Notes under the pieces: generated by a model
Databases searched by the model: none
Seen by the model: the letters and a program-made list of their open reading frames with translations, nothing else
What the model was told of the DNA's origin: nothing
Made by a program: the position numbers and the translations under genes
NCBI GenBank assembly: GCA_963796455.1
Contig: CAWCLO010000004.1
Location: 544,001-608,000 of the forward strand
Reading direction: 5' to 3'
DNA length: 64,000 bases
Source of the DNA: Candidatus Sulfomarinibacteraceae bacterium
Lineage (GTDB): Bacteria > Acidobacteriota > Thermoanaerobaculia > Thermoanaerobaculales > Sulfomarinibacteraceae
Shown here: positions 1 to 64,000 of the stretch, piece after piece
How positions within the stretch are numbered: position 1 is the stretch's first letter
How the letters are laid out: the number at the start of each line of letters is the position of its first letter

Positions 1-333
1 GTTCAATCGGTTTATGCCGCCACCGCAATGGAGGTCGGCCGCCGCCAAAGTGAGTATGTCGACCAGGGCCGTTCGTTGCGGAGCTACTCCGCTTCATTCG
101 AGGATGGACGCCGTCTCCACGTCAAGGACGGCGAGCTCTACTACACAAGCGAGGGTGGCCGCACAATAGGGCCGCTCCTGGCGACGGACGAACCCGACCA
201 ATTTGAACTTGGCGGCGGCATCCAGAGAATGATCCTCGAGGTGGAACGCGACGGATCAGGCGAAATCCAGGCCATCACGATCTCGCGAGCCGGCAGCGAA
301 GAGCAGAAGCGTTTCAAACGCGTCCGGCCCTAG
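1..333 (+). CDS. 3' end of a gene running in from outside the window; C-terminal beta-rich domain, function not assigned
   Basis: Frame is open from base 1 to TAG at 331-333; no diagnostic motif. Confidence 0.55.
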   Translation, partial: VQSVYAATAMEVGRRQSEYVDQGRSLRSYSASFEDGRRLHVKDGELYYTSEGGRTIGPLLATDEPDQFELGGGIQRMILEVERDGSGEIQAITISRAGSEEQKRFKRVRP

Positions 334-418
334 ACACGGCAATACGACGGGTATTCGCTGCGAACCGCGGATCGCGTCGGCCCGCCGCGCTCGTATCGAA
401 TCGTGCGCTTCGACGCCC

Positions 419-1981
419 CTACCGGCGATGTCTGAGGACCTGGCCCGGCCGCGCGTCGGTGAGCGAGTCGTCCTCCACGACGACGGTGCCGTTGACGACC
501 ACCAGCGCGTATCCCACCGAGTAATGGTGGGGATCCGTCAGGGTGGCCGTGTCGGCAACCGCTTCGGGATCGAAAAGAACGAGGTCGGCGGCGGATCCGA
601 CCCGGATCAGACCACGATCCCGGAGGCCAAAGGTGCGGGCAGGCAAGGAGGTCATTCGCCGCACTGCGTCCTCGATGGTGAGGATCTCTCTTCCGCGCAC
701 GAACTCGGCAAAAACCCGGGCGTTGGTGCCGTAGGAACGGGGGTGGGGAACACCGACTCCATATTCGATGACGCGGCCGTCGCTGGCCACCGCGGTGTTG
801 GGAAAACGCAGGATCCGCTCGACGTCGGGCGCGCTCATCTTGTGGAAGACCATCTTGGCGCCACCGCCCTCCATCAGTTCGAAGATGGTGGCGATTTCGT
901 TGGGGACGCCGGGTTCGCGGCCCTTGAGCAGGCTGATCTCCGGGATGCTCTTGCCTTCGATCGAACGATCCCAGGTGCACGTGGCAACCACGGCGTAGGA
1001 GTAGTCGGGGTAACCCTCTGTTGCAAGTCGGTCCGTCATGGCCTCGGCAATCTTGGCGCGCGTCGCGGGTTCGCCCAGACGCTGCTTCATCTTCTCGTTC
1101 CCGCCCGCACGAGCCCACGATGGAAGCGTCGTGCTGAGACCGGTTGACGACCACTCGTAGGGATACTGATCCACGACCACGTCGACCCCTTCGGTCCGGG
1201 CCTTTTTGACCATGTCGATGATCTCAACCGAACGACCCCACATCCGCGGGCTCGCGATCTTGAAATGCGAGATCTCCACCGGGATGCGCGCCTCTTTGCC
1301 GATCCGGATCGCTTCCGCGACGGCATCCATCACCTTGAGACCCTCGGACCGCATGTGCGTTGCATAGACGCCACCATGTTTGGCCGCGATCTCGGCGAGC
1401 GCGATCACCTCTTCGGTGCCTGCGTAGGTGCCGGGCACGTAGATCAGACCGGTGGAGAGACCGACCGCCCCATCGCGCATTGCCGCGTCCACCATCGCCT
1501 GCATTTCGGCGATTTCTTCGACCGTCGCCGGCCGGTTTTCGCTGCCCATGACTTTACGGCGCACCGAGTTGTGCCCGACCAGCGAGGCGAGGTTGGGGCC
1601 GAGCCCCAGCTTTTCGAGGCGTGCAAAGTACGATGAGAGATCGGTTTTCGAGCCGCCGCAGTTCCCGGTCACGATCGTCGTGACGCCGTCGCGCAGGAAA
1701 TTCGCCGCGCCAGGGAAGTTTTCCACCTCGTCTTCTACATGCGTGTGCACGTCGATGAAGCCTGGAGAGAGGACCAGACCATTCGCGTCGATGATTTTCG
1801 TTGCCGACGCCTCGCTCAGTGGTCCGATGGCGGCGATCTTTCCGTTCAGGACGCCGACGTCAGAGCGGTACCAGGGGTTGCCGGTCCCGTCCACTATCCG
1901 CGCGTCCTTGACCAGGAGATCAAAATCCGCCGCCGGGAGTGTCGCCGGAAGGAGGAACAGAATCGGCAACAACTTTTTCAT
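419..1981 (-). CDS. Exported N-acyl-D-amino-acid deacylase (D-aminoacylase, amidohydrolase family)
   Basis: Signal peptide MKKLLPILFLLPATLPA; PGFIDVHTH, GVTTIVTGNCG, HMRSEG, HPRSYG and ADLVLFD motifs. Confidence 0.92.
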   Translation of the reverse strand: MKKLLPILFLLPATLPAADFDLLVKDARIVDGTGNPWYRSDVGVLNGKIAAIGPLSEASATKIIDANGLVLSPGFIDVHTHVEDEVENFPGAANFLRDGVTTIVTGNCGGSKTDLSSYFARLEKLGLGPNLASLVGHNSVRRKVMGSENRPATVEEIAEMQAMVDAAMRDGAVGLSTGLIYVPGTYAGTEEVIALAEIAAKHGGVYATHMRSEGLKVMDAVAEAIRIGKEARIPVEISHFKIASPRMWGRSVEIIDMVKKARTEGVDVVVDQYPYEWSSTGLSTTLPSWARAGGNEKMKQRLGEPATRAKIAEAMTDRLATEGYPDYSYAVVATCTWDRSIEGKSIPEISLLKGREPGVPNEIATIFELMEGGGAKMVFHKMSAPDVERILRFPNTAVASDGRVIEYGVGVPHPRSYGTNARVFAEFVRGREILTIEDAVRRMTSLPARTFGLRDRGLIRVGSAADLVLFDPEAVADTATLTDPHHYSVGYALVVVNGTVVVEDDSLTDARPGQVLRHRR

Positions 1982-2246
1982 TGGTCGTCTCCTCACCCCG
2001 ACCACTGTTTGATCGGTGGTCCCGCCGGTCATTATCCATGGAAGGATGGCCCACCGCCAGTTTTCGTTGTCGACCGCAGCGTGGGTACCTGCGTCAACGG
2101 AGAGCGAGTGCTGAGAGAGTGGATCTCAATACCCTGATTTTTCTTGCAGTTGCGGAAAAGTGGGCATATCTTGATTCTCATATGTGTCCTGCAAAAAGGG
2201 CGTCAATTTCAGGAGGGAGTGACCGATGAAAAAAAGGGAGGGATCG

Positions 2247-5200
2247 ATGAGAAATGTATTCCTTGTTTTTCTGGTCGTCATGTTGGCTGCGACAGGCGCG
2301 CTGGCACAGACGATCGCGACCTCAACACTGATCGGGAAGGTGACCGCGGATGGCGCCCCGCTCCCAGGGGTCACGGTGACCGCGACGTCCCCGCGTCTTC
2401 AGGGACCGCGCACGGCCATCACGGATGCCCAGGGTTCTTTCCTGATGCCCTTCCTTCCGCCAGGGGTGTACACGGTCAACTTCATGATGGACCAGATGCA
2501 GCCCCGTGAAGAGACGCTGACCCTCACTGCGGCGATGACTGATACGCTCGATGTCGACCTCAAGCTGGCCGCGGTGGAGGGGGAGATCGTCGTCACTGCG
2601 GACAAGAACATGACCGCGCCGATCGAGGCGACATCGGTCAGCGTGAACTTCAACCAGGACCTGATCAACGTGCTACCGACCGGCCGGAGTATGTCGGCAG
2701 TCACCCGCCTCGCTCCAGGCGCCAACGACGGTGGGCCGGGCGGCAACACCATCATTTCCGGTGCCATGTCCTACGACAGCCTGTATCTGATCAACGGTGT
2801 GAACGTCAACGAGAACCTGCGCGGACAGCCGCACAATCTCTACATCGAAGATGCGATCGAGGAGACGACCGTCTTCACCGGCGGCATCTCGGCCGAGTAC
2901 GGGAACTTCACCGGCGGCGTCGTCAATATGCTCACCAAGTCGGGCGGTAACCAGTTCAAGGGAACCTTCCGCGCCACCCTCAGAAATGAGAGCTGGACGT
3001 CGAAGACGCCGCTGACGGGCGAGCAGGAGGACAAGATCAACCCGACCTATGAAGCCACCTTCGGCGGGCCATTCTGGCGCGACAGACTGTGGTTCTTCAG
3101 CGCGGGCCGCTACGTAAAGACGGACACCATCAACCAAACCTCCCTCGGTCTGGCCCGAACAGGCGACCAGGACGCGAACGGCGTTCCTTACGCCGTTGGC
3201 GACCAGATCGAACCGATCACCTACCCCTACGAAAATGACCAGACGCGGCTGGAGGCCAAGCTGACCTGGGCCATTAACCAGGCCCACAGGGTCATCGGCT
3301 CGTACACCGACGTCGACGAGACCCAGATGAATTATCGTCGGTCGGGCTCGATGGATCTGCGCAGCCTCAACCCAAATCGCATGCTCCCGAACACTCTGAT
3401 GGCGCTGAACTACAACGGCGTGATCACCGAGAATTTCTTTCTCGAGGCCCAGTACTCGGCGAAGGAGTACTCGTTCCTGAATTCAGGCTCGAGTTGGTAC
3501 GACCTCATCAACGGCACGCTGCTCCTGGACCGGGCGCGCGGAACGCGCTACTGGTCGCCGACCTTCCGGATCAAACCGGACGGCGAGCAACGGAACAACG
3601 AACTGTGGGCGATCAACGGGACGTACTTTCTGTCGACCGGAAGTGCCGGCACCCACGAACTCAAGGCCGGCTATCAAAACTTCGACGAAGTCCGCGACGT
3701 CAACAACTACCAGAATGGCAGCGACTACCGGATCAGCCTCTATCAGACCATCATCCGTGGAGACGAGATCTACCCCCGGGTCCGTACCGGCGGGACCTAT
3801 ACCCGCATTTACTGGTATCCGATTTTCGTCCCCAGTGAGGGCTCCCACTATTCCACCGACTCGCTCTATCTGAACGACCGCTGGGTGGTCAGCCCCCGCT
3901 GGACTCTCAACCTCGGCGTGCGCTACGACAAGAACGATGCCATCAGCGGCGACGGTTCGTATAAGGTCGCCGACGATTCCGCCTTCAGTCCGCGATTGGG
4001 CGCGAACTGGGACGCGCTCGGCAACGGCAAACTGAAATTCACCCTCAGCTACGCCCAGTACGTTGGTCGCCTCGCCGAAGGCGTCGGCAACGACGGCGAT
4101 CCGGCCGGCCGCACCGCGTCGTTCAACTGGGTCTACCGCGGGCCCTCTATCAACAACGACGTCAACACTCCAACCGACCAGCTCGTCCCCACCGATGTCG
4201 CCATCCAGATGGTCATGGACTGGTTCTTCGAAAACGGCGGCACCGACTTGCGCCCGACCCGGACGGCGCCATCGATCCCCGGGCTTCAGACGAAGCTCGA
4301 TCCTGCCGGAATGAAGTCGCCCAACGTGGACGAATGGACTCTCGGCGTCGGTGTCACGCTCGGCAACAAAGGTATCGCCCGAGCGGACTTCGTCTACCGT
4401 ACCTGGGATGATTTCTACATCGGCAACATCAACACCGAGACCGGCCAGGTCGATTTCGAGGACCGATCCTACGACCTGAACATCGTCGGCAATGACAATA
4501 GCGGCATTTACAACCGCGAATACCAGGGCATCCATACCCAAGCCCAATACCGCTTCACCAACCGGCTCAACGCCGGTCTCACGTACACCTGGTCCAAACT
4601 GATCGGCAACGTGACCGGCGAAAACACGGGGAGCGGACCAATCAGGGGCGTGGCAGGGCAATACCCTGAATACCGTGAGGCACGCTGGAACTACCCCACG
4701 GGATACCTCACCGGCGACCGCCGTCACCGGGCGAGGTTGTGGGGCACCTACGACCTGCCGACCGGCATCGGGGACTTCAACTTCAGTCTGATGCAGAGGT
4801 TCGAGTCGGGGCAGGCTTCCTCGACCGACGGAACGATCGATTCGCGACCCTACGTCGACAATCCGGGCTACCTCTCACCTGTCTCGGGGATCAGCTATTT
4901 CTTCGGCGGCCGCGGCAACCTCAAAACCGACAACATCACGGCGACCGATATCGGGGTGCAATACACGCTGCCGATCAAGGCAGTTGATCTTTTTGTCCGC
5001 TTCGATGCCTTCAACATCTTCAACGAGCAAGCTGTCGACAGCTTCAACGAAGAGATCCTGACCGAGGACGATGAGGATTGGCTTGCAGCGTTCAACCCCT
5101 TCACCGATACACCCCTCGAGTGCCCGCAGGGCGCCTCGCCGGAGACCTGCATCGAGATGGGTGCGAACTGGCAGAAAGGCCCCAACTTCGGTGAGCCGAC

Positions 5201-5261
5201 CAGTGAGTCGAGTTACCAGGCGCCGCGGTCGTTCCGCATCGCCTTTGGGCTCCGCTTCTGA
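2247..5261 (+). CDS. TonB-dependent outer-membrane receptor, Oar-like, with N-terminal carboxypeptidase-regulatory-like domain
   Basis: Signal peptide; LPGVTVTATSPRLQG; plug motif SAEYGNFTGGVVNMLTKSGGN; LNLGVRYD; C-terminal FGLRF. Confidence 0.93.
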   Translation: MRNVFLVFLVVMLAATGALAQTIATSTLIGKVTADGAPLPGVTVTATSPRLQGPRTAITDAQGSFLMPFLPPGVYTVNFMMDQMQPREETLTLTAAMTDTLDVDLKLAAVEGEIVVTADKNMTAPIEATSVSVNFNQDLINVLPTGRSMSAVTRLAPGANDGGPGGNTIISGAMSYDSLYLINGVNVNENLRGQPHNLYIEDAIEETTVFTGGISAEYGNFTGGVVNMLTKSGGNQFKGTFRATLRNESWTSKTPLTGEQEDKINPTYEATFGGPFWRDRLWFFSAGRYVKTDTINQTSLGLARTGDQDANGVPYAVGDQIEPITYPYENDQTRLEAKLTWAINQAHRVIGSYTDVDETQMNYRRSGSMDLRSLNPNRMLPNTLMALNYNGVITENFFLEAQYSAKEYSFLNSGSSWYDLINGTLLLDRARGTRYWSPTFRIKPDGEQRNNELWAINGTYFLSTGSAGTHELKAGYQNFDEVRDVNNYQNGSDYRISLYQTIIRGDEIYPRVRTGGTYTRIYWYPIFVPSEGSHYSTDSLYLNDRWVVSPRWTLNLGVRYDKNDAISGDGSYKVADDSAFSPRLGANWDALGNGKLKFTLSYAQYVGRLAEGVGNDGDPAGRTASFNWVYRGPSINNDVNTPTDQLVPTDVAIQMVMDWFFENGGTDLRPTRTAPSIPGLQTKLDPAGMKSPNVDEWTLGVGVTLGNKGIARADFVYRTWDDFYIGNINTETGQVDFEDRSYDLNIVGNDNSGIYNREYQGIHTQAQYRFTNRLNAGLTYTWSKLIGNVTGENTGSGPIRGVAGQYPEYREARWNYPTGYLTGDRRHRARLWGTYDLPTGIGDFNFSLMQRFESGQASSTDGTIDSRPYVDNPGYLSPVSGISYFFGGRGNLKTDNITATDIGVQYTLPIKAVDLFVRFDAFNIFNEQAVDSFNEEILTEDDEDWLAAFNPFTDTPLECPQGASPETCIEMGANWQKGPNFGEPTSESSYQAPRSFRIAFGLRF

Positions 5262-5281
5262 TTTCTCAGACCTTTCGATCG

Positions 5282-5311
5282 GGGCACGCCTTCGGGCGTG
5301 CCCTTTTTTTT
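5282..5311 (+). terminator. Intrinsic terminator after the TonB receptor
   Basis: GGGCACGCC-TTCG-GGCGTGCCC hairpin followed by a T8 run. Confidence 0.9.
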
Positions 5312-5457
5312 GCCTGGGTCAAGGTCCTGGTCCTGTAGGCGCCTCCTTCAGGGTGCGCGAGACAGGCGCTCGATTTCCGCCTTGAAAGAACCTGGAATTC
5401 GCCGGCGATAGCGACTTTTCGCGGCACCCACGAAAATGACGATGGTATTCTCCCGCG

Positions 5458-6819
5458 ATGAAAATTATTGTCATCTGCTGTGCCGCCTGCCTGCTGGTGC
5501 CCACCGTCGTTGCGAGCGCCGAGAATCCATCGATCGATCCCGTCGCGGAGATCACCGAGGCCGCCCTGTCGGACGACTACGCCTGGCACTGGCTCTCGAC
5601 CCTGTGCGATCGTTACGGGCCCAGGCTCACCGGCTCGGCCGCTTACGACCGTGCGGCCGCCTGGGCGGTGCAGAGCCTCGAGAAGGCTGGATTCGACAAG
5701 GTGTGGACCGAGCCCGTCCCGGTGCCCCATTGGGTTCGGGGCGCGGAGTGGGCGAGGCTGATCGCGCCGGTGGACGAGCCGTTGATCATCACCGGGTTGG
5801 GAGGCAGCGCCGGCACTTTGAAAGAGGGTCTGGAGGCCGAGGTCGTCCTCGCCCGCAACTTCGACGAACTGAAAGCCCTGGGCGATGAGGTTCGAGGGAA
5901 GATCGTGCTCTTCAATCCTGAATGGAAGGGATATGGCAGCGTTTCCAACTACCGCGTCAACGCTCCTGCGGCGGCATCGCGGTTGGGGGCTGTCGGCGCC
6001 CTGGTGCGTTCGGCCACCGGCTTCAGTCTCGCCACCCCACACACCGGCCTCACCGACTTCGAAGCCGACGACACCCGGATACCCGCCGCGGCGATTACCA
6101 CGGAGAGCGCCGATCGGCTCGAGCGGTTGATCGATCGCGGTGAGACCGTGCGGGTTCGTTGGTTTTCGGGGGCCGAGAACCACCCCTTCGTCGACCAACC
6201 GACCGTAATCGCCGAGGCGCGCGGCACTGAGTTTCCCGACGAAGTCGTGGTGGCCGGGTGCCATTTCGATTCCTGGGACGTGGGCACCGGCGCCCACGAT
6301 GACGGAGCCGGCTGTGCCATCGTGGTTGCTGCAGCCCGGATGTTGATCGATGAACGGTTGCGGCCTCGTCGTACGGTACGGGTCGTCCTGTTTGCCTCCG
6401 AGGAACAGGGCGCCCATGCCGGAAGGGCCTATCTTGAAGCCCACCGGGACGAACTGGATCGCCACGTCGCCGCACTGGAAAGCGACTCAGGAGCTTTTGC
6501 TCCGGCCGGATTCTCGGTCAAGGGCTCCCCGGAAGCAGTCGGGCGGGTGGCCAAACTGGCCGCTCCCTTGGCACGACTCGGAGCTTCAAACGTCAGGGTT
6601 GGGGGCGCCGGCGTCGACATCGGCCCCATCGTCAGCGAGGGTGTGCCGGGTATCGGTCATCGGGTGCACGGCGATCACTATTTCGACTACCACCACAGCC
6701 CGGCCGACACCCTCGACAAGGTCGATCCGGAACACCTGGCCGCCAACGTCGCAGCGGTTGCCGGTCTGCTCTGGGGGATCGCCAACGAACCGGAGGCCCT
6801 GCCTCGCGCTACTGACTAA
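5458..6819 (+). CDS. Exported M28 metallopeptidase (carboxypeptidase Q-like, PA domain)
   Basis: Signal peptide; GPRLTGS, HFDSWD, GAHDDGAG, SEEQG, ESDSG and YHHSPADT motifs. Confidence 0.92.
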   Translation: MKIIVICCAACLLVPTVVASAENPSIDPVAEITEAALSDDYAWHWLSTLCDRYGPRLTGSAAYDRAAAWAVQSLEKAGFDKVWTEPVPVPHWVRGAEWARLIAPVDEPLIITGLGGSAGTLKEGLEAEVVLARNFDELKALGDEVRGKIVLFNPEWKGYGSVSNYRVNAPAAASRLGAVGALVRSATGFSLATPHTGLTDFEADDTRIPAAAITTESADRLERLIDRGETVRVRWFSGAENHPFVDQPTVIAEARGTEFPDEVVVAGCHFDSWDVGTGAHDDGAGCAIVVAAARMLIDERLRPRRTVRVVLFASEEQGAHAGRAYLEAHRDELDRHVAALESDSGAFAPAGFSVKGSPEAVGRVAKLAAPLARLGASNVRVGGAGVDIGPIVSEGVPGIGHRVHGDHYFDYHHSPADTLDKVDPEHLAANVAAVAGLLWGIANEPEALPRATD

Positions 6820-6861
6820 CCGTCCGACTGCAACCCCACCTGCTAAACTGCAAGCCAGGTT

Positions 6862-7704
6862 ATGGCCAATCATTTGCGAACCTGTTCTCTAGTGATTCTT
6901 CTCATTTTTCTGGGAGTCGGCTGCGCCACCCCCGAGAGCCCCTGTCCGCCTCAACAGATTGGATCCTGGAGTGCGGACGGCGAGACCGAGGTCTATGTCG
7001 GCGATGACCTCTTCATCTACATCAACGGTGGGGCGGAGATCTATCACGAGTACGGGTTTGTGCAGGTCTCGGTGCAGCGGTATGTGCGAGGCGAGGATTC
7101 GATTTCGGTAGAGATCTACGCCATGGATGGTGACGCCTTCGGCATTTACAGTTTTGCCCGGTCTTCGGGCGGACGTGCGGTTGATCTGGGCAACGGCGGT
7201 ACCTCGGCCGACTACTACATGCATTTTTGGAGTGGGCCTGAGTTGGCGGTCATTACTGCCGAAAGCGAGTTTGAAGATCTTGGTGCGGCGGTATTGGAGA
7301 TCGGGACTGCTTTCGCCGGGTGTTTACAGGCGGGTGGATTCGAGCCGGATCTGCTCGATCATCTGCCGGTGGACGGACGGGTCGAGGCTACCGAGGTCTA
7401 TTTCACCGGTCGGCTGGCGTTCCTGAATGTCGCGCGGCCGGCGGCTCCTCTTTTCATGGGCTTTGAGGAGGGTGCAGTTGCCGGTTATGAATCCGGTGAA
7501 CAGATCGTGGTCTTGCGCTGGGCTGACGAAACGGCTGCGGCCGAGGCCTTGCAGCAGGCACGAGAGTTGTGTGCGGGCGATGGGGAAGTGGTTGTTGAAA
7601 TCGAAGAAAGCGGTGCCACCGAGTTCGAAACCGGTGGTCACCGAATTGTGGCGAGCGGCTCGGGAAATCTGATCACACTTCGCGTGCAGAAGGAGGCATC
7701 ATGA
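6862..7704 (+). CDS. Lipoprotein, DUF6599-like
   Basis: Lipobox-like LGVGC; LFIYINGGAEIYHEYGF motif; stop overlaps start of the DUF362 gene (ATGA). Confidence 0.7.
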   Translation: MANHLRTCSLVILLIFLGVGCATPESPCPPQQIGSWSADGETEVYVGDDLFIYINGGAEIYHEYGFVQVSVQRYVRGEDSISVEIYAMDGDAFGIYSFARSSGGRAVDLGNGGTSADYYMHFWSGPELAVITAESEFEDLGAAVLEIGTAFAGCLQAGGFEPDLLDHLPVDGRVEATEVYFTGRLAFLNVARPAAPLFMGFEEGAVAGYESGEQIVVLRWADETAAAEALQQARELCAGDGEVVVEIEESGATEFETGGHRIVASGSGNLITLRVQKEAS

Positions 7705-8639
7705 GCGACAAGAAAAAGAACACCGGGATCACCAGACGCGATTTCGTCGCCACCGGCGCCGCTGCCGGAACTCTGCTCGCGACCGGGGTGGGTTTCGGTG
7801 AGCAGGCTCAAGTTCCTCCGCTCGATCTCGCCGTGGCGCACGGTCCGGATGTGGCCAAGAACACCATTGCGGTGATCGAAGCGCACGGAGGGATGGGTGC
7901 CTTTGTACGGCCGGGCCAGATCGTCAATATTCTTCCAAACGCCCAGGGCTCGCACCCCGGAACCTCGACCGATCCTGTTCTGGTCAAGACCGTTGTCGAC
8001 TTGTGTAAAAAGGCCGGCGCCAAAGAGGTCCGGTGGTTGACCTGGCAGTCCGGTAAATATTTCGAGCGCAGCAATATCGATCAGTTGGTCAAGGGCAGCG
8101 GGGCAGATTTCATCCAGGTGGACAGCGACGACGAAAGTCAGTGGCACAACCTCGACGTGCCGAAGGGTGTTGCCCTCGACAAGATCCGAGTCTTCAAGAT
8201 CCTCGACGAGTGTGATGTGTTCATCAACATGCCGATCTTCAAGGATCACATCGGGTCCCGCTTCACCGGGTCGCTCAAAAACTATATGGGCGCCTCCCAT
8301 CCAAAAGACAACCGCCCATTCCACCCGACCTTCGAGGGCAAGGACCTCGAGCACATGGAGCAGTGCATTGCAGACCTCAACACGGTTGTCAGGAAACCCG
8401 ATCTGATCGTGGCCGACGCCATGACGATCCTCACCAGCAAGGGCCCATTCGGCCCGGGTGATATCGCCAAACCGCAGAAGGTGATCGCCGGTGTCGATCG
8501 CGTGGCCCTCGATTCTTACGGCGCGACCCTGCTCGGCCTCTCAGGCAGTGAGGTCACGATGATCGCCAACGCCCACAAGCTCGGTCTCGGCGAAATCGAC
8601 CTCGGCAAGGTGAATATCAAAGAGATGGAAGTGGCTTAG
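7701..8639 (+). CDS. Tat-exported DUF362 domain protein
   Basis: Twin-arginine TRRDFV; GGMGAFVRPG, INMPIFKDH, TGSLKNYMG and DRVALDSYG motifs. Confidence 0.85.
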   Translation: MSDKKKNTGITRRDFVATGAAAGTLLATGVGFGEQAQVPPLDLAVAHGPDVAKNTIAVIEAHGGMGAFVRPGQIVNILPNAQGSHPGTSTDPVLVKTVVDLCKKAGAKEVRWLTWQSGKYFERSNIDQLVKGSGADFIQVDSDDESQWHNLDVPKGVALDKIRVFKILDECDVFINMPIFKDHIGSRFTGSLKNYMGASHPKDNRPFHPTFEGKDLEHMEQCIADLNTVVRKPDLIVADAMTILTSKGPFGPGDIAKPQKVIAGVDRVALDSYGATLLGLSGSEVTMIANAHKLGLGEIDLGKVNIKEMEVA

Positions 8640-8910
8640 CTTGGAGATCTTCGGGTCGGAGGCACAGTCACCGCCATTCGCCTCGAGCTTTTTGAGGCAT
8701 TGCGCCGGCTCCTCGCGCTGGGAGAGGAGCTCGCAGCGGAGTGATCGCCGAGTCGCCAAGAGGAACGCTTCGAAGACGGCACCCATAAAGCAACCTTCGA
8801 GATCATGCTACCGTCGGGTAGCGCAAAAATGAACAATTCCTATCGCTCTCGTGCACCGCTGACTGGGTGCCCGAAAGTGGTGGGCTTTCGTTTGTAGGAG
8901 GCTCAGGCTG

Positions 8911-11652
8911 ATGATCGAGACCGGACAGACTCTGCTGCACTACCGCATCATCGACAAGATCGGAGAGGGCGGGATGGGGGTCGTGTGGCGTGCCGAAGAC
9001 ACCTCGCTGGGCCGAGAGGTCGCGATCAAGGTTCTTCCGCCAAACTGGGCCGGCGATGCCGAGAGGCTTGAACGGTTTGAACGCGAGGCGCGGCTGCTGG
9101 CATCACTGAATCACCCGAACGTCGCCACGGTTCATGGGCTGCACGAAGCCGATACCAAAGCTGGAACGGTGCGGTTCATCGCCATGGAGTTGGTGCCGGG
9201 CGAGGACCTGGCCGAGCGCTTGAAGCGCGGCCCGCTCGACCTCGAGTTGGCGCTCGAGACGGCGCGCCGGATCGCTCGGGGTCTCGAGGCCGCCCACGCG
9301 GCCGGCGTCGTGCACCGCGACCTCAAACCGGCCAATATCCGGGTGACGCCCGACGGCAAGATCAAGGTGCTCGATTTCGGTCTGGCCAAGGGCGCATTGT
9401 CCGAGATCTCAGGCGACCCCGAATTGTCGCCGACCCTGACCTCCGCGGGCACGCAGGCCGGCGTCGTGCTGGGGACGGCAGCCTATATGAGCCCTGAGCA
9501 GGCGAAGGGCCACTCGGTGGACCGGCGGGCCGACATCTGGGCCTTTGGTGTCGTGCTGTTCGAGATGCTGACCGGCTCCGGGGCCTTTCGAGGCGACAGC
9601 ATTGCCGACACGATGGCTTCGGTGCTCAAGCTCGAGCCCGATTTCGAAAGGTTGCCGCCCGACACACCGGCTGGCGTTCGGCGCGTGCTGCGACGTTGCC
9701 TGCAGAAAGACCCGGATCGGCGTCTCCACTCCATTTCGGACGCGCGGATCGAGATCGAGGAAGCAGGACTCGATGCCTCACCGGACGGCGCGGAAAATGC
9801 GCACTCCGGCGACGGGGAGCATGCCGCACCTCGGAGAGGGCTCGCTCTCCCACTGTTGGCGGCCGCAGGGGTGGGGCTGGTCGTCGGCGCGCTCATCTGG
9901 TACATGGTTGGCCGGGGCGGGCCGTCAATCGACACCAGCGGTGACGGCCGTGTCCATCGTTCCGTCATACCATTGCCCGTCGGCAAGCCCCTCAACCACG
10001 GCAACAGCGTCGCCATCTCTCGCGACGGTTCGGTGTTGGTCATAGCTGCTGGGCTCGACGACGAATCGCATCTGTATCGTCGTCGCCTCGACACGTTCGA
10101 GATGGAGTTGATACCGGGTTCTGAAGGGGCCAGGTTTCCGTTCTTTTCGCCCGGTGGCGAGAAGGTGGGTTTTTTTGCCGGCGGCGAGATGAAGATCGTC
10201 TCGTCGCGTGGTAGCGGAAACGATGTCACGGTGGTGGGCGATGTGCCGGTCTCGAGGAACGGTGCCTGGGACGCCAGCGGTTGGATCTACTTCACCTATG
10301 GAGAGAGTCGTCTGGCTCGCGTCCGCCAGGAGGGAGGTGATCCGCAGGAACTCGGAGAAATCGGAGACGTTTACTCGATGCAGGCCCTCCCCGATGGGCG
10401 CGGAATCCTGCTCGCGATTATGACTGCCGGTTCCCCGACGCTACGCCAGGACACCGGGACGATCGTCGTCCTCGATCTTGACGGCAAGACCGTCACGCCT
10501 GTTCTCGATGGTGGATACAGGGCTCGATATCTCGAGAGCGGACACCTGATTTTCATACGCGGCGGCGGGTTGTTCGCGATTCCATTTGATCTGGATCGCC
10601 TCGAGGTCACGCCTCCCGCGGTCAGCGTGCAGCCCGATGTGTGGGTTGATTCGATCTGGGGCCAGTCGCGATATGACGTCTCTCCCTCCGGGACGCTGGT
10701 CTATGCAGCCGGGGGTGATTTCGCGTGGACCGTGCCCACCTGGGTTGATTTGGAATCCGGAGTCGAGGAGCCGCTGCCCATTCCTCCCGGCGTGTACAAC
10801 AATTTCAGTCTTTCACCCGACGGTACGCATTTGGCAATCCAGAACGCCAGCGGTGCGCAGGATCAGGTCTATGTCTACGACGCAGGGCGGCGGAACTTTT
10901 CGCGGCTCACCCTGGAGGGCACCAACACAAACCCGATCTGGTCGCACGACGGGCGCGAGGTGTTCTTCGCTTCGAGACGTGACGGTAAGGGCGGCCACTT
11001 ATATCGCAAACCGGCTGATGGCAGCGCACCGGCATCGCGAATGCTGACCGATGAGCAGGAGGCGCTCATCGTGACCGGCGTTCGCCATCCCACTTCGGTC
11101 ACTCCGGATGGAGAATTTCTGCTGTTGTTCACCTGGGGCCATCCGGCTCGGGGTGGGGATGTGTGGAAAGTTCCGCTTCGCGGTTCGGGCGATCCGGAAG
11201 CATTGTTGGCCTCCGATGCAAACGAGATCATCCCGAAGGTCTCGCCCGACGGAAAATGGTTGGCCTACCTCACGGATCGAACCGGGCCCTATCGGATCAT
11301 GGTGCGGCCGTTTCCGGATGTGGAGCGGCGTCAATGGGTCATTTCCGCGGGCGGTGGCTTCGATCCCCTCTGGTCGCCGCGCGGCGATGCGTTGCTGTAC
11401 CGGGAGGGCTTCGGGCGTTTGCTGCGGGTGACGGTCAGCGATGGGGGAGAGTTTGCCCCGGGGGTTGCCCGGGAGTTGATCGAGATCAGTTTCCACGACG
11501 CGGCAGGATCTTCGTTTGCCGTGTCCCCGGACGGAAAAAGGGTGTTGGTCAACAAACCGGTGGATGTTTCGATCTGGGATGAAACTCCGATCTCATTGGT
11601 CACCGGTTGGGGGGCGGAGGTGACAGCAGCGGTTGGAGCGGGAGTGAATTGA
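8911..11652 (+). CDS. Hanks-type Ser/Thr protein kinase with one TM helix and a C-terminal TolB/PD40 beta-propeller
   Basis: IGEGGMGVV, VAIKVL, HRDLKPAN, DFG, YMSPEQ; hydrophobic segment; repeated SPDG motifs; RBS AGGAGG. Confidence 0.95.
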   Translation: MIETGQTLLHYRIIDKIGEGGMGVVWRAEDTSLGREVAIKVLPPNWAGDAERLERFEREARLLASLNHPNVATVHGLHEADTKAGTVRFIAMELVPGEDLAERLKRGPLDLELALETARRIARGLEAAHAAGVVHRDLKPANIRVTPDGKIKVLDFGLAKGALSEISGDPELSPTLTSAGTQAGVVLGTAAYMSPEQAKGHSVDRRADIWAFGVVLFEMLTGSGAFRGDSIADTMASVLKLEPDFERLPPDTPAGVRRVLRRCLQKDPDRRLHSISDARIEIEEAGLDASPDGAENAHSGDGEHAAPRRGLALPLLAAAGVGLVVGALIWYMVGRGGPSIDTSGDGRVHRSVIPLPVGKPLNHGNSVAISRDGSVLVIAAGLDDESHLYRRRLDTFEMELIPGSEGARFPFFSPGGEKVGFFAGGEMKIVSSRGSGNDVTVVGDVPVSRNGAWDASGWIYFTYGESRLARVRQEGGDPQELGEIGDVYSMQALPDGRGILLAIMTAGSPTLRQDTGTIVVLDLDGKTVTPVLDGGYRARYLESGHLIFIRGGGLFAIPFDLDRLEVTPPAVSVQPDVWVDSIWGQSRYDVSPSGTLVYAAGGDFAWTVPTWVDLESGVEEPLPIPPGVYNNFSLSPDGTHLAIQNASGAQDQVYVYDAGRRNFSRLTLEGTNTNPIWSHDGREVFFASRRDGKGGHLYRKPADGSAPASRMLTDEQEALIVTGVRHPTSVTPDGEFLLLFTWGHPARGGDVWKVPLRGSGDPEALLASDANEIIPKVSPDGKWLAYLTDRTGPYRIMVRPFPDVERRQWVISAGGGFDPLWSPRGDALLYREGFGRLLRVTVSDGGEFAPGVARELIEISFHDAAGSSFAVSPDGKRVLVNKPVDVSIWDETPISLVTGWGAEVTAAVGAGVN

Positions 11653-11726
11653 ATCGTGATCGGAAACTCGAGAGGATTCTCCGACGCGCTCCCATTCGGA
11701 CCGTTTCTCGCAAGCAGCTGATATCT

Positions 11727-12698
11727 CTACAGGGCCTCATCGGCGATGACCGTGGCGACGCCGCCTCGAAGCTCGAGCACCGCCGGGCTGCCGCCGTAAT
11801 GCTCTGCCAGGCCCACGTCGACGCGCCACACCATTTCTCCACAGGCCGACGAGATCCCCGCCTTACTGACAGTGTGGCCGACCACCATCCGGCGGGCGTT
11901 CAGGGAGTCGAGGACACCTTCGAGCAGGCGGCAATCCTCGACATCCGGTTCGTCGGAATAGTGCCGGCTCCAGACCGGGCCGTCTGATGCCAGGAGGATG
12001 TCCGGTGGGTACCGCCGGTCGGCCCGGATCCAGGCCCGGGATTCCTGATTGAGACGCTCGATGCCGTAGTCCACTACACGGGGCACCACGCCGCCGTGGA
12101 CGAAAACCGTGTCACCGACGATGGTGATGACGTTGCGGTCGAGCAGCCGTCTTGCGAAGGGCTTGCCCGGACGGACGGCCCTCAGCCGCTCGTGAACCGC
12201 CTCCACTACGAGCTGCGGATCCACAGTCTCCGGATCGGCAACGGGCGTCGGCAGAAAATCGAGGAATCCACCGAGGGTCACATAGCGGAGGTCCTGCTTG
12301 ACGTTCATCAATTCGTGGTTGCCGTTGAGCACGTGCACTGCGCCGCCGGCGGCTCGCGCCTGCACGGTCAGAGCCTCGAGAAGATCGAGGATCTCGAATT
12401 CGTCGTCGCCGCGGTCGAGTTGGTCCCCGGTCTGCACCAGCACCATCGTGCCGCCGGCCCATTGATCGTGCTCGTCGATGGCTCCGGCGAGCCGCAGCGC
12501 GGTTCGAGTGGCGGCCAGATCTCCGTGCAGGTCTCCTACGGCCACGATCCGTTCGGCCGGAGGATAACGCGTTGGAAGATCCAGCGCTTCAGTCGCGGGT
12601 GCCTCAGGCGTCTCCGGTCTTGCGCAGGAAACCAGCATGGCGGCCAAGAAGATCAAGAGGAGGGGAGCGGGAACGCCACGTCGCTTTTCGATATTCAT
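11727..12698 (-). CDS. Metallophosphoesterase lipoprotein (Shewanella-like phosphatase type)
   Basis: GDLHG, GDQLDRG, GNHE, FVHGG, VVGHT and VDVG motifs; lipobox LVSC. Confidence 0.88.
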   Translation of the reverse strand: MNIEKRRGVPAPLLLIFLAAMLVSCARPETPEAPATEALDLPTRYPPAERIVAVGDLHGDLAATRTALRLAGAIDEHDQWAGGTMVLVQTGDQLDRGDDEFEILDLLEALTVQARAAGGAVHVLNGNHELMNVKQDLRYVTLGGFLDFLPTPVADPETVDPQLVVEAVHERLRAVRPGKPFARRLLDRNVITIVGDTVFVHGGVVPRVVDYGIERLNQESRAWIRADRRYPPDILLASDGPVWSRHYSDEPDVEDCRLLEGVLDSLNARRMVVGHTVSKAGISSACGEMVWRVDVGLAEHYGGSPAVLELRGGVATVIADEAL

Positions 12699-13005
12699 CG
12701 TCTGGGATGATACCCCCGAACGGCCGCGTGGTCTTCCGTCGATTTTGACCGGAAGACGGGAAGGGTCATTCCGGTTTTCATCGTTTTCGTTGCGGCCGGC
12801 ATGGCACAAAACGCTGCATCCAGGGCAAGGGACCGCGAAAAACTGGATCGGTGATTTGACGGCGTAGGGTCATTTTTCGGCACAAAACCGTCTTCGCCCT
12901 GAAGATCTCTGGAAACTCTGGCGGTGGGGAGGCGTAGGATGAAGCGGGCAGAGGCCTGTCTCATGACGTCATCGGCCCGAGCCTGAGCAATTTCGACCAG
13001 GGGGT

Positions 13006-14949
13006 ATGACGATGCGGGTTATCGACAATTCCGGACTGAAGATTCTTGTTGTGACGCTATGCCTTGCTCTCGCAACCGTTGTTGCGGTTGCTGCGGACAA
13101 CACCCTCCCAACGGTGACGCCCGACTCCAATACCGATCGCAGCGCCATCCCTGATGTCTACAAATGGGACCTGACGCCGCTCTTCGAGTCGGACCAGGCA
13201 TGGGATGCGGCGCGTCTCGACCTCCTGGCCAAAACAAAAAGTCTCGCGCAGTACGAGGGTAAACTGGCAGATCCCGCCGCTCTGACCGCCGCTCTCGAGC
13301 TCTATTTCCGCCTTCATTCCGATGCGAATTTCGTGACTCTCTACGCCAATCTCCGCCAGAGCACCGCTCTTTCGGACGCGGAGGCCAATTCGATGGTGCA
13401 ACGAAGCCTTGCCGCCATGGATCAGCTGATGGCCGCGGCGGCATTCATTCGGCGCGAGGTCTTGGCACTCAGTTCCGAGAGCCTGACGGCTGCCTACGCC
13501 GCAGAGCCCGCCCTGGCCGACTACCGTCCCTACCTCGACAATCTTCGACGGCGGGCGGACCGGCTGCTTTCCCCCGATGCCGAACGCGCCCTCGCCATCC
13601 TTGGTGACAATCTGTGGGCCGAGATCGACCTCAACGAAATTCCCTCGCCGTCGGAAGACACATTCGGTGCTCTGCTCACCGACATCCCGTGGCCCATGAT
13701 TACCGACGAACAGGGCGACAAGGTCCAGCTCAACCTCTCCAACTATTCCCGCTACCGGGCCTCGGCCGATCGCGAGGTTCGACGCGAGGCGGTGGCCGCG
13801 ATGTTCGGTACGCTGCGCCAATTCCAGCATGCTCTCGCCGCGACCCTTTCCGGTCAGTTTCAGTTCGATGTGGATCTGGCGGCCGCCCGGGGATATGACA
13901 CCGCCCTCGAGGCCTATCTGGACAAGGACGACATCGCGCTGGCGGTCTACAACAATCTCGTGTCCACCATCAATGCCAATCTGCCGTTGCTTCATCGCTA
14001 TGTCGAACTGCGGAAAAAGACTCTCGGGCTCGAGGACATCCACATCTACGATCTGTATATCCCACTCGCCAAGGGTGTCGACACCGAGGTTCCATTTGCC
14101 GAGGCCCGGCCCCTCATCATCGCTGCCCTCGAACCTCTGGGCGAGGAGTACGGCAAGGTCCTCGTCAACGGCCTCGATCCCGCCAACGGGTGGATGGATC
14201 TCTATCCGCACAAGGACAAACGCAGTGGCGCCTTTTCGGCCTCGGTCCACGGCCCGCACCCGTATGTGTTCATGAACTACCAGGATTCAATCGATGACAT
14301 GTCCACCCTCGCGCACGAATTCGGCCATGCCCTGCACTCGGAACTGGCGATGAAAGCCCAGCCCTACTCGAGCTTCCGCTACGCGCCCTTCCTCGCGGAG
14401 ATCGCCTCCACGTGCAACGAGGTGCTGTTGTCCGACTATCTGGTCAATCGATCCACCGACCCGGCCGAAAAGGCGTCACTGCTGGTCGAACGGCTCGAGA
14501 CCATCCGCAGCACGATTTTCCGCCAGACCATGTTCGCCGAATTCGAACAGAAGGTGCACGGCTTTGTCGAAGAAGGGACGCCGCTGACGGCGACCCTCCT
14601 CGAGGCCACCTACCGCGATCTGGTCCAGCGCTACTACGGGCCCGGGTACACCGTCGACAAAGATGACGGCATGGAGTGGGCCTACATTCCGCACTTCTAT
14701 TACAAGTACTACGTCTACTCCTACGCCACCGGGCTCACCAGCGGTATCGCCATCGCCGATCGGGTCAAGACCCTCGGCGAACCGGCGGCAGCGGCCTTCC
14801 TCGCCATGCTCGAAGGAGGCGCCTCCGCGCCGCCTCTCGAACTTCTGGCCGGGGCCGGTGTGGATCTCACCAAACCCGATGCCCTCAGCGCGGCGATGAA
14901 AATGTTCGAGGAGACCCTCGACGAGGTCGAAAGGCTGATGGCCGAGTAG
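13006..14949 (+). CDS. pepF: Exported oligoendopeptidase F (M3B)
   Basis: KWDLTPLF, KRSGAFS, LAHEFGHALH, AEIAST and IPHFY motifs; signal peptide. Confidence 0.92.
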   Translation: MTMRVIDNSGLKILVVTLCLALATVVAVAADNTLPTVTPDSNTDRSAIPDVYKWDLTPLFESDQAWDAARLDLLAKTKSLAQYEGKLADPAALTAALELYFRLHSDANFVTLYANLRQSTALSDAEANSMVQRSLAAMDQLMAAAAFIRREVLALSSESLTAAYAAEPALADYRPYLDNLRRRADRLLSPDAERALAILGDNLWAEIDLNEIPSPSEDTFGALLTDIPWPMITDEQGDKVQLNLSNYSRYRASADREVRREAVAAMFGTLRQFQHALAATLSGQFQFDVDLAAARGYDTALEAYLDKDDIALAVYNNLVSTINANLPLLHRYVELRKKTLGLEDIHIYDLYIPLAKGVDTEVPFAEARPLIIAALEPLGEEYGKVLVNGLDPANGWMDLYPHKDKRSGAFSASVHGPHPYVFMNYQDSIDDMSTLAHEFGHALHSELAMKAQPYSSFRYAPFLAEIASTCNEVLLSDYLVNRSTDPAEKASLLVERLETIRSTIFRQTMFAEFEQKVHGFVEEGTPLTATLLEATYRDLVQRYYGPGYTVDKDDGMEWAYIPHFYYKYYVYSYATGLTSGIAIADRVKTLGEPAAAAFLAMLEGGASAPPLELLAGAGVDLTKPDALSAAMKMFEETLDEVERLMAE

Positions 14950-14975
14950 AGAATCGTCGCGCCGTTGTCTGCGAC

Positions 14976-15452
14976 CTATTCGGGTCTATTCTCCTTGGTT
15001 GGGGGACCGAGGGGGCTCGGCGCGCAACCGGTGCGCTGCACCGTGTAGGTGCCGCCAGTGATCTTCCACTGCCCGTCAATATTCATGAGGTTGAAGGCAT
15101 CGACGCCGCAGTGGCTGAAATCGCCGTTGATATGGAAATCGTAGGGTGTCCAGACGGTCGCGATATCCCCGTCGATCCGAACCTCCGGTTCCCACATGCG
15201 CTCCAGCCAGTCGTCCTCGGCGGTTGCAAGGTCGGCGAGATACTGCTGATTGTTCGAGGCGCGAACGACCTTTTCTCCGCCAACGGTGCGCACCGAAAAG
15301 AAGAGACCCTCGGGCACCAGAACCTGCTCCGCACCCGCTACATCTTTTATGGCCATGGTGTCGAAGAACTGTTGCACCGCTGCAAGTACGGCTTCTTCTT
15401 CGGACGAAGCGGCAAGGGAAGCCATGAGAGCGATGACGATCAGAACGGTCAT
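14976..15452 (-). CDS. Exported NTF2/SnoaL-like fold protein
   Basis: Signal peptide; DGDIATVWTPYDF, HCGVDAF and DGQWKI motifs. Confidence 0.8.
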   Translation of the reverse strand: MTVLIVIALMASLAASSEEEAVLAAVQQFFDTMAIKDVAGAEQVLVPEGLFFSVRTVGGEKVVRASNNQQYLADLATAEDDWLERMWEPEVRIDGDIATVWTPYDFHINGDFSHCGVDAFNLMNIDGQWKITGGTYTVQRTGCAPSPLGPPTKENRPE

Positions 15453-15641
15453 GAGATTCCTCCAAACGATTCAGGCAACGGGGGCAGCCTCGTCCCCTAG
15501 GATTCTATAGCTTCCAACGATTGTGGCCGGAACTCGAGGCCGGAATTTTCGGAGTTCGTCGAAGTTTGTAACGGGTTACATTGCTCATCGCAATCAATGA
15601 ACACGATGAGACTCCCGCAGGGGACGAAGGAGGGGAAGACT

Positions 15642-16121
15642 ATGGTGAGAAAAACCGGCGTTACATTCGTGATTGGGTTCGCGCTCGTCGTCGCTTCTAC
15701 CAATGCTCAGGCACAATCGCTGGAGGCCGCGCTTCCGGACGGTGTCGATCAGGTTGTGCACCGGGCTGGGGAAATCCAGTGGGGACCCTGTCCGCCGGGA
15801 CCTCTTGCAGGGGACGGGTGCCGGATGGGTGTCCTCGAGGGGGATCCGAACGCGGAACAGCTATTCACTTTTCGGGTTCGCGTGACCGAGCCCTTTGTGC
15901 TGGCTGCTCATACTCACCCGCGCAACGAGCGGGTCACGGTCCTCGAGGGCGCCGTGTACGTCGGTTTCGGGGACACCCTCGACAAAGCGGCAAGTACCCG
16001 ATTCGAAGCCGGCGACTACTACGTCAACCGGGCCGGAGCCGCCCATTTCGTCTGGAGCGACGAACCGGTGACCCTCCAGCTCACCGGGATCGGGCCGTGG
16101 GCTATCCATCCCCTCGAGTGA
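15642..16121 (+). CDS. Exported cupin domain protein
   Basis: Signal peptide; VLEGDP, HTHPRNERVTVLEG and AHF cupin motifs; RBS AGGAGG. Confidence 0.82.
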   Translation: MVRKTGVTFVIGFALVVASTNAQAQSLEAALPDGVDQVVHRAGEIQWGPCPPGPLAGDGCRMGVLEGDPNAEQLFTFRVRVTEPFVLAAHTHPRNERVTVLEGAVYVGFGDTLDKAASTRFEAGDYYVNRAGAAHFVWSDEPVTLQLTGIGPWAIHPLE

Positions 16122-16199
16122 GCCGATCATCTACTGGGGGGTTCGTGCTAAATTCGGACAACGCAAACGGAATTCCCTACCCTTGATCCGCCGTTGACG

Positions 16200-16310
16200 A
16201 TGGTGGCGAACAAACCGGTGGATGTTTTGAAACGGGACGAGACGCCGTTCTCGCTCGACTGCTGGTGGGGCGCGGAAATGTCGGACTTGGTCGGCGCGAA
16301 AACGAACTGA
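16200..16310 (+). pseudogene. Orphan 36-codon copy of the C-terminus of a kinase/TolB paralogue
   Basis: Aligns without gaps to 11542-11652: 20/36 aa identical, stop codon at the same position. Confidence 0.8.
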
Positions 16311-16335
16311 TTCGGGAAGCAGGAGCAGGACTCGA

Positions 16336-18153
16336 ATGGACTATCACGCATGGATCGCCATCGCCACATTGGTCGTGGCCATGGTGCTCTTCATCAGCAA
16401 GCTGATACCTCTGGAAGCCACCGCCCTTTCGATTCCGGTGATTCTGGCGATCACCGGGACCGTCAACCCGGCTGAAGCCGCCCTGCGAGGATTCGGCAAC
16501 AACGCGGTGATCGCCCTCGGGGCGATTTTCGTGCTGTCGGCCGGGCTCAAAGAAAGCGGGGTCGCGACCTTGATGGGGCGACTCCTCGAAACGATCGGCG
16601 GCAAAACCGAGGGACGCCTGGTTCTCCTCATCATGATCACGACCGCCGTTCTTTCTGCGGTCATGTCGAATGCTGCCACGGTGGCGGTGTTCCTGCCGGC
16701 TGTCATGGTGCTCTCCCGCAACGCGAAGATCTCTCCATCGCGTCTGTTGATGCCTCTCGGATATGCGGCCATTCTCGGCGGTACCCTGACCCTGATTTCC
16801 ACCACTCCAAACCTCATCCTGGGCAGTGAGCTCGAACGACTCAGCGGGGGAGAGCGGACCCTCGGCATGTTCGAATTCGCGCTCGTCGGCATTCCGATCA
16901 CGGTGGTAGGCATCGCCTACATGGCTCTTATCGGTACCAGGTTGCTCCGCCGGCGCGGCACGGATGAAGAAACGGAAAGGGAAGGTTTTCGGGATCGGGT
17001 TCAAAGACAGTATCGATTCCAGAAAAAGCTCTTCCGAATGAAGGTTCCGTTCGGATCTAAGCTGGCCGGCAAAACCATTGCCCAGGCAAATCTTGGAAAG
17101 CAGCACCAGCTCGAGGTGGTGCAGATCCGCCGTACCACAGGCGTCAGGGAAAGATATCTGGATGTTCAGGCCGACCTGACCATCACCACCGGTGATGAAC
17201 TGATCGTTGAAGGATGGGAGGCCGATGCGGAACGGCTTGCCGCAGATCATTCGATCCTGATCGAAGCGGCCGCTGAAGGCGAGATCGACCGGCTCATGGG
17301 GCGCGGAATCAACATGGCCGAAATCACCCTTTCGCCCCACTCGGATTTCCTCGGGCGCACCCTTACCGAGATCGGTTTTCGGAACACCTTCGGTCTCTCG
17401 GTCCTCGCCATCTGGAGACGCGGCGAACCGATCGAAAAGGGCCTGGCTGAGATCCCGCTGGAGCTCGGCGACGCGCTGATCACCTACGGGCCCTTGAGGA
17501 GTATCGTCCGGCTCGACGAAAGCGATGACGTTGTCCTTCTGGACCGGCAAAGGACCGGTGAGGGGGAGGATGTTCGGCGCGCTCCGCTTGCGCTGCTCCT
17601 CCTGGCGGCCGCCCTCCTGCCACCGGTTCTCGGGTGGTACCCCCTCGCGGTCAGCGCACTCGCGAGCGCTCTCCTGATGGTGGGAACAGGGTGCGTCTCG
17701 CTTCGCGGCGCCCAGAAATCGGTGGACTACCAGATACTCTTTTTGATCATCGGGACCATCCCTCTGGGAGACGCGCTGTTCCAGACCGGGGTTGCCGGCA
17801 AGCTGGCAGCGACCCTCTTCCCGTCCGGGATGAGCCTCGGTAACATCTATGTGTTCGGGATGCTTTTTGCCATCTCGGCGATCCTCAGCACCACGTCGAA
17901 CAACGCGGCCGCGGCGGTCATCCTGGCACCGGTCGCCTACGCTGCGGCAGCCTCGAGCGGCGTTGATGTGGGCAAGACCTTCCTTGCGGTGGCCTATGGC
18001 GCGAGCTGTGCTTTTATCCTGCCCTTTGCCCACCAGTGCAATCTGATGATCATGGGCCCGGGTGGTTATCGCACCCGGGACTTCGCCAGGGTCGGCATTG
18101 GTCTTTCGATCCTGATGGGCATCACGGCTGTCACCTGTCTCGCTTTGCTCTAA
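16336..18153 (+). CDS. SLC13/DASS-type permease with two TrkA-C domains
   Basis: Multi-TM; SAVMSNAAT, GGTLTLISTTPNL, central soluble TrkA-C region, PFAHQCNLMIMGPGGY. Confidence 0.9.
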   Translation: MDYHAWIAIATLVVAMVLFISKLIPLEATALSIPVILAITGTVNPAEAALRGFGNNAVIALGAIFVLSAGLKESGVATLMGRLLETIGGKTEGRLVLLIMITTAVLSAVMSNAATVAVFLPAVMVLSRNAKISPSRLLMPLGYAAILGGTLTLISTTPNLILGSELERLSGGERTLGMFEFALVGIPITVVGIAYMALIGTRLLRRRGTDEETEREGFRDRVQRQYRFQKKLFRMKVPFGSKLAGKTIAQANLGKQHQLEVVQIRRTTGVRERYLDVQADLTITTGDELIVEGWEADAERLAADHSILIEAAAEGEIDRLMGRGINMAEITLSPHSDFLGRTLTEIGFRNTFGLSVLAIWRRGEPIEKGLAEIPLELGDALITYGPLRSIVRLDESDDVVLLDRQRTGEGEDVRRAPLALLLLAAALLPPVLGWYPLAVSALASALLMVGTGCVSLRGAQKSVDYQILFLIIGTIPLGDALFQTGVAGKLAATLFPSGMSLGNIYVFGMLFAISAILSTTSNNAAAAVILAPVAYAAAASSGVDVGKTFLAVAYGASCAFILPFAHQCNLMIMGPGGYRTRDFARVGIGLSILMGITAVTCLALL

Positions 18154-18217
18154 ACCATGCAACGGCCAACGGCAGCGACGGCGTGGCTACCTCCGGGTCG
18201 TTAGAAGGAACAGCCGT

Positions 18218-18270
18218 GGTGGTGTAGGCGTCTCGCCTGCACACCGTGCGGCCGAGACGGCCGCACCACC
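18218..18270. repeat. REP-like double-palindrome element, copy 1
   Basis: GGTGGTGTAGGCGTCTCGCCTGCA...GTGCGGCCGAGACGGCCGCACCACC; near-identical arms at 32587-32659. Confidence 0.8.
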
Positions 18271-18356
18271 AAGGCCGAAGCCCCGAAGAAATAAATTCTG
18301 TTCGCTGTCCGATACTTCCCACCTGGGCCGAGTGATCCAGGCAGCAGGACACACCT

Positions 18357-18384
18357 CTGAAGGTGGGCCTTGGCCCACCTTCAG
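18357..18384. repeat. Perfect 13-bp inverted repeat between convergent genes (REP-like or terminator-like)
   Basis: CTGAAGGTGGGCC-TT-GGCCCACCTTCAG. Confidence 0.7.
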
Positions 18385-18470
18385 GTCCATTCCTGATCGC
18401 TACCCGAGACTCCGTTTTGGACAAGGGTGGATTCCAGAGGAGTCTGCTCGCCTCGAACTGATTCGGCCGG

Positions 18471-21041
18471 TCACCTCAGCAAGGCATTGAACAAGAGCTT
18501 GAAGGTGCCGTGGGTCTGGGATCGGTTCTGGGTCCGGAAACCGATCAGCACCACCCGGCCTTCGCCCTTTTTGGCAACCACCATTCCGGCCTTCTTGGTG
18601 ATGTGCTCTTCGCCGATGAGCCATCCGCTCTGCAGGATGTCGCGGTCGCCATAGCGGACGATGGTCTGATACCACTCGTTGTGCTGCGAGGGCTCGATCT
18701 GAAAGGTCGGGCTTGCCCAGAAAAGGACCAGCCCGTCGTCGGGCATTCCGTAGGCCAGCGGGTGGCTGTTGTCGAAGGAGACCTTGACGGTCGAGCCGGG
18801 ACAGAAGAAATCCTCCGTTGGGAGGTCGTCGATGACGTTGCGGACCTTCAAATCCAATTTCTCGATGGCGAACTCGGTGGCGTCACCAAGGGCCACGAGC
18901 GTTCCGCCTTCCTCCACGAAGGTCTTCAACGATTCGATCCCATCCTCGTCGATGGCGCTTCGATATTCGGGCGGTGTGACCGGTGCCGGGCGCCCAGGGC
19001 GGGCCTTGAATTCTCCCATCAGGGTGTCGGTTTTATCGTGGGGAAGGATGATGACGTCGTATTTTTTTCGCAGATCCCCGGCGTTGATCTCCGTGTCCCG
19101 GACCGAACTGTAGGGGAAGTCGAAGGATTCGAGGGTGAGACGGGTCCAGCCCTCGTCCATGTTGCCGCCCCAGTAACGTTTGTACATGGCGGTCCGCATC
19201 TGCTCGACTTCATGGTCGGCGGTCGGCTTCGAAGAGATCGCCATGAAGTCCACACCGGTGGCGGTGGCGACCTGCTGGAGCTTCGCTTCGTCGCCCGAGG
19301 GAATTACAAAATCACCCGGTCGGAAGCCGGTGGATGCTTCATCCACCCGGCGAACCTCGATGTCCTCAGCCAGCAGCCGGTTGACCGCCATGTAGCTGTC
19401 GTTCAGCCTCCCGTCGAGCAGATGGCCGGTTTCGCTGGGTTCCACCGTGCCTTCGAGGGAGACTTCGGTTACCACTTCCACAAGCTCCGCCTCCATCGCA
19501 GCAGCGATGGGATCGACCCGGACGCCCATGTACTCGGCCATGGTGTGGGTCGCGGAGTCATAGGGCCGGAGCGGCACGTCGTCACGGCCGCGGGTCCACT
19601 CGTTGTCGGGATAGAGGGTGCGGCCGAGCAGATTTCGAACGAGGCCCATCTTGGGTTGGCTGAGAGGAATCACATAGGAGCCCGTGCCGTAGGTCATATC
19701 GCCTACCTTGAACGCTTCAGTGGACCGGAAGATTTCGAGGTCTGACTGCAGCAGCGTGTTGATCATCTTGGCCGTCGTCAACGGGTCGTGTTGGCCGCTG
19801 GGAACGACATAGGCGGTGGGGGAGCCGGCGGCTCCGCGCTCCCGCTGGCGTTGGCTTTTGAGGTAGGCGTTGCGGACGACGGTCTCGCGGTGGCGCGCGG
19901 CGATGTCGAGCATGGCCCAGGACGCGAGCTTCGTCTGTTCCACGACGTCGCGCAGCCTCCACCAACCGCCGGGCCAGAGGCTCGGGATGGTGGTTTGGGC
20001 CTCGTATTTTTTCCATTCACGGGCACCGCCCCGAAGCTGGTCGGGGTGGATGTAGATCGGCGTCGCCAGTTTGGCGCTTGCGGACTCGGTCAGCATCCCG
20101 GCCATGTTGTGGAAGGGTGTGATCCAGTGCCATCCGAAATGGCCCCAACCGGGATACTGGGCCTTGTTCAGGATGCCCGACAGACCGGCCTCTTCGAGTT
20201 TCATCGCCATGTGGCCGCCAAAGAGACTCATCTCGCGCCACACCAGAGGATCGGCATAAGGGCGCATGGGCTCGCTGTATGGAGGCACGTAGAGACGGGC
20301 GCCATAGCTTCCCATGTGGTGGTGGTCGATATAAGCCTGCGGCTTCCAGTCCTGGTACATGATTTTTGCGGCGTACTTCGACTCGATGAGGTTGAGGAAG
20401 TCGCCGTCCCGGTTGTTGTCGTGGCCGGCATAGGGCTGGTAGAGCCACGGCAGGCCCACACCTTCGTAGTCGCCGCCGAGGGTTTTGTTGTACCAATCAG
20501 TGACCATGATCTGGCCGTCCGGGTTGAAGCTCGGGATCAGCAACAGAATCACGTTGTCGAGAATCCGTTGGGTCTCCTCGTCATCACGGGTGAGAAGGTC
20601 GTAGACAAGTTCGGGCGCCATCTGGGTGGGGCCGATCTCGGTGGCGTGGAGGCTCATGGATTGGCAGACCACGGCCTTGCCCTCCGCGACCAGGGCCTCG
20701 ACCTGGGTCTCGTCGAGTCCCTGCGCATCAAAGAGCTGATTGTTGACCTCTCTCAGTTCTTCGAGACGGGCCAGGTTGTCTGCCGACGACACCACGACGA
20801 AGAGAAATGGGTTGTCGTTTGTGGTGGGCCCCATATCGGTGACGACGATCTTGTCGCTCTGTTGGGCGAGCAGTTCGTAGTACTCGACGATGGCGTCCCA
20901 ACGGGCCATTTTTCGATCGGCGCCCAGCTGGAACCCAAAGTATTCGTCGGGCGGTGTGATCTCTGCCGTAGGAAGCTCGGCTGCCGCGGCGACAACGAAC
21001 ACGGAACACAGAATCATCGACAAGAAAGTCTTCTTCTTCAT
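18471..21041 (-). CDS. Exported M14 zinc carboxypeptidase family protein with C-terminal GATase-like domain
   Basis: Signal peptide; SLHATE, NPDG, HDNNRD, DHHHMG and MDEGWTR motifs. Confidence 0.9.
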   Translation of the reverse strand: MKKKTFLSMILCSVFVVAAAAELPTAEITPPDEYFGFQLGADRKMARWDAIVEYYELLAQQSDKIVVTDMGPTTNDNPFLFVVVSSADNLARLEELREVNNQLFDAQGLDETQVEALVAEGKAVVCQSMSLHATEIGPTQMAPELVYDLLTRDDEETQRILDNVILLLIPSFNPDGQIMVTDWYNKTLGGDYEGVGLPWLYQPYAGHDNNRDGDFLNLIESKYAAKIMYQDWKPQAYIDHHHMGSYGARLYVPPYSEPMRPYADPLVWREMSLFGGHMAMKLEEAGLSGILNKAQYPGWGHFGWHWITPFHNMAGMLTESASAKLATPIYIHPDQLRGGAREWKKYEAQTTIPSLWPGGWWRLRDVVEQTKLASWAMLDIAARHRETVVRNAYLKSQRQRERGAAGSPTAYVVPSGQHDPLTTAKMINTLLQSDLEIFRSTEAFKVGDMTYGTGSYVIPLSQPKMGLVRNLLGRTLYPDNEWTRGRDDVPLRPYDSATHTMAEYMGVRVDPIAAAMEAELVEVVTEVSLEGTVEPSETGHLLDGRLNDSYMAVNRLLAEDIEVRRVDEASTGFRPGDFVIPSGDEAKLQQVATATGVDFMAISSKPTADHEVEQMRTAMYKRYWGGNMDEGWTRLTLESFDFPYSSVRDTEINAGDLRKKYDVIILPHDKTDTLMGEFKARPGRPAPVTPPEYRSAIDEDGIESLKTFVEEGGTLVALGDATEFAIEKLDLKVRNVIDDLPTEDFFCPGSTVKVSFDNSHPLAYGMPDDGLVLFWASPTFQIEPSQHNEWYQTIVRYGDRDILQSGWLIGEEHITKKAGMVVAKKGEGRVVLIGFRTQNRSQTHGTFKLLFNALLR

Positions 21042-21261
21042 GGAAACCTCTTTTTTTGGAATCAGGTGGTGGTATTGAGATGGAAGCGACAGGCCAGTCA
21101 CGAATTCGGCGACCCCCGTCCCGAAGGCTAACACACAAAAGGTGGCACGATCCCTCGCGAAACCCCGTTTTGCGGCCGTCATGCTGGCCCCCCGGCGGAT
21201 GCATCGAAGCCTCCGGTTGCGCTATGGTGGCCCTCCTGACGGACGGAAGGAAGAGCAATCC

Positions 21262-23220
21262 ATGAAGAGAACAAATCCGGGCGGCGGGTGTCGGCAATAT
21301 GACGGGGTTTTCGCATCGTTGCGATGCCGATTGCGGACGGCCTCTTTATTGAACCTGTGTCTTTTGTTGGTTGCTCTCGGCCTCGTGGGAGCAATGTGCT
21401 CGAACGAGGCATTTGCGCAACAAGCCACACAGATCACGCATGGTCCGATTCTCGGCCGGCTCGGGGCTCACGAGATCGGCATCTGGGCGAGGACACGGAA
21501 TCCCGGCACATTCAGAGTGCGTTTCGGTGTGCGGACCGACGCCATGGACACATTGTCCGGTCCAGTGACAACCAGGATCGAAAACGACAATACCGGGTGG
21601 GCCCATATTTCGGGTCTGGAGGCAGATACCGAGTACTTCTACGAACTGGCCGCTGAGGGCAGCACCGCAACGATGCACAATCGAAGGGGTTCCTTCCGCA
21701 CACTGCCTGATCCGGAAGAGATGGTCGACGCCCAGCACAACCCGAAAGGCCTGTTCAACTTCAGTTTCGAGTATGCCTGCGGTAACAGCCAGAGCGGTAA
21801 CGGGTTCGGTCCGGCGCTGCCGACATTCCGGACAATGCTCGACGAGATCGCGGAGTCGATTGATTTCGCGATCCTCAATGGTGATTGGCTGTACGAACGA
21901 GAGCGGGAGTACTCACCGGAGAGTTGGCTTGAACAGGTGGGGCTCACCGCAGATCAGACGCCCGATGTGGTGAGATATGCGCCAACCATCGTCGGAGTGT
22001 GGGAGAACTACAAGAGTTATCTCGACCGGGGCCACAATCTCTCACTGTGGCACAGAATGGTCCCTTCGTTCTTCACCATCGACGATCACGAGATTCTCGA
22101 CAACGCCTATGGGGCCGGAGAGGCGGGGCGGCGTAATCGAAGGGCTCTCTTTCGAGATATGGGTGTGCAGGCGTGGCGCGATTACCTGGCGTGGAGCAAC
22201 CATACCGATTTCGATCAGGACATCATCTTCGGACGTGCTCGGCTCGAAGCGGGCAGCGATGTTCTGACCGATGGAGAGGCCGATTTCACCGCGCTCGATC
22301 TCGAGCAAGCGGCGAACGTGCACGTTCACTGGGGTGGGCCCTACGCGGGCGCCCGGAGGGTGCCCGAGGAATCGAAGACCGGCGGCGACCCCAATGCCGG
22401 TGTTTATGACCTCGTCGAGGTGATCGATGCCCATCGGATTCGAATCGATCCGCCGGCGAAGGAAAACGGCGATCCCTCGTATTCAATCGGCCGCCGGTCA
22501 TACGGAAAAATGCGCGTGAGCAACTCGGATTTCTTTCTTCTCGATCTCCGATCGCACCAGGACATGCACGACTGGCGGAATCCCAACAAACCCGGCATCT
22601 CGATCATGGGCCGCGAACAGAAGGCCTGGTTGAAAAACGAGATGATGAACAGCGACGCGGACTTCTTCTTCGTGATGTCGTCGGTCAATCTCACGATTCC
22701 CCATGTCGGCGGGACCCGGGCCGTGACCGCGGAGCAAGCACGGCAGAACCCGCAGACCGGCCGGGACGATGCGTGGACCATCTTTGTCGAAGAGCGTGAA
22801 GAGATGATCGAGTTCTGGGATTCTCTCGGCAAACCGGTCTTTGTCCTCACCGGGGATCTGCACAACAGTTTTGCCATCAAGGTCAGCGATCGGGTGTGGG
22901 AGTTCGCGTCGGGACCGCACAATTCTCGGAACCATTCGCTGAGTGCCGAGGCAGGCCGGCCGCCCAACGGTACCTTTGATTCCCGTGGGCGACCGGTTGA
23001 GATTCGGTGGTCGAGCTGCATCCTCGACGATGTTCCGGGCGGTTTGCGATACCGTCCGGTCTATACGGTGGTGCAGGTGAACAACGTCTTCAACAATCCG
23101 GTCGAAGCGGGCAAGGACCGGTGGGTCGAGTTTCCTCGACCACAGGTTGTCTTTCAGTTCTACGACGGATTGACCGGGGATCTTTTGTACGCCGAATCGA
23201 TTCTTGCCGAACAACACTAG
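21262..23220 (+). CDS. Exported PhoD-like alkaline phosphatase D family protein
   Basis: THGPILG, NGDWLYE, IDDHE, LDLRS, DAW and LTGDLH motifs. Confidence 0.85.
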   Translation: MKRTNPGGGCRQYDGVFASLRCRLRTASLLNLCLLLVALGLVGAMCSNEAFAQQATQITHGPILGRLGAHEIGIWARTRNPGTFRVRFGVRTDAMDTLSGPVTTRIENDNTGWAHISGLEADTEYFYELAAEGSTATMHNRRGSFRTLPDPEEMVDAQHNPKGLFNFSFEYACGNSQSGNGFGPALPTFRTMLDEIAESIDFAILNGDWLYEREREYSPESWLEQVGLTADQTPDVVRYAPTIVGVWENYKSYLDRGHNLSLWHRMVPSFFTIDDHEILDNAYGAGEAGRRNRRALFRDMGVQAWRDYLAWSNHTDFDQDIIFGRARLEAGSDVLTDGEADFTALDLEQAANVHVHWGGPYAGARRVPEESKTGGDPNAGVYDLVEVIDAHRIRIDPPAKENGDPSYSIGRRSYGKMRVSNSDFFLLDLRSHQDMHDWRNPNKPGISIMGREQKAWLKNEMMNSDADFFFVMSSVNLTIPHVGGTRAVTAEQARQNPQTGRDDAWTIFVEEREEMIEFWDSLGKPVFVLTGDLHNSFAIKVSDRVWEFASGPHNSRNHSLSAEAGRPPNGTFDSRGRPVEIRWSSCILDDVPGGLRYRPVYTVVQVNNVFNNPVEAGKDRWVEFPRPQVVFQFYDGLTGDLLYAESILAEQH

Positions 23221-23347
23221 GCAGCCGGGCCCTCTCGGGCACCACAGAGCCCGCTGCCGGTAACGATGGGAGACTTCCAGAACAGCTGGCCTCTTCCAAT
23301 CGCGGTTTTTCTTGCTACCATGACCCCGCCTATGGAGGGGCATTAAA

Positions 23348-25447
23348 ATGAGAAAAGCTCTTATTACTGTTGTTTGCTTTTTGATAGTGAGCTGTGGCGG
23401 TCCCGGCGCGGACGATCCTGCCGTCGACGTCAACCCGTTCTTTGTCGCGTATGACACACCGTTCAACGTCCAGCCCTTCGATCGCATCGACGAGGCGCAT
23501 TTCGTGCCCGCTTTCGAGGAGGGGATGGCCAGGGAGAACGCCGAGATCGCGGCCATCGTCGACAACCCCGAAGCACCGACGTTCGACAACACGATCGTGG
23601 CCCTCGACCGGTCAGGCGAACTGCTCGGCGAGGTCTCGCGGGTCTTCTTCGCCCTCACCGGATCGAACACCAATGACGAGCTCCAGGACATCCAAAAGCA
23701 GATGTCGCCGGTGCTCGCGGCCCACCGCGACGAGATCCGGCTCAACCCGGTGCTTTTTTCTCGGGTGAAGGCGGTCTACGAACAACGTGAGGAGCTGGAT
23801 CTCGATCGGGAGCAGCTCTTCCTGCTCGAGAACATGTACATGGGTTATGTCCGCAACGGCGCCCTGCTCGGGCCCGAGGACCAGACCCGACTCAAGGAGA
23901 TCAACCAGAAGCTGTCGGCGCTGCGAGTCGAGTTCAGCCGCAATCTCCTGGCCGAAACCAACGGATTCAAGCTCGTGATCGAGGACGAAGCTGATCTTGC
24001 CGGGTTGCCGGCTGGGGTGATCGAGACGGCTGCTGCGACGGCATCAAGGCAGGGCCTCGAAAAGGGATGGGTTTTCACGACCCACAAGCCCAGCATGCTG
24101 CCCTTCCTGACCTATGCCGAGAACCGCGACCTCAGGCGAGAGCTCTACACCGCCTACACGGTGCGCGGCAACCACGGAAAATGAATACGACAACAAAGCG
24201 ATCATGGCCGAAATCGTCAATCTGCGGGTCGAGAAGGCGAAGCTGCTGGGATACGAGACCTTCGCCCACTACACCCTCGAGCCCCGGATGGCTGAGACTC
24301 CAGCCAGGGTCTATGAACTGCTCAACCGGCTGTGGGACGCCTCGTTACCGGTCGCAAAACGCGAGGTGGTCGAGATGCAGGCCATCATCGACAGCGAGGG
24401 CGGCGGTTTCGAACTCGCGCCCTGGGACTGGTGGTTCTATGCCGAAAAGCTCCGCATGGCGAAGTACGACCTCGATGACAACGAACTGCGCCCATATTTC
24501 GAGCTCAACAACGTGCGTGACGGCGTCTTCTACGTCGCCAACCAGCTCTACGGCCTGACCTTCGAGGAGTTGAAGGAATGCCCAAGCCGCACCCCGACGC
24601 CCAGGTCTTCCAGGTTTTTGAGGCCGACGGCGAACACGCAGCGGTCATCTACATGGACTACCACCCGCGCGAGAGCAAACGCGGTGGAGCGTGGTGTGGA
24701 CGCTTCCGGAGCCAGAACCGCGCTGACGGCACCGAAATCGATCCGGTCATCAACCTGGTCTGCAACTTCACCACCGCCACCGAGGACACGCCGGCGTTGC
24801 TGAGCCTCGACGAGGTGGAGACCCTCTTCCACGAGTTCGGCCACGCCCTCGACGGCATGCTCGCCAATGTGACCTACCGGACCGGGGTCCGGTCGCCCGA
24901 CTTCAGCGAGCTCCCGAGCCAGATCATGGAGCACTGGGCCATGGCGCCCGAGGTGCTCAAGGTCTATGCCCGTCACTATCAGACCGGTGAGCCCATCCCG
25001 GACGAACTCATCGCAAAGATCGAAAACAGTTCCTTCTTCAACCAGGGATTCATCCAGGTCGAGTACCTGGCGGCCAGTCTTCTGGACATGGAGTACCACA
25101 CGCTGACCGAACCCACGGAAATCGACATCAACAGATTCGAAAAGGCGTACCTCGACGAGATCGGTCTCATTCCGGAGATCGCGCCCCGATACCACACAAC
25201 ATACTTCTCCCACATCACCGGTGGTTATGCTGCCGGGTACTACGGCTATACCTGGTCGGGAGTGCTCGATCACGACGCATTCGCGGCCTTCGAAGAAACC
25301 AGTCTCTTCGATCAAGAAACCGCGCAGCGCTTCCGGACCGAGATCCTCGAGGTCAACGGCACCGCGGACTACATGGACATGTGGACCAATTTCCGCGGCC
25401 GCGAGCCTGAGATCGACCCCTTGCTGCGAAACCTTGGGCTGCAATAG
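23348..25447 (+). CDS. dcp: Peptidyl-dipeptidase Dcp-like M3A peptidase lipoprotein, split by two compensating frameshifts (about 24180 and 24577)
   Basis: Three overlapping ORFs give a contiguous M3A protein: PTFDNTI, APWDWWFYAEK, KRGGAW, LFHEFGHAL, GYAAGYYGY; lipobox IVSC. Confidence 0.88.
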
Positions 25448-25467
25448 CCCGATCATTCAACAAACAG

Positions 25468-25497
25468 AAAGTGGCGCCTCGCGGCGCCACTTTTTTT
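25468..25497 (+). terminator. Intrinsic terminator after dcp
   Basis: AAAGTGGCGCC-TCGC-GGCGCCAC followed by T7. Confidence 0.88.
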
Positions 25498-25524
25498 ATG
25501 TACGAGCCGGAACTCGGATCGCGG

Positions 25525-25700
25525 TCAATCCTTCGGGATCCGGTCCACGTTTTCCGCCAACCATGAATCGAAGGTCTGGAGCGACGGCACCAACTCCCGC
25601 GAGAAACCCAGGTCGCGGCTGCCGCAGAAGGCCTCCTGAAAATCGCGCCGGAACTGAGACATATCTCCGAGATCCCCCGATCCCGGGGACACCAAATCAG
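25525..25700 (-). pseudogene. C-terminal remnant of an NmrA/HSCARG family gene
   Basis: PGSGDLGDMSQFRRDF...SRELVPSLQTFDSWLAENVDRIP resembles the recalled NmrA/HSCARG C-terminus; no N-terminal part present. Confidence 0.65.
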
Positions 25701-25708
25701 AGCGCCGG

Positions 25709-26332
25709 CTATTCCGGTTTTTTGGCCACGATGAAGATCGCTTTGCCCTTGCCCGGTTGCCACTGGTGGTCGATCGTGAAACCGGCATCGGTCAAACTGG
25801 TCACGAGTTCGCCGGTGGTGAAAACGTTGAGCGTCGGCATCAATCCGAAAAACTTCCCGAACGGCCCGATGACCTTGAAGAACTTCATCGTGTCGCCGAT
25901 GCAGGTGGTGCTGCTGATGAACACTCCGTCGGGTTTGAGCATTCGATGAACCTTGGCGATCGCCTCTTCCTTGTTGTCGAGCAGATGCAGAATGCTGAGA
26001 CCCAACACAACGTCCATTGATCCGTCGGGAACACTGAGATCCTCGATGGTCGATTGTTCAAAGCTGACGTTTTCGACCTGGGCCTGATGAGCCTTCTCGC
26101 GAGCGATCTCGATCATTTTCGACGAGATGTCGATGGCCCGGATATGCCGCACGTGAGGGGAGTGGTTGATCGCGGTCGATCCTGTGCCGCAACCGAATTC
26201 CAGTACTTCCGTATTCGGCCGAAAATAGCCGCGAGTGATCTCCAGCTTCTTCTGGTACGACGCTTCATCGGCGACAGGGCTCTTTGAATAACGTACTGCG
26301 ATTCTGTCCCAGAACTTGGACGACGACTTCAT
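25709..26332 (-). CDS. Class I SAM-dependent methyltransferase
   Basis: VLEFGCGTG, AIDISSKMI and LKPDGVF motifs. Confidence 0.9.
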   Translation of the reverse strand: MKSSSKFWDRIAVRYSKSPVADEASYQKKLEITRGYFRPNTEVLEFGCGTGSTAINHSPHVRHIRAIDISSKMIEIAREKAHQAQVENVSFEQSTIEDLSVPDGSMDVVLGLSILHLLDNKEEAIAKVHRMLKPDGVFISSTTCIGDTMKFFKVIGPFGKFFGLMPTLNVFTTGELVTSLTDAGFTIDHQWQPGKGKAIFIVAKKPE

Positions 26333-26482
26333 CTCCACCACCAATCGGCTTTTTCGACCCGGTCATACCTGTACGGAGGACCCTATTCTACTTGCAGTCG
26401 TTCACATCACGACGAGAGGCCCCGATTTGTCAGCGAGTTTGTCGGTCATGTCCTTGCCTGCTTGCCGAGGCTGCATGCGACA

Positions 26483-27250
26483 ATGCGGACCGTGAATGAG
26501 ATCGCCCTGTTCGGACGGCTGGTGACTGCGGTTTACATCGCGGCCGGGTTCAGCTTCATCACCCTTTTGTTCGTGACGGCTCCCTACGGCCGCCACGCCC
26601 GTCCGGGCTGGGGACCAACCATCGCGAGCAGCACAGGCTGGCTTCTGATGGAGAGTCCGGCGGTGATCGTTTTTGCCGGGGTCTACGCGATCGGGGACCT
26701 CCGCTCCGAACCGGTGCCGCTCGTGCTGCTCGCAATGTGGATGCTTCACTATCTCCACCGCACCTTCGTCTATCCCTTTCGGATGCGGTCGGCGGCCCGC
26801 CGGATTCCGGTGTCGGTTGTGGTGATGGGCGTCGGCTTCAATCTGCTGAATGCCGTCCTGAACGCACGTTGGATATCCCATCTCGGTCCCTATGCGGAGG
26901 GCGGGGGTGTCGGCCCGTGGCTGTGGGCCGGCATTGCGGTTTTCATTGCCGGTTGGTTGCTGAACGGCTCCTCGGACCGAAAGTTGATGCAACTGCGAAG
27001 TGGGGGAGAGACGGGCTACCGTATCCCGTACGGTGGAGCGTTTCGTTGGATCACCTGTCCGAATTATCTGGGCGAGATCGTCGAGTGGGCGGGCTGGGCC
27101 CTGGCATCGCGGTCCCCGGCAGCGCTCGCCTTCGCGGTCTTCACGATGGCCAACCTCGTCCCGCGTGCCCTGGCCCACCACCGTTGGTACCGGACCGGGT
27201 TCCCGGACTATCCAACTCAACGAAAGGCCCTGATTCCTTTTCTGCTTTGA
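26483..27250 (+). CDS. 3-oxo-5-alpha-steroid 4-dehydrogenase-like membrane reductase
   Basis: APYGRH, WLLMESP, HYLHR, YRIPYGG, CPNYLGEIVEW and HHRWY...FPDYP..RKALIPF motifs. Confidence 0.88.
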   Translation: MRTVNEIALFGRLVTAVYIAAGFSFITLLFVTAPYGRHARPGWGPTIASSTGWLLMESPAVIVFAGVYAIGDLRSEPVPLVLLAMWMLHYLHRTFVYPFRMRSAARRIPVSVVVMGVGFNLLNAVLNARWISHLGPYAEGGGVGPWLWAGIAVFIAGWLLNGSSDRKLMQLRSGGETGYRIPYGGAFRWITCPNYLGEIVEWAGWALASRSPAALAFAVFTMANLVPRALAHHRWYRTGFPDYPTQRKALIPFLL

Positions 27251-27313
27251 TCGTTGGCCGACAGCGTGAAACCTTTCGAATCGGCGCCCCTATATCCCTC
27301 AGGGAGTTTTTGC

Positions 27314-28195
27314 ATGTCGAATGATCGGTTTCTTATTCAAGGCCTCGCTTTCGCGGCGTTCTTTCTGTCCTTCCAGGTTGCAGGCTCCGCTCAAACGATT
27401 CCCGGATCGTTGAAACAGATCACCACCAACCCTTCCAACGAGTACTATCCGACCTGGTCGCCGGATGGGACCCGCATCGCTTTTGACGGCGAGGGCGGCA
27501 TCTGGGCGGTCTCACTCGAGGACGGTAGTACCGAAAAAATTGTTTCGGATGCAGGCCATCCCGATTGGTCTCCCGATGGTTCGTACGTAGCCTACGACAC
27601 CGATAACCGCATTCGGATTATCTCCGTCCACGGCGGCACCCCGATATCTGTGGTGCCCCCGTCGCCCCCCATCGCTCGTGGGGGCTACCCGAAATGGTCT
27701 CGAGACGGCTCGCGAATCGCGTTTGCGTCTGCAGACGGAAGCATCTGGGCCGTCGATCTACCAACCGGCGATTTACAGAGGCTGTTTCATCGTGAAGGGT
27801 ATCGAGCGAGACCCTTCAGTTGGTCTCCCGACGGATCGCGTCTTGCAGTCGACCTGACGAATGTTGAAGGCGAAAAAAACACAGATATTTGGCTCATTTC
27901 GCCTGGCGATGGATCCGCGATTCAACTCACCGATTATCCGGGGCGCGAAGCAAATCCTCAATGGTCGCCTGATGGTTCTCTCATCGCGTTCATGGCTGAA
28001 CACAGCGGAAACAGGGATGTCTGGGTGATTTCGGTAACAGGCGGTTCGCCGAGCCAGTTGACGGTGAATACGGGCGTCGATATGAATCCCCGCTGGTCCC
28101 CCGATGGCAAGAAAATTGCCTTCTCCTCCGACCGGAGTGGAAACTGGGATATCTGGCTCGTGGACTTCAGATTGAAGCAGGGGATCACGAATTGA
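27314..28195 (+). CDS. Exported TolB-like PD40 beta-propeller protein
   Basis: Signal peptide; six WSPDG/WSRDG repeats. Confidence 0.88.
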   Translation: MSNDRFLIQGLAFAAFFLSFQVAGSAQTIPGSLKQITTNPSNEYYPTWSPDGTRIAFDGEGGIWAVSLEDGSTEKIVSDAGHPDWSPDGSYVAYDTDNRIRIISVHGGTPISVVPPSPPIARGGYPKWSRDGSRIAFASADGSIWAVDLPTGDLQRLFHREGYRARPFSWSPDGSRLAVDLTNVEGEKNTDIWLISPGDGSAIQLTDYPGREANPQWSPDGSLIAFMAEHSGNRDVWVISVTGGSPSQLTVNTGVDMNPRWSPDGKKIAFSSDRSGNWDIWLVDFRLKQGITN

Positions 28196-28430
28196 TTCCT
28201 GGATGAACGGCGCTGTCGGCCTGACGACGTTGCTTGAATGGTGCCTGGTGCGGGGAACCCTTTTTTTTGCAACGCGGCGATGAGGAAGGTGGCGCCCGTT
28301 CTCATCTCGAAGTGACTCGAGGCTCATTCGAGATGGGCGCGCGCAGCGGCCCCTCCCGGAATCACCCGGGTGTGACCCACTGTTGTAAGCAGTAATCAGC
28401 ACCGAAATGGTCCCCATGGGAGGTTTGTTC

Positions 28431-28871
28431 ATGGCTCATCGTTATTCGGTATCCCGCAGCATCAAAGCCCCGATCGAGTTGGTTTTCAGCCGCATTTCGG
28501 ATGTTCACAATTTCGCGGAAGTCTCCGACGACATCCTCAATATCGAGTTTCTGTCGGAGACCACGCACGGGGTGGGCACGCGGTTCAAAGAGACCCGCAA
28601 CATGAACGGCCGCGAGGCCGTCACCGAACTCGAGCTGACCGAATTCGTCGAGAACGACCGGGTGCGTTTTGTGTCGGACGCCGGTGGCACGATCTGGGAC
28701 ACCGTGATGGCGGTGACCCCCAACGGCGAATACACCCAGCTCGAGATGAACATGGACGCCCGCCCCTACAAGTTCATGGCGCGAATCATGAACATCGTGA
28801 TCAAGGGTATGGTCACCAAGGCCGTCACCAAGGACATGGACAATCTGAAGGCCTGGTGCGAGGCGCAGTAG
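28431..28871 (+). CDS. SRPBCC (START/polyketide cyclase) family protein
   Basis: IKAPIELVF, GVGTRFKETR, C-terminal helix DMDNLKAWCE; RBS GGAGG. Confidence 0.85.
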   Translation: MAHRYSVSRSIKAPIELVFSRISDVHNFAEVSDDILNIEFLSETTHGVGTRFKETRNMNGREAVTELELTEFVENDRVRFVSDAGGTIWDTVMAVTPNGEYTQLEMNMDARPYKFMARIMNIVIKGMVTKAVTKDMDNLKAWCEAQ

Positions 28872-29084
28872 TGGGTGCCTTTTTCACGCGTCAACGACGA
28901 TGATGCGAGATTGGTAGAGACTGGCCGACCGACACAGATGGCATCAGCGAATCAGCTCCTGCGCCCGCTCATCTTCACAGCCATTCTGTGGGGCGTTTGG
29001 TGGCTTCGTCGAGACCCCAGCCAGAGTGCGTAAGTAAGTGTCGAAAAAACAAGCCAGGGGCGTATGATAGCTGCCGGAGTTTCA

Positions 29085-29570
29085 ATGAACGACACGATCA
29101 AGCTCGTCATCTCGATCGCCGTCCCTGTGGCGGTTGGAGGTCTTTCCGGATTCGCCACGGCTCGTGGGGTCGCCAACTGGTATCCCACCCTGACGAAGCC
29201 GCCGTTCAACCCACCCTCCTGGGTCTTCGGTCCGGTCTGGACCGTCCTCTACATCATGATGGGAGTGGCCGCGTTTCTGGTTTGGCGCAAAGGTCTCGAC
29301 GCCGACGGAGTCAAAATGGCGCTGACGGTTTTCGCGATCCAGCTCGTCCTCAACGGGCTCTGGTCCATCCTGTTCTTCGGTATGCAGGCGCCCGGTTGGG
29401 CGCTGTTCGAAATCATCCTGCTCTGGATCGCCATCGGGGTGACCACGGTTCTGTTTTGGCGGGTGGTTCCGTTGGCGGGCGCCCTGTTGCTGCCGTACTG
29501 GGCCTGGGTCAGCTTCGCCGCGGTTCTCAACGCCTCCTTGTGGTGGCTCAACCGCCCGCCTGGGGGTTGA
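29085..29570 (+). CDS. tspO: TspO/MBR tryptophan-rich sensory protein
   Basis: WYPTLTKPPFNPPSWVFGPVWTVLY, LNGLWSILFFG and LLPYWAWVSFA motifs. Confidence 0.93.
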   Translation: MNDTIKLVISIAVPVAVGGLSGFATARGVANWYPTLTKPPFNPPSWVFGPVWTVLYIMMGVAAFLVWRKGLDADGVKMALTVFAIQLVLNGLWSILFFGMQAPGWALFEIILLWIAIGVTTVLFWRVVPLAGALLLPYWAWVSFAAVLNASLWWLNRPPGG

Positions 29571-29618
29571 TACACCGCCGTTTGGAAGGACCGGAGCCGG
29601 TTCGGTGTTGTCAGGGAC

Positions 29619-30026
29619 ATGAACATGCCAATCTTTCTCAAACTCTACGCCATCGCCGTCGTCACCTTCTTCGTCATTGATCTCCTCTGGTTGGGGGTGG
29701 TTGCCCGTTCCTTCTACCAGAACCAGATGGGCCACCTCATGCGGGCCGACGTCAACTGGGCCGCGGCCATCGTCTTCTATCTTTTATTCGTCGTCGGGAT
29801 CGTCGTGCTCGCCGTCTGGCCTGCTGTTGAGCGCCAGAGCCTCAGCCACGCAATTGCCCTCGGCGCACTTCTCGGCCTCGTCACCTACGCCGCCTACGAT
29901 CTCACCAACCTCGCGACCCTCGATGGTTTTCCTTTCAAGGTGGTGTTGGTCGATATGGTTTGGGGGACGGTGTTGTGTGGGTCGGTGAGCGCGGTGACCT
30001 ATCTTGCCTCGACGCGGTTGCTTTGA
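29619..30026 (+). CDS. DUF2177 family membrane protein
   Basis: IDLLWLG, YAAYDLTNLATL and DMVWG motifs. Confidence 0.85.
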   Translation: MNMPIFLKLYAIAVVTFFVIDLLWLGVVARSFYQNQMGHLMRADVNWAAAIVFYLLFVVGIVVLAVWPAVERQSLSHAIALGALLGLVTYAAYDLTNLATLDGFPFKVVLVDMVWGTVLCGSVSAVTYLASTRLL

Positions 30027-30050
30027 GTCACGGTTTCCGCAGTCCGGACG

Positions 30051-30689
30051 TCAACGCCCGAGCGCCTTGAGGATCCGTTGGGGCGAGTACCCTGCGATGG
30101 CGCTGTCGCCAATGACGACGGTCGGATAGGCAACCTTGCCGGTAAGTCGCCTCATCTCGGCTTCTGCCCGGTCCTGCTCAGCTTGTGGCAGCCGGTCCAC
30201 CTCGGTGATTGAAGCGGAGATGCCGTTCTCAGCGAGAAATTTCTTCAATTGCTTGCAGTAAGTACACCATGTGGCTGAAAAAACCATGACGTTTTGATTT
30301 CGATTTTTCTTGACCTCGGCGGTCTCGGCGTCCGTGCCACCTGACTCTTTCGGCTTTGTCTTGGCCAACCCGCTGCCGACACTGAGAGTTCCTGCCGCCT
30401 TGGCCGTGGGAGCCTGGGCGTTGGCGGCGCGCGTCTTTTCGAGGTCGACCGCGGAGGTCGCCAGGACCCGGTTGGTTCCGCCGGGTTCCATATAGCGGAG
30501 CTTGCCGAATGCGCTGACGGGTTTTGTTCGAGCGGGAATTCGCTGACCGTTTTTCAAGACAACGACATAGGTCGGCTTAGGTTCCTTCTTTTCGTCAGAG
30601 CTCTCCTGCGTGTGCGCAACCGGGACGAGCCCCGACATGCCGAAGAGCAGCGCAGCAAGTGGAACCAGCCTTTTCATGTTGCTCATCAT
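30051..30689 (-). CDS. Exported glutaredoxin-like protein
   Basis: Signal peptide; N-terminal small beta domain; WCTYC, AYPTVVIG and GYSP in the C-terminal domain. Confidence 0.8.
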   Translation of the reverse strand: MMSNMKRLVPLAALLFGMSGLVPVAHTQESSDEKKEPKPTYVVVLKNGQRIPARTKPVSAFGKLRYMEPGGTNRVLATSAVDLEKTRAANAQAPTAKAAGTLSVGSGLAKTKPKESGGTDAETAEVKKNRNQNVMVFSATWCTYCKQLKKFLAENGISASITEVDRLPQAEQDRAEAEMRRLTGKVAYPTVVIGDSAIAGYSPQRILKALGR

Positions 30690-30826
30690 GGTGAATGCCC
30701 TTCAGATCTTCCCTTCCAATCTTGTCATACCGCATCGCTTGGAAACGCCTCGCCCGTGTTTGTCGAGATTCTGGTCGATTGACACGGGTGGCGCGAGCTT
30801 GCAGTGTTTCGGATGCCTGCCCCGCG

Positions 30827-31360
30827 CTACCGAATGGGATCCGGGCAATACTCACGCCGGCCGCAACCCGGGCAGTGGTTGCCCAGATAGAGCTCGTCGA
30901 GTTCACCCATCAACTCCTGGATGACATCGCATTCGTCGGTCAGAAAGCCTGCCTCGAAGTTTCTGTTTTTTGCCGCCTTGGCACCGATTCCTGCTCCGGT
31001 GAGGTTTGCTGAGCCTACATACGCCAGGTGCCCGTCCACCACGACGACCTTCATGTGCATGCGTGGGCACAAGATGCGCTCGAACCGGTTGCTGGTCGTC
31101 AAAACGGGAAATCGGTCGAAGTCCTCCCGGAAAGACGGTCCAGGTTCCTTGGCGTGGAACAGGCGAATGGCGACACCGTCCTCGAGCAGATCTGAAAATA
31201 CCGAAAGTAGCGGAATGAACCGTTTGCCGTCGCCGGCAACGTGGAGGTTTTTCAAGTCGGCGGTGGCGATCCAGAGGTACTGTTTCGCCGATGGAACGAC
31301 CTCGGTGATGACGCGCTCGTAGTGTGACCGATTGAGGACCAGTTCGTACATGGTAGCCAT
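30827..31360 (-). CDS. Single-domain phospholipase D/nuclease (HKD) family protein
   Basis: HMKVVVVD...GSANLT...NFEAG; C-terminal CPGCGRREYC. Confidence 0.85.
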   Translation of the reverse strand: MATMYELVLNRSHYERVITEVVPSAKQYLWIATADLKNLHVAGDGKRFIPLLSVFSDLLEDGVAIRLFHAKEPGPSFREDFDRFPVLTTSNRFERILCPRMHMKVVVVDGHLAYVGSANLTGAGIGAKAAKNRNFEAGFLTDECDVIQELMGELDELYLGNHCPGCGRREYCPDPIR

Positions 31361-31410
31361 CGATTGTATATGGAGCCTGAGCGACTCCCCACCAGCCCAA
31401 TCTCTGCAGA

Positions 31411-32427
31411 CTAAAACTTCAACGTGAACAAGGTTGTCCCGTACTTCATCGTCGGTTGCATGGACTCGGCCGGTCCCTTGTAGCGGTCGGGCACCGAGTC
31501 CCAGCCCTCGTAGATGCTGCCGGCGACGAAGACGCGCTGCTTCTCTTCAGGGAGATCGGGCTCCTTGCCAAAGACATCGTAGACCGAGCCGGGCGGCACC
31601 TGGCCGATGTTGTCGCCGAGAGTGACCAACTCGTCGAGGCCGTCGCCGTCGATGTCGGCCTTGATCCAGCCCACCTGGAGAATGGCGGCATAGGTGCCGT
31701 CGCTGAGCATGCCGCGGATTTCGGTGTTGAAGGCGTCAACCATTTCCCGCGCTTCGGGCAGGTCGCGCCGGATTGCGAAGTGCAGCGTGCGGCGGCCCAT
31801 CGGTGTGCTGCCGATCTCGAGGTTGGCGGCGACCTCATCGGGTTGGTGGGTCGCCAGATATCGCATCACCAATTCGTCAACCAGCATGTACTCGACCTCT
31901 TCCGCCAGCAATTTGCTGAGGCTGTCCTGGTCGTTGCGGGAGTTGATGAAGTGGACGCCGACCGCGTTCTCGATCTCCTGTCCGTAGGCATAACGCCCCA
32001 CCGCCGCAACCCTCCTGCCGGCGAGCTCCGACATCTTCGTGTAGGAGACATCGGTGCCGCTGCGGCCCACCAGAACCAGCCGGTTCTCCAGATAAGCATC
32101 GGAGAAGAAGAGGTCCCGAGCGCGTTTTTCGGTACGCCACATGGCGGCGCTGCCGTCGAATCGGGACTGGCGGATGCCGTTCTCGACCTCCCTCCATTCG
32201 ACGATGGTGGTGGTGACGCTGATTCCGGCCCGCTCGAGGGCCGTTTGCACCAGCTCCACTGCGATCCGCTGGCGGTCTGTGCTGTCCGTAAATGGGGGCC
32301 AGATGTCGGAGGCCAGGCGCAACTCCCGGGGCTCCTCCGCCATAAGGAAGGTAGGCAGGAGAGCGAACGACAAAATGATCGCGAGTGCGAGGCGCTGACG
32401 GGGCGTTTCAAATCGAGTGGTGAACAT
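31411..32427 (-). CDS. Periplasmic substrate-binding (family 3) protein with C-terminal extension
   Basis: Signal peptide; SDIWPPF, ELAGRRVAAV and FNTEIRGMLSDGTY motifs. Confidence 0.8.
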   Translation of the reverse strand: MFTTRFETPRQRLALAIILSFALLPTFLMAEEPRELRLASDIWPPFTDSTDRQRIAVELVQTALERAGISVTTTIVEWREVENGIRQSRFDGSAAMWRTEKRARDLFFSDAYLENRLVLVGRSGTDVSYTKMSELAGRRVAAVGRYAYGQEIENAVGVHFINSRNDQDSLSKLLAEEVEYMLVDELVMRYLATHQPDEVAANLEIGSTPMGRRTLHFAIRRDLPEAREMVDAFNTEIRGMLSDGTYAAILQVGWIKADIDGDGLDELVTLGDNIGQVPPGSVYDVFGKEPDLPEEKQRVFVAGSIYEGWDSVPDRYKGPAESMQPTMKYGTTLFTLKF

Positions 32428-32586
32428 GGGTCGTTTCCTCCCGTCGCCCGGGCGACATTATGGCTAACGCATTACGGGCCGCAGGTCTTCCAGAGCTGTC
32501 GCCCTTTGCGGGTGCCGAGTGCCAGTGCCGGCATTTTTCGTACGCATTGTATTACTGCAGCTGAACGAGGACCACACCACTCGTCT

Positions 32587-32659
32587 TTGTGGTGCAGGCG
32601 TCTCGCCCGCATGATCCCGGCGCGCGGGCAGGAGTGCGGCCGAGACGGCCGCACCACAA
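32587..32659. repeat. REP-like double-palindrome element, copy 2
   Basis: TTGTGGTGCAGGCGTCTCGCCCGCA...GTGCGGCCGAGACGGCCGCACCACAA. Confidence 0.8.
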
Positions 32660-32976
32660 TGGCGCCGTCCGCCCCAATCAGTCATTCCAGAAGCGCGAAT
32701 TCTTGAAAACCCAGCTGCGAAACGTCGGCAGAAAAAAGTTCCGGGCTCAGGTTATGTCGCCCCGCCGGCGTTTTCTCGCTGATTGCCGTTATGAGGTTCT
32801 GATCGGTGGCACCCACGTTCACGTGCGAACAACGCTCGACGATCGCCTGATCACGTTCGACGATGGAGTTTCTACGCCCTATATTGTCCTGAGAAAGATC
32901 ATTTCGAGGCACCTCGGTGTGGTTGTGGCGAACGATTGTCCGAGAAGGCCGAAAACACAGGTGGGGGCGAGCAGAA

Positions 32977-33741
32977 ATGACACGGAATCGAAGCGCACGT
33001 GTGGTGTCAGCGACGATCGCCGGTGTGCTGTCCATGCTGTCGGCAGGTGCGGTGGCGGCGAACTCGCTGTGGGCGGATGACTGCGTGTTCAGCTTCGACC
33101 CCCAAACGATACTTGAGACGACGGACACTCTCTGCGTCACGGGTGATATCGATACCGTCCCCCCGGGCCAGATCTTCCCGCGGGCGACCATTTATGTGGT
33201 GGACGTGATCTTCGGCGACACCTTCGAGACCGGAACCGGCTTCCAGTGGTCGTACTTCCAACCATTCTGCGGCACCCCTCATGTTGGTCTGCGGGTCGAG
33301 GTCACCTGGCAGACACCCGGCGATCCAGATGAGACCGACGATGTCGGGACCAACCTCGATCTGCACATCCTCCACCCGGATGCCGGGGGCACGTGGCTCT
33401 CTGCGCACGATTGTTACCGCAACAACCCGGCTCCCGATTGGGGTGTGGTTGGCGTCCATGAAAACGCGGTCGTCATCCTGATCGACGACGATGGCGCCGG
33501 CCCCGAGATTGTTCAACTCACCGATCCGCAGTCGGTGAGCTACGACGTCGGGGTCCACTACTTCGACGACCTCGCCTTCGGTCCCTCCATCGCCACGGTG
33601 AAAGTCTGGTTGAACGGCGTCCAGGTCTATGAATACCCTGGCAAAACGTTGATCGACGGGGAGTTCTGGCATCTCGGATCGGTGGCGTGGCCGGGCGGCG
33701 CCTTCACCGGGGTCGACACGGTCACCGCGGGGATACCCTGA
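32977..33741 (+). CDS. Secreted protein with YfaP/DUF2135-like domain and internal FxDxFE peptide
   Basis: Signal peptide; IFGDTFETGTGFQW; LRVEVTW...NLDLHILHP...DDDGAGPE...YDVGVHYF. Confidence 0.72.
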   Translation: MTRNRSARVVSATIAGVLSMLSAGAVAANSLWADDCVFSFDPQTILETTDTLCVTGDIDTVPPGQIFPRATIYVVDVIFGDTFETGTGFQWSYFQPFCGTPHVGLRVEVTWQTPGDPDETDDVGTNLDLHILHPDAGGTWLSAHDCYRNNPAPDWGVVGVHENAVVILIDDDGAGPEIVQLTDPQSVSYDVGVHYFDDLAFGPSIATVKVWLNGVQVYEYPGKTLIDGEFWHLGSVAWPGGAFTGVDTVTAGIP

Positions 33742-33790
33742 CTGGCTGATCACCGAATCGATATCCGCTCCAAGTTCGTTGCGTCGAACT

Positions 33791-34732
33791 TCAGGAAACT
33801 TTGTTCGAGAGGCGCACGGCGCGCCGGAAGAATTCCATCGGCGCTCGCGAAGAGTTCCAAGCAAAGGTGAACTCTTCGTGGCCTGGGGGCCCGGGAAAGG
33901 CGCGAACCTCGAGTTGATGGGCGTCGAGCCACAAGCGCTGTGACAGATCCTCGGGTTCGTAGGAGCGTTTGAGGCCGTACAGCGGATCGCCGAGGATCGG
34001 CAGTCCATCATGGGCGAGCTGGACCCGGATCTGGTGTTTGCGGCCGGTGGATGGCCGAACCCGGACAAGGGCGAGACCGTCTTCAACCGCCAAAACTTCG
34101 ATTTCGCAGCGGCAGTTTGGTGGCAGGTCCTGCCGCACCTCCTGCCGCCAGTACTCGTGTGGGCTGCGAGCGATGTGGTGGATAAGAGTGCATTTTCCGG
34201 ACGGCGAATCGCGCTGCAGTTCGCAAACCGCGGTATAGGCCTTTTCCACCAACGATCGCGGTTGGAAAAGACGCGCGAAATGCGAGCGGCTTGTTGGATC
34301 GAGTGACAGGAGCACCAGGCCCGACGTCAACCGGTCGAGGCGGTGGAGCGGCGCGATGTCCTCATTTCCCGTGGCTTCGACGAGGAGGTGGAGAAGACAA
34401 GCGGTGACCCAACGGCCACCGGGCGTTACCGGGAGGTTGGGTGGTTTGTCCACCACCATGAGATGCTGATCCGACCACAGCACCTGGAAATCCTCTCGCA
34501 CCGGCGGCTCGCGCTCGACCTCGCGTCGATAATGCACTTCCAGAAGTGGTTCGTAGGGCGTCTCGGTTCCGATCATTCTGCCGGCCGCCCAGATCTTGCC
34601 GGCGGCGAAGCGTTCGTACCAGGTTTCGCGGGTGATCCTGGGAAAGCGGTGGAGAAAGAAATCGAAGATCGTCCGCTCGCCCTGCGGCGGTCGCTCGGGC
34701 AGCCTGACAGTTGAGTGTCGTGCCGGTGCCAT
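33791..34732 (-). CDS. RluA-family RNA pseudouridine synthase
   Basis: VVDKPPNL, LHRLDRLTSG, TGRKHQIR and PILGDPLY motifs. Confidence 0.9.
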   Translation of the reverse strand: MAPARHSTVRLPERPPQGERTIFDFFLHRFPRITRETWYERFAAGKIWAAGRMIGTETPYEPLLEVHYRREVEREPPVREDFQVLWSDQHLMVVDKPPNLPVTPGGRWVTACLLHLLVEATGNEDIAPLHRLDRLTSGLVLLSLDPTSRSHFARLFQPRSLVEKAYTAVCELQRDSPSGKCTLIHHIARSPHEYWRQEVRQDLPPNCRCEIEVLAVEDGLALVRVRPSTGRKHQIRVQLAHDGLPILGDPLYGLKRSYEPEDLSQRLWLDAHQLEVRAFPGPPGHEEFTFAWNSSRAPMEFFRRAVRLSNKVS

Positions 34733-34859
34733 ATTGACCATTGTTGCATTGTTGGAGGCGGCTGAAAACGCGCCCGGCACCGTGGTACCTTTGTCAAAAT
34801 CCAGAAGATCGCGTACGTGCATCGAGAGCACCAACAACACCGAAGAAGGAGATTGCAGC

Positions 34860-35822
34860 GTGAAAATACATCCAGGGCTCTTGTGCGGTTTGATAGTCGC
34901 GGTGGCCTTGACCGGAATTGGTCAGGACGGCTTTGCCGAGGAGTGCGCGCCGTCTCGCTGGGGTGTGGACGACCAAATCGGGGCTGCCAACCATGTTTCT
35001 CCTGAACAGGTATTGATGGCGGTCAAACTGGTCAAAAAGGGGCAATCCCACCCATTGGGTATCGTGGTCGATCCGAAAATGCCGGCCTATCCGCCCCGCT
35101 CCTTCTCCCTCCAGATCGTGCAGCCGGGTCAGCACAACGGCCGTAGCCTGGTCCAGGACCTCGGTTGGGATGCCTCCTACAACGACGATATGGCCCAGCT
35201 GTGGTTTGGCATCGGTCCGCAGCTCGATGGCCTCGGCCATATGGGTGAGGCCGGCGTCTATTACAACTGCAACAAGGCGGTCGATTTCATCGATATCTCG
35301 GGTTTGAAAAAACTCGGTACGGATAAGGTGCCGCCATTGGTCGGTCGCGGAGTGTTGCTCGATATGACCCGTTTTTTTGGCGTCGCCAACATGGCCTCGG
35401 GCCAGGCCATCACCTCGGCAGACCTCAAAGCTGCAGCCAAGGCTCAGGGTGTGAAGATCCGCCAGGGTGACGTGGTCTTGCTGCACACCGGTTGGACCGA
35501 CGCCATGCTGAGCTCGAACCCCGAGGCCTGGGCGGCGGGGGAGCCGGGCCTGACGAATGAGGCCGCCGCCTACCTCGCCTCACTCGATCCGATGGCAGTG
35601 GGTGCCGACACCTGGGGTGTCGAAGTCATTCCACCGGTGGAGGGCGACCGGCCTTTTTACGGCCATATCGAATTCCTGAAAAAGAAGGGCATCTACATCC
35701 TGGAAACAATGAATACCGGTCGCCTCGCCAAAGAGGAGGTCCAGGAATTCATGTTCGTTTTGGGTCAGGCCCGCATCAAGGGCACGGTGCAGATGATCAT
35801 CAACCCCGTGGCTCTTTGGTAA
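34860..35822 (+). CDS. Exported cyclase (kynurenine formamidase-like) family protein
   Basis: Signal peptide; WGVDDQIGAAN, QLDGLGH, GRGVLLD, GDVVLLHTGW and VGADTW motifs. Confidence 0.88.
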   Translation: MKIHPGLLCGLIVAVALTGIGQDGFAEECAPSRWGVDDQIGAANHVSPEQVLMAVKLVKKGQSHPLGIVVDPKMPAYPPRSFSLQIVQPGQHNGRSLVQDLGWDASYNDDMAQLWFGIGPQLDGLGHMGEAGVYYNCNKAVDFIDISGLKKLGTDKVPPLVGRGVLLDMTRFFGVANMASGQAITSADLKAAAKAQGVKIRQGDVVLLHTGWTDAMLSSNPEAWAAGEPGLTNEAAAYLASLDPMAVGADTWGVEVIPPVEGDRPFYGHIEFLKKKGIYILETMNTGRLAKEEVQEFMFVLGQARIKGTVQMIINPVALW

Positions 35823-35886
35823 AGGACTTGTCAGCAATTACCAGGGGGCCACTCAAAGCAGTTTGGCAAAACCGGGGAAGCGATTG

Positions 35887-36099
35887 ATGCGAGAACCTTC
35901 ATGTGATCGCGGGGGCCGGGCCATTCTCTTCGATTGGGGCGACACCCTGATGAGGGTTTTTCCGGAGTACGACGGCCCTATGTATGCGTGGCCGCGCGTG
36001 GAGGCAGTCGAAGGAACCGCGGAGAAGACCGCCGCCATGTACCGGACAATACACGGTATGCCTGAATTGCCGGTGGCATTGGAACTATTGCTGAAGTAG
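35887..36099 (+). pseudogene. Internally deleted HAD-family hydrolase remnant
   Basis: HAD motif I ILFDWGDTLM joined directly to a C-terminal-like RTIHGMPELPVAL; only 70 aa, motifs II-IV absent. Confidence 0.6.
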
Positions 36100-36430
36100 C
36101 GTCCGTCGAGTTTCGAGCGCCTGATTGTGATCCGAGAATCCATGACCCCGCCATTCATCCTCATGATAAAATTAGCCTTGTAAGTTTTGAGATAATAGTT
36201 ATGAGGGTGAGAACCATTCCGACATCCTCGGTTTCTCTTTTTGTGAATCCGAGTTCGATGTTTGGCGTGCGGTCGCACGACTGCTGCGCTCCGAGATGGT
36301 ACGCGGCCCGTCCCCGACATCCGTCGAGGGACCGATGAATGACGGTCGGACAGGTCTCCGGATCGAGATTGATTTCGGCCACGAACTCCGCGGATGTCTG
36401 GTCACCGACGCGGAATGCAAAGGAGGAAGA

Positions 36431-37024
36431 ATGTTGCAGCACCACCGATTAATGGCTGGAGGTCGAATCCTTTTGATGGCGTGCATGTTCGCTGTCGCCC
36501 TGAGCTTCGGTCCGGCAAGCGGCGCCTGGGCTCAGGACGGTTTCACTTCACCACTGATCATCCCGGCGGCCGAATTCGAATCATCGGGAGTGGGTTCTTT
36601 CGGTACGCTCGATCGATTCTCGAACACCCATGGGTATGTCTACGCAGTATCGGACGAACTGGCCTGTGTCATGGCACCCGTCTATCTTCCCAACGGAGCA
36701 ACCATCACCAGATTTGAAGCAGCGATGTCCGATCTGGTTTCCTACAATCCCGGTTCAACCTCGACCTGCCCCAGGTTCTATCCAGATGTTGAAGTGGATC
36801 TGATCTCGAACCAGATGGACGACAATCTCTACCCCCAGGACACCAGTGTCATCACCCACGCCAGTGTCGCATCCAATCTGAACACCGGCCAGACCCATAT
36901 CGTCAGTGACACCTCCATCGCGACCCCGAATGTCAACAACCTTCAGCAGATTTACTGGGTGCGGGTGTACGTCTGCGGTCTGTTCCAGGGCTTCCAGGGC
37001 GTGCGGATCCACTACGAGGAGTAG
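36431..37024 (+). CDS. Secreted hypothetical protein with one copy of an IPxxxF...VxLPNxAxI domain
   Basis: RBS AGGAGG; signal peptide ending AWA; domain shared with the next gene. Confidence 0.78.
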   Translation: MLQHHRLMAGGRILLMACMFAVALSFGPASGAWAQDGFTSPLIIPAAEFESSGVGSFGTLDRFSNTHGYVYAVSDELACVMAPVYLPNGATITRFEAAMSDLVSYNPGSTSTCPRFYPDVEVDLISNQMDDNLYPQDTSVITHASVASNLNTGQTHIVSDTSIATPNVNNLQQIYWVRVYVCGLFQGFQGVRIHYEE

Positions 37025-37028
37025 AGAG

Positions 37029-38285
37029 ATGAATAGAAAATCCATCTGCACCATCGTCACCGCCTCGATAGCCGCATTGCTGCTTTGCCTGCCGACGGCC
37101 GTGGCCGAAACAAATTCGCTCATGATTCCCGCCGCCGCTTTTTCGGCCGACGGAACAAACCAATTTGCCTATATCAACTACGGTGATTCTCTCGAGACCG
37201 GTACGACTCTTCACTTCCACGCCTGGGTCAAGTTGCCCAATGCGGCAACCATCACCAACGTCGACATGATGACCCTCGACGAAGACTCAGCCACCATCAC
37301 GGGTTATCTCAAACGAACAAAATTCGGTGTCGACAGCGGCACCGAAACACTCCTGACCTTTACCTCTCCAGGGAATATCGGCTGTTCGACCTCCGGTCTC
37401 TGCCACGACATGGAATCGCTCCTCGACATCAGGGTGGACGCCGCCAACTACGCCTACTGGTTCGACCTCGTCGTGCCGGACGCTGACGGTTCACCACCAA
37501 CCGAAAACGACCTCGCGTTCTATGCGCTTCGAATCATGTACGACTACGAAGACATGATTTTCAGTGACACATTCGAGTCGAGCGACGCCAGCATGTGGAC
37601 ATTGCAAACTGGTGGGAAGTCCGGGTTGAGTACGGCTGAGGAGATCCCGAAGGCAAAACCCATCACCGTCGACGGGCCCGTGGACGAACAGCGACTGGCG
37701 ATGTTCGAAAGTGCTCTGGCGATCAAAGACCCCCGCGCCCGGGATGCGCTCGAGAACGCCCTCCTGGGCAAAGCGGGCTACGGCAGCCCGTATATCATTC
37801 CTGGTCCGGCCTTCAAGACCCAGGGTTACACCGACTACGACACCTACTATTTCAGTGAATCCTATGGCTTTGTCTACGGACGGCCCGGCGATGAAGACGG
37901 TACGAATCTGACGGCGCCGGTGAACCTCCCCAACGGTGCTCAGATTTCCTGGTTCTTTGCTTTGTATGTCGACTCGGTCAGGTTTGGGTTCCAGGAAGAC
38001 ATCCGCTTCTGGCTGTCGCGAATGGACGCCACCGATATCATCCCAACCGACAACATGGTCTATGAAGTGACTTCGGGCCGCAGTACGGCAATCGAGTCAA
38101 TAGCGGTGGACGACGATGATATGGAAGCGGCGGTCCCGGGTTCGACCGATGTCAACAACGACAGATACAGTTACTGGGTCACGCTCGACGTGGGCGCCTA
38201 CGACGTGAGCCCCCCGGATCCGTATTCCGACGAGGAGTGGTGGCACAAGGTCTACGCGATCATGATTCTCTACACCATGCCTTGA
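37029..38285 (+). CDS. Secreted hypothetical protein with two copies of the same domain separated by an FxDxFE peptide
   Basis: Signal peptide; IPAAAF...VKLPNAATI; IFSDTFESSDASMW; IPGPAF...APVNLPNGAQI. Confidence 0.8.
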   Translation: MNRKSICTIVTASIAALLLCLPTAVAETNSLMIPAAAFSADGTNQFAYINYGDSLETGTTLHFHAWVKLPNAATITNVDMMTLDEDSATITGYLKRTKFGVDSGTETLLTFTSPGNIGCSTSGLCHDMESLLDIRVDAANYAYWFDLVVPDADGSPPTENDLAFYALRIMYDYEDMIFSDTFESSDASMWTLQTGGKSGLSTAEEIPKAKPITVDGPVDEQRLAMFESALAIKDPRARDALENALLGKAGYGSPYIIPGPAFKTQGYTDYDTYYFSESYGFVYGRPGDEDGTNLTAPVNLPNGAQISWFFALYVDSVRFGFQEDIRFWLSRMDATDIIPTDNMVYEVTSGRSTAIESIAVDDDDMEAAVPGSTDVNNDRYSYWVTLDVGAYDVSPPDPYSDEEWWHKVYAIMILYTMP

Positions 38286-38380
38286 TCGGACCTTCGGAGC
38301 CTTCGCGCTTCCCGAGACCGAATGAGGTTTATGGCCCGCAAACCAGGTTGCGGCGCTTCCGCCGGACCACAACCACCGAT

Positions 38381-38410
38381 CCCCCGGCTCTGCCGGGGGG
38401 TTCTTTCGTT
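38381..38410 (+). terminator. Probable intrinsic terminator
   Basis: CCCCCGGC-TCT-GCCGGGGG followed by a T-rich tail. Confidence 0.65.
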
Positions 38411-38494
38411 TCTGAATTTTCCCGGGCCTCGGTCGTAGGGTTATGATCAACGGAGCCTTTGCAGAACCCACGACCGAAAGCAGGAGGAAAACCA

Positions 38495-38683
38495 ATGGTT
38501 GACGATCCGGACAAAGAGAAAACGAAGAAACGACCTGGCAGTATGCTTGGAGTCGGCGTCGCGATCGGAGCGGGAGTTGGTGCTGCACTGGGCGTGGCGC
38601 TCGACAATATCGCAATGGGGGTCGGCCTTGGAGCCGGTCTAGGCGTTGCTCTCGGCGCTGCTTTTGATAAGTTTCGGGCGTGA
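38495..38683 (+). CDS. Small glycine-zipper membrane protein
   Basis: RBS AGGAGG; two GxxxGxxxG hydrophobic helices. Confidence 0.75.
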   Translation: MVDDPDKEKTKKRPGSMLGVGVAIGAGVGAALGVALDNIAMGVGLGAGLGVALGAAFDKFRA

Positions 38684-38812
38684 ATTGTCCACAATGGTAT
38701 GGGTTTTTTGCAGCACCGAAGCGATAGTGCTGATCAGGGGGATCGTTTTTTCTCCATCCTGTAGGACGAGATGGAGAAACGAAGTCGGGGAATCTCTCTG
38801 AACGGCGGTCGT

Positions 38813-39253
38813 TCAATGAAAACGACCGAGTCGCCGGTCGAGCATGAGGCTGGCTGTGAATGCGCCGCAGCAGGCTGCAACCACGGCCAGGATTTCTCCT
38901 CGGAGCCCGGTCGCAATCTCTGAACTCACGATCAGGTCGCCATATGCGGCCCAGCACATGGTCACAGCGACAATGCAGACGACACTCGAGAGGACGATCG
39001 CTGTCCCGGCCAACCATTTTTCCAGAAGACTCTCCGCCGGTCGCAGTACACCGGATTCCTCGGCCACGCGCACCGCGAAATCGGCCGGCAGCGGCACAAG
39101 CTCCTCGATTTCTTTGAGACGGCGGTGGAGATCGAGATACTCCTCGACCTGAGGTCGAGCTGTAGGAGGGGTCATTTCCTCGAACTCCTCGGGACCGAGA
39201 TCGACCAGTTCGTGCAATTTCTCTTGAATCTCATCGTCGCTCCAGGTGGTCAT
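38813..39253 (-). CDS. Probable membrane anti-sigma factor
   Basis: Overlaps the ECF stop codon (ATGA); N-terminal soluble part, LPADFAVRV, two TM helices. Confidence 0.72.
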   Translation of the reverse strand: MTTWSDDEIQEKLHELVDLGPEEFEEMTPPTARPQVEEYLDLHRRLKEIEELVPLPADFAVRVAEESGVLRPAESLLEKWLAGTAIVLSSVVCIVAVTMCWAAYGDLIVSSEIATGLRGEILAVVAACCGAFTASLMLDRRLGRFH

Positions 39254-39789
39254 TCGATCCTCCGTTTCAATATCTGACGGGCGCGAAAGAGGTGGCTTTT
39301 CACCGTGCCTGCTGGCATTGACAGGATGGCCGCAATCTCGGCAACGGACATCTCCTCCAGGTAGTACAGCCTGACGATTTCGCGGCCGGGTTCGGGTAGT
39401 TCGTCGACGACACTTAGCACCTGACGGGTGATGAGTCTTGGTTCTGCGGACGACGATTCGGTTGCTGCGATGTCCGTCGACTGGTGGTGAGCCGACGAGA
39501 GGGAATCGGTGAGCTTCTCCTCCTTCACAGCGCGCCTCCTGATGTGATTGAGTGTCACATTGCGCGCCACCCGCGCGATCCAGGCCTTGAGTGATCCGTT
39601 CTCGAAGGTGTGGAGCTTCTGGTGCACCCTCAGAAAGACCTCCTGGCAGAGCTCCTCCTGATCAGCCGGGTTGTGCACGAATCCTCCGACCACATGAAAG
39701 ACGAGTCCCTGATAACGGCGCACCAAGGTCACGAACGGTGCGGGTTGACCCCGTAACACTCCTTCCACGAGTTGGCGTTCGTCGTCCAC
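39250..39789 (-). CDS. ECF sigma factor (sigma-70 group 4)
   Basis: EELCQEVFLRV, KAWIARVARN and EIAAILSMPAGTVKSHLFRAR motifs; start codon uncertain (GTG 39789 or 39804). Confidence 0.9.
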   Translation of the reverse strand: MDDERQLVEGVLRGQPAPFVTLVRRYQGLVFHVVGGFVHNPADQEELCQEVFLRVHQKLHTFENGSLKAWIARVARNVTLNHIRRRAVKEEKLTDSLSSAHHQSTDIAATESSSAEPRLITRQVLSVVDELPEPGREIVRLYYLEEMSVAEIAAILSMPAGTVKSHLFRARQILKRRIE

Positions 39790-39798
39790 ATCTATAGA

Positions 39799-39863
39799 TA
39801 ACACCGTCAGGGAGCGTTTGGTTGCACCACTGTTTTGCAACCGCCGGTCCATTTGATGTGTCT
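39799..39863. promoter_or_regulatory. Back-to-back ECF-type promoters TGCAACC-N16-TGT(C/T)
   Basis: + strand TGCAACC 39836-39842 and TGTCT 39859-39863; - strand TGCAACC 39826-39820 and TGTTA 39803-39799. Confidence 0.72.
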
Positions 39864-39913
39864 TATGCCCCGACAGCGAAAAAATGGCTGAATCAAAAAC
39901 AGGAGGCACGGAC

Positions 39914-40258
39914 ATGACAGGCGGAGATATTTTCATGATCGTCGGGGCCCTCGCCCCGGTCATTCTCATCATTGGAATCATCAAGGTGGTCTCGGACAAC
40001 GTGACGCGGCGGCGGGCCATCGAGGCGGGCGGGTCCGGTGAAGCGATTCGTGAGCTCTTTCGCCGCCATCGTCTGCTCGAAGGGCAGGAGGCGCTCAAGT
40101 TCGGTCTGATTCTGGCGTCGATCGGGACGGCCCTCATGATCATCGAATGGACCGGAATGGAGGTCGCGAGCGCCGGGGCTCTCGGTCTGATCTTCCTGTT
40201 TCCAGGCCTCGCGCTTGTTGCGTTCCACCAGTTCACGCGGCCGGGTGGGGGAGAGTGA
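39914..40258 (+). CDS. Small 3-TM membrane protein, DUF6249-like
   Basis: RBS AGGAGG; TM-RRRAIEAG-ALKFGLIL pattern; divergent from the ECF sigma. Confidence 0.7.
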   Translation: MTGGDIFMIVGALAPVILIIGIIKVVSDNVTRRRAIEAGGSGEAIRELFRRHRLLEGQEALKFGLILASIGTALMIIEWTGMEVASAGALGLIFLFPGLALVAFHQFTRPGGGE

Positions 40259-40260
40259 CG

Positions 40261-41706
40261 ATGCGATATCCGGCGGTGTTGTTGGTAATGCTTGCCGCAG
40301 TCTGTCAGGGCTCAGCTCAGGCGACAGAGGCGGCCGATCGGTGCCAGGAAGTCGAGAAACAACTCGCTTCTCCGGGATCCTGTGGCCAAACCGGAAAAGA
40401 CCTGGCGCGCCTGCTTCAAGGCTACGCCGGATTCGGATTTTCCGGTGCAGTTCTTGTTGCCCGCGGTGAAAAGATACTCTTGCACGAAGCCTATGGCCTG
40501 GCCGACAGCGATACCGGTCGGGCAAATCTCGTCACCACCAGGTTTCCGTTGCTCTCCATCACAAAGACAATGGTGGCAACGGGCTTGTTGCACCTGGCAG
40601 ACGAAAAGAAACTCGACCTGGAGAGCCCGATCTCGACTTATCTCGGAGAGTTCCCGGAGGAAAAATCCGCCGCCACGACCCACGACCTCCTGACGCACAC
40701 TGCCGGTTTGATTCAAGAGGGATACAGCACTCGGAGCGCGCTGCGGGACGAGTTTATTGTCAACGTGAAAAATGCCCCATTCGAGACCGCTCCTGGAGAG
40801 AGCTGGCGTTATTCCAACGCGGCCTACAGCCTCGCCGCGGCGCTGATCGAAGTGGTGTCGGGAACGACCTGGGAGGCGTACCTGTCCGAGACCGAATTCA
40901 AACCCGCCGGGATGCAAAGCGCAGCGGTTCTTCGCGGTGTTTTTCCTGCTGATGTCGCCTCCGGCCATCGCGGTGACGCCATCAATCGAAGGGTGATGAA
41001 CTTCAGTGATGCCCCGCCGTACGTCAGCGAACTCTGGTGGGGTGCTGCGGGAGCCACGGGTGTGGTCTGCACGGTCGCAGATCTCTATCGATGGTTGAAC
41101 GCCCTCGCCCAGAATCGACTCATCTCAGAAGAAAGCCGCGAGCGATTGATGACCGCTCATATTCGAGACCAGGGTTACGGCGTTCATGTCGACGAAATCG
41201 AGGGGAGCCTTCGCATCTGGAAGGGCGGGGGAGCTCCGAATTACGAGACTCAGATGGCGTGGTATCCGGATGATGACACCATCGTCGTGATCGCCATGAA
41301 CGATCATGTTGGGTGGAGGGTGCCCGTCTGGTCGGCGATCGAGGGTTTGCTTTTCAATAACGAGTTGGTGCCGCTCCCCGAGGTCCTTGACTCAATCGGC
41401 ACCACGGTCAAACCTCCCGTCGGTAGCTTCCGTACGTCTGCCGGAGAAGAAGTTCGTTTCGTTTTCGAGTCGGGTCTTTTTGTTTACGAACCCGTCGCAA
41501 TTGCCGAGGAAAGCACCCTTCCGCAAAAACCCCTTGTGATGAAGCAACTGAAGGAAGGCGGTTTTGCGGGAATCGAGGTCGTGGCTGCCCGACCTGAAAC
41601 GCCGGTGACCCGGTTGCGGATCGAAAAGGGGAACCCCAGTCTGGTGCTGCCGGATGGAACGGTGATCAAACTGATCCCGGCCGGCGGCTCTCCCGAAGAA
41701 GGCTGA
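40261..41706 (+). CDS. Exported serine hydrolase (beta-lactamase class C-like)
   Basis: FSGAVLV, SITK (SxxK), LLTHTAG and YSN motifs; signal peptide. Confidence 0.88.
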   Translation: MRYPAVLLVMLAAVCQGSAQATEAADRCQEVEKQLASPGSCGQTGKDLARLLQGYAGFGFSGAVLVARGEKILLHEAYGLADSDTGRANLVTTRFPLLSITKTMVATGLLHLADEKKLDLESPISTYLGEFPEEKSAATTHDLLTHTAGLIQEGYSTRSALRDEFIVNVKNAPFETAPGESWRYSNAAYSLAAALIEVVSGTTWEAYLSETEFKPAGMQSAAVLRGVFPADVASGHRGDAINRRVMNFSDAPPYVSELWWGAAGATGVVCTVADLYRWLNALAQNRLISEESRERLMTAHIRDQGYGVHVDEIEGSLRIWKGGGAPNYETQMAWYPDDDTIVVIAMNDHVGWRVPVWSAIEGLLFNNELVPLPEVLDSIGTTVKPPVGSFRTSAGEEVRFVFESGLFVYEPVAIAEESTLPQKPLVMKQLKEGGFAGIEVVAARPETPVTRLRIEKGNPSLVLPDGTVIKLIPAGGSPEEG

Positions 41707-41931
41707 GCGTTTCGAAACCCGGGCCGAACGGGCCACCCCTGATGCAATTCGAAAACCGTTTGCATTGACATTGTTTTGAGATCATGTCTTAATAATGAAA
41801 TCGAGACTCCGAACAAAAATTGACCGCAATGGCGCCAGGTTTGTGTGCGCGGTGTTTCGCGCATTGATGGCTCGAGAATCAAGACTTGGAAACCGGGGCG
41901 CCACCGCCGCGACGAAGGAAAGGATTTCAAA

Positions 41932-42219
41932 ATGAAATACATGATCTACTGGCGTATCCAGGAGGACAAAAGGCACGATGCTCTGAAGGGATTTTCCGCG
42001 ATGAATTCGGCCGATGACGAGCCCGGTCTCAGTGCTCTCAACTTCATCGGCCGCTGGCACGACGTGGTCGGCTTCACCGGGGTCGCCATTGTCGAGACCG
42101 ACGATCCCAAGGCCCTCGGTAGGTGGTTGCTGAACTGGAATCACATCTGCAACATCGAGGCCACCCCGGTGCTCGACGACAATGAGACCAGAGAACTCGG
42201 GCGTGAATTTCTGAGCTAG
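41932..42219 (+). CDS. DUF3303-like protein, copy A
   Basis: MKYMIYW, IGRWHD, GVAIVETDD and TPVLDD motifs. Confidence 0.82.
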   Translation: MKYMIYWRIQEDKRHDALKGFSAMNSADDEPGLSALNFIGRWHDVVGFTGVAIVETDDPKALGRWLLNWNHICNIEATPVLDDNETRELGREFLS

Positions 42220-42313
42220 TCGCGGCGATCTGCGACCAACCAGGGTGACGCCGTCCGCTTTCCGGCCGCTCTCGAACGAGGGTGCCCTGGATACCGCGAG
42301 AAAGCGAGAAAGA

Positions 42314-43099
42314 ATGATTCAAATGGTAGATTCAGCATCGTTTGACCTGGGGGGTCGTGTCGCCATCGTCACCGGAGGGAATGGCGGTATCGGCCGCGGC
42401 ATTGCCCTCGGTTTTGCAAAGGCCGGTGCCGCGGTGGCTGTTTTCGGTCGCAACGAGGAAAAAAACGCGACGACGCTCGCGGAGCTGAAGGAGGCCGGTG
42501 CGCGGGCGGTCGAGGTCAAGGTCGACCTGACCGAGCGCGGCGCGCTCGAACCGGCCGTGCGCCGGGTGGAGAACGAACTCGGCCCGGTCGATATTCTGGT
42601 CAACAACGCGGGTATCGTCTCGCTCAGTGGGGGTATTCTGCAGGAGACTTCCGAATCCTGGGACGAGGTGATCGAGACCCAGTTGAACTCGGTCTTTCTG
42701 CTCTCGAAGGTCGTCGCCGCGTCGATGGCAGAACGCCAACACGGCAAGATCATCAACGTCGGAAGCATGTACTCGTACTTCGGTTCAGGGCTGATTCCCT
42801 CCTACTGCGCCGCCAAGGGCGCGATCGTGCAATTGACCAAGTCGATGGCGATCGAGCTTGCACCGCACGGCATCCAGGTCAACGCCATCGCGCCCGGATG
42901 GTTCGAGACCGATATGACAGCCCCGGTCCGGTCGGAGGAGATGAAGGCGATGAACGACGAGATCCTTTTGCGCACCCCCGCGGCGCGCTGGGGTCAGCCC
43001 GAAGAGTGTGCCGGGCCGGCGATTTTCCTCGCCTCCGAGGCCTCGGACTTCGTCACCGGAGAGACGATTCGAGTCGACGGAGGTTATGCGATCCGCTGA
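42314..43099 (+). CDS. SDR oxidoreductase (KduD/gluconate dehydrogenase-like)
   Basis: TGGNGGIG, NNAG, YCAAK, NAIAPG and VDGG motifs. Confidence 0.92.
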   Translation: MIQMVDSASFDLGGRVAIVTGGNGGIGRGIALGFAKAGAAVAVFGRNEEKNATTLAELKEAGARAVEVKVDLTERGALEPAVRRVENELGPVDILVNNAGIVSLSGGILQETSESWDEVIETQLNSVFLLSKVVAASMAERQHGKIINVGSMYSYFGSGLIPSYCAAKGAIVQLTKSMAIELAPHGIQVNAIAPGWFETDMTAPVRSEEMKAMNDEILLRTPAARWGQPEECAGPAIFLASEASDFVTGETIRVDGGYAIR

Positions 43100-43166
43100 A
43101 TTCAGCGATCTCGAGCGTGTCGTGGCCGAGGATATTGAGAAGTGGGTTGTCGCGCGAGTCGTGGTT

Positions 43167-43643
43167 TCAGTCCACTTTCCGTAACGCATTGAATGCACTG
43201 GTGATCAGCAGGTAAGAAGCAAACCACAAAGGAATCATCACCAGTGTCGTCATGGTGTTCATGTTTTCAGCGTCCTCGAGCATGATTGCGGCGGCGATCA
43301 GTGCGGCGGCCCACAGGATGGCGTGACCGAGGATCAGACGATTGGCCTGTTTTCGCAGTGTCGGATCGGTGATCGTGCCTGTGCCGGAGAGCTTGCGGTC
43401 GAGTTCGCACAGGCGTGAAATAAACGAGCGGTTCTTCGAATATTCGGTCATCAGCATCTTGGTTTCTCCCATTCGTTCGGTGGCGGTTGCAAAGGCCTGC
43501 TCTTCGCTCAATCCGGTGGCTTGAAGCCCTTCGATCTCGCTCAGCAGATGGTCTTCGAGTTCGGCGAGGTTTTCATTCTGGGCGCTGTCGGCGGGTACGA
43601 TGGCGGCGCACCACGCGCGCACCTCCTGATCAAGCTGAAACAT
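43167..43643 (-). CDS. Permease-prefix-domain membrane protein
   Basis: ELEDHLLSEIE...GLSEEQAF..A.ERMG followed by two TM helices; overlaps the PadR 3' end. Confidence 0.78.
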   Translation of the reverse strand: MFQLDQEVRAWCAAIVPADSAQNENLAELEDHLLSEIEGLQATGLSEEQAFATATERMGETKMLMTEYSKNRSFISRLCELDRKLSGTGTITDPTLRKQANRLILGHAILWAAALIAAAIMLEDAENMNTMTTLVMIPLWFASYLLITSAFNALRKVD

Positions 43644-43971
43644 TGTCTTCTCCTTCGAGCTTTTCGAGCATGGCGTGAATGTCGTGCCAATGCTTGCGTT
43701 GCAAATCGAGTTCCGTCCGTCCGTTGGCGCTGAGCTGGTAGTACTTGCGGCGGCGTCCGTTGTCGGCCTTGCCCCAGTGCGAACGCACCAGGCCCTTCTT
43801 CTCCAGGCGGTGGAGAATGGGGTAGAGCATGCCTTCGGCCCATTCCATCTCGCCGCCCGAGATCTCCCGGACCTGCTGGATGATGGCGTAACCGTAACTG
43901 TCGCCGTGGCTGAGGATCGACAACACCAACGGCGTGGCCGAGGCGGCGACCAGGTCCTTGTTGAGCGTCAT
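43630..43971 (-). CDS. PadR family transcriptional regulator
   Basis: SYGYAII, EGMLYPILHRLE and RRKYYQLSANG motifs. Confidence 0.93.
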   Translation of the reverse strand: MTLNKDLVAASATPLVLSILSHGDSYGYAIIQQVREISGGEMEWAEGMLYPILHRLEKKGLVRSHWGKADNGRRRKYYQLSANGRTELDLQRKHWHDIHAMLEKLEGEDNVSA

Positions 43972-44003
43972 TCGAACGATTTCCTCATGGGCTTTCTCCT
44001 ATA

Positions 44004-44050
44004 CCTAGGAATTCTAGGGTTAGTATGCATAGATATTCTAGGTATGTCAA
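44004..44050 (-). promoter_or_regulatory. Sigma-70 promoter of the PadR gene with two C(C/A)TAG-N5-CTAGG operators
   Basis: - strand TTGACA-17 nt-CATACT; inverted repeats at 44004-44018 and 44028-44042. Confidence 0.75.
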
Positions 44051-44467
44051 GGAGCGCTGTTTTCGGGCGTTCGGCTCGAAGCGGGTTTTTGGTCCCGATA
44101 GGATCGCTTCATAGGCGGCGAAAGGGCCGCGTAAACATTTGTTGATTTGTACAGGTTGGTGTCACGGGTCGACAATTGCGTGAATTTGGACGTGCCACCC
44201 GTCCGCACGCCACGGAATGTGCAACTTTTTTCGTGGCATCTATGACTTGATTGCCCATGTGACCGAGGAAGTCCTAGGGCTCTGCTGTCAGACACTGTCG
44301 CGTTTCTTAGGCGATAATCTGAAACCAAGAATCATTAACGATTAAGTTTCTGCAATACACATTTATTAAAAGTGTACATTTCTGAGACCGAAGATTGGCA
44401 CTGTGTTAAGATCTTGCCGCAAACCCGCGTTGAGTGTGAGGAGTCGAGAACCGAGGATGGCCGGGAT

Positions 44468-45381
44468 ATGCATCGGTTTCTAAGAAATGCCGATTGCAGA
44501 TCTGGGAGGCGAGCGGCAGTTCGTTTGACCTTCCTTGTCCTGTGGACTGTGCTGCCGGGGTGCAGCACGACCACGGTAAAGGGAGCAATCGATCCATCCT
44601 GCGGACCCCAAGATATTTCTCAAGTCGTGATGGAGACGGCGCAGGGTCGGATCGTTTTCGAGCTGCTCCCGTCAGCCGCGCCGCGAGCGGTCGATCAGAT
44701 CATTCGTCTTGTCAACGGCCCGTTTATTCGCCATGAAATCACCGGTGATCAAGAAAGAACCGATTTCGCTGGCTACTACGACGGCCTCGTTTTCGATCTG
44801 GCATTTCCGCACAATAGCCTGGCGACCTCGGTGCGTCCTCCACCCGACCTGATCCTCATCCCGACCATGATCGACGCATCGGCGGTCGGGCTTGATGAAC
44901 GAAGAATCCTCACAGCCAACGAAGCCAACAAACTTTGGCAATTCGAACTTTTCCCGTTCCAGGCTGGTTTCGCATCGGATGACGAAATGCATCCGCGGAT
45001 GCGGGAATGGCTCAATCGTTGGGGTGAAACCCAAAGCTCTGATTTCTTGATCGGAGTGTCTCAGCAGGAGATCAACGAGGCGCTCGGATACAAATACGTG
45101 CGGGGGTTGGAATCGCGAAAAAACACCCGCGGCGCCGTCGCCCTCGAGCCATTCGATGCTACCCGAGATCGACCCCGCGGTTGGTGATCCTACTGGCCGA
45201 TGCACCGCACTTCGACGGTCGGCGGATGGTCGTAGGGAGCGTGGTCTTCGGACTGGAGCATTGCGGACGCCATATCGTCGCGCCGCTGATCCCCGCCAAA
45301 GCCGTCAAAAACCGGCCGGTGGTGCCGGTGCAGATTCGACGAATGCCGGCATCGAATGCCGGTCACCGAGTGATCCGATAG
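44468..45381 (+). pseudogene. Cyclophilin-type peptidyl-prolyl isomerase lipoprotein, frameshifted near 45175
   Basis: Lipobox LPGC; METAQGRIVFELLPSAAPRAV, YYDGLVF, TRGAVAL; continues in another frame as PHFDGRRMVVGSVVFGLE. Confidence 0.68.
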
Positions 45382-45402
45382 ACGGATCGAAGGGAGCCCG
45401 TG

Positions 45403-47100
45403 ATGTCGAAAAGGAATCAGGTGCTGTTCTGCCTCGCCACCATCTACGGCAATGGCGGTATGCCTCCAGCTGTACGCCACCGAGAAGCCGCCGGTGGAGT
45501 CCGGTCCCAAGGGACCACATGACCCTGAATGGTTCGGAGGCGGGCAACGACACGCCGGTGGAATTGTATGGATTGTGCCCGTGGTCGTCACGATGTCCGA
45601 GGTGCCTGAAACTCCTGTTCCGGCCAAGTCCGCCAATGATCTCAGGGTTCATTTCCAGGGTGAGTTCCAGCAGCACCAGGCAACGCGATCGCGGCGGTCG
45701 GCGATCTCGAGTACGGAGCGTGGCGAGGCCACGGTGATGATCGATCTCGAATCCCCGGCTCCGAGCGTCGGCGAGTCCAAACGCTCCAGGCGCGGGAGTG
45801 GTCGCTTTCGATGGGGCGCCTGCTACCGGTTGGATCCCTCCGGACACGGTGATGGCTGTCGGTGAGGAATATATCGTCGAGGCCGTCAACTCGGGTTTTC
45901 AGGTCTTTACCAAGACCGGCCTCCAGACCCGCGCCTACACTGATTTCTCGTCCTTCGTCAATCTGCCGACACCGTGGAACGGTTTCTGCTTTGATCCGCG
46001 CGTCGTCTACGATCCCTGGCAAGACCGGTTCGTGATGTTGATCCTGGGCCTCGACAACACCAATCTGAAATCCTATTTCTGGATCATGGTGTCGCAGACA
46101 TCGAATCCCAACGGCGATTGGTTTCTCGTATCGCTTCGATTCCACCACGGGGGACCCCGGCTCGGAGCAGTGGCTCGATTTTGCGAGCCTCGGGTCGGAT
46201 CCGTGGGGAGTGTATGTGGTCGGCAACTCGTTCCCATTTGCGCGGAGGCCAGAGGATTTCAGCAGAGCCGCCTGTGGACGATCAGCCGCGAGGTCATGAG
46301 CGGCGGGACGGCCGCCTTCATCTTCATGAACGATCTGCGGGTGGCCGAACGGCGATCTCGCCTTCGGTGTGCAAGTGGCCCAGGCCCAGAAAGCCAGAGT
46401 GCGTTGGAGGCGACATTCTTCATCAACAGCTATTCAGCGTCCGGCACCGAGGTCTGTCTGTGGCAGCTCACCGGGGATCGCTTTTCGGGGCAGGGGATGG
46501 GTGCCACCACGCTAAACCGCTCCGCCATCGCCGGCTCGTACCTACTTCGGCATCTTTCACAACGTGGACCAGCCGGGCAGCGATTGGGACATCGATGGCG
46601 GCGATGCCAGAATCCAGAACGCGGTCTATGCCCAAGGAAAGGTTTACACCACCTTCGCCCTCGATTGGGATGGCAGTCAGAGCTACAGCGAGGTTTATGT
46701 GGCGGCCTTCAACACCGGCGACGGAAGCAAGGCGTGGGATCATTCGACTCTGGAAAGCCAGGACTATTTCATGTTCTATCCGGCGTTGGCGGTGGAGGGC
46801 GGAGAGGAGCACCCAAATTGGATGGTGGCCATGAGCATGACAGTGCCCTCAGACCCGCTCGGGTATGCCGGAACGGTTGGGGTCACCCACGATCCGGGCC
46901 ACCAATAGTGGCAGCTTCGGTGTGGGACCGCCAGGGGCTCGGACCCTACTCGGTATGGGACGGTGGCTCGGAGGGGGTCGGCAAGAAACAGGTGGGGCGA
47001 CTACAGCATGGCGGTGTACGACTGGACCTGCAAAAACGCATGGGGTGCGGCCGAGTACGCCGACCGCCTCCAATTCGTATGCAGCCGGAACGCCTGGCGC
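45403..47100 (+). pseudogene. Large secreted beta-rich protein broken by many single-base indels
   Basis: Fragments in alternating frames: PPDTVMAVG..VEAVN, FDPRVVYD, WLDFASLG, FMFYPALAV, NRWGDYS, WGAAEYA; 3' end unclear. Confidence 0.7.
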
Positions 47101-47252
47101 CGTCGCCGACCGTGCAGTGGACGCCCCGCGATGGTCGCCGCAATCTGCGGCACTCGGAGGACCACTCGATTCACGGTCGCGGCCGATACCCGAACGAATC
47201 ACGCCTTGGAAATCCCGTTCGCCTCGGCTAATCTTACGAAATGGAATTCAAA

Positions 47253-47540
47253 ATGAAATATATGATTCAGTGGCGTGTACACGAGGACAAGAGGCACGAG
47301 GCTCTGAGCGCGTTTTCCGAAATGACCTCCGCCGACGACGAACCGGGCCTCAGCGACCTCAATCTGATCGGCCGCTGGCATGACGTGATCGGATTGACGG
47401 GTGTCGCAATTGTGGAGACCGACGATCCCAAGGCCTTGTCGATGTGGTTGCTGAACTGGAACAAATTCATCGACATCGAGGCCATCCCGGTGTTCGACGA
47501 TGAGGAGACCAAAGCCCTCTGGCGCGAATACGAGGGTTAG
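47253..47540 (+). CDS. DUF3303-like protein, copy B
   Basis: 68/95 aa identical to copy A by manual count. Confidence 0.82.
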   Translation: MKYMIQWRVHEDKRHEALSAFSEMTSADDEPGLSDLNLIGRWHDVIGLTGVAIVETDDPKALSMWLLNWNKFIDIEAIPVFDDEETKALWREYEG

Positions 47541-47687
47541 TCGAATAGACGCTACATTCATCCTATGGAGAATCGAAGGGGCGGGGTAGATCCCCGCCGC
47601 GGCTGTCTCAACTCGAGAAGGACCTTCTACCAGGCCAGGGATGCACGACCGATTGAGAATTGAAACCGTGGCTTCCGAACCAGTTCG

Positions 47688-50612
47688 CTACGGAGGTCCG
47701 AAGTAGCGGTCCAGCCAGTCGAGGCTTTCCCGAATTTGCTCGTCCCGCCAGCTCGCGGTCGAGTGTCCCGCCGGGAAGGTGGCATGCCGCTTGTCGGCCT
47801 TGGCGGTGCCGAGAGCACGGAAGAGCGGCAGCTGCGAGGTCTCATAGGTGAAGATCGGGTCGTGGCGGCCGTTGAGCATTAAAACAGGCGCCGTCACCCG
47901 CGGCGCGTGATGAAGCGGATCGACCTCTGGCGGCATCCCGTCCGGGCCCATCTGCACGACCAAAAATCCTCCAACGACGATCAGGCCTGTTTTGAGTCGC
48001 GGTTCCTGAGCCATGAACACCGGCGCCCACACGGCACCGTAGCTGATGCCCTGAAAGCCGATCCGATCGGGGTCGATATCTTCGCGGGTCTCGAGGTAGT
48101 CCAATGAACGCCGCAATTCCGACACCCACTGAACAACGTGTTCGCGGGTGTTGGCGCCCGAATCGTAGAGTGGGTCGAAACCGTCGGACCGTTCGTACGA
48201 GCCCTTCCAAAGCGGCAGCAGGACCGCGCGGCCGCCACGGAGCAGCGGCTCGGCGTTATTCCACCCGAAGATCGACGCTTCGGTTTCGCTGCTGCGTCGG
48301 TAGAAGGTTCCGGCGCCGCCCATCTGCACCACGACCTGATACGGCGGTTCGGTATTCCGCGGCAGATACAGCCAGGCGGTCATCCGTTCGCCGTCGTAAC
48401 CGGCGGCATAGGAGACCTTTTGCTTGGTCCAGAATTCTGCGGTGTCATCGGTGCTTTCAATGAGCGGTTCGAGAGCGACCGGTGCCGCCTCGAAAAACCG
48501 CGAGTAGGCCTCGTAGACTTCGTCGCCCACCGGCCTCTCGACACTGAAATCCCGCGTGCGCGAAGGCTCGAGGGCTGCGAGGGCCTCAGGAGGCGGCTCT
48601 CTTCCCTCGAGGTAGAGCACACAGCGAAAACCGTTTTCCGGTGAGCGATCGAAGGGAGACAGACGTTCAGGGAGCAGGTAGATGTAGGGTGGGTCTGTCC
48701 ACGCCCCACCGAGGGCGACCCGGTTCGAAGCCACCGCGTTGGCGCCCCACTCGCGTACGTTGCCCGCCATGTCGTGGGCGCCGTACGAGCCGGTCACGCA
48801 GCTGTCGCCGGCGGCCCGTGGTCCCGTGCCGGCGTAATTGCTGTCGGACAGATAAAACCCGGGCAACAGTTGCAGGTCGCCGGCCGTGTCGGCGAAGTAC
48901 CAGTGGTAGATCGTCGGCAGGCTCTTGCCGGCAGACTCCGCAAAGGCGGCGGCCTCGTACCAGCTCACCCCAGTCACCGGCAGCTCACCTTCCCCATCCG
49001 GAAAGCTGCCCACCCGCCATCCCGCCGGGCCGGGCCGGCCGGTCAAATCGCGGAATCGCTCCATCGCATCGGCAAAGGACAGCGTCTCCTCCCCGTCAAG
49101 AAAGGGGTGCCTCCAGAACTCCTCCCGCTCGTAACCACCGGCCTCCACGAACTCGGCATAGGCGCGGTTGGTGACCTCGTGGCGATCGATCAAATATGGG
49201 CCGATTTCGACCTTGGGCTTCGGCATCACTCGGCCCATGATCCACAGCCCGACCTCGCCACCCGGGACCCGCACCATGTCCAGATCGCGGTCGGTCTCGG
49301 GCAGCAACACGAAGGGCTCGTCGGGTCCGTAGATCGAGACGAATTCGGATTCGACGTAGCCCTCATGCTCGACGCGCCAATGCATCGGGCCCCGCGGTAT
49401 GCGAATGTCTGAAAGCGGCGTTGTCCCGAGCGCACGGGCTTCGATATCGGCTCCGAACGGGGTCACCGAGACCGAAGCGTGCGATGGCTCAGAGGCGACC
49501 GATACGGTTTTTGCGATCGTTCCCCACATCTCGTCAGAAACCGTGCCTTCTCCGGCAACGCGCTCGACCTCAGTCGCCAGTTCGAAGGCCTCGACGTACT
49601 TCCGGTCCTGGGCGAGCTGTGACAGGCGGGGCAGAGCTTCGGCCTGCATCGCCAGCGTCCGGTTGCGTTCCATCAGCATCCAACCGATGCCGGCGAGCAC
49701 GACCACCAATGCGGCCGCTCCCACCATCAACGGCATTCTCCTGCCAGGACTCGGCTTTGTGGAACTTTCCGCTTGCAGCGTGCGCAGCGCCACGCCCACC
49801 TCGGCCACGTTGGCGGGCCGCAACTCGGGATCCTTCTTCAAACAGCTTTCGATGATGCCCGCGAGCCCGCGCGGGAGCCCCGAGCGGTGTTCGGCCACCG
49901 GGGCCGGTTCGTCGCGGAGGATCGCCGACATCACCGACCCCGTGCTTGGGCCCGCGAAGGGCCGCGAGCCGGTAGCCATCTCGTACAGGATGATACCCAG
50001 CGAGAAGATGTCCGTGCGGTGGTCCACCGCCCGGGCCTCGATCTGCTCGGGCGACATGTATGGAGCGGTGCCGAGGATGGCGCCGTGACCGGTAAGAGCC
50101 GACGCGGTGGCGAGCTCCGACGAGTCGTCGCCCGAATCCGGCTCCACCAGCTTTGCGAGCCCGAAGTCCAGCACCTTGACCAGCCCGTCGTCCGAAACCA
50201 TCACGTTGCCGGGCTTCAGGTCACGGTGCACGATCCCTTTCCCGTGGGCCGCCGCCAGCGCATCGGTAATCTGCGTGGCCACCCCCAAAAGGCTCTCCAT
50301 CTCCATCCCACCCTCGGGGATGACCTCAGTGAGCGTCCGCCCGTCCACCATCTCCATGGTGAGGAAATGAACGCCGTCACTCTCCTCCACCGAATGAATG
50401 GTGACAATATTCGGGTGGTTGAGTGCCGCCACCACCCGCGCCTCGCGACCGAATCTCTCCAGTCGTTCACTGTTGCCGGAGACGTTGTCCGGTAAGACCT
50501 TGATGGCAATTTCACGGCCGAGCTTCGAATCCTCGGCTCGGTACACCTCTCCCATCCCGCCTTCTCCGAGCTTGGCAGTCACCCTGTAGTGGTGAAGGTT
50601 CATACCGATCAT
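47688..50612 (-). CDS. Ser/Thr kinase - TM - FGE-sulfatase domain - alpha/beta hydrolase fusion
   Basis: LGEGGMGEV, HRDLKPGN, DFG; HEVTN, PVTGVSWYEA, DMAGNVREW, GFRC; GISYG nucleophile elbow, later D and H. Confidence 0.92.
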   Translation of the reverse strand: MIGMNLHHYRVTAKLGEGGMGEVYRAEDSKLGREIAIKVLPDNVSGNSERLERFGREARVVAALNHPNIVTIHSVEESDGVHFLTMEMVDGRTLTEVIPEGGMEMESLLGVATQITDALAAAHGKGIVHRDLKPGNVMVSDDGLVKVLDFGLAKLVEPDSGDDSSELATASALTGHGAILGTAPYMSPEQIEARAVDHRTDIFSLGIILYEMATGSRPFAGPSTGSVMSAILRDEPAPVAEHRSGLPRGLAGIIESCLKKDPELRPANVAEVGVALRTLQAESSTKPSPGRRMPLMVGAAALVVVLAGIGWMLMERNRTLAMQAEALPRLSQLAQDRKYVEAFELATEVERVAGEGTVSDEMWGTIAKTVSVASEPSHASVSVTPFGADIEARALGTTPLSDIRIPRGPMHWRVEHEGYVESEFVSIYGPDEPFVLLPETDRDLDMVRVPGGEVGLWIMGRVMPKPKVEIGPYLIDRHEVTNRAYAEFVEAGGYEREEFWRHPFLDGEETLSFADAMERFRDLTGRPGPAGWRVGSFPDGEGELPVTGVSWYEAAAFAESAGKSLPTIYHWYFADTAGDLQLLPGFYLSDSNYAGTGPRAAGDSCVTGSYGAHDMAGNVREWGANAVASNRVALGGAWTDPPYIYLLPERLSPFDRSPENGFRCVLYLEGREPPPEALAALEPSRTRDFSVERPVGDEVYEAYSRFFEAAPVALEPLIESTDDTAEFWTKQKVSYAAGYDGERMTAWLYLPRNTEPPYQVVVQMGGAGTFYRRSSETEASIFGWNNAEPLLRGGRAVLLPLWKGSYERSDGFDPLYDSGANTREHVVQWVSELRRSLDYLETREDIDPDRIGFQGISYGAVWAPVFMAQEPRLKTGLIVVGGFLVVQMGPDGMPPEVDPLHHAPRVTAPVLMLNGRHDPIFTYETSQLPLFRALGTAKADKRHATFPAGHSTASWRDEQIRESLDWLDRYFGPP

Positions 50613-50689
50613 GATTCTCATGTGCTGGTCACCGGATTGTAGAACAGATTCGCCGGGTGGTGGAGGCTGAGGCGCCGATACCCTGAATC

Positions 50690-51277
50690 TTACTCTGCTA
50701 CGAAAGCCCTCCTGGCCAGGATCTTCGTCCAACGGACATATTGGTTGGTCGACCAGCCACAGTCGATGGTGAGGTTTTCCCAGTTCGGCACCAGGAGCAG
50801 AGTCCACAGAGCATCGGTTGCCTTCGGGCGGGTCCACTCCGGTGCCAACGTTCCATCAGCATGGAGCGCGTCGATCGCTGCACGACAACCATCCCGCATG
50901 GCCACCATGCGATCTTTCCAGGCTGCTGCCGCCGCCTCGTCGCTTCCCTGCGCCAGAAGAAGTGCCTTGCCGACGCCGTAGACGTCCGGAATGTAGTTCC
51001 CCCAGACCTCGATATAAAGGTCCAACCTTTCGATACCGGACTTTGCCGCTCGTGAAGGAGCGAGCCGGCGATCAACGTCCAATTTCGCGTCAAGATATCT
51101 CGTAGCTGCCACGAGGAGTTCGGTGCGTGAAGCGAAGTGCAGGTAGACAGCCTGGCGCGAGATTCCTGCGGCCTTGGCGATGTCGCCCATACGGACGCCC
51201 TGGCCTCCGGACTCCTCGAGCAGTCGAACGGTGGCATCCAGGATTTTGGTGCGGGTTTCGATATTGCGACTTGACAT
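50690..51277 (-). CDS. TetR/AcrR family regulator
   Basis: TRTKILDA...MGDIAKAAGISRQAVYLHF helix-turn-helix. Confidence 0.93.
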   Translation of the reverse strand: MSSRNIETRTKILDATVRLLEESGGQGVRMGDIAKAAGISRQAVYLHFASRTELLVAATRYLDAKLDVDRRLAPSRAAKSGIERLDLYIEVWGNYIPDVYGVGKALLLAQGSDEAAAAAWKDRMVAMRDGCRAAIDALHADGTLAPEWTRPKATDALWTLLLVPNWENLTIDCGWSTNQYVRWTKILARRAFVAE

Positions 51278-51330
51278 CGTGTCAAGTTTGCCTTATGTTG
51301 AACACCAAGTCAATTGACACAGTGTCAAGT
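51269..51330. promoter_or_regulatory. Two TTGACA-N3-TGTCAA palindromes, probable TetR operators
   Basis: ACTTGACA-TCG-TGTCAAGT at 51269-51287 and TTGACA-CAG-TGTCAA at 51314-51328, in the divergent gap. Confidence 0.82.
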
Positions 51331-51348
51331 AGGGGATTGGAGACCACT

Positions 51349-52230
51349 ATGAAAGACCGTTTGAAAAGCACCGCACACAATGATGGAATCACACTCGTTC
51401 TCGGCGGAACCGGAAAGACCGGACGCCGCGTTGCCGAGCGACTCGCCCACCGCGGCATGCCGACGCGCATCGCGTCGCGGTCCGCCGACCCGTCTTTCGA
51501 CTGGGAAGACCAAAGCAATTGGGGCGTCGTGCTCGATGGAGTGGCGGCGGCGTACGTGAACTATGCTCCGGACCTCGCCATACCAGGGGCGACGGACGCC
51601 ATTCGTGCCTTCGTCGAGCGCGCTGTAGATCGGGGCGTGAAGCGTCTGGTTCTTTTGTCCGGTCGGGGTGAAGAAGAGGCGCAGATGTGTGAAGGCATCG
51701 TGCAGGGCGCCGGGGTTGAGTGGACTGTGGTTCGCGCCAGCTGGTTCAACCAGAACTTCTCCGAAGGCGAATTTCTCGACATGGTGCTGGCCGGCGAGAT
51801 CACTCTGCCGGCAGGAGATATCGGCGAGCCCTTTGTCGATGTCGACGACATCGCTGATGTTGTAGTTGCCGGGTTGACCGAAGACGGCCACGATGGTGAG
51901 ATCTACGAGCTCACCGGGCCCCGTCTTCTCACCTTCACCGAGGCGGTGGGGGAGATTGCCGCCGCCTCGGGACGCGATATCAGGTATGTCCAGATCCCGC
52001 GCGAGGCCTTTGCAGCGGGTATCGCCGAGTCCGGTGCGCCGGATGATATTGCGTGGTTGTTGGACTACCTTTTTTCCACCGTCCTTGACGGCCGGAACGC
52101 ACATGTGTGTGATGGAGTCTTTCGAGCGCTGGGTCGCCAGCCCAGGGACTTCACCGAGTTTGCACGTCGGGTCGCCGCAACGGGTGCCTGGAGCACATCG
52201 TCACTCGACCGGATCAAGGTGGCGTCATGA
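51349..52230 (+). CDS. NmrA-like NAD(P)H-binding protein
   Basis: LVLGGTGKTG, LVLLSGRGE, WFNQNF, FVDVDDIA and YELTGP motifs. Confidence 0.9.
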   Translation: MKDRLKSTAHNDGITLVLGGTGKTGRRVAERLAHRGMPTRIASRSADPSFDWEDQSNWGVVLDGVAAAYVNYAPDLAIPGATDAIRAFVERAVDRGVKRLVLLSGRGEEEAQMCEGIVQGAGVEWTVVRASWFNQNFSEGEFLDMVLAGEITLPAGDIGEPFVDVDDIADVVVAGLTEDGHDGEIYELTGPRLLTFTEAVGEIAAASGRDIRYVQIPREAFAAGIAESGAPDDIAWLLDYLFSTVLDGRNAHVCDGVFRALGRQPRDFTEFARRVAATGAWSTSSLDRIKVAS

Positions 52231-52718
52231 ATCAGCTCACACCAATCGTCGGAGTCACGGCGTTGCTCGGGTCCGCGCTGGTGGGCGGTGTCTTCTTTGC
52301 TTTCTCCAGCTTTGTGATGAAGGCACTGGCAAAAGTGCCCTCCTCGGAGGGGATTGCCGCGATGCAGTCGATCAACATCGTTGTGATCAACCCTTCGTTC
52401 CTCGGAGCATTCATAGGAACGGCTCTTTTGTCGCTCGTCATGGCCGGCCTCGCATTGGCAAGCGGAGGCCAGCCATCGACGGTGTACTTCCTGGGCGGTG
52501 CGATTTTCTATTTTGTCGGCACGTTTCTCGTCACGATATTCGGCAACGTTCCGCTCAACGATCAACTGGCCGCAGTCTCGGCGACAGATCCGGGTGCTGT
52601 CGAATTGTGGGCTCTCTACCTGAGCCGCTGGACGATGTGGAACCACGTCAGAACGGCTGCGGCCGTCATTGCGGCACTTCTCTATACCCTGGGCCTGATG
52701 CAGCAGGGGGGTGCTTGA
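52227..52718 (+). CDS. DUF1772 (anthrone oxygenase-like) membrane protein
   Basis: GVFFAFSSFVM, AMQSIN, GNVPLND and WTMWNHVRT motifs; ATGA overlap with the upstream gene. Confidence 0.88.
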   Translation: MNQLTPIVGVTALLGSALVGGVFFAFSSFVMKALAKVPSSEGIAAMQSINIVVINPSFLGAFIGTALLSLVMAGLALASGGQPSTVYFLGGAIFYFVGTFLVTIFGNVPLNDQLAAVSATDPGAVELWALYLSRWTMWNHVRTAAAVIAALLYTLGLMQQGGA

Positions 52719-52850
52719 TGGGGTTTTGGGTTTTCACCGATGGCACCGTCGGCGCTCCATGGCACGTAAGAGGGTGCCTTCGAATTTGTGTCGCCCATAC
52801 CGGATGATGTGATGGGCTCCGTGTGTGCACACCTGTTACAATCTCTGATT

Positions 52851-53645
52851 ATGAGATTCACAATCAGTTTACTTTTCGTGGTGTCGCCGGTATTGGTGTG
52901 TGCGCAATCCATCTGGATTCCCTCGTCGCAATCTCCGCCGTCGCGAAGAGCGATGACCGACCCTCAGGCCGCTGAGCTGGTCGTGCCGCCGGGGTACGAG
53001 TTTCAGAGCCTGGACGAGTCCGGCAATTTCCGGACAGTCTCCGGCGGCAAACCCGTCAAGATCTCATGTGAGTGCAGCTCCGTCGGCGAATGCGTGCCCG
53101 TGTATATCGTGTACAACTCAGAATCCAAAGTGTTGGAATGTGGCGGAAGCTGTCTGATCTGCATCAAAAAGGTAGGTGGAGCGGTCGTCGTGTCGGCCGG
53201 TTTCGTGGAATCGAGGGCGGCTATCACCGTGGCGGCGGACGTTTCGCAGCTACCGCCGGTGTTCGAGGCGATGTTCCACGACGACGGCACGATGGCGTTG
53301 GTGGAAGGATTTGTTGCCGACGCATGGGGCGAGGCCGCACCTGTCGAATTCGAAGCGGGCGGCCAACGAGCGCAGGCGCCTCCAGGCACCGCCCTGGTCG
53401 GGGTGAACCTCCGGGGACACGGGCTCCTTGTGCTGGTCCCCGAGGGTTATGCCCGCACGATGGGCACGGGAACGGACTCCGGCAGTTGCAGCTGCACCGA
53501 GGGCGATTGCACGTTTCAAACCAAGACGCTTCCCGGTGGAGGCAGCATGTACTACTGCACCGGTGGCTGTAAAGGAGCCTGCACGCTTTTGGTCACCGGA
53601 ACGGTCCGACCGGTCGAAAGAGGCGTGCCGGTGCAGCGTCGATAG
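52851..53645 (+). CDS. Secreted hypothetical protein with two six-cysteine modules
   Basis: Signal peptide; CECSSVGEC...CGGSCLIC and CSCTEGDC...CTGGCKGAC. Confidence 0.7.
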   Translation: MRFTISLLFVVSPVLVCAQSIWIPSSQSPPSRRAMTDPQAAELVVPPGYEFQSLDESGNFRTVSGGKPVKISCECSSVGECVPVYIVYNSESKVLECGGSCLICIKKVGGAVVVSAGFVESRAAITVAADVSQLPPVFEAMFHDDGTMALVEGFVADAWGEAAPVEFEAGGQRAQAPPGTALVGVNLRGHGLLVLVPEGYARTMGTGTDSGSCSCTEGDCTFQTKTLPGGGSMYYCTGGCKGACTLLVTGTVRPVERGVPVQRR

Positions 53646-53681
53646 ACCTCTCAGAACGTCAACTGCCGGGTCCCCCTGTGA

Positions 53682-54740
53682 TCATCCGTCTTTCAGCGAC
53701 TTCATGTCGATGGAGAAGCGGTACTTCACATCTGACTTGAGCATGCGTTCGTAGGCTTCGTTGATCGTCCCGATCGGGATGACCTCGACATCGGAAGTGA
53801 TGTCGTGCTCCCCGCAGAAATCGAGCATCTCCTGGGTTTCGGCGATGCCGCCGATGAGCGAGCCGGAGATGCTCTTACGACCGAAGAGCAGGGCGAAGGC
53901 TGAAACGGGAAACGGTTTCTCGGGCGCCCCGACCAGGGTGATGTTGCCGTCGAGCCCGAGCAAACTGACATAGGCGTTGATGTCGTGATCGGCGGATATG
54001 GTGTCGAGGATGAAATTGAAGCTGCCCGCGTGCGCCTGCATCTGCTCGGCGTCTGTGGAAATGACGACTTCATGAGCGCCGAGGCGCAATGCGTCGTCCT
54101 TTTTGCCCGGCGAGGTGGTAAAAACCACCACGTGCGCGCCAAAGGCCCGCGCGAACTTCACTCCCATATGCCCCAGACCGCCGAGGCCCACAACGCCGAC
54201 CTTCTTGCCCTTGATGTCGCCCCACCGTTTGATCGGTGAGTAGGTGGTGATCCCGGCGCAGAGAAGCGGCGCGGCACCCGCCGGGTCGAGATTGGCGGGG
54301 ACGTTGAGCACGAAGCTCTCATCGACGACGATGCTTTCGGAGTAGCCGCCATAGGTCACGCCGCCGAGATGTTTGTCCGGTGCGTTGTATGTGAAGACCC
54401 CGTTGGGACAGAATTGTTCGACCCCATGATTGCAGGCGTCGCAGCTGTGGTCCGAATCGACCAGGCAGCCGACCCCCACGACTTCTCCCTCTTTGAACTT
54501 CGTGACGGCCGAACCGACCTTGACGACGCGGCCGACGATTTCGTGGCCGGGAACGCACGGATAGGTGGTGGGCATGAAGCTGCTCCACTCATCGCGCACC
54601 GTATGGAGATCCGAGTGGCAGATGCCGCAGAACATGATCTCGATCTGCACGTCACGATCGGTGGGATCGCGGCGTTGAATGGTGTCGGGAGCGAGGGGCT
54701 CGGCGGCGCTGGCCGCAGAATAGGCTTTCACTTTGTTCAT
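53682..54740 (-). CDS. Zn-dependent NAD(P)-linked alcohol dehydrogenase (cinnamyl-ADH/YahK type)
   Basis: CGICHSD, PGHEIVG, structural-Zn cysteines, GLGGLGH and DVKYRF; RBS GGAG. Confidence 0.93.
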   Translation of the reverse strand: MNKVKAYSAASAAEPLAPDTIQRRDPTDRDVQIEIMFCGICHSDLHTVRDEWSSFMPTTYPCVPGHEIVGRVVKVGSAVTKFKEGEVVGVGCLVDSDHSCDACNHGVEQFCPNGVFTYNAPDKHLGGVTYGGYSESIVVDESFVLNVPANLDPAGAAPLLCAGITTYSPIKRWGDIKGKKVGVVGLGGLGHMGVKFARAFGAHVVVFTTSPGKKDDALRLGAHEVVISTDAEQMQAHAGSFNFILDTISADHDINAYVSLLGLDGNITLVGAPEKPFPVSAFALLFGRKSISGSLIGGIAETQEMLDFCGEHDITSDVEVIPIGTINEAYERMLKSDVKYRFSIDMKSLKDG

Positions 54741-55054
54741 GGTGTTCTCCAGTTTCTTTTTTGAGGTCCGATGCCTTCGGGTTATTCCAAGCGGCATCTC
54801 TTCAGAAAAATTCCTGGGCGATGGTCCCCACCTGCTCGCTCCTTCGATTCCGTTCCGGTCAGGGGCCGTCTTTCCGTTCCGTCGATGTTCATGACCCAGA
54901 TATGTTTGCCGTTGTTTCTATATGCAGCGAAACAGGTTTTGCGTTTATGAGATGACGGATCGACGTCCCGTTTTGACGAAGCCAACTGTGATTTGCACCA
55001 CCTTGAATCGACGGGCCCTCGGGATACGATTGTGTTGGTGGGAGGTCGGCGAGG

Positions 55055-56008
55055 ATGCGATCACCGGTTCGGATGGCTGTGGCGTGCTGGCTACAGTGCC
55101 TTGCACTGGTCGCCGCGGTCGGTGGCGCCCAGGAGACCGTTCACTTCACGGTTACGGCCGATGCCCGAGCGAATCACACCGACTACGAGGCAGTGCTGGA
55201 GGCAATGAACAACCTGGTCGGCGGCCAGGGTGACTTCCAGGTGTCGCCGGGTGACATGGACGGCCGCGTCTGGGACAACCGGGTCGTGGTGGATTGGTAT
55301 GCGGGAGCCTCCGCTGTTTGGATCCCCGGGGTCGGCAATCACGAGGCCGAGGATCCGGTTGAGATGGAGTGGGTCCGGTCTGAGTTCCTTAATGGCAACG
55401 GAGAGCGGACGCCACTCCAGAATCTGGTGGTCCGGGCCGGGCCCGCGGGCAGCCAGGAGACCACTTTCAGTTGGGATGTGGGCAATGCCCATTTTGTATA
55501 CCTCAACCAATACTGGGACGGCACCGCGAGTTCCGGGAGCGACGTGGCAACCGACGGCGACGTGGTCCCGGAGCTGCTGGCGTGGCTTCGAAACGATCTC
55601 GAGGCCAACACGTTGCCGGCGGTGTTCGTCTTCGGCCACGAACCGGCCTTTCCCATGTACCGCCACCTCGACGACAGTCTCAACGCGCACGCGACCAACC
55701 GCGACGCTTTTTGGACGCTGCTCGAGGAGAAGTCAGTAGTGGCGTACATCTGTGGCCACACCCACGTTTTCAGCACTTACAGGCCCGAAGGGGGACGGGT
55801 TTGGCAGATCGACGTCGGAAATGCGGGCAACGACTCCAGCTTTGACGATGGCCAGACCTTTCTCTCGGTGACTGTCGACGCCTCGCAGGTGGGTTTCGAG
55901 ATCTGCCGAAACAGCGAGGGCTCGTTCTCGTGCGATTCGAGCTGGTCCGAGGCCATCCCGATCGTGTTCAAGGATGGCTTCGAGTCGGGCGACTCCGGAA
56001 AGTGGTGA
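55055..56008 (+). CDS. Secreted metallophosphoesterase with C-terminal FxDGFE peptide
   Basis: ADAR, PGDMD, GNHE, GHEP and GHTH motifs; ends VFKDGFESGDSGKW. Confidence 0.85.
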   Translation: MRSPVRMAVACWLQCLALVAAVGGAQETVHFTVTADARANHTDYEAVLEAMNNLVGGQGDFQVSPGDMDGRVWDNRVVVDWYAGASAVWIPGVGNHEAEDPVEMEWVRSEFLNGNGERTPLQNLVVRAGPAGSQETTFSWDVGNAHFVYLNQYWDGTASSGSDVATDGDVVPELLAWLRNDLEANTLPAVFVFGHEPAFPMYRHLDDSLNAHATNRDAFWTLLEEKSVVAYICGHTHVFSTYRPEGGRVWQIDVGNAGNDSSFDDGQTFLSVTVDASQVGFEICRNSEGSFSCDSSWSEAIPIVFKDGFESGDSGKW

Positions 56009-56113
56009 GACGTGGCACTGGCGTGCCAACCGTTCAATCGTCACAAGATCCGAAGCAAAGTCATGGAATTGTGCCCCTCACCCATGATGAGGGTGCGCCG
56101 CTTTGACGACGGG

Positions 56114-57577
56114 CTACAGACCAAGAGCCATCGCCAGGGCGATCAAGGCCATTTGTATCACGAACAGAATTCCGGCCAGAGGTAGAAACCACTTCCACCA
56201 CTTTTGGATTGGAATGCCACCGAGGGCACAGATGATCACACAGCCGCATGTGGGCCAGACCAGGTTGGAAAGCCCGTCACCGAACTGAAAGGCCAGAACT
56301 GCAACCTGGCGGCTCACTCCGAGCATGTCGGCGAGCGGCGCCATGATCGGCATCGTTGCGGCCGCCTGCCCACTGCCCGATGGAATAAAGAAATTCAGCA
56401 CTGTTTGAGCCACCAGCATGGTCTGGGCCGACACCACTGAAGGGAGGCCCTTCAAGCTGTTCGACAAGGCGAAGATGATCGTGTCTTTGATCTGGGCGTC
56501 CTCCATGACGACGACGATCGCCTTGGCGACACCCGTCAGAAGACCGCCCCAGACGATGGTCTTGACCCCGACCATGAATTCGTCGACCCAACGGTTGGGA
56601 GACCAGCCGGCAATGCCGGCGGCGATGATGGACATGATGATGAACAACCCGGCCAGTTCCCCGTAACCCCACCCCAGTTTCATCATCCCGTACATCAGGA
56701 AACCGAGGGTTGCCAGGACGGTGATGATGATCAATACGGCTTTCGTGTCCATCCTGTACTGCTCGAGGTCTTCCTTTTTGAGCGCATGGATGGACTCTTG
56801 TCCAAAGACCACGGAAAGGCGAGGGTTTCTTTGAGTCCTCTTTCCGTAGACGATGACGTACGCCGAACAGGCGAAGATGAAGCACACCAGGGCGAAGACG
56901 CGAAAACCGGTGGCCGAATAGATGGGAACCGCTGCGATGGATTGGGCGACAGCAACTGTATAGGGATTGAAGGTGGCTCCCATGAACCCGACGTACATGC
57001 CCAGGGCGATGATCGAAAAACCATACATCGCGTCATAGCCCATGGCGACACCCAGCCCGACCATCAGTGGAATGAAACCGTAGAACTCGCTCAACATCCC
57101 GAACATCGAGCTCCCGAGGGCAAAGACCGACATCAGAATCGGCACCAACACTACGTCCTTGTTGCCCATCTTCCGAAGTACCGTGCCGATCCCGGCATGG
57201 AAGGCCCCTGTCTTGACGAGAATGCCGAATGTGCCCGCACACGTGAAGATCACGAAGATGATATCCGCCGCATCGACGCAGCCGGTATAGAGAGACTTGA
57301 AATAGGCGAGGAAACCCGTCGGGTTGGACTCCGACTCGTCCAGATAATGGAAAGTACCGTCGATGGCGATCTTCTTCATTCTGCCGTTGACGTCCACCTC
57401 TTCATAATCGTAGCTTCCCGGTGGAATCACCCAGGTCAGGGCCGCCATGATCAACACGATGACGGCCACGATAATGTACGTGTCGGGCATGGCGAGTTTT
57501 CGTTTTTTGGTGGGGGCTGTGTTCTCGGGAGAGGTGCCCTCGTTCTCTGATTCCTCGTTCACCGCGGCCTCCGACAA
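56114..57577 (-). CDS. YfcC/DcuC-family transporter
   Basis: MPDTYII, LTWVIPPGSY, NPYTVAVAQSIA, FFIPSGSGQA and AFQFGDG motifs. Confidence 0.9.
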   Translation of the reverse strand: MSEAAVNEESENEGTSPENTAPTKKRKLAMPDTYIIVAVIVLIMAALTWVIPPGSYDYEEVDVNGRMKKIAIDGTFHYLDESESNPTGFLAYFKSLYTGCVDAADIIFVIFTCAGTFGILVKTGAFHAGIGTVLRKMGNKDVVLVPILMSVFALGSSMFGMLSEFYGFIPLMVGLGVAMGYDAMYGFSIIALGMYVGFMGATFNPYTVAVAQSIAAVPIYSATGFRVFALVCFIFACSAYVIVYGKRTQRNPRLSVVFGQESIHALKKEDLEQYRMDTKAVLIIITVLATLGFLMYGMMKLGWGYGELAGLFIIMSIIAAGIAGWSPNRWVDEFMVGVKTIVWGGLLTGVAKAIVVVMEDAQIKDTIIFALSNSLKGLPSVVSAQTMLVAQTVLNFFIPSGSGQAAATMPIMAPLADMLGVSRQVAVLAFQFGDGLSNLVWPTCGCVIICALGGIPIQKWWKWFLPLAGILFVIQMALIALAMALGL

Positions 57578-57686
57578 TGAATAAGGAAAGGTTTTTTCCT
57601 TTCCTGGTACCGGTCACCTTAGCAGGGTGACACCCGTGCTGCGCCCAGCATTCATAGCGGTGGGGCTGAATCCGGGAATTGATTCC

Positions 57687-58481
57687 TCAGGGTTGGAACG
57701 CGGCCTGGATCATATCGTAGGGACCGCTGCTGCCATCCGGTTGGTAATCCACCAGCACCACCGAGTGCAGCTTGTTCCAATCGACGGTCATGCCGGACAG
57801 ATCCACCACCAGGTTGAAAGTGTCGGTGGCGCCGTCGGCCAACGAAGCAATGCTGTCCCAGGAAGCCTCACGGACGTAGCGATCGGTCACCCTGGCAATA
57901 CCGTCCGGAGAATCCTCGAAGGCAATGGCGTGCACCTTGGCGCGGTTTGCGGTCGACAGAGTCACTCCGGTTTTGTTGGTGACCTGGATCGTGAATTCGA
58001 AGGTGTCGTCGACTCGCTGTCTTTGCACCGTGATCGCACCTTCAGGCGCGCGGGCGAGGGCGGTCTCGACGAGCGCGCGGTAGTCCGTGCTGTAGTCGGT
58101 GGGCCCCATCGACCACAGATTTCCGCTGTCGAGAATGATCAGGGGAAAAGCGTAACTCGAACCCGGAATGGCGTAATAGACCCTCGAAAGGCGGTCGCCT
58201 CGCGAGTCGTAATAGTAGTTCTCGAGAAACACAATCGGCTGCTGCGTGTAGTCCGAGGAGATATGGTCGACCACCGGACCGGCGGCCTGGCAGTGGCCTC
58301 AGCCGGGGTTGTAAAAACCCTCGAAGACCACAAATCGGGTCGGCTGCTCCCAGGGTGTGGTTGCCCCGCTTTCGAAGCCATCGCTGAAAATGGCGTTGAT
58401 GCCGGCGGGCACAGGCCCCACGGCAAGCATGGCCGCGAGCAGAATAGGCGCGATTCGAAGAAAAGACGGCATCAGCGTCAT
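57687..58481 (-). CDS. Candidate exported selenoprotein: Omp28-like thioredoxin fold (UGHC) plus beta-sandwich domain; in-frame TGA at 58301-58299
   Basis: Two track ORFs (58299-58550 and 57687-58274) are in one frame separated only by TGA; read-through gives VVFEGFYNPG-U-GHC; SECIS-like hairpin follows. Confidence 0.85.
58269..58287 (-). promoter_or_regulatory. Putative bacterial SECIS element
   Basis: GGCCGCCG-GUC-CGGUGGUC stem-loop starting 12 nt after the UGA; G-initiated loop about 20 nt downstream. Confidence 0.68.
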
Positions 58482-58779
58482 CCTGCGAGGCCCGCTCGGT
58501 AATTCGGAAGATATTCTGGTCTGACTAACTACAGTGTTGATGGAAGTCATATCTCAATTCTAGTTGATGGATCGACACTGTCTGTGACGGGGATCAGCCC
58601 CGACTTCGAAATCTGGAGGGCGGGGAGGGGTGCCAAGTATCGCGATGTCAGCCGTGGGCATTCTTTCTGGTCGTTCCGACAGCGACGCATTCGGCGAAAC
58701 AAATGCCGGTTTTGAACGTACTAAAATTTTAGTAGCGCGTGGGCGGGACCTTCTCGAGGGTGCTCAAACGGAGGTGTTG

Positions 58780-59634
58780 ATGAAGTATTGCGCCGGCCTC
58801 ATTGTCGGGATCGCTGCGCTGTCCTTCGGGTACGCGACGGCCGGCCAACCGGCAATTGTCATCTACGTCGCCAACGAAGGTTTTTTGATCGAGGTGGGCT
58901 CTCGAAAAATCCTGATCGATGCCATCTTCGATGACCAATCGATTACATACGCCCACGTTCCGGACGAAGAGACGCTCAACCTGATGAAGGCTTCAAAGGA
59001 CCCCTTCGACGAGATCGATCTCGTGCTGGCCACGCACTCGCACCGGGATCATTTCAGCGTCGCACCGATGCTGGAGCATCTCGATGGGAATCCTTCAGGT
59101 GTGTTGATCGGTCCGCCGCAGGTTGTGGGGTCTCTGAAGGCCTCCGTGCCGGAGGGCGAGAGTGCCGGCATCACGGCTCGAGAGATCGATCTCGATCTCT
59201 TCGAGTCCGCAGATCTCGAGATCGACGGGATTCGGGTCCGGGCCATCCGGCTCCGCCACTCCGCTTACATGGAGACTGATAAGGAAACCGGGGAGCAGTT
59301 CAATCGCCACGAAGGAGTCGAAAACCTGGTCTATTTGATTGAAATCGACGGCTTCACAATGCTCCACGTCGGAGATGCCGTTCTGTCTCAGAACCTCGAG
59401 CTCTTCTCGGATGGCCGATTCGAGAACGAAAAGATCGACATTGTATTCCTGGAGTTCTTCGACTGGTCTGATGAAACAAAGGCTGTTCTGGATCGGTGGA
59501 TGACGCCCGATGACATTGTCTTCATGCATCTTCCCCCGGACCCCGAGAAGATCCTCAAGATCGAAGCGCGCCTTCTCCAGCAGTTTCCCAACGCCGTGGT
59601 GTTTGCGGAGCCGATGGAAGAGAAGGCGCTCTAG
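58780..59634 (+). CDS. Exported MBL-fold metallo-hydrolase
   Basis: YVANEGFLI, THSHRDH, HVGD and FMH motifs; RBS GGAGG. Confidence 0.87.
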   Translation: MKYCAGLIVGIAALSFGYATAGQPAIVIYVANEGFLIEVGSRKILIDAIFDDQSITYAHVPDEETLNLMKASKDPFDEIDLVLATHSHRDHFSVAPMLEHLDGNPSGVLIGPPQVVGSLKASVPEGESAGITAREIDLDLFESADLEIDGIRVRAIRLRHSAYMETDKETGEQFNRHEGVENLVYLIEIDGFTMLHVGDAVLSQNLELFSDGRFENEKIDIVFLEFFDWSDETKAVLDRWMTPDDIVFMHLPPDPEKILKIEARLLQQFPNAVVFAEPMEEKAL

Positions 59635-59761
59635 GGTCGATGCTCATTTCCCAATCGGGGTTTTCGGGCGGCCACGTATCACATTGCCACGTCAGCGGAC
59701 ACAACGTCGTTGAGTTGCCCATCGGACCGAAGGATCCCGTGGTGAGTCGCATCCCTGAGTG

Positions 59762-60547
59762 CTAGTCACTGGCTTCGAGGCGTTGGATCTCCTCATTGAT
59801 GAGTTCTCTAGAGCGCTCGTCTGACCAGGGTTCTTCAATATGCTCAACCTTCGGATCCGGTGTTCCTGCTTCGTCAGATTTCGCGAAAATCAGAGGGGTC
59901 AGGAATGTGGGTTCGATGAGATTCGAAGAATACCAGCTCTTGAACTCTTCTGCAGTCCGCGCGTGGTATACATTCCTCCACTTGTCGAGGGTGATGTCAA
60001 AAAATACTGGACGGTCGAGTTTGATGTGTTCGTTTGAAATTCGATCATCAAAATAGGTCATCCGAACTTCGAGGAAGATCCAGATGTCCGCCGCCACGAG
60101 GCGCATCTCGCCGCCAGTGTACTTTTCAAAATGGGCGACGAATTGAGGCTGAGCGGTCCCCGATTCGTCGTGGAACTGAAACATCAACATTTCGCGTGAA
60201 TCGCAATAGAAATCTGCGAACGATGTTAGGGGTTTCACGTCATACTTCTCGAAGCTGTCCAGGAATGCCTTTTCTGAATACACCGTGCGACCGTTGACGC
60301 CCCCAAAAACTTTACATCCTGAGACGAACGAAGTGGCCGAATGAGCTTGCCCGTCACGATCGAACAACCTTTTCCTGATCTCGAGAAACGGCCATGGAAG
60401 ACCATCTGCGAGGTATTCGTGCCAAATGAAGGAATAGGTGATATTTGCACCGCTGGTCACTCGCAACATCCCGTCGGCGTGCATGAAGACATCATCGACG
60501 TAATCCGATCTCGAATACGTACTCGGCGGTCCATCCAGAATGGGCAT
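59762..60547 (-). CDS. Hypothetical protein, lower GC than its neighbours
   Basis: 261-aa ORF with RBS GGAGG before ATG 60547; no motif recognised. Confidence 0.6.
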   Translation of the reverse strand: MPILDGPPSTYSRSDYVDDVFMHADGMLRVTSGANITYSFIWHEYLADGLPWPFLEIRKRLFDRDGQAHSATSFVSGCKVFGGVNGRTVYSEKAFLDSFEKYDVKPLTSFADFYCDSREMLMFQFHDESGTAQPQFVAHFEKYTGGEMRLVAADIWIFLEVRMTYFDDRISNEHIKLDRPVFFDITLDKWRNVYHARTAEEFKSWYSSNLIEPTFLTPLIFAKSDEAGTPDPKVEHIEEPWSDERSRELINEEIQRLEASD

Positions 60548-60789
60548 TCCCACCTCCACTTCTCTTTCCCAGGGCGAATTCAGATCTCGCCGCTGTAACA
60601 ATCAGGAGTTCCTTTTCATAATAGCGTGGGGTGCCACTTGCACGGAGCGTGGGCACCGTCGTGACGTCCATGCCTGAAAGAGTGGAGGCCTTGCATGAGG
60701 GAACACTTCGCCCCAGTGTTTTGTTATTCGGGAAAACATCGACAAACGGCGGCACCTTGAATCACGATTCTGAATTTGATGAAACCCTG

Positions 60790-62097
60790 ATGGAGAGACA
60801 GCGACCGGTTGCCGGGATCGCATGGGGAGTCACCCTTTGTCTGATCCTCCTTGCTGGACAGGCCCATGCGCACGTGGCTCTCGACTCCCCCAACGGGGGG
60901 GAAATGCTCGAAGCCGGATCCGTTGCTCAGATTGTCTGGCACGATGTGGTGGCGCATGGACCGGCGGACTACGATCTCTGGTACTCAACGACTGGTCCGG
61001 ATGGTCCCTGGATCGCCATCGCGAGTGATCTTCCACCATCAGGATCTGAGAACACCTCATACGATTGGGTGGTTCCCGCTTCACCGTCCGACCGGGTTCG
61101 TCTCCGGGTGCGACAGGACAACGCCGACGAGGACTATCTGGACATCAGTGATTCGGACCTGGCGATCGTCAGTTTTCTGGCGGGTCAATCGGTCGAACTC
61201 GAAGCCGCGAAAGATGCCACGATTTATGAAGAGGAAAACGGCACTCCTGCGAACGGCTCTGGCAGTTACCTTTTCACCGGCCGCGCTGCGACACAAAATG
61301 CTTCGGCCGAACGGCGGGCATTGCTCGCGTTCCCGATCTCTCAGTCGATTCCCGAGGGTTCGACAATCACTTCAGTGAGCCTCGAGTTGACCATGTCGCG
61401 GACCATCTCGGGAGGCCAGACAGTGACGCTTCACCGGCTGCTCGAGGATTGGGGTGAGGGTCCATCAGATCCACCTGGGCAAGAGGGGGCAGGCGCAACG
61501 GCGGCGGCGGGCGACGCCACCTGGATGCATCGAGTGTTCTCGGAAACCCTCTGGTCGACACCCGGGTCCTCATTCGCGCAAACGGCGAGCGCTGAGTTGC
61601 AGGTCGCCGGCACGGGCAGTTACACATTTTCGAACAATCCTGAGCTGGTTGCCGACGTCCAACAGTGGCTTGACGAAGCTTCCAGCAATTTCGGTTGGGT
61701 GCTCGTGATCGACTCGCCCTTTTCAGGCAGTGCGAAGCGTTTCAACAGCCGGGAAAACGGCACGGCATCCAGCCGTCCAAAGCTGACCATTCGATATGAA
61801 TCCGATCTCAAGCAACCAACCGCCGGTTTCGGTTTCGCTCCAGCCAGCCCGCAACCCGGTGAAGAGGTGCGTTTCAGCGACGAATCGACTGGTGCACCGA
61901 CGAGCTGGCTCTGGGACTTCGGAGACGGTCAGACCAGCGAACAACAAAACCCGGTTCACACCTACCCGACCTCTGGAAGCCGGACCGTGACCCTCGTGGT
62001 GAGCAACGATTCCGGTACGGACTCCGTTGCTAAAGAGGTGAACATTGGCGGTTCTCCGGTGCGCCGGCCTTCGCGGCGAGTGGTGCCCATTCGTTGA
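60790..62097 (+). CDS. Secreted multidomain protein: Ig-like, DNRLRE-like and PKD domains with Arg-rich tail
   Basis: Signal peptide (AHA); SPNGGE; DATIYEE..RRALLAF..RPKLTI; PTSWLWDFGDG..NPVHTY; ends RRPSRRVVPIR. Confidence 0.85.
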   Translation: MERQRPVAGIAWGVTLCLILLAGQAHAHVALDSPNGGEMLEAGSVAQIVWHDVVAHGPADYDLWYSTTGPDGPWIAIASDLPPSGSENTSYDWVVPASPSDRVRLRVRQDNADEDYLDISDSDLAIVSFLAGQSVELEAAKDATIYEEENGTPANGSGSYLFTGRAATQNASAERRALLAFPISQSIPEGSTITSVSLELTMSRTISGGQTVTLHRLLEDWGEGPSDPPGQEGAGATAAAGDATWMHRVFSETLWSTPGSSFAQTASAELQVAGTGSYTFSNNPELVADVQQWLDEASSNFGWVLVIDSPFSGSAKRFNSRENGTASSRPKLTIRYESDLKQPTAGFGFAPASPQPGEEVRFSDESTGAPTSWLWDFGDGQTSEQQNPVHTYPTSGSRTVTLVVSNDSGTDSVAKEVNIGGSPVRRPSRRVVPIR

Positions 62098-62259
62098 CCT
62101 CCAGGGATCCACCCACGAGGTGGAACCTTGCAATGCTCCGGTCGTCCCGCCATAGGCCATTACTTGAAGCCTGTTGCGCCCTCACTTCGGGACGCGTGTT
62201 ACGGGGCAAATTTCGCCGGACCCATTTGTGTGTTCCGGTTCTCCGGTGGGCCAGAGAAT

Positions 62260-62712
62260 CTAGCCCTCGGTCAAGAAGCCGTTCTTTGCTGCGGCTTTGT
62301 GCGCGCCTTCGATCCACACCGTGTTCAGTTGCTGTACAACGAAGCTGCCCGAATACTGCTCCTTGAAGTAAATGTGAGCCTCCGGTGCAAAGGTATTCGT
62401 TCGGACATCCCGGATGATCCACTTGTATACGTATATCTGACGTTTGTGCAGCGGATCCCGTGACAGCACATAAGGTGTGCCGAGAAGGTCGATCACCTCG
62501 GCTTGCGTTTTGCCGACGACCAACTCCTGCAGGTATTTCTTTGTGTAGAACCGATTGCCGGGCGAGGAGGGGGCCGCAATATTGATGCTATGCGCCAGCG
62601 CCAACCCGAACACCAAAAGGAATCCGAAGAATGCATACCATCCGGGCATCCTCGACAGAGGGCCCCGAGACCGGTGGCTGCCTACGAAGATTTCTGAGAC
62701 CATGTAATGCAT
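62260..62712 (-). CDS. Hypothetical membrane-anchored protein with SmpA/BamE-like motif
   Basis: TM segment followed by GKTQAEVIDLLGTP; start uncertain. Confidence 0.5.
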   Translation of the reverse strand: MHYMVSEIFVGSHRSRGPLSRMPGWYAFFGFLLVFGLALAHSINIAAPSSPGNRFYTKKYLQELVVGKTQAEVIDLLGTPYVLSRDPLHKRQIYVYKWIIRDVRTNTFAPEAHIYFKEQYSGSFVVQQLNTVWIEGAHKAAAKNGFLTEG

Positions 62713-62791
62713 ATCGGCGAAGTTAATCGTATCAACTGGGCTGAATCAACTTCGTGAGGCTGATCACACGGGCATCAATTGAGTCGAGACG

Positions 62792-62825
62792 AAGAAAAGG
62801 GTTGCCACCCGGGAGGGTGGCAACC
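62792..62825 (-). terminator. Intrinsic terminator after the lactonase-like gene
   Basis: GGTTGCCACCC-4 nt-GGGTGGCAACC then CTTTTCTT on the - strand. Confidence 0.8.
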
Positions 62826-62838
62826 ATGAGATCACTAT

Positions 62839-63993
62839 CTATTGCCACTCGCCGGTGTCGCCTTCCTCGAAACCGTCCTGGAAGATCCCAACGTTAAACA
62901 CGGCAAGAGTATCTTCAACGCAACCCACGTACAGTGAACTGCTGGTTGGATCGAGAGCCAGGGAGTACGGCCCGTCCAACCCGGTGACGCCGTCGGCTCC
63001 ATTTGTTGCCGTGTAGTCGAGGGTGAGTTCGCCGGTGTTGAGATTCCTGTCGAACACGGACAGTGTGTCCCCGGTCTCGCTCACCGCATAGATCCGCTTT
63101 CCGGTGCGATCGATGGCAAGTTTCCGGGAAAAGGTGAGAAAGTGATCTTCGACGTAAGTCAGGAGACCGGTCCCGGCATCACGGGAAAAAACCCCGACAT
63201 AGGATCCGCTTGTGTAGATGTGATTTCCAGCGGGGTCGCCGGTCACATTGTAGAGACCGAATAGACCGCTCACTCCGTCGACTCCTTCCACCACTTGGCC
63301 GAGCCAGGTCAGAGCACCTGTGGAGGAGTCGCGGGAAAAGATCGCGATCGCGTCATCGTCGGCGCCGGCGACATAGACGTGGCCGCCATCGGGGGCCACG
63401 AAGACGCCCCGGGGGTTGGCGATTCCGTCGACCCCGTCCACTCCATCGAAGTGCACCTCGACAAAAGTCAGCACACCGGTTGTCGGTTCGCGAGAAAAGA
63501 CCGCCAGCCCGTCATCGTTGGCGCCGCCCGCATAAACGTGTTTCCCGTCGGCGCTGATGGCAATTGCAACCGTCAATTCGAGGCCGTCGATGTTGCCGGA
63601 ACCATCGATGTACTCGTCCACGTAGGTGAGCGCACCGGTTCCCAGGTGGCGGGAGTAAACCACAATTGAGTCGTCGTATCCGGTTGATATGTAGAGGTGG
63701 GTGTTGTCGGGTGAAAGGACCGCGTCCCCGACATAGCCGACATCCGCCAGGGTATCGACCCAGGTCAGGGCGCCGGTGGAGGGGTCGCGGCTCAGGGTCG
63801 TGACAGCGCCGGTCCACACGCCGGCAATGACAAACCCCCCGTTCGAGGAGGTCAGGACCGCCCTCACGTCCGGATAATACGTCGCATCTTCGTGGTGCTC
63901 GAGAAAGGACACGAACCCGCCGGCCCACACACCGCCGGAAATGAGACATAGCGCGAAAAGTACCAACAGGAAAGTTGTTCTCTTGGGTTCCAC
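62839..63993 (-). CDS. Secreted lactonase-like beta-propeller protein with C-terminal FxDGFE peptide
   Basis: Signal peptide; repeated SPDG/SADG-HVY...FSRD..TGALT blades; ends IFQDGFEEGDTGEWQ. Confidence 0.88.
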   Translation of the reverse strand: MEPKRTTFLLVLFALCLISGGVWAGGFVSFLEHHEDATYYPDVRAVLTSSNGGFVIAGVWTGAVTTLSRDPSTGALTWVDTLADVGYVGDAVLSPDNTHLYISTGYDDSIVVYSRHLGTGALTYVDEYIDGSGNIDGLELTVAIAISADGKHVYAGGANDDGLAVFSREPTTGVLTFVEVHFDGVDGVDGIANPRGVFVAPDGGHVYVAGADDDAIAIFSRDSSTGALTWLGQVVEGVDGVSGLFGLYNVTGDPAGNHIYTSGSYVGVFSRDAGTGLLTYVEDHFLTFSRKLAIDRTGKRIYAVSETGDTLSVFDRNLNTGELTLDYTATNGADGVTGLDGPYSLALDPTSSSLYVGCVEDTLAVFNVGIFQDGFEEGDTGEWQ

Positions 63994-64000
63994 GTGCTCC

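Follow-up and report, generated by a model that had tools for sequence, protein, structure and literature searches.

What does one short peptide do on proteins that otherwise have nothing in common? The question arose from a 64,000-nucleotide stretch of the genome of an uncultured Candidatus Sulfomarinibacteraceae bacterium (the window), in which the original prediction placed a 14-residue peptide, hereafter the tag, on five exported proteins, hereafter carriers. Exact translation matches confirmed all five peptides at their coordinates and on their strands, and a six-frame search of the whole window with F.D[GT]FE.{6}W recovered these five copies and no sixth. The carriers and their tags, scored in bits with a position-weight matrix, are as follows.

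32977-33741, plus strand: carrier 1, exported, with no Pfam or NCBIfam match and an uncertain start codon (32917-33001)
33208-33249, plus strand: tag copy 1 (28.7 bits), internal, with a short segment on its N-terminal side and the main domain behind it
37029-38285, plus strand: carrier 2, with a signal peptide and an unknown domain in two copies, the tag between them
37557-37598, plus strand: tag copy 2 (34.0 bits), in the linker behind the first of the two homologous domains
55055-56008, plus strand: carrier 3, exported metallophosphoesterase (PF00149)
55964-56005, plus strand: tag copy 3 (36.4 bits), the last 14 residues of carrier 3
57687-58472, minus strand: carrier 4, likely an exported selenoprotein with an in-frame TGA (58299-58301) in a UxxC motif
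58350-58391, minus strand: tag copy 4 (41.9 bits), immediately behind the signal peptide
62839-63993, minus strand: carrier 5, exported lactonase-type beta-propeller (PF10282)
62845-62886, minus strand: tag copy 5 (35.5 bits), one residue short of the stop

The tag was thus C-terminal twice, behind the signal peptide once and internal twice, as predicted. The folds assigned to the carriers stood in part. Pfam supported the metallophosphoesterase and the beta-propeller, and the duplicated domain of carrier 2 was confirmed; a paralogue just upstream (36335-37024) has a single such domain and is without the tag. Carrier 1 may be YfaP-like and carrier 4 may have a thioredoxin-like fold, but neither assignment had support from Pfam or NCBIfam. 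Reading through the TGA gives U-G-H-C in carrier 4, and SelB is encoded in the host genome.

The position-weight matrix returned 65 tag matches of at least 20 bits and 70 of at least 14 bits in the genome (5.02 Mb). The matrix was trained on its own matches and the independent part of this result is the reversed-frame null only, in which there were no matches of at least 14 bits; with 65 strong copies against none, the tag is not a product of chance. In this host, some 65 exported proteins that are otherwise unrelated share one short peptide. Phe, Asp, Phe, Glu and Trp were kept on dozens of unrelated carriers, and the tag lay no more than 25 residues from the stop in 48 of the 65 strong copies and was internal or N-terminal in the other 17. 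The commonest form is longer than 14 residues, [IVL]FxDGFESGD[TL]xxW-SxxxP-stop; this 19-residue form made up 23 of the 48 C-terminal copies within an overall range of 14-23 residues. C-terminal tags stop 0-11 residues past W14, in polar residues, with neither a transmembrane helix nor a basic tail, and the tag is as distinct from LPXTG and PEP-CTERM signals as had been proposed, also in its independence of position. By a crude heuristic that asks for an N-terminal hydrophobic stretch and no more than one later transmembrane segment, the tag is enriched on exported proteins: 37 of 52 called carriers pass, compared with 982 of the remaining 3,199 proteins (odds ratio 5.6, p 6e-9). No Pfam or NCBIfam model was found for the tag. 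A shorter, related tail may occur in some Gammaproteobacteria. Neither the tag nor a docking scheme of the kind developed below was found in the literature searched, whose coverage stopped short of subscription journals and preprint supplements.

In a jelly-roll domain of the PL20/Cip1 type, the tag forms the first strand and the calcium loop. The motif precedes 238 of 310 intact domain copies, with a gap of six residues in 157 (best 150 of 4,414 library matches). When an intact copy was compared with PF14099, the match began at model position 1 on the F of DGFE, with an E-value of 1.5e-7 for the protein, though the stretch itself was below the cut-off. In Cip1 (PMC3764139), strand 1 comprises Ile2-Asp4, the loop Phe6-Trp15 follows, and calcium is bound by Asp5 and Glu7 together with Asp206 and the loop 32-41. 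The original prediction had counted it against a tag if the peptide proved to be a strand of a larger shared domain. It is indeed a structural element of the jelly roll, but that domain is absent from all five window carriers, and its shared-domain origin therefore explains the tag and does not refute it. In a model of the intact domain the tag (residues 1-11) had a pLDDT below 50, and only 7 of 22 alignment rows covered that region; because of this low confidence, we infer tag insertion from homology rather than see it in the model. In sequence searches of the PDB, neither domain nor tag profiles reached an E-value below 0.24, and word-seeded homologue searches on the divergent domain gave 0 and 2 matches. 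A match of Corona_NS4 to the intact domain (E 2e-4) was below the cut-off and was taken as chance. Separately, the N-terminal FxDxFxxGxLxxW of calnexin appeared in the PDB profile search at E 0.4-0.6, which is suggestive only.

The remainder of the domain exists as a separate protein, hereafter the catcher. Two catchers are encoded in the host genome outside the window.

C4:342585-343259: catcher, with a signal peptide and a jelly roll without the head
C4:1200858-1201562: second catcher, with a signal peptide and a jelly roll without the head

Catchers begin just behind the signal peptide, at the point where the tag ends in intact copies, and none of those read contained a tag motif. No Pfam or NCBIfam model was found for them. 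The catcher model, predicted without the tag, had a pLDDT of 91 and a ConA-like fold in structure comparison; neurotoxin binding domains among the fold matches reflect only this common fold and were set aside. Residue 1 of the model aligned to residue 26 of Cip1 (Z 14.0, rmsd 2.8, 167 aligned) and to residue 22 of 2ZZJ (Z 16.5). As modeled, the catcher is the jelly-roll domain minus exactly the tag piece, equivalent to Cip1 residues 1-25, and the split point is complementary. D190, the C-terminal Asp of the catcher, was invariant in 16 of 16 rows, and by homology to the calcium site of Cip1 (PMC3764139) it and the tag residues D4, x5, F6, E7 and W14 fall at corresponding positions. We consider it likely that the tag, a detached jelly-roll head, is the means by which the roughly 65 exported, mutually unrelated proteins dock on the catcher, which is small, exported on its own and without that piece. 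The idea of a non-covalent docking module on exported proteins is supported in this form and gains a named candidate receptor, with the amendment that the tag is also part of a larger shared domain; nothing was found that points to the new secretion machine it had been thought to imply.

The distribution of the two parts was compared among 121 genomes of the class Thermoanaerobaculia, 15 of which contained the motif pattern. The pattern misses GGA and GGG at position 5 and its counts are low (22 in the host, against 31 by a later pattern and 65 by the matrix). All 15 motif-positive genomes contained the jelly-roll domain. The headless catcher was present in 14 of these 15 versus 2 of the 106 pattern-negative genomes, and 9 of the 14 gave no sequence to the search profile. 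Genomes that are related do not count as independent samples in this comparison. The fifteenth (G113) has only two whole domains, and among class genomes with at least three pattern matches the catcher was present in 14 of 14. One of the two pattern-negative genomes with a catcher has a single tag 15 kb from it. The same cargo occurs in both arrangements. In the host, a GSDH protein carries the tag, and four GSDH proteins of G113 and G015, 46-54% identical to it, end in the tag plus the whole domain.

It is quite unlikely that the tag acts alone, as a small calcium-binding or stabilizing cap or a relic of domain loss, with the headless protein an independent part of surface-glycan loci. Such a reading would suit G001, whose catcher lies within a cluster of sulfatase genes and which has no tag by a loose pattern, as well as the confident catcher model obtained without the tag. 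Outside the class, 9 of 274 genomes of the phylum had 1-5 motif copies, and four of the five tested gave no catcher match, though their tags are free tails or linkers. The exactly complementary split point, the 14 of 14 genomes and the conservation of the five residues on unrelated carriers argue against a tag that acts alone. It is very improbable that a PorU-like C25 peptidase processes the tag as a sorting signal, by cleavage or transpeptidation. The host has two C25 genes, each with a tag ahead of the peptidase region, and C25 was present in 14 of the 15 motif-positive genomes; however, C25 also occurs in 46 pattern-negative genomes (60 of the 121 class genomes in all), and none was found in G118 despite its 9 pattern matches. 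Moreover, a C-terminal cleavage signal is impossible for N-terminal and internal tags, and the lack of a helix or basic tail also argues against processing of this kind.

Homologues of carriers and catchers point to attachment at the cell surface. Among the 120 listed of 519 homologues of the carrier 3 phosphoesterase, the tag forms the end of the 14 closest and PEP-CTERM that of 47 (15 by Pfam, 32 by regex), and 3 carry Dockerin_1. Judged from these sequences, PEP-CTERM or dockerin occupies the tag's slot. Catchers are fused to SLH in G045 (by Pfam), where the gene adjoins a polysaccharide pyruvyl transferase gene, and in G074 (by eye), and to Dockerin_1 in G034. At 11 of 17 catcher loci, a flanking gene among those chosen for scanning matched a glycan-modifying Pfam family, and five of the genomes with such loci contain only 12-39 sulfatase-fold genes each. 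The two host catchers have no transmembrane segment, conserved lipobox or SLH, and SLH was not found anywhere in the host genome (90.5% complete), which leaves the anchoring step without a visible basis in the host. Damage or misassembly may have affected the second host catcher, in which a run of about 35 residues does not resemble the homologues. Small, soluble and unanchored catchers, two secretins in the host genome and about 65 cargoes for one or two catchers would fit an export or folding shuttle, in which the complex serves to cross the outer membrane, for example by a type II system, and is no lasting surface anchor. We regard this as rather unlikely, given the SLH and dockerin fusions, the pyruvyl transferase neighbor, the replacement of PEP-CTERM by the tag in homologues, and the internal and N-terminal tags (17 of 65), which suit docking.

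In the docking scheme, cargo and catcher would be exported separately by Sec or Tat. Once outside, the tag would enter the catcher and bury F2, F6 and W14, completing a calcium site whose remaining ligands would be the catcher's conserved loop and its invariant C-terminal Asp. This calcium-assisted fold complementation would dock cargo on an envelope adaptor. Less certainly, the catcher may hold cargo on the envelope via a decorated surface glycan, with or without a fused SLH or dockerin as intermediary. A broader scenario is possible, although we would not favor it at even odds: a genome-wide split-domain display system in Thermoanaerobaculia, in which one jelly-roll domain was cut in two, its 14-19-residue head spreading to the termini and linkers of dozens of enzymes and adhesins and its headless body becoming a glycan-bound surface adaptor. 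A neighboring ECF sigma/anti-sigma pair with a look-alike tag would sense how much of this adaptor is supplied.

If docking occurs as proposed, it would be a third route, beside cleaved anchors and dockerin-type modules, by which many exported bacterial proteins are addressed to one place, and both partners are named: one is a peptide, the other a protein of 200 residues. A very common tail without annotation, in a class of Acidobacteriota that is abundant and mostly uncultured, would find its explanation. The system would also illustrate how docking can arise from the splitting of a domain, and protein engineering would gain a short, position-independent and probably calcium-switchable tag.

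Among known systems, Cip1 (PDB 3ZYP), the PL20 glucuronan lyase (2ZZJ) and PF14099-type proteins have a fold like that of the catcher (Z 14-16.6) and a calcium site to which the D-x-F-E loop at the N-terminus, a second loop in the middle and a C-terminal Asp contribute (PMC3764139). Their domain is a single chain, whereas here dozens of other proteins bear the head and a gene of its own encodes the body; identity to the catcher is only 8-12%, and lyase activity should not be read into the similarity. A preprint (bioRxiv 10.64898/2026.01.04.697558) describes AbpX, cannulae and chaperone-usher pili, in which the jelly roll of one chain is completed by a strand of another; the contact includes an aromatic clamp and a Glu on the donor strand that binds calcium. 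The acceptor fold of donor-strand filaments (chaperone-usher, TasA/AbpX) is one strand short, as is the catcher, which is without the equivalent of Cip1 1-25. AbpX, cannulae and pili are homopolymers with donor and groove in each subunit; in the proposed system, separate genes supply donor and acceptor, the catcher lacks a donor strand of its own, and the donating proteins are cargoes of unrelated kinds, tagged mostly at the C-terminus.

PEP-CTERM/exosortase, LPXTG/sortase and the T9SS CTD/PorU system likewise place a terminal address on unrelated exported proteins, and PEP-CTERM is interchangeable with the tag in one enzyme family. Exosortase (PF09721) was not found in the host genome (90.5% complete). 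The T9SS CTD is an Ig-like C-terminal domain of about 70 residues, in contrast to the tag's 14-23, and TIGR04183 and PF18962 had no match on the carriers scanned. Dockerin-cohesin systems equip many enzymes with a small calcium-dependent module for one shared receptor, which may be SLH-anchored. Dockerin (PF00404) was absent from the 45 carriers scanned, the catcher has a ConA-like and not a cohesin fold, and no multi-receptor scaffold was found in the host genome. Dockerin and tag share a slot in the homologues of carrier 3, but dockerin folds as a double EF-hand domain, whereas the 14-19 residues of the tag are a part of the fold of the receptor itself.

All five peptides of the candidate sorting or docking tag named in the original prediction, [IV]FxD[GT]FExxxxxxW, are present in the sequence exactly as given, and the strict pattern matches nowhere else in the window, which spans G000:C4:544001-608000. 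Across the genome (G000; 5.02 Mb, 90.5% complete), a motif-derived matrix detected 65 tag copies scoring at least 20 bits, and reversed frames contained none at 14 bits or more. The consensus is [IVL]FxDGFESGD[TL]xxW, usually followed by SxxxP and a stop. The tag lies within 25 residues of the stop in 48 of the 65 copies; the remaining copies, assigned by eye, are eight after a signal peptide, eight in linkers and one at the head of a whole domain. Several N-terminal tags (locus L054; G000:C1:187478-188650, C1:305474-306046) have a cysteine at tag position 12 and a second cysteine a few residues later, perhaps a disulfide-stapled variant. No model in Pfam or NCBIfam covers the tag.

The carriers are exported proteins. 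Genes were called with a rough caller of our own and export was judged by a hydrophobicity rule; by this measure 37 of the 52 carriers with at least 150 residues looked exported versus 982 of the 3,199 other proteins of G000. Fourteen carriers lacked a hydrophobic start; a signal peptide was visible by eye in six, and the other eight look like pieces of genes broken by frameshifts. Apparent frameshifts are common in the assembly and also interrupt several tagged genes elsewhere. Pfam analysis of 40 of the 50 called carrier genes beyond the window detected extracellular-type domains (FG-GAP, beta-helix, DUF11, Calx-beta, PKD, GH44, GSDH, CAP, C25, LamG, and MAM) or none, and no cytoplasmic family was found among these 40. 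Individual genes seen during this analysis were:

Window 23387-25447 (+) and 44630-46908 (+): genes in pieces
Window 57687-58472 (-): exported, tagged protein whose UxxC motif contains an in-frame TGA, by its sequence likely a selenoprotein; SelB in the genome; no Pfam match
Window 60790-62097 (+): exported DNRLRE-domain/PKD protein without the tag; Arg-rich C-terminal tail RRPSRRV (a quick regex search of G000 revealed no evident family of similar tails)
G000:C2:25183-36414 (locus L048): two adjacent C25 (PorU/gingipain-like) genes, in both of which the tag immediately precedes the peptidase region; locus L149 has the same layout
G000:C7:122327-123691 (-): twin-arginine-type signal and a weaker C-terminal tag (16.7 bits); Tat substrates may thus also bear the tag

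Sequence comparison indicates that the tag is the head of a jelly-roll domain. A 3,666-residue G000 protein has a C-terminal 190-residue domain that opens with the motif, and the domain profile matched 4,414 proteins in a 50%-identity library. Among the best 150 of these 4,414 matches, the motif precedes 238 of 310 domain copies, mostly by six residues; 21 of the other 72 copies are truncated by the start of the protein, and in most of the remainder a diverged motif could be recognised by eye. The intact domain was modelled as a ConA-like jelly roll (pLDDT 88.7) whose nearest structures are PL20 glucuronan lyase, PL14/PL36/PL7 lyases and Cip1 (Z 15-16.6), and the Atlas gave the same structural neighbourhood. 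As described for Cip1 (PMC3764139), its N-terminus forms a strand (Ile2-Asp4) and a loop (Phe6-Trp15), and the calcium ion is coordinated by Asp5 and Glu7, both in the N-terminal loop, together with loop 32-41 and Asp206; tag residues D4, F6, E7, and W14 match residues of this strand and calcium loop. The placement of the tag in the jelly roll rests on homology because pLDDT is below 50 over the first 11 residues of the intact model.

G000 also encodes small exported jelly-roll proteins without the N-terminal head, candidate receptors of the tag and here called catchers:

G000:C4:342585-343259: first catcher, detected by domain-profile search of the genome; 224 residues, signal peptide then domain without motif
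G000:C4:1200858-1201562: second, more diverged catcher, directly behind a tagged gene and before methyl- and glycosyltransferase genes
G000:C4:1197410-1201562 (L220:1011-5163): one run of ECF sigma, zinc-finger anti-sigma, membrane protein, tagged metalloprotease-like gene and second catcher; the methyl-/glycosyltransferase cluster comes after it

In alignments, mature catchers start where the tag and a short linker end. The alignment of the first catcher model (pLDDT 91) pairs its residue 1 with residue 26 of Cip1 and with residue 22 of 2ZZJ; the modelled protein lacks just the tag-encoded segment and retains the invariant C-terminal Asp. The split of the domain can be followed on one protein family, since GSDH-family cargo has the tag alone in G000 and the tag plus a whole domain in genomes G113 and G015 (46-54% identity). 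The intact domains of G113 and G015 (L029, L037, L038, L043, L044) are strongly basic, with a pI of 10-11 against 4-7 for the catchers, as would suit binding of an acidic glycan.

Tag and catcher co-occur within the class Thermoanaerobaculia. The tag DNA pattern was detected in 15 of 121 class genomes, with up to 72 copies, and the domain profile matched in 20 of 121 when a limited number of candidates was scored per genome. A headless, signal-peptide-bearing catcher was read at loci of 14 of the 15 pattern-positive genomes, five of which had supplied sequences for the search profile; the fifteenth, G113, lacks a free tag and carries the whole domain twice. The class counts overstate independence because the genomes are related. 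The profile had no match in 101 of the 106 pattern-negative class genomes and weak matches in unrelated long proteins in three. In pattern-negative G034, a catcher-dockerin fusion and a single tagged protein are encoded on one contig, and pattern-negative G001 has a catcher, within a run of five sulfatase-fold genes (L028; G001:C34:89592-98472), and no detectable tag. A control, the C25 peptidase, was present in 60 of 121 class genomes and does not track the tag. Outside the class, one to five tag copies occurred in 9 of 274 phylum genomes; five such genomes tested included one with a whole domain and four with no catcher match despite free or linker tags. These tags without catcher, and the catcher without tag, count against strict tag-catcher dependence. 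Most named records sharing the motif come from Thermoanaerobaculia or other Acidobacteriota, where the host of the window probably belongs. Among GTDB loci (80 of 124 stretches), the motif stands at the C-terminus in 46 of 53 Acidobacteriota-labelled and 11 of 27 other loci, and it continues into a whole domain in all six Chloroflexota-labelled loci.

In one carrier, the tag occupies a slot that some homologues fill with an anchor. Among 120 listed homologues of the phosphoesterase carrier (window 55055-56008, +), the C-terminus is the tag in the 14 closest and PEP-CTERM in 47; a dockerin is present in three, of which two have PEP-CTERM as well, and in 58 the end is short or of another kind. 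Some catchers carry SLH repeats as a fusion, in G045 and, judged by eye, in G074; the G034 catcher is fused to a dockerin. The G045 catcher adjoins a gene for polysaccharide pyruvyl transferase, an enzyme that usually accompanies SLH anchoring. Among the neighbours scanned, a glycan-type gene (glycosyltransferase, sulfatase-fold, acyl-, sulfo- or pyruvyltransferase) flanks 11 of 17 catcher loci, and five genomes with such loci have 12-39 sulfatase-fold genes each. An ECF sigma or anti-sigma gene is just upstream at 5 of 17 loci, and the anti-sigma-like genes of G070 and G010 encode a tag-like C-terminal peptide (21.5 and 25.5 bits). The fusions, glycan-gene neighbours and anchor slot suggest that docking would be for attachment to a decorated surface glycan; no anchor was seen on the two G000 catchers and SLH was not found in this 90.5% complete genome.

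The tag would insert into the catcher, completing the calcium site. That the two bind is quite likely, counting the variant in which the complex is an export or folding shuttle instead of a lasting anchor. Retention of cargo on the envelope by the catcher has about even chances. The observation is real, and the tag-catcher pair is probably an undescribed docking system; no description was found in the literature searched. By the tests that define those signals, the tag is neither a PEP-CTERM nor a T9SS signal. The pair likewise falls outside the dockerin-cohesin and AbpX families by their defining tests, but it would work like dockerin-cohesin docking, and with AbpX filaments it would share the principle of calcium-assisted donor-strand complementation described for them (bioRxiv 10.64898/2026.01.04.697558).

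Follow-up and report, generated by a model that had tools for sequence, protein, structure and literature searches.

The minus strand of the 64,000-nucleotide stretch of DNA analysed here (the window) carries, at positions 57687–58481, a gene of 264 residues in which an in-frame TGA (58299–58301) is almost certainly recoded as selenocysteine (Sec), as judged from sequence comparison. The predicted Sec61 occupies the first position of a U-G-H-C motif, and the gene as a whole very probably encodes a single thiol-disulfide oxidoreductase that contains Sec, has the HBP35/Omp28 fold and is exported. The recoding, already proposed in the first-pass annotation of this DNA, is supported by the selenium machinery of the genome, by the presence of TGA at the same column in 59 of 88 homologous loci, and by a covarying hairpin. 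Conservation of the in-frame TGA together with the hairpin across the homologues is well above chance.

The predicted selenoprotein gene and its flanking signals

Two open reading frames of translation table 11, at 58550–58299 (83 residues) and 58274–57687 (195 residues) of the minus strand, had been listed separately and lie in one common frame, as the first reading of the sequence held. The codons quoted around the TGA at 58301–58299 are present as given, and read-through from ATG 58481 to the true TGA stop yields 264 residues. The segments singled out earlier (IFSDGFESGATTPW, RFVVFEGFYNPGUGHC and YAFP) all occur in this protein, which contains U61 and C64 and is otherwise Cys-free. ATG 58481 is taken as the start and gives a leader whose length agrees with that of orthologues; the other option, ATG 58472, gives 261 residues and has AGGA 8 nt on its 5′ side. 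The prediction that gene callers would split the gene is borne out by the databases, which hold the 195-residue downstream product as a protein (P0004).

A promoter-like site on the same strand (58557–58584) is a consensus match only; a −10-like box followed by TGAGA was also seen, in a comparison by eye, 5′ of four close orthologues. Between the gene and that of a YfcC-type transporter lies a terminator-like hairpin (57584–57605, minus strand), which is weak, as 2 such hairpins were found against 1.6 expected. Among the upstream neighbours of 75 loci, the Sec forms share no family, and with the gene's own promoter- and terminator-like sites this means that gene context names no client. Elsewhere in the window, an AT-richer open reading frame of 279 residues (59762–60601, minus strand) has no Pfam or NCBIfam match.

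Homologues and the residue at the Sec column

The 88 distinct homologous loci comprise 59 with TGA at the column (that of the window included), 17 with Cys and 12 with Gly, or, by motif, 51 UxxC, 8 UxxS, 16 CxxC, 1 CxxS and 12 GxxC. The expectation that homologues would carry Cys or TGA at this site was thus confirmed for the first two classes and failed for the 12 Gly loci. In related genomes, the core of the protein (220 residues, after leader and tag) was matched in 35 of 61, and the 50 matches listed correspond to 48 loci (25 with a TGA codon, the window's own included, 11 with Cys and 12 with Gly). Scanning GTDB contigs yielded 56 loci, 49 of them with TGA and 7 with Cys, a count that is biased to Sec forms because the query alignment was made of Sec forms, and in which one locus (L101) is taken as TGA after a one-codon alignment correction. 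By title, the GTDB loci stem mostly from Thermoanaerobaculia and other Acidobacteriota and from Anaerolineae and other Chloroflexota, with a few others. Judged by these named relatives, the window itself probably stems from a Thermoanaerobaculia-like acidobacterium. The family is restricted to certain lineages, given that an evenly drawn sample of 301 genomes of the phylum contained just 7 with a match.

The sequence on the 5′ side of the TGA is kept as protein, with Arg at −12 and Glu at −7 each present in all 59 TGA loci, and a start codon where the downstream open reading frame begins here is found in only 14 of the 59. The three closest intact orthologues from other genomes are 55–58% identical and have TGA at the same column. 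Among the best 150 database representatives at 50% identity, 105 begin past the Sec column. L101, a UxxS homologue with a TAG 13 codons 5′ of the TGA and a weak hairpin, is probably a pseudogene.

A quick tree was built from 82 of the 88 rows with the active-site column masked (L026, L053, L054, L055, L107 and L111, short or frameshifted, were omitted), and implies 9 changes among U, C and G. As the tree is unrooted, no claim is made that Sec is the ancestral state. SelA is present in 59 of the 61 related genomes, indicating that the Cys and Gly forms do not track loss of the machinery.

A uniform SECIS-like hairpin follows the TGA

The first-pass annotation had placed a hairpin 12–30 nt after the UGA, and this position stands (58269–58287, minus strand). 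One detail is refined: a stem of 7 bp closed by a 5-nt GGUCC loop agrees better with the centroid fold and with the homologues than an 8-bp stem with a GUC loop. The predicted bacterial SECIS element was assessed with our own simplified implementation of a published model (loop of 3–9 nt, G in the first two loop positions, spacing of 16–37 nt, at most −7.5 kcal/mol; PMC13188914), which it passes at −11.5 kcal/mol. By itself the hairpin is not above chance (z of +0.48 over 62 nt and −1.19 over 33 nt). Synonymous recodings of the gene pass the model in 28% of cases and reach 7 of 7 pairs in 5.3%. A control set of 2568 TGA stops, each closing a frame of 300 codons or more, contains 262 that pass the model and 4 with the exact geometry. 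Rfam returned no SECIS match.

Across the family, the model accepts 52 of the 59 TGA genes, where synonymous recoding predicts 19.0, and it accepts 7 of 17 Cys and 2 of 12 Gly genes. At least 6 of the 7 pairs form in 55 of the 59 TGA genes, and the loop begins with GG in 56. Stem pairing reaches 94.7% of cells in the TGA genes (19–61% in slid registers) and covariation is seen at 5 of 7 pairs, with 33 double-sided changed cells against 5.4 in shuffles, values to be read with the provisos that kin are not independent and that the stem was defined from the same sequences. Pairing in the Cys and Gly genes (72.4%) also exceeds that in all 500 shuffles, so that the encoded AAGPAV peptide and relatedness account for part of the signal. 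The SECIS element of the family is unusually uniform. Scanning the whole genome with the family geometry produced 70 candidates, among which only the selenoprotein gene looked real by eye. The 11-nt spacer and GU-containing loop presumably resemble those of the E. coli fdhF element.

Selenium machinery and other candidate Sec genes of the genome

The genome (5.02 Mb, 90.5% complete) encodes SelA (394 bits), SelB (317 bits) and SelD (348 bits), all over curated cut-offs, as well as a tRNA-Sec with anticodon UCA, so that every component of the Sec machinery that had been proposed as a check was recovered. ARAGORN also called tRNA-Asp(gtc) of an identical length of 95 nt four times in contig C1 and three times in C10; a dispersed repeat is a likelier source of these calls than genuine tRNAs.

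The machinery appears to be in use, since 7 of the 14 peroxiredoxin-like matches in the genome show a TGA in frame, placed at a TxxU or UxxC site. These seven peroxiredoxin/TlpA-like genes (C4:241464, C10:125676, C4:219814, C4:458582, C1:1155845, C5:108022 and C1:54539) include two that seem frameshifted or cut soon after the TGA, and only 3 of the 7 pass our version of the SECIS model. No Sec codon was found in the molybdopterin-enzyme, FlpD and SelD genes of this genome that were examined.

Predicted export and fold

The selenoprotein is in all likelihood exported, judging from its predicted N-terminus: residues 1–26 (58404–58481, minus strand) form a probable, cleavable signal peptide by heuristic assignment, ending in VPA|G and without a lipobox Cys, with a hydropathy peak of 2.7 at residues 13–22. 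Of the 119 homologues that are full-length and have the motif, 115 likewise begin with a hydrophobic N-terminus, in agreement with the export suggested at first reading.

Behind the leader, at residues 31–44 (58350–58391, minus strand), lies an IFSDGFESG..W tag that is found at the same place in the homologues L009–L011. The tag is N-terminal in the selenoprotein and is common to many exported proteins of the genome, in which IFxDGFExG..W has 33 matches (23 of them C-terminal) and none in a reversed control; its role may lie in sorting or anchoring. A literature search for DGFESG found no paper with the motif. Within the window the pattern occurs at 55960–56008 (plus strand), 58350–58391 (minus) and 62839–62890 (minus), and the neighbouring metallophosphoesterase and lactonase-like genes are among its carriers. 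An Arg-rich C-terminal tail, seen in 107 of 119 homologues and also in an exported DNRLRE/PKD protein of the window (60631–62097, plus strand), may be a second lineage-specific tag.

The mature protein was described at the outset as a thioredoxin motif followed by a beta-sandwich-like domain, and the model and structure matches agree with this, giving a two-domain fold like that of Omp28 and HBP35. By alignment and AlphaFold model, the thioredoxin-fold domain spans approximately residues 49–144 (58050–58337, minus strand) and includes Cys64 and the invariant Pro113 (58145–58143), which stands directly ahead of a strand at the cis-Pro position and whose cis conformation we infer. An Ig-like beta-sandwich domain follows at approximately residues 146–264 (57690–58046, minus strand) and is like the second domain of Omp28/HBP35. 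With 44 sequences, AlphaFold2 gave a pLDDT of 96.5 and a pTM of 0.92, with the U61-G-H-C64 motif at the start of helix 1; a single-sequence fold of the mature protein reached a pLDDT of 45.7. The best structure match over the whole core is HBP35 (5y1a; Z 17.7, rmsd 3.1, 206 aligned, TMq 0.69), and the DUF1223 protein 2axo also matches the whole core (Z 14.6). The Omp28 structure 2r2c matches the second domain (model residues 102–220, Z 9.3), and a sequence search of the PDB gave short thioredoxin/PDI matches only. In other homologues the core is fused to BACON, cohesin, DUF11, fn3 or LRR surface modules, or to an unnamed domain of 280 residues, and the fusions to surface modules fit with a surface location of the core.

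The Gly branch and its operon

In the quick tree, 11 of the 12 Gly forms fall into one well-supported clade together with 7 Cys forms. Among 14 chosen stretches, 9 (8 GxxC and 1 CxxC) have an operon with the order TPR protein with a conserved terminal Cys, rhodanese, MauE/DoxX, DsbA-like protein, family gene; of the others, one GxxC locus retains operon remnants, and two CxxC loci and two Sec loci occur on their own. The operon was observed at L146–L154 in other genomes of the order, where the TPR protein is exported and has about 520 residues. In the genome of the window, tblastn for the operon and the MauE cut-off were both negative. Through this operon the family is connected with thiol or sulfur chemistry outside the cytoplasm; the window's gene is not part of it. 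One GxxC gene, L020 (G048), has kept its SECIS-like hairpin intact and is placed, with weak support, among the Sec forms; it possibly reflects a recent Sec-to-Gly change.

Alternative explanations and a proposed mechanism

A TGC mutated or misread to TGA, making the gene a pseudogene or a base-call error, would suit the 17 homologues with Cys and the state of the raw reads: of 16 runs, none is on record as RNA and none contained half of the search words, and in the four runs that exist as contigs the TGA is spanned only by the contig of one relative (11 differences in 62 nt), leaving the window's own codon uncovered. Such an origin is nevertheless very improbable, as the three closest intact orthologues and the 59 TGA loci, from several phyla, share both TGA and covarying hairpin, and the GC3 of the two halves of the gene (0.72 and 0.77) is in line with that of a neighbouring gene (0.76). 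Hardly any probability attaches to two genes, in which a short exported peptide would be followed by a 195-residue protein initiated at GTG 58274: the database entry for the latter agrees with such a division, whereas the break would split helix 1 of the thioredoxin fold, the 29 Cys and Gly loci are uninterrupted, and the place of the first start codon 3′ of the TGA varies among more than 20 positions. The Gly found in 12 homologues could be taken to indicate a changed genetic code in which UGA is read as Gly or Trp. This is extremely unlikely given that TGA is an ordinary stop here, ending 2568 of the 3704 frames of at least 300 codons as well as the selenoprotein gene itself, whose terminal TGA has TAG as its aligned counterpart in L009 and L010 and is not followed by a hairpin that fits the SECIS model; the tRNA-Sec is, moreover, the only UCA tRNA found, and the Gly forms use GGN codons with 11 of 12 in one clade. 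Recoding as Sec is the preferred reading of the TGA.

As regards the chemistry of the Sec protein, action in the reductase or isomerase direction is somewhat better than an even bet. The same protein might instead introduce disulfides into exported proteins, as an oxidase of the DsbA/PDI type, which we consider unlikely. U-G-H-C is similar to the PDI motif CGHC, PDI domains are the top sequence matches, and the GxxC relatives adjoin DsbA-like and MauE genes; Sec in general favours reduction, however, the G-H dipeptide is variable across the family (P-I is commonest) and so says little on redox direction, UxxS, CxxS and GxxC members are incapable of an intramolecular active-site bond, and MauE over its cut-off is absent from this genome. 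According to PMC2907840, HBP35 is a surface protein that reduces insulin through CxxC with both cysteines needed. In work cited there it is also said to complement a dsbA mutant of E. coli, an observation in favour of oxidase activity. Other redox chemistry is a minority prospect, slightly ahead of the oxidase. A doubtful, more elaborate picture would make the family the catalytic end of an extracytoplasmic sulfur/selenium-transfer relay rather than a general disulfide reductase. Taken jointly, this speculative picture would have stand-alone UxxC/UxxS forms act with selenium, a GxxC clade that lost the attacking residue and obtains its chemistry in trans from the five-gene operon, and IFxDGFESG..W as a sorting signal of non-T9SS surface display in Thermoanaerobaculia.

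For the favoured thiol-disulfide oxidoreductase, we infer the following steps beyond sequence and fold. SelB with Sec-tRNA would bind the GGUCC-loop hairpin so that Sec61 is inserted, and the signal peptide would direct export of the selenoprotein. The Sec61 selenolate may then attack a disulfide of a client protein, and Cys64 could resolve the mixed bond to leave a selenenylsulfide. A membrane donor, presumably DsbD (DsbD_TM is over its cut-off in this genome), would re-reduce the Sec61-Cys64 bond, and the Ig-like domain and tag may place the protein at the envelope or on its clients.

Comparison with known systems

The closest catalogued kind is GOS_C, described in 2008 (PMC2398784) as a Trx-like protein with UxxC and without an assigned function, and listed in Table 1 of a 2026 review (PMC13188914) as NF045500, for which the NCBIfam name is Omp28-related selenoprotein. 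Exported Omp28-like UxxC selenoproteins have thus been predicted since 2008, and no new principle is involved. The present family shares with it the character of a predicted UxxC selenoprotein with a Trx-like fold. To 8 sub-cut-off proxies (acidobacterial proteins detected by NF045500 at 35–79 bits, many with TGA), hhalign aligns the family over 199 columns, Sec on Sec, at 98.7% probability; no member over the 200-bit cut-off was present in the 301 genomes of the phylum. Unlike NF045500 members, the query has no match to the profile at E 0.1 and only 2 of 44 family members are detected (best E 0.033; cut-off 200 bits). Identity to the proxies is ∼18%, the query has 264 residues against the 377 positions of the model, and the present family differs in lineages and tails and in having UxxS and GxxC variants.

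Porphyromonas gingivalis HBP35 (5y1a) is likewise exported and has thioredoxin and Ig-like domains with the motif at the N-terminal helix, but it carries CxxC, a T9SS C-terminal domain and haemin binding, whereas the query carries Sec, ends at the last Ig strand with no T9SS domain, and is 11–13% identical. The two-domain architecture is also that of DUF1223 (PF06764; 2axo) and Omp28 (PF11551, NF033782; 2r2c). The query does not match the DUF1223 profile, to which 5 of 44 members match weakly (best E 3e-4), and it is below cut-off for the Omp28 profiles (NF033782 3 of 44 members, best E 0.007; PF11551 none); in contrast to the Omp28 lipoprotein it lacks a lipobox and has only Sec61 and Cys64. 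A second uncatalogued Omp28-like group with U-P-x-C, several per genome and below the NF045500 cut-off, was seen at L116, L118 and L120–L123 of other Acidobacteriota.

No paper naming the branch was found in the literature consulted, which included PMC13326102 and PMC12013277; members could be present in GOS Dataset S2 or in the BSepDB tables, perhaps under the label of thioredoxins. The branch is held in databases mostly as truncated proteins, and a profile would mend annotation in Thermoanaerobaculia and Anaerolineae. One fold that accommodates Sec, Cys or Gly as the attacking residue and either Cys or Ser as the resolving one offers a natural series for the contribution of Sec outside the cytoplasm. 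As the NF045500 cut-off is missed and the alignment to the proxies runs end to end with Sec on Sec, the family is placed within the known kind of Omp28-related selenoproteins, as a branch so far uncatalogued and made up of members from Thermoanaerobaculia and Anaerolineae. It probably works like GOS_C and HBP35 and is related to them, and by the defining score it is not a GOS_C member.
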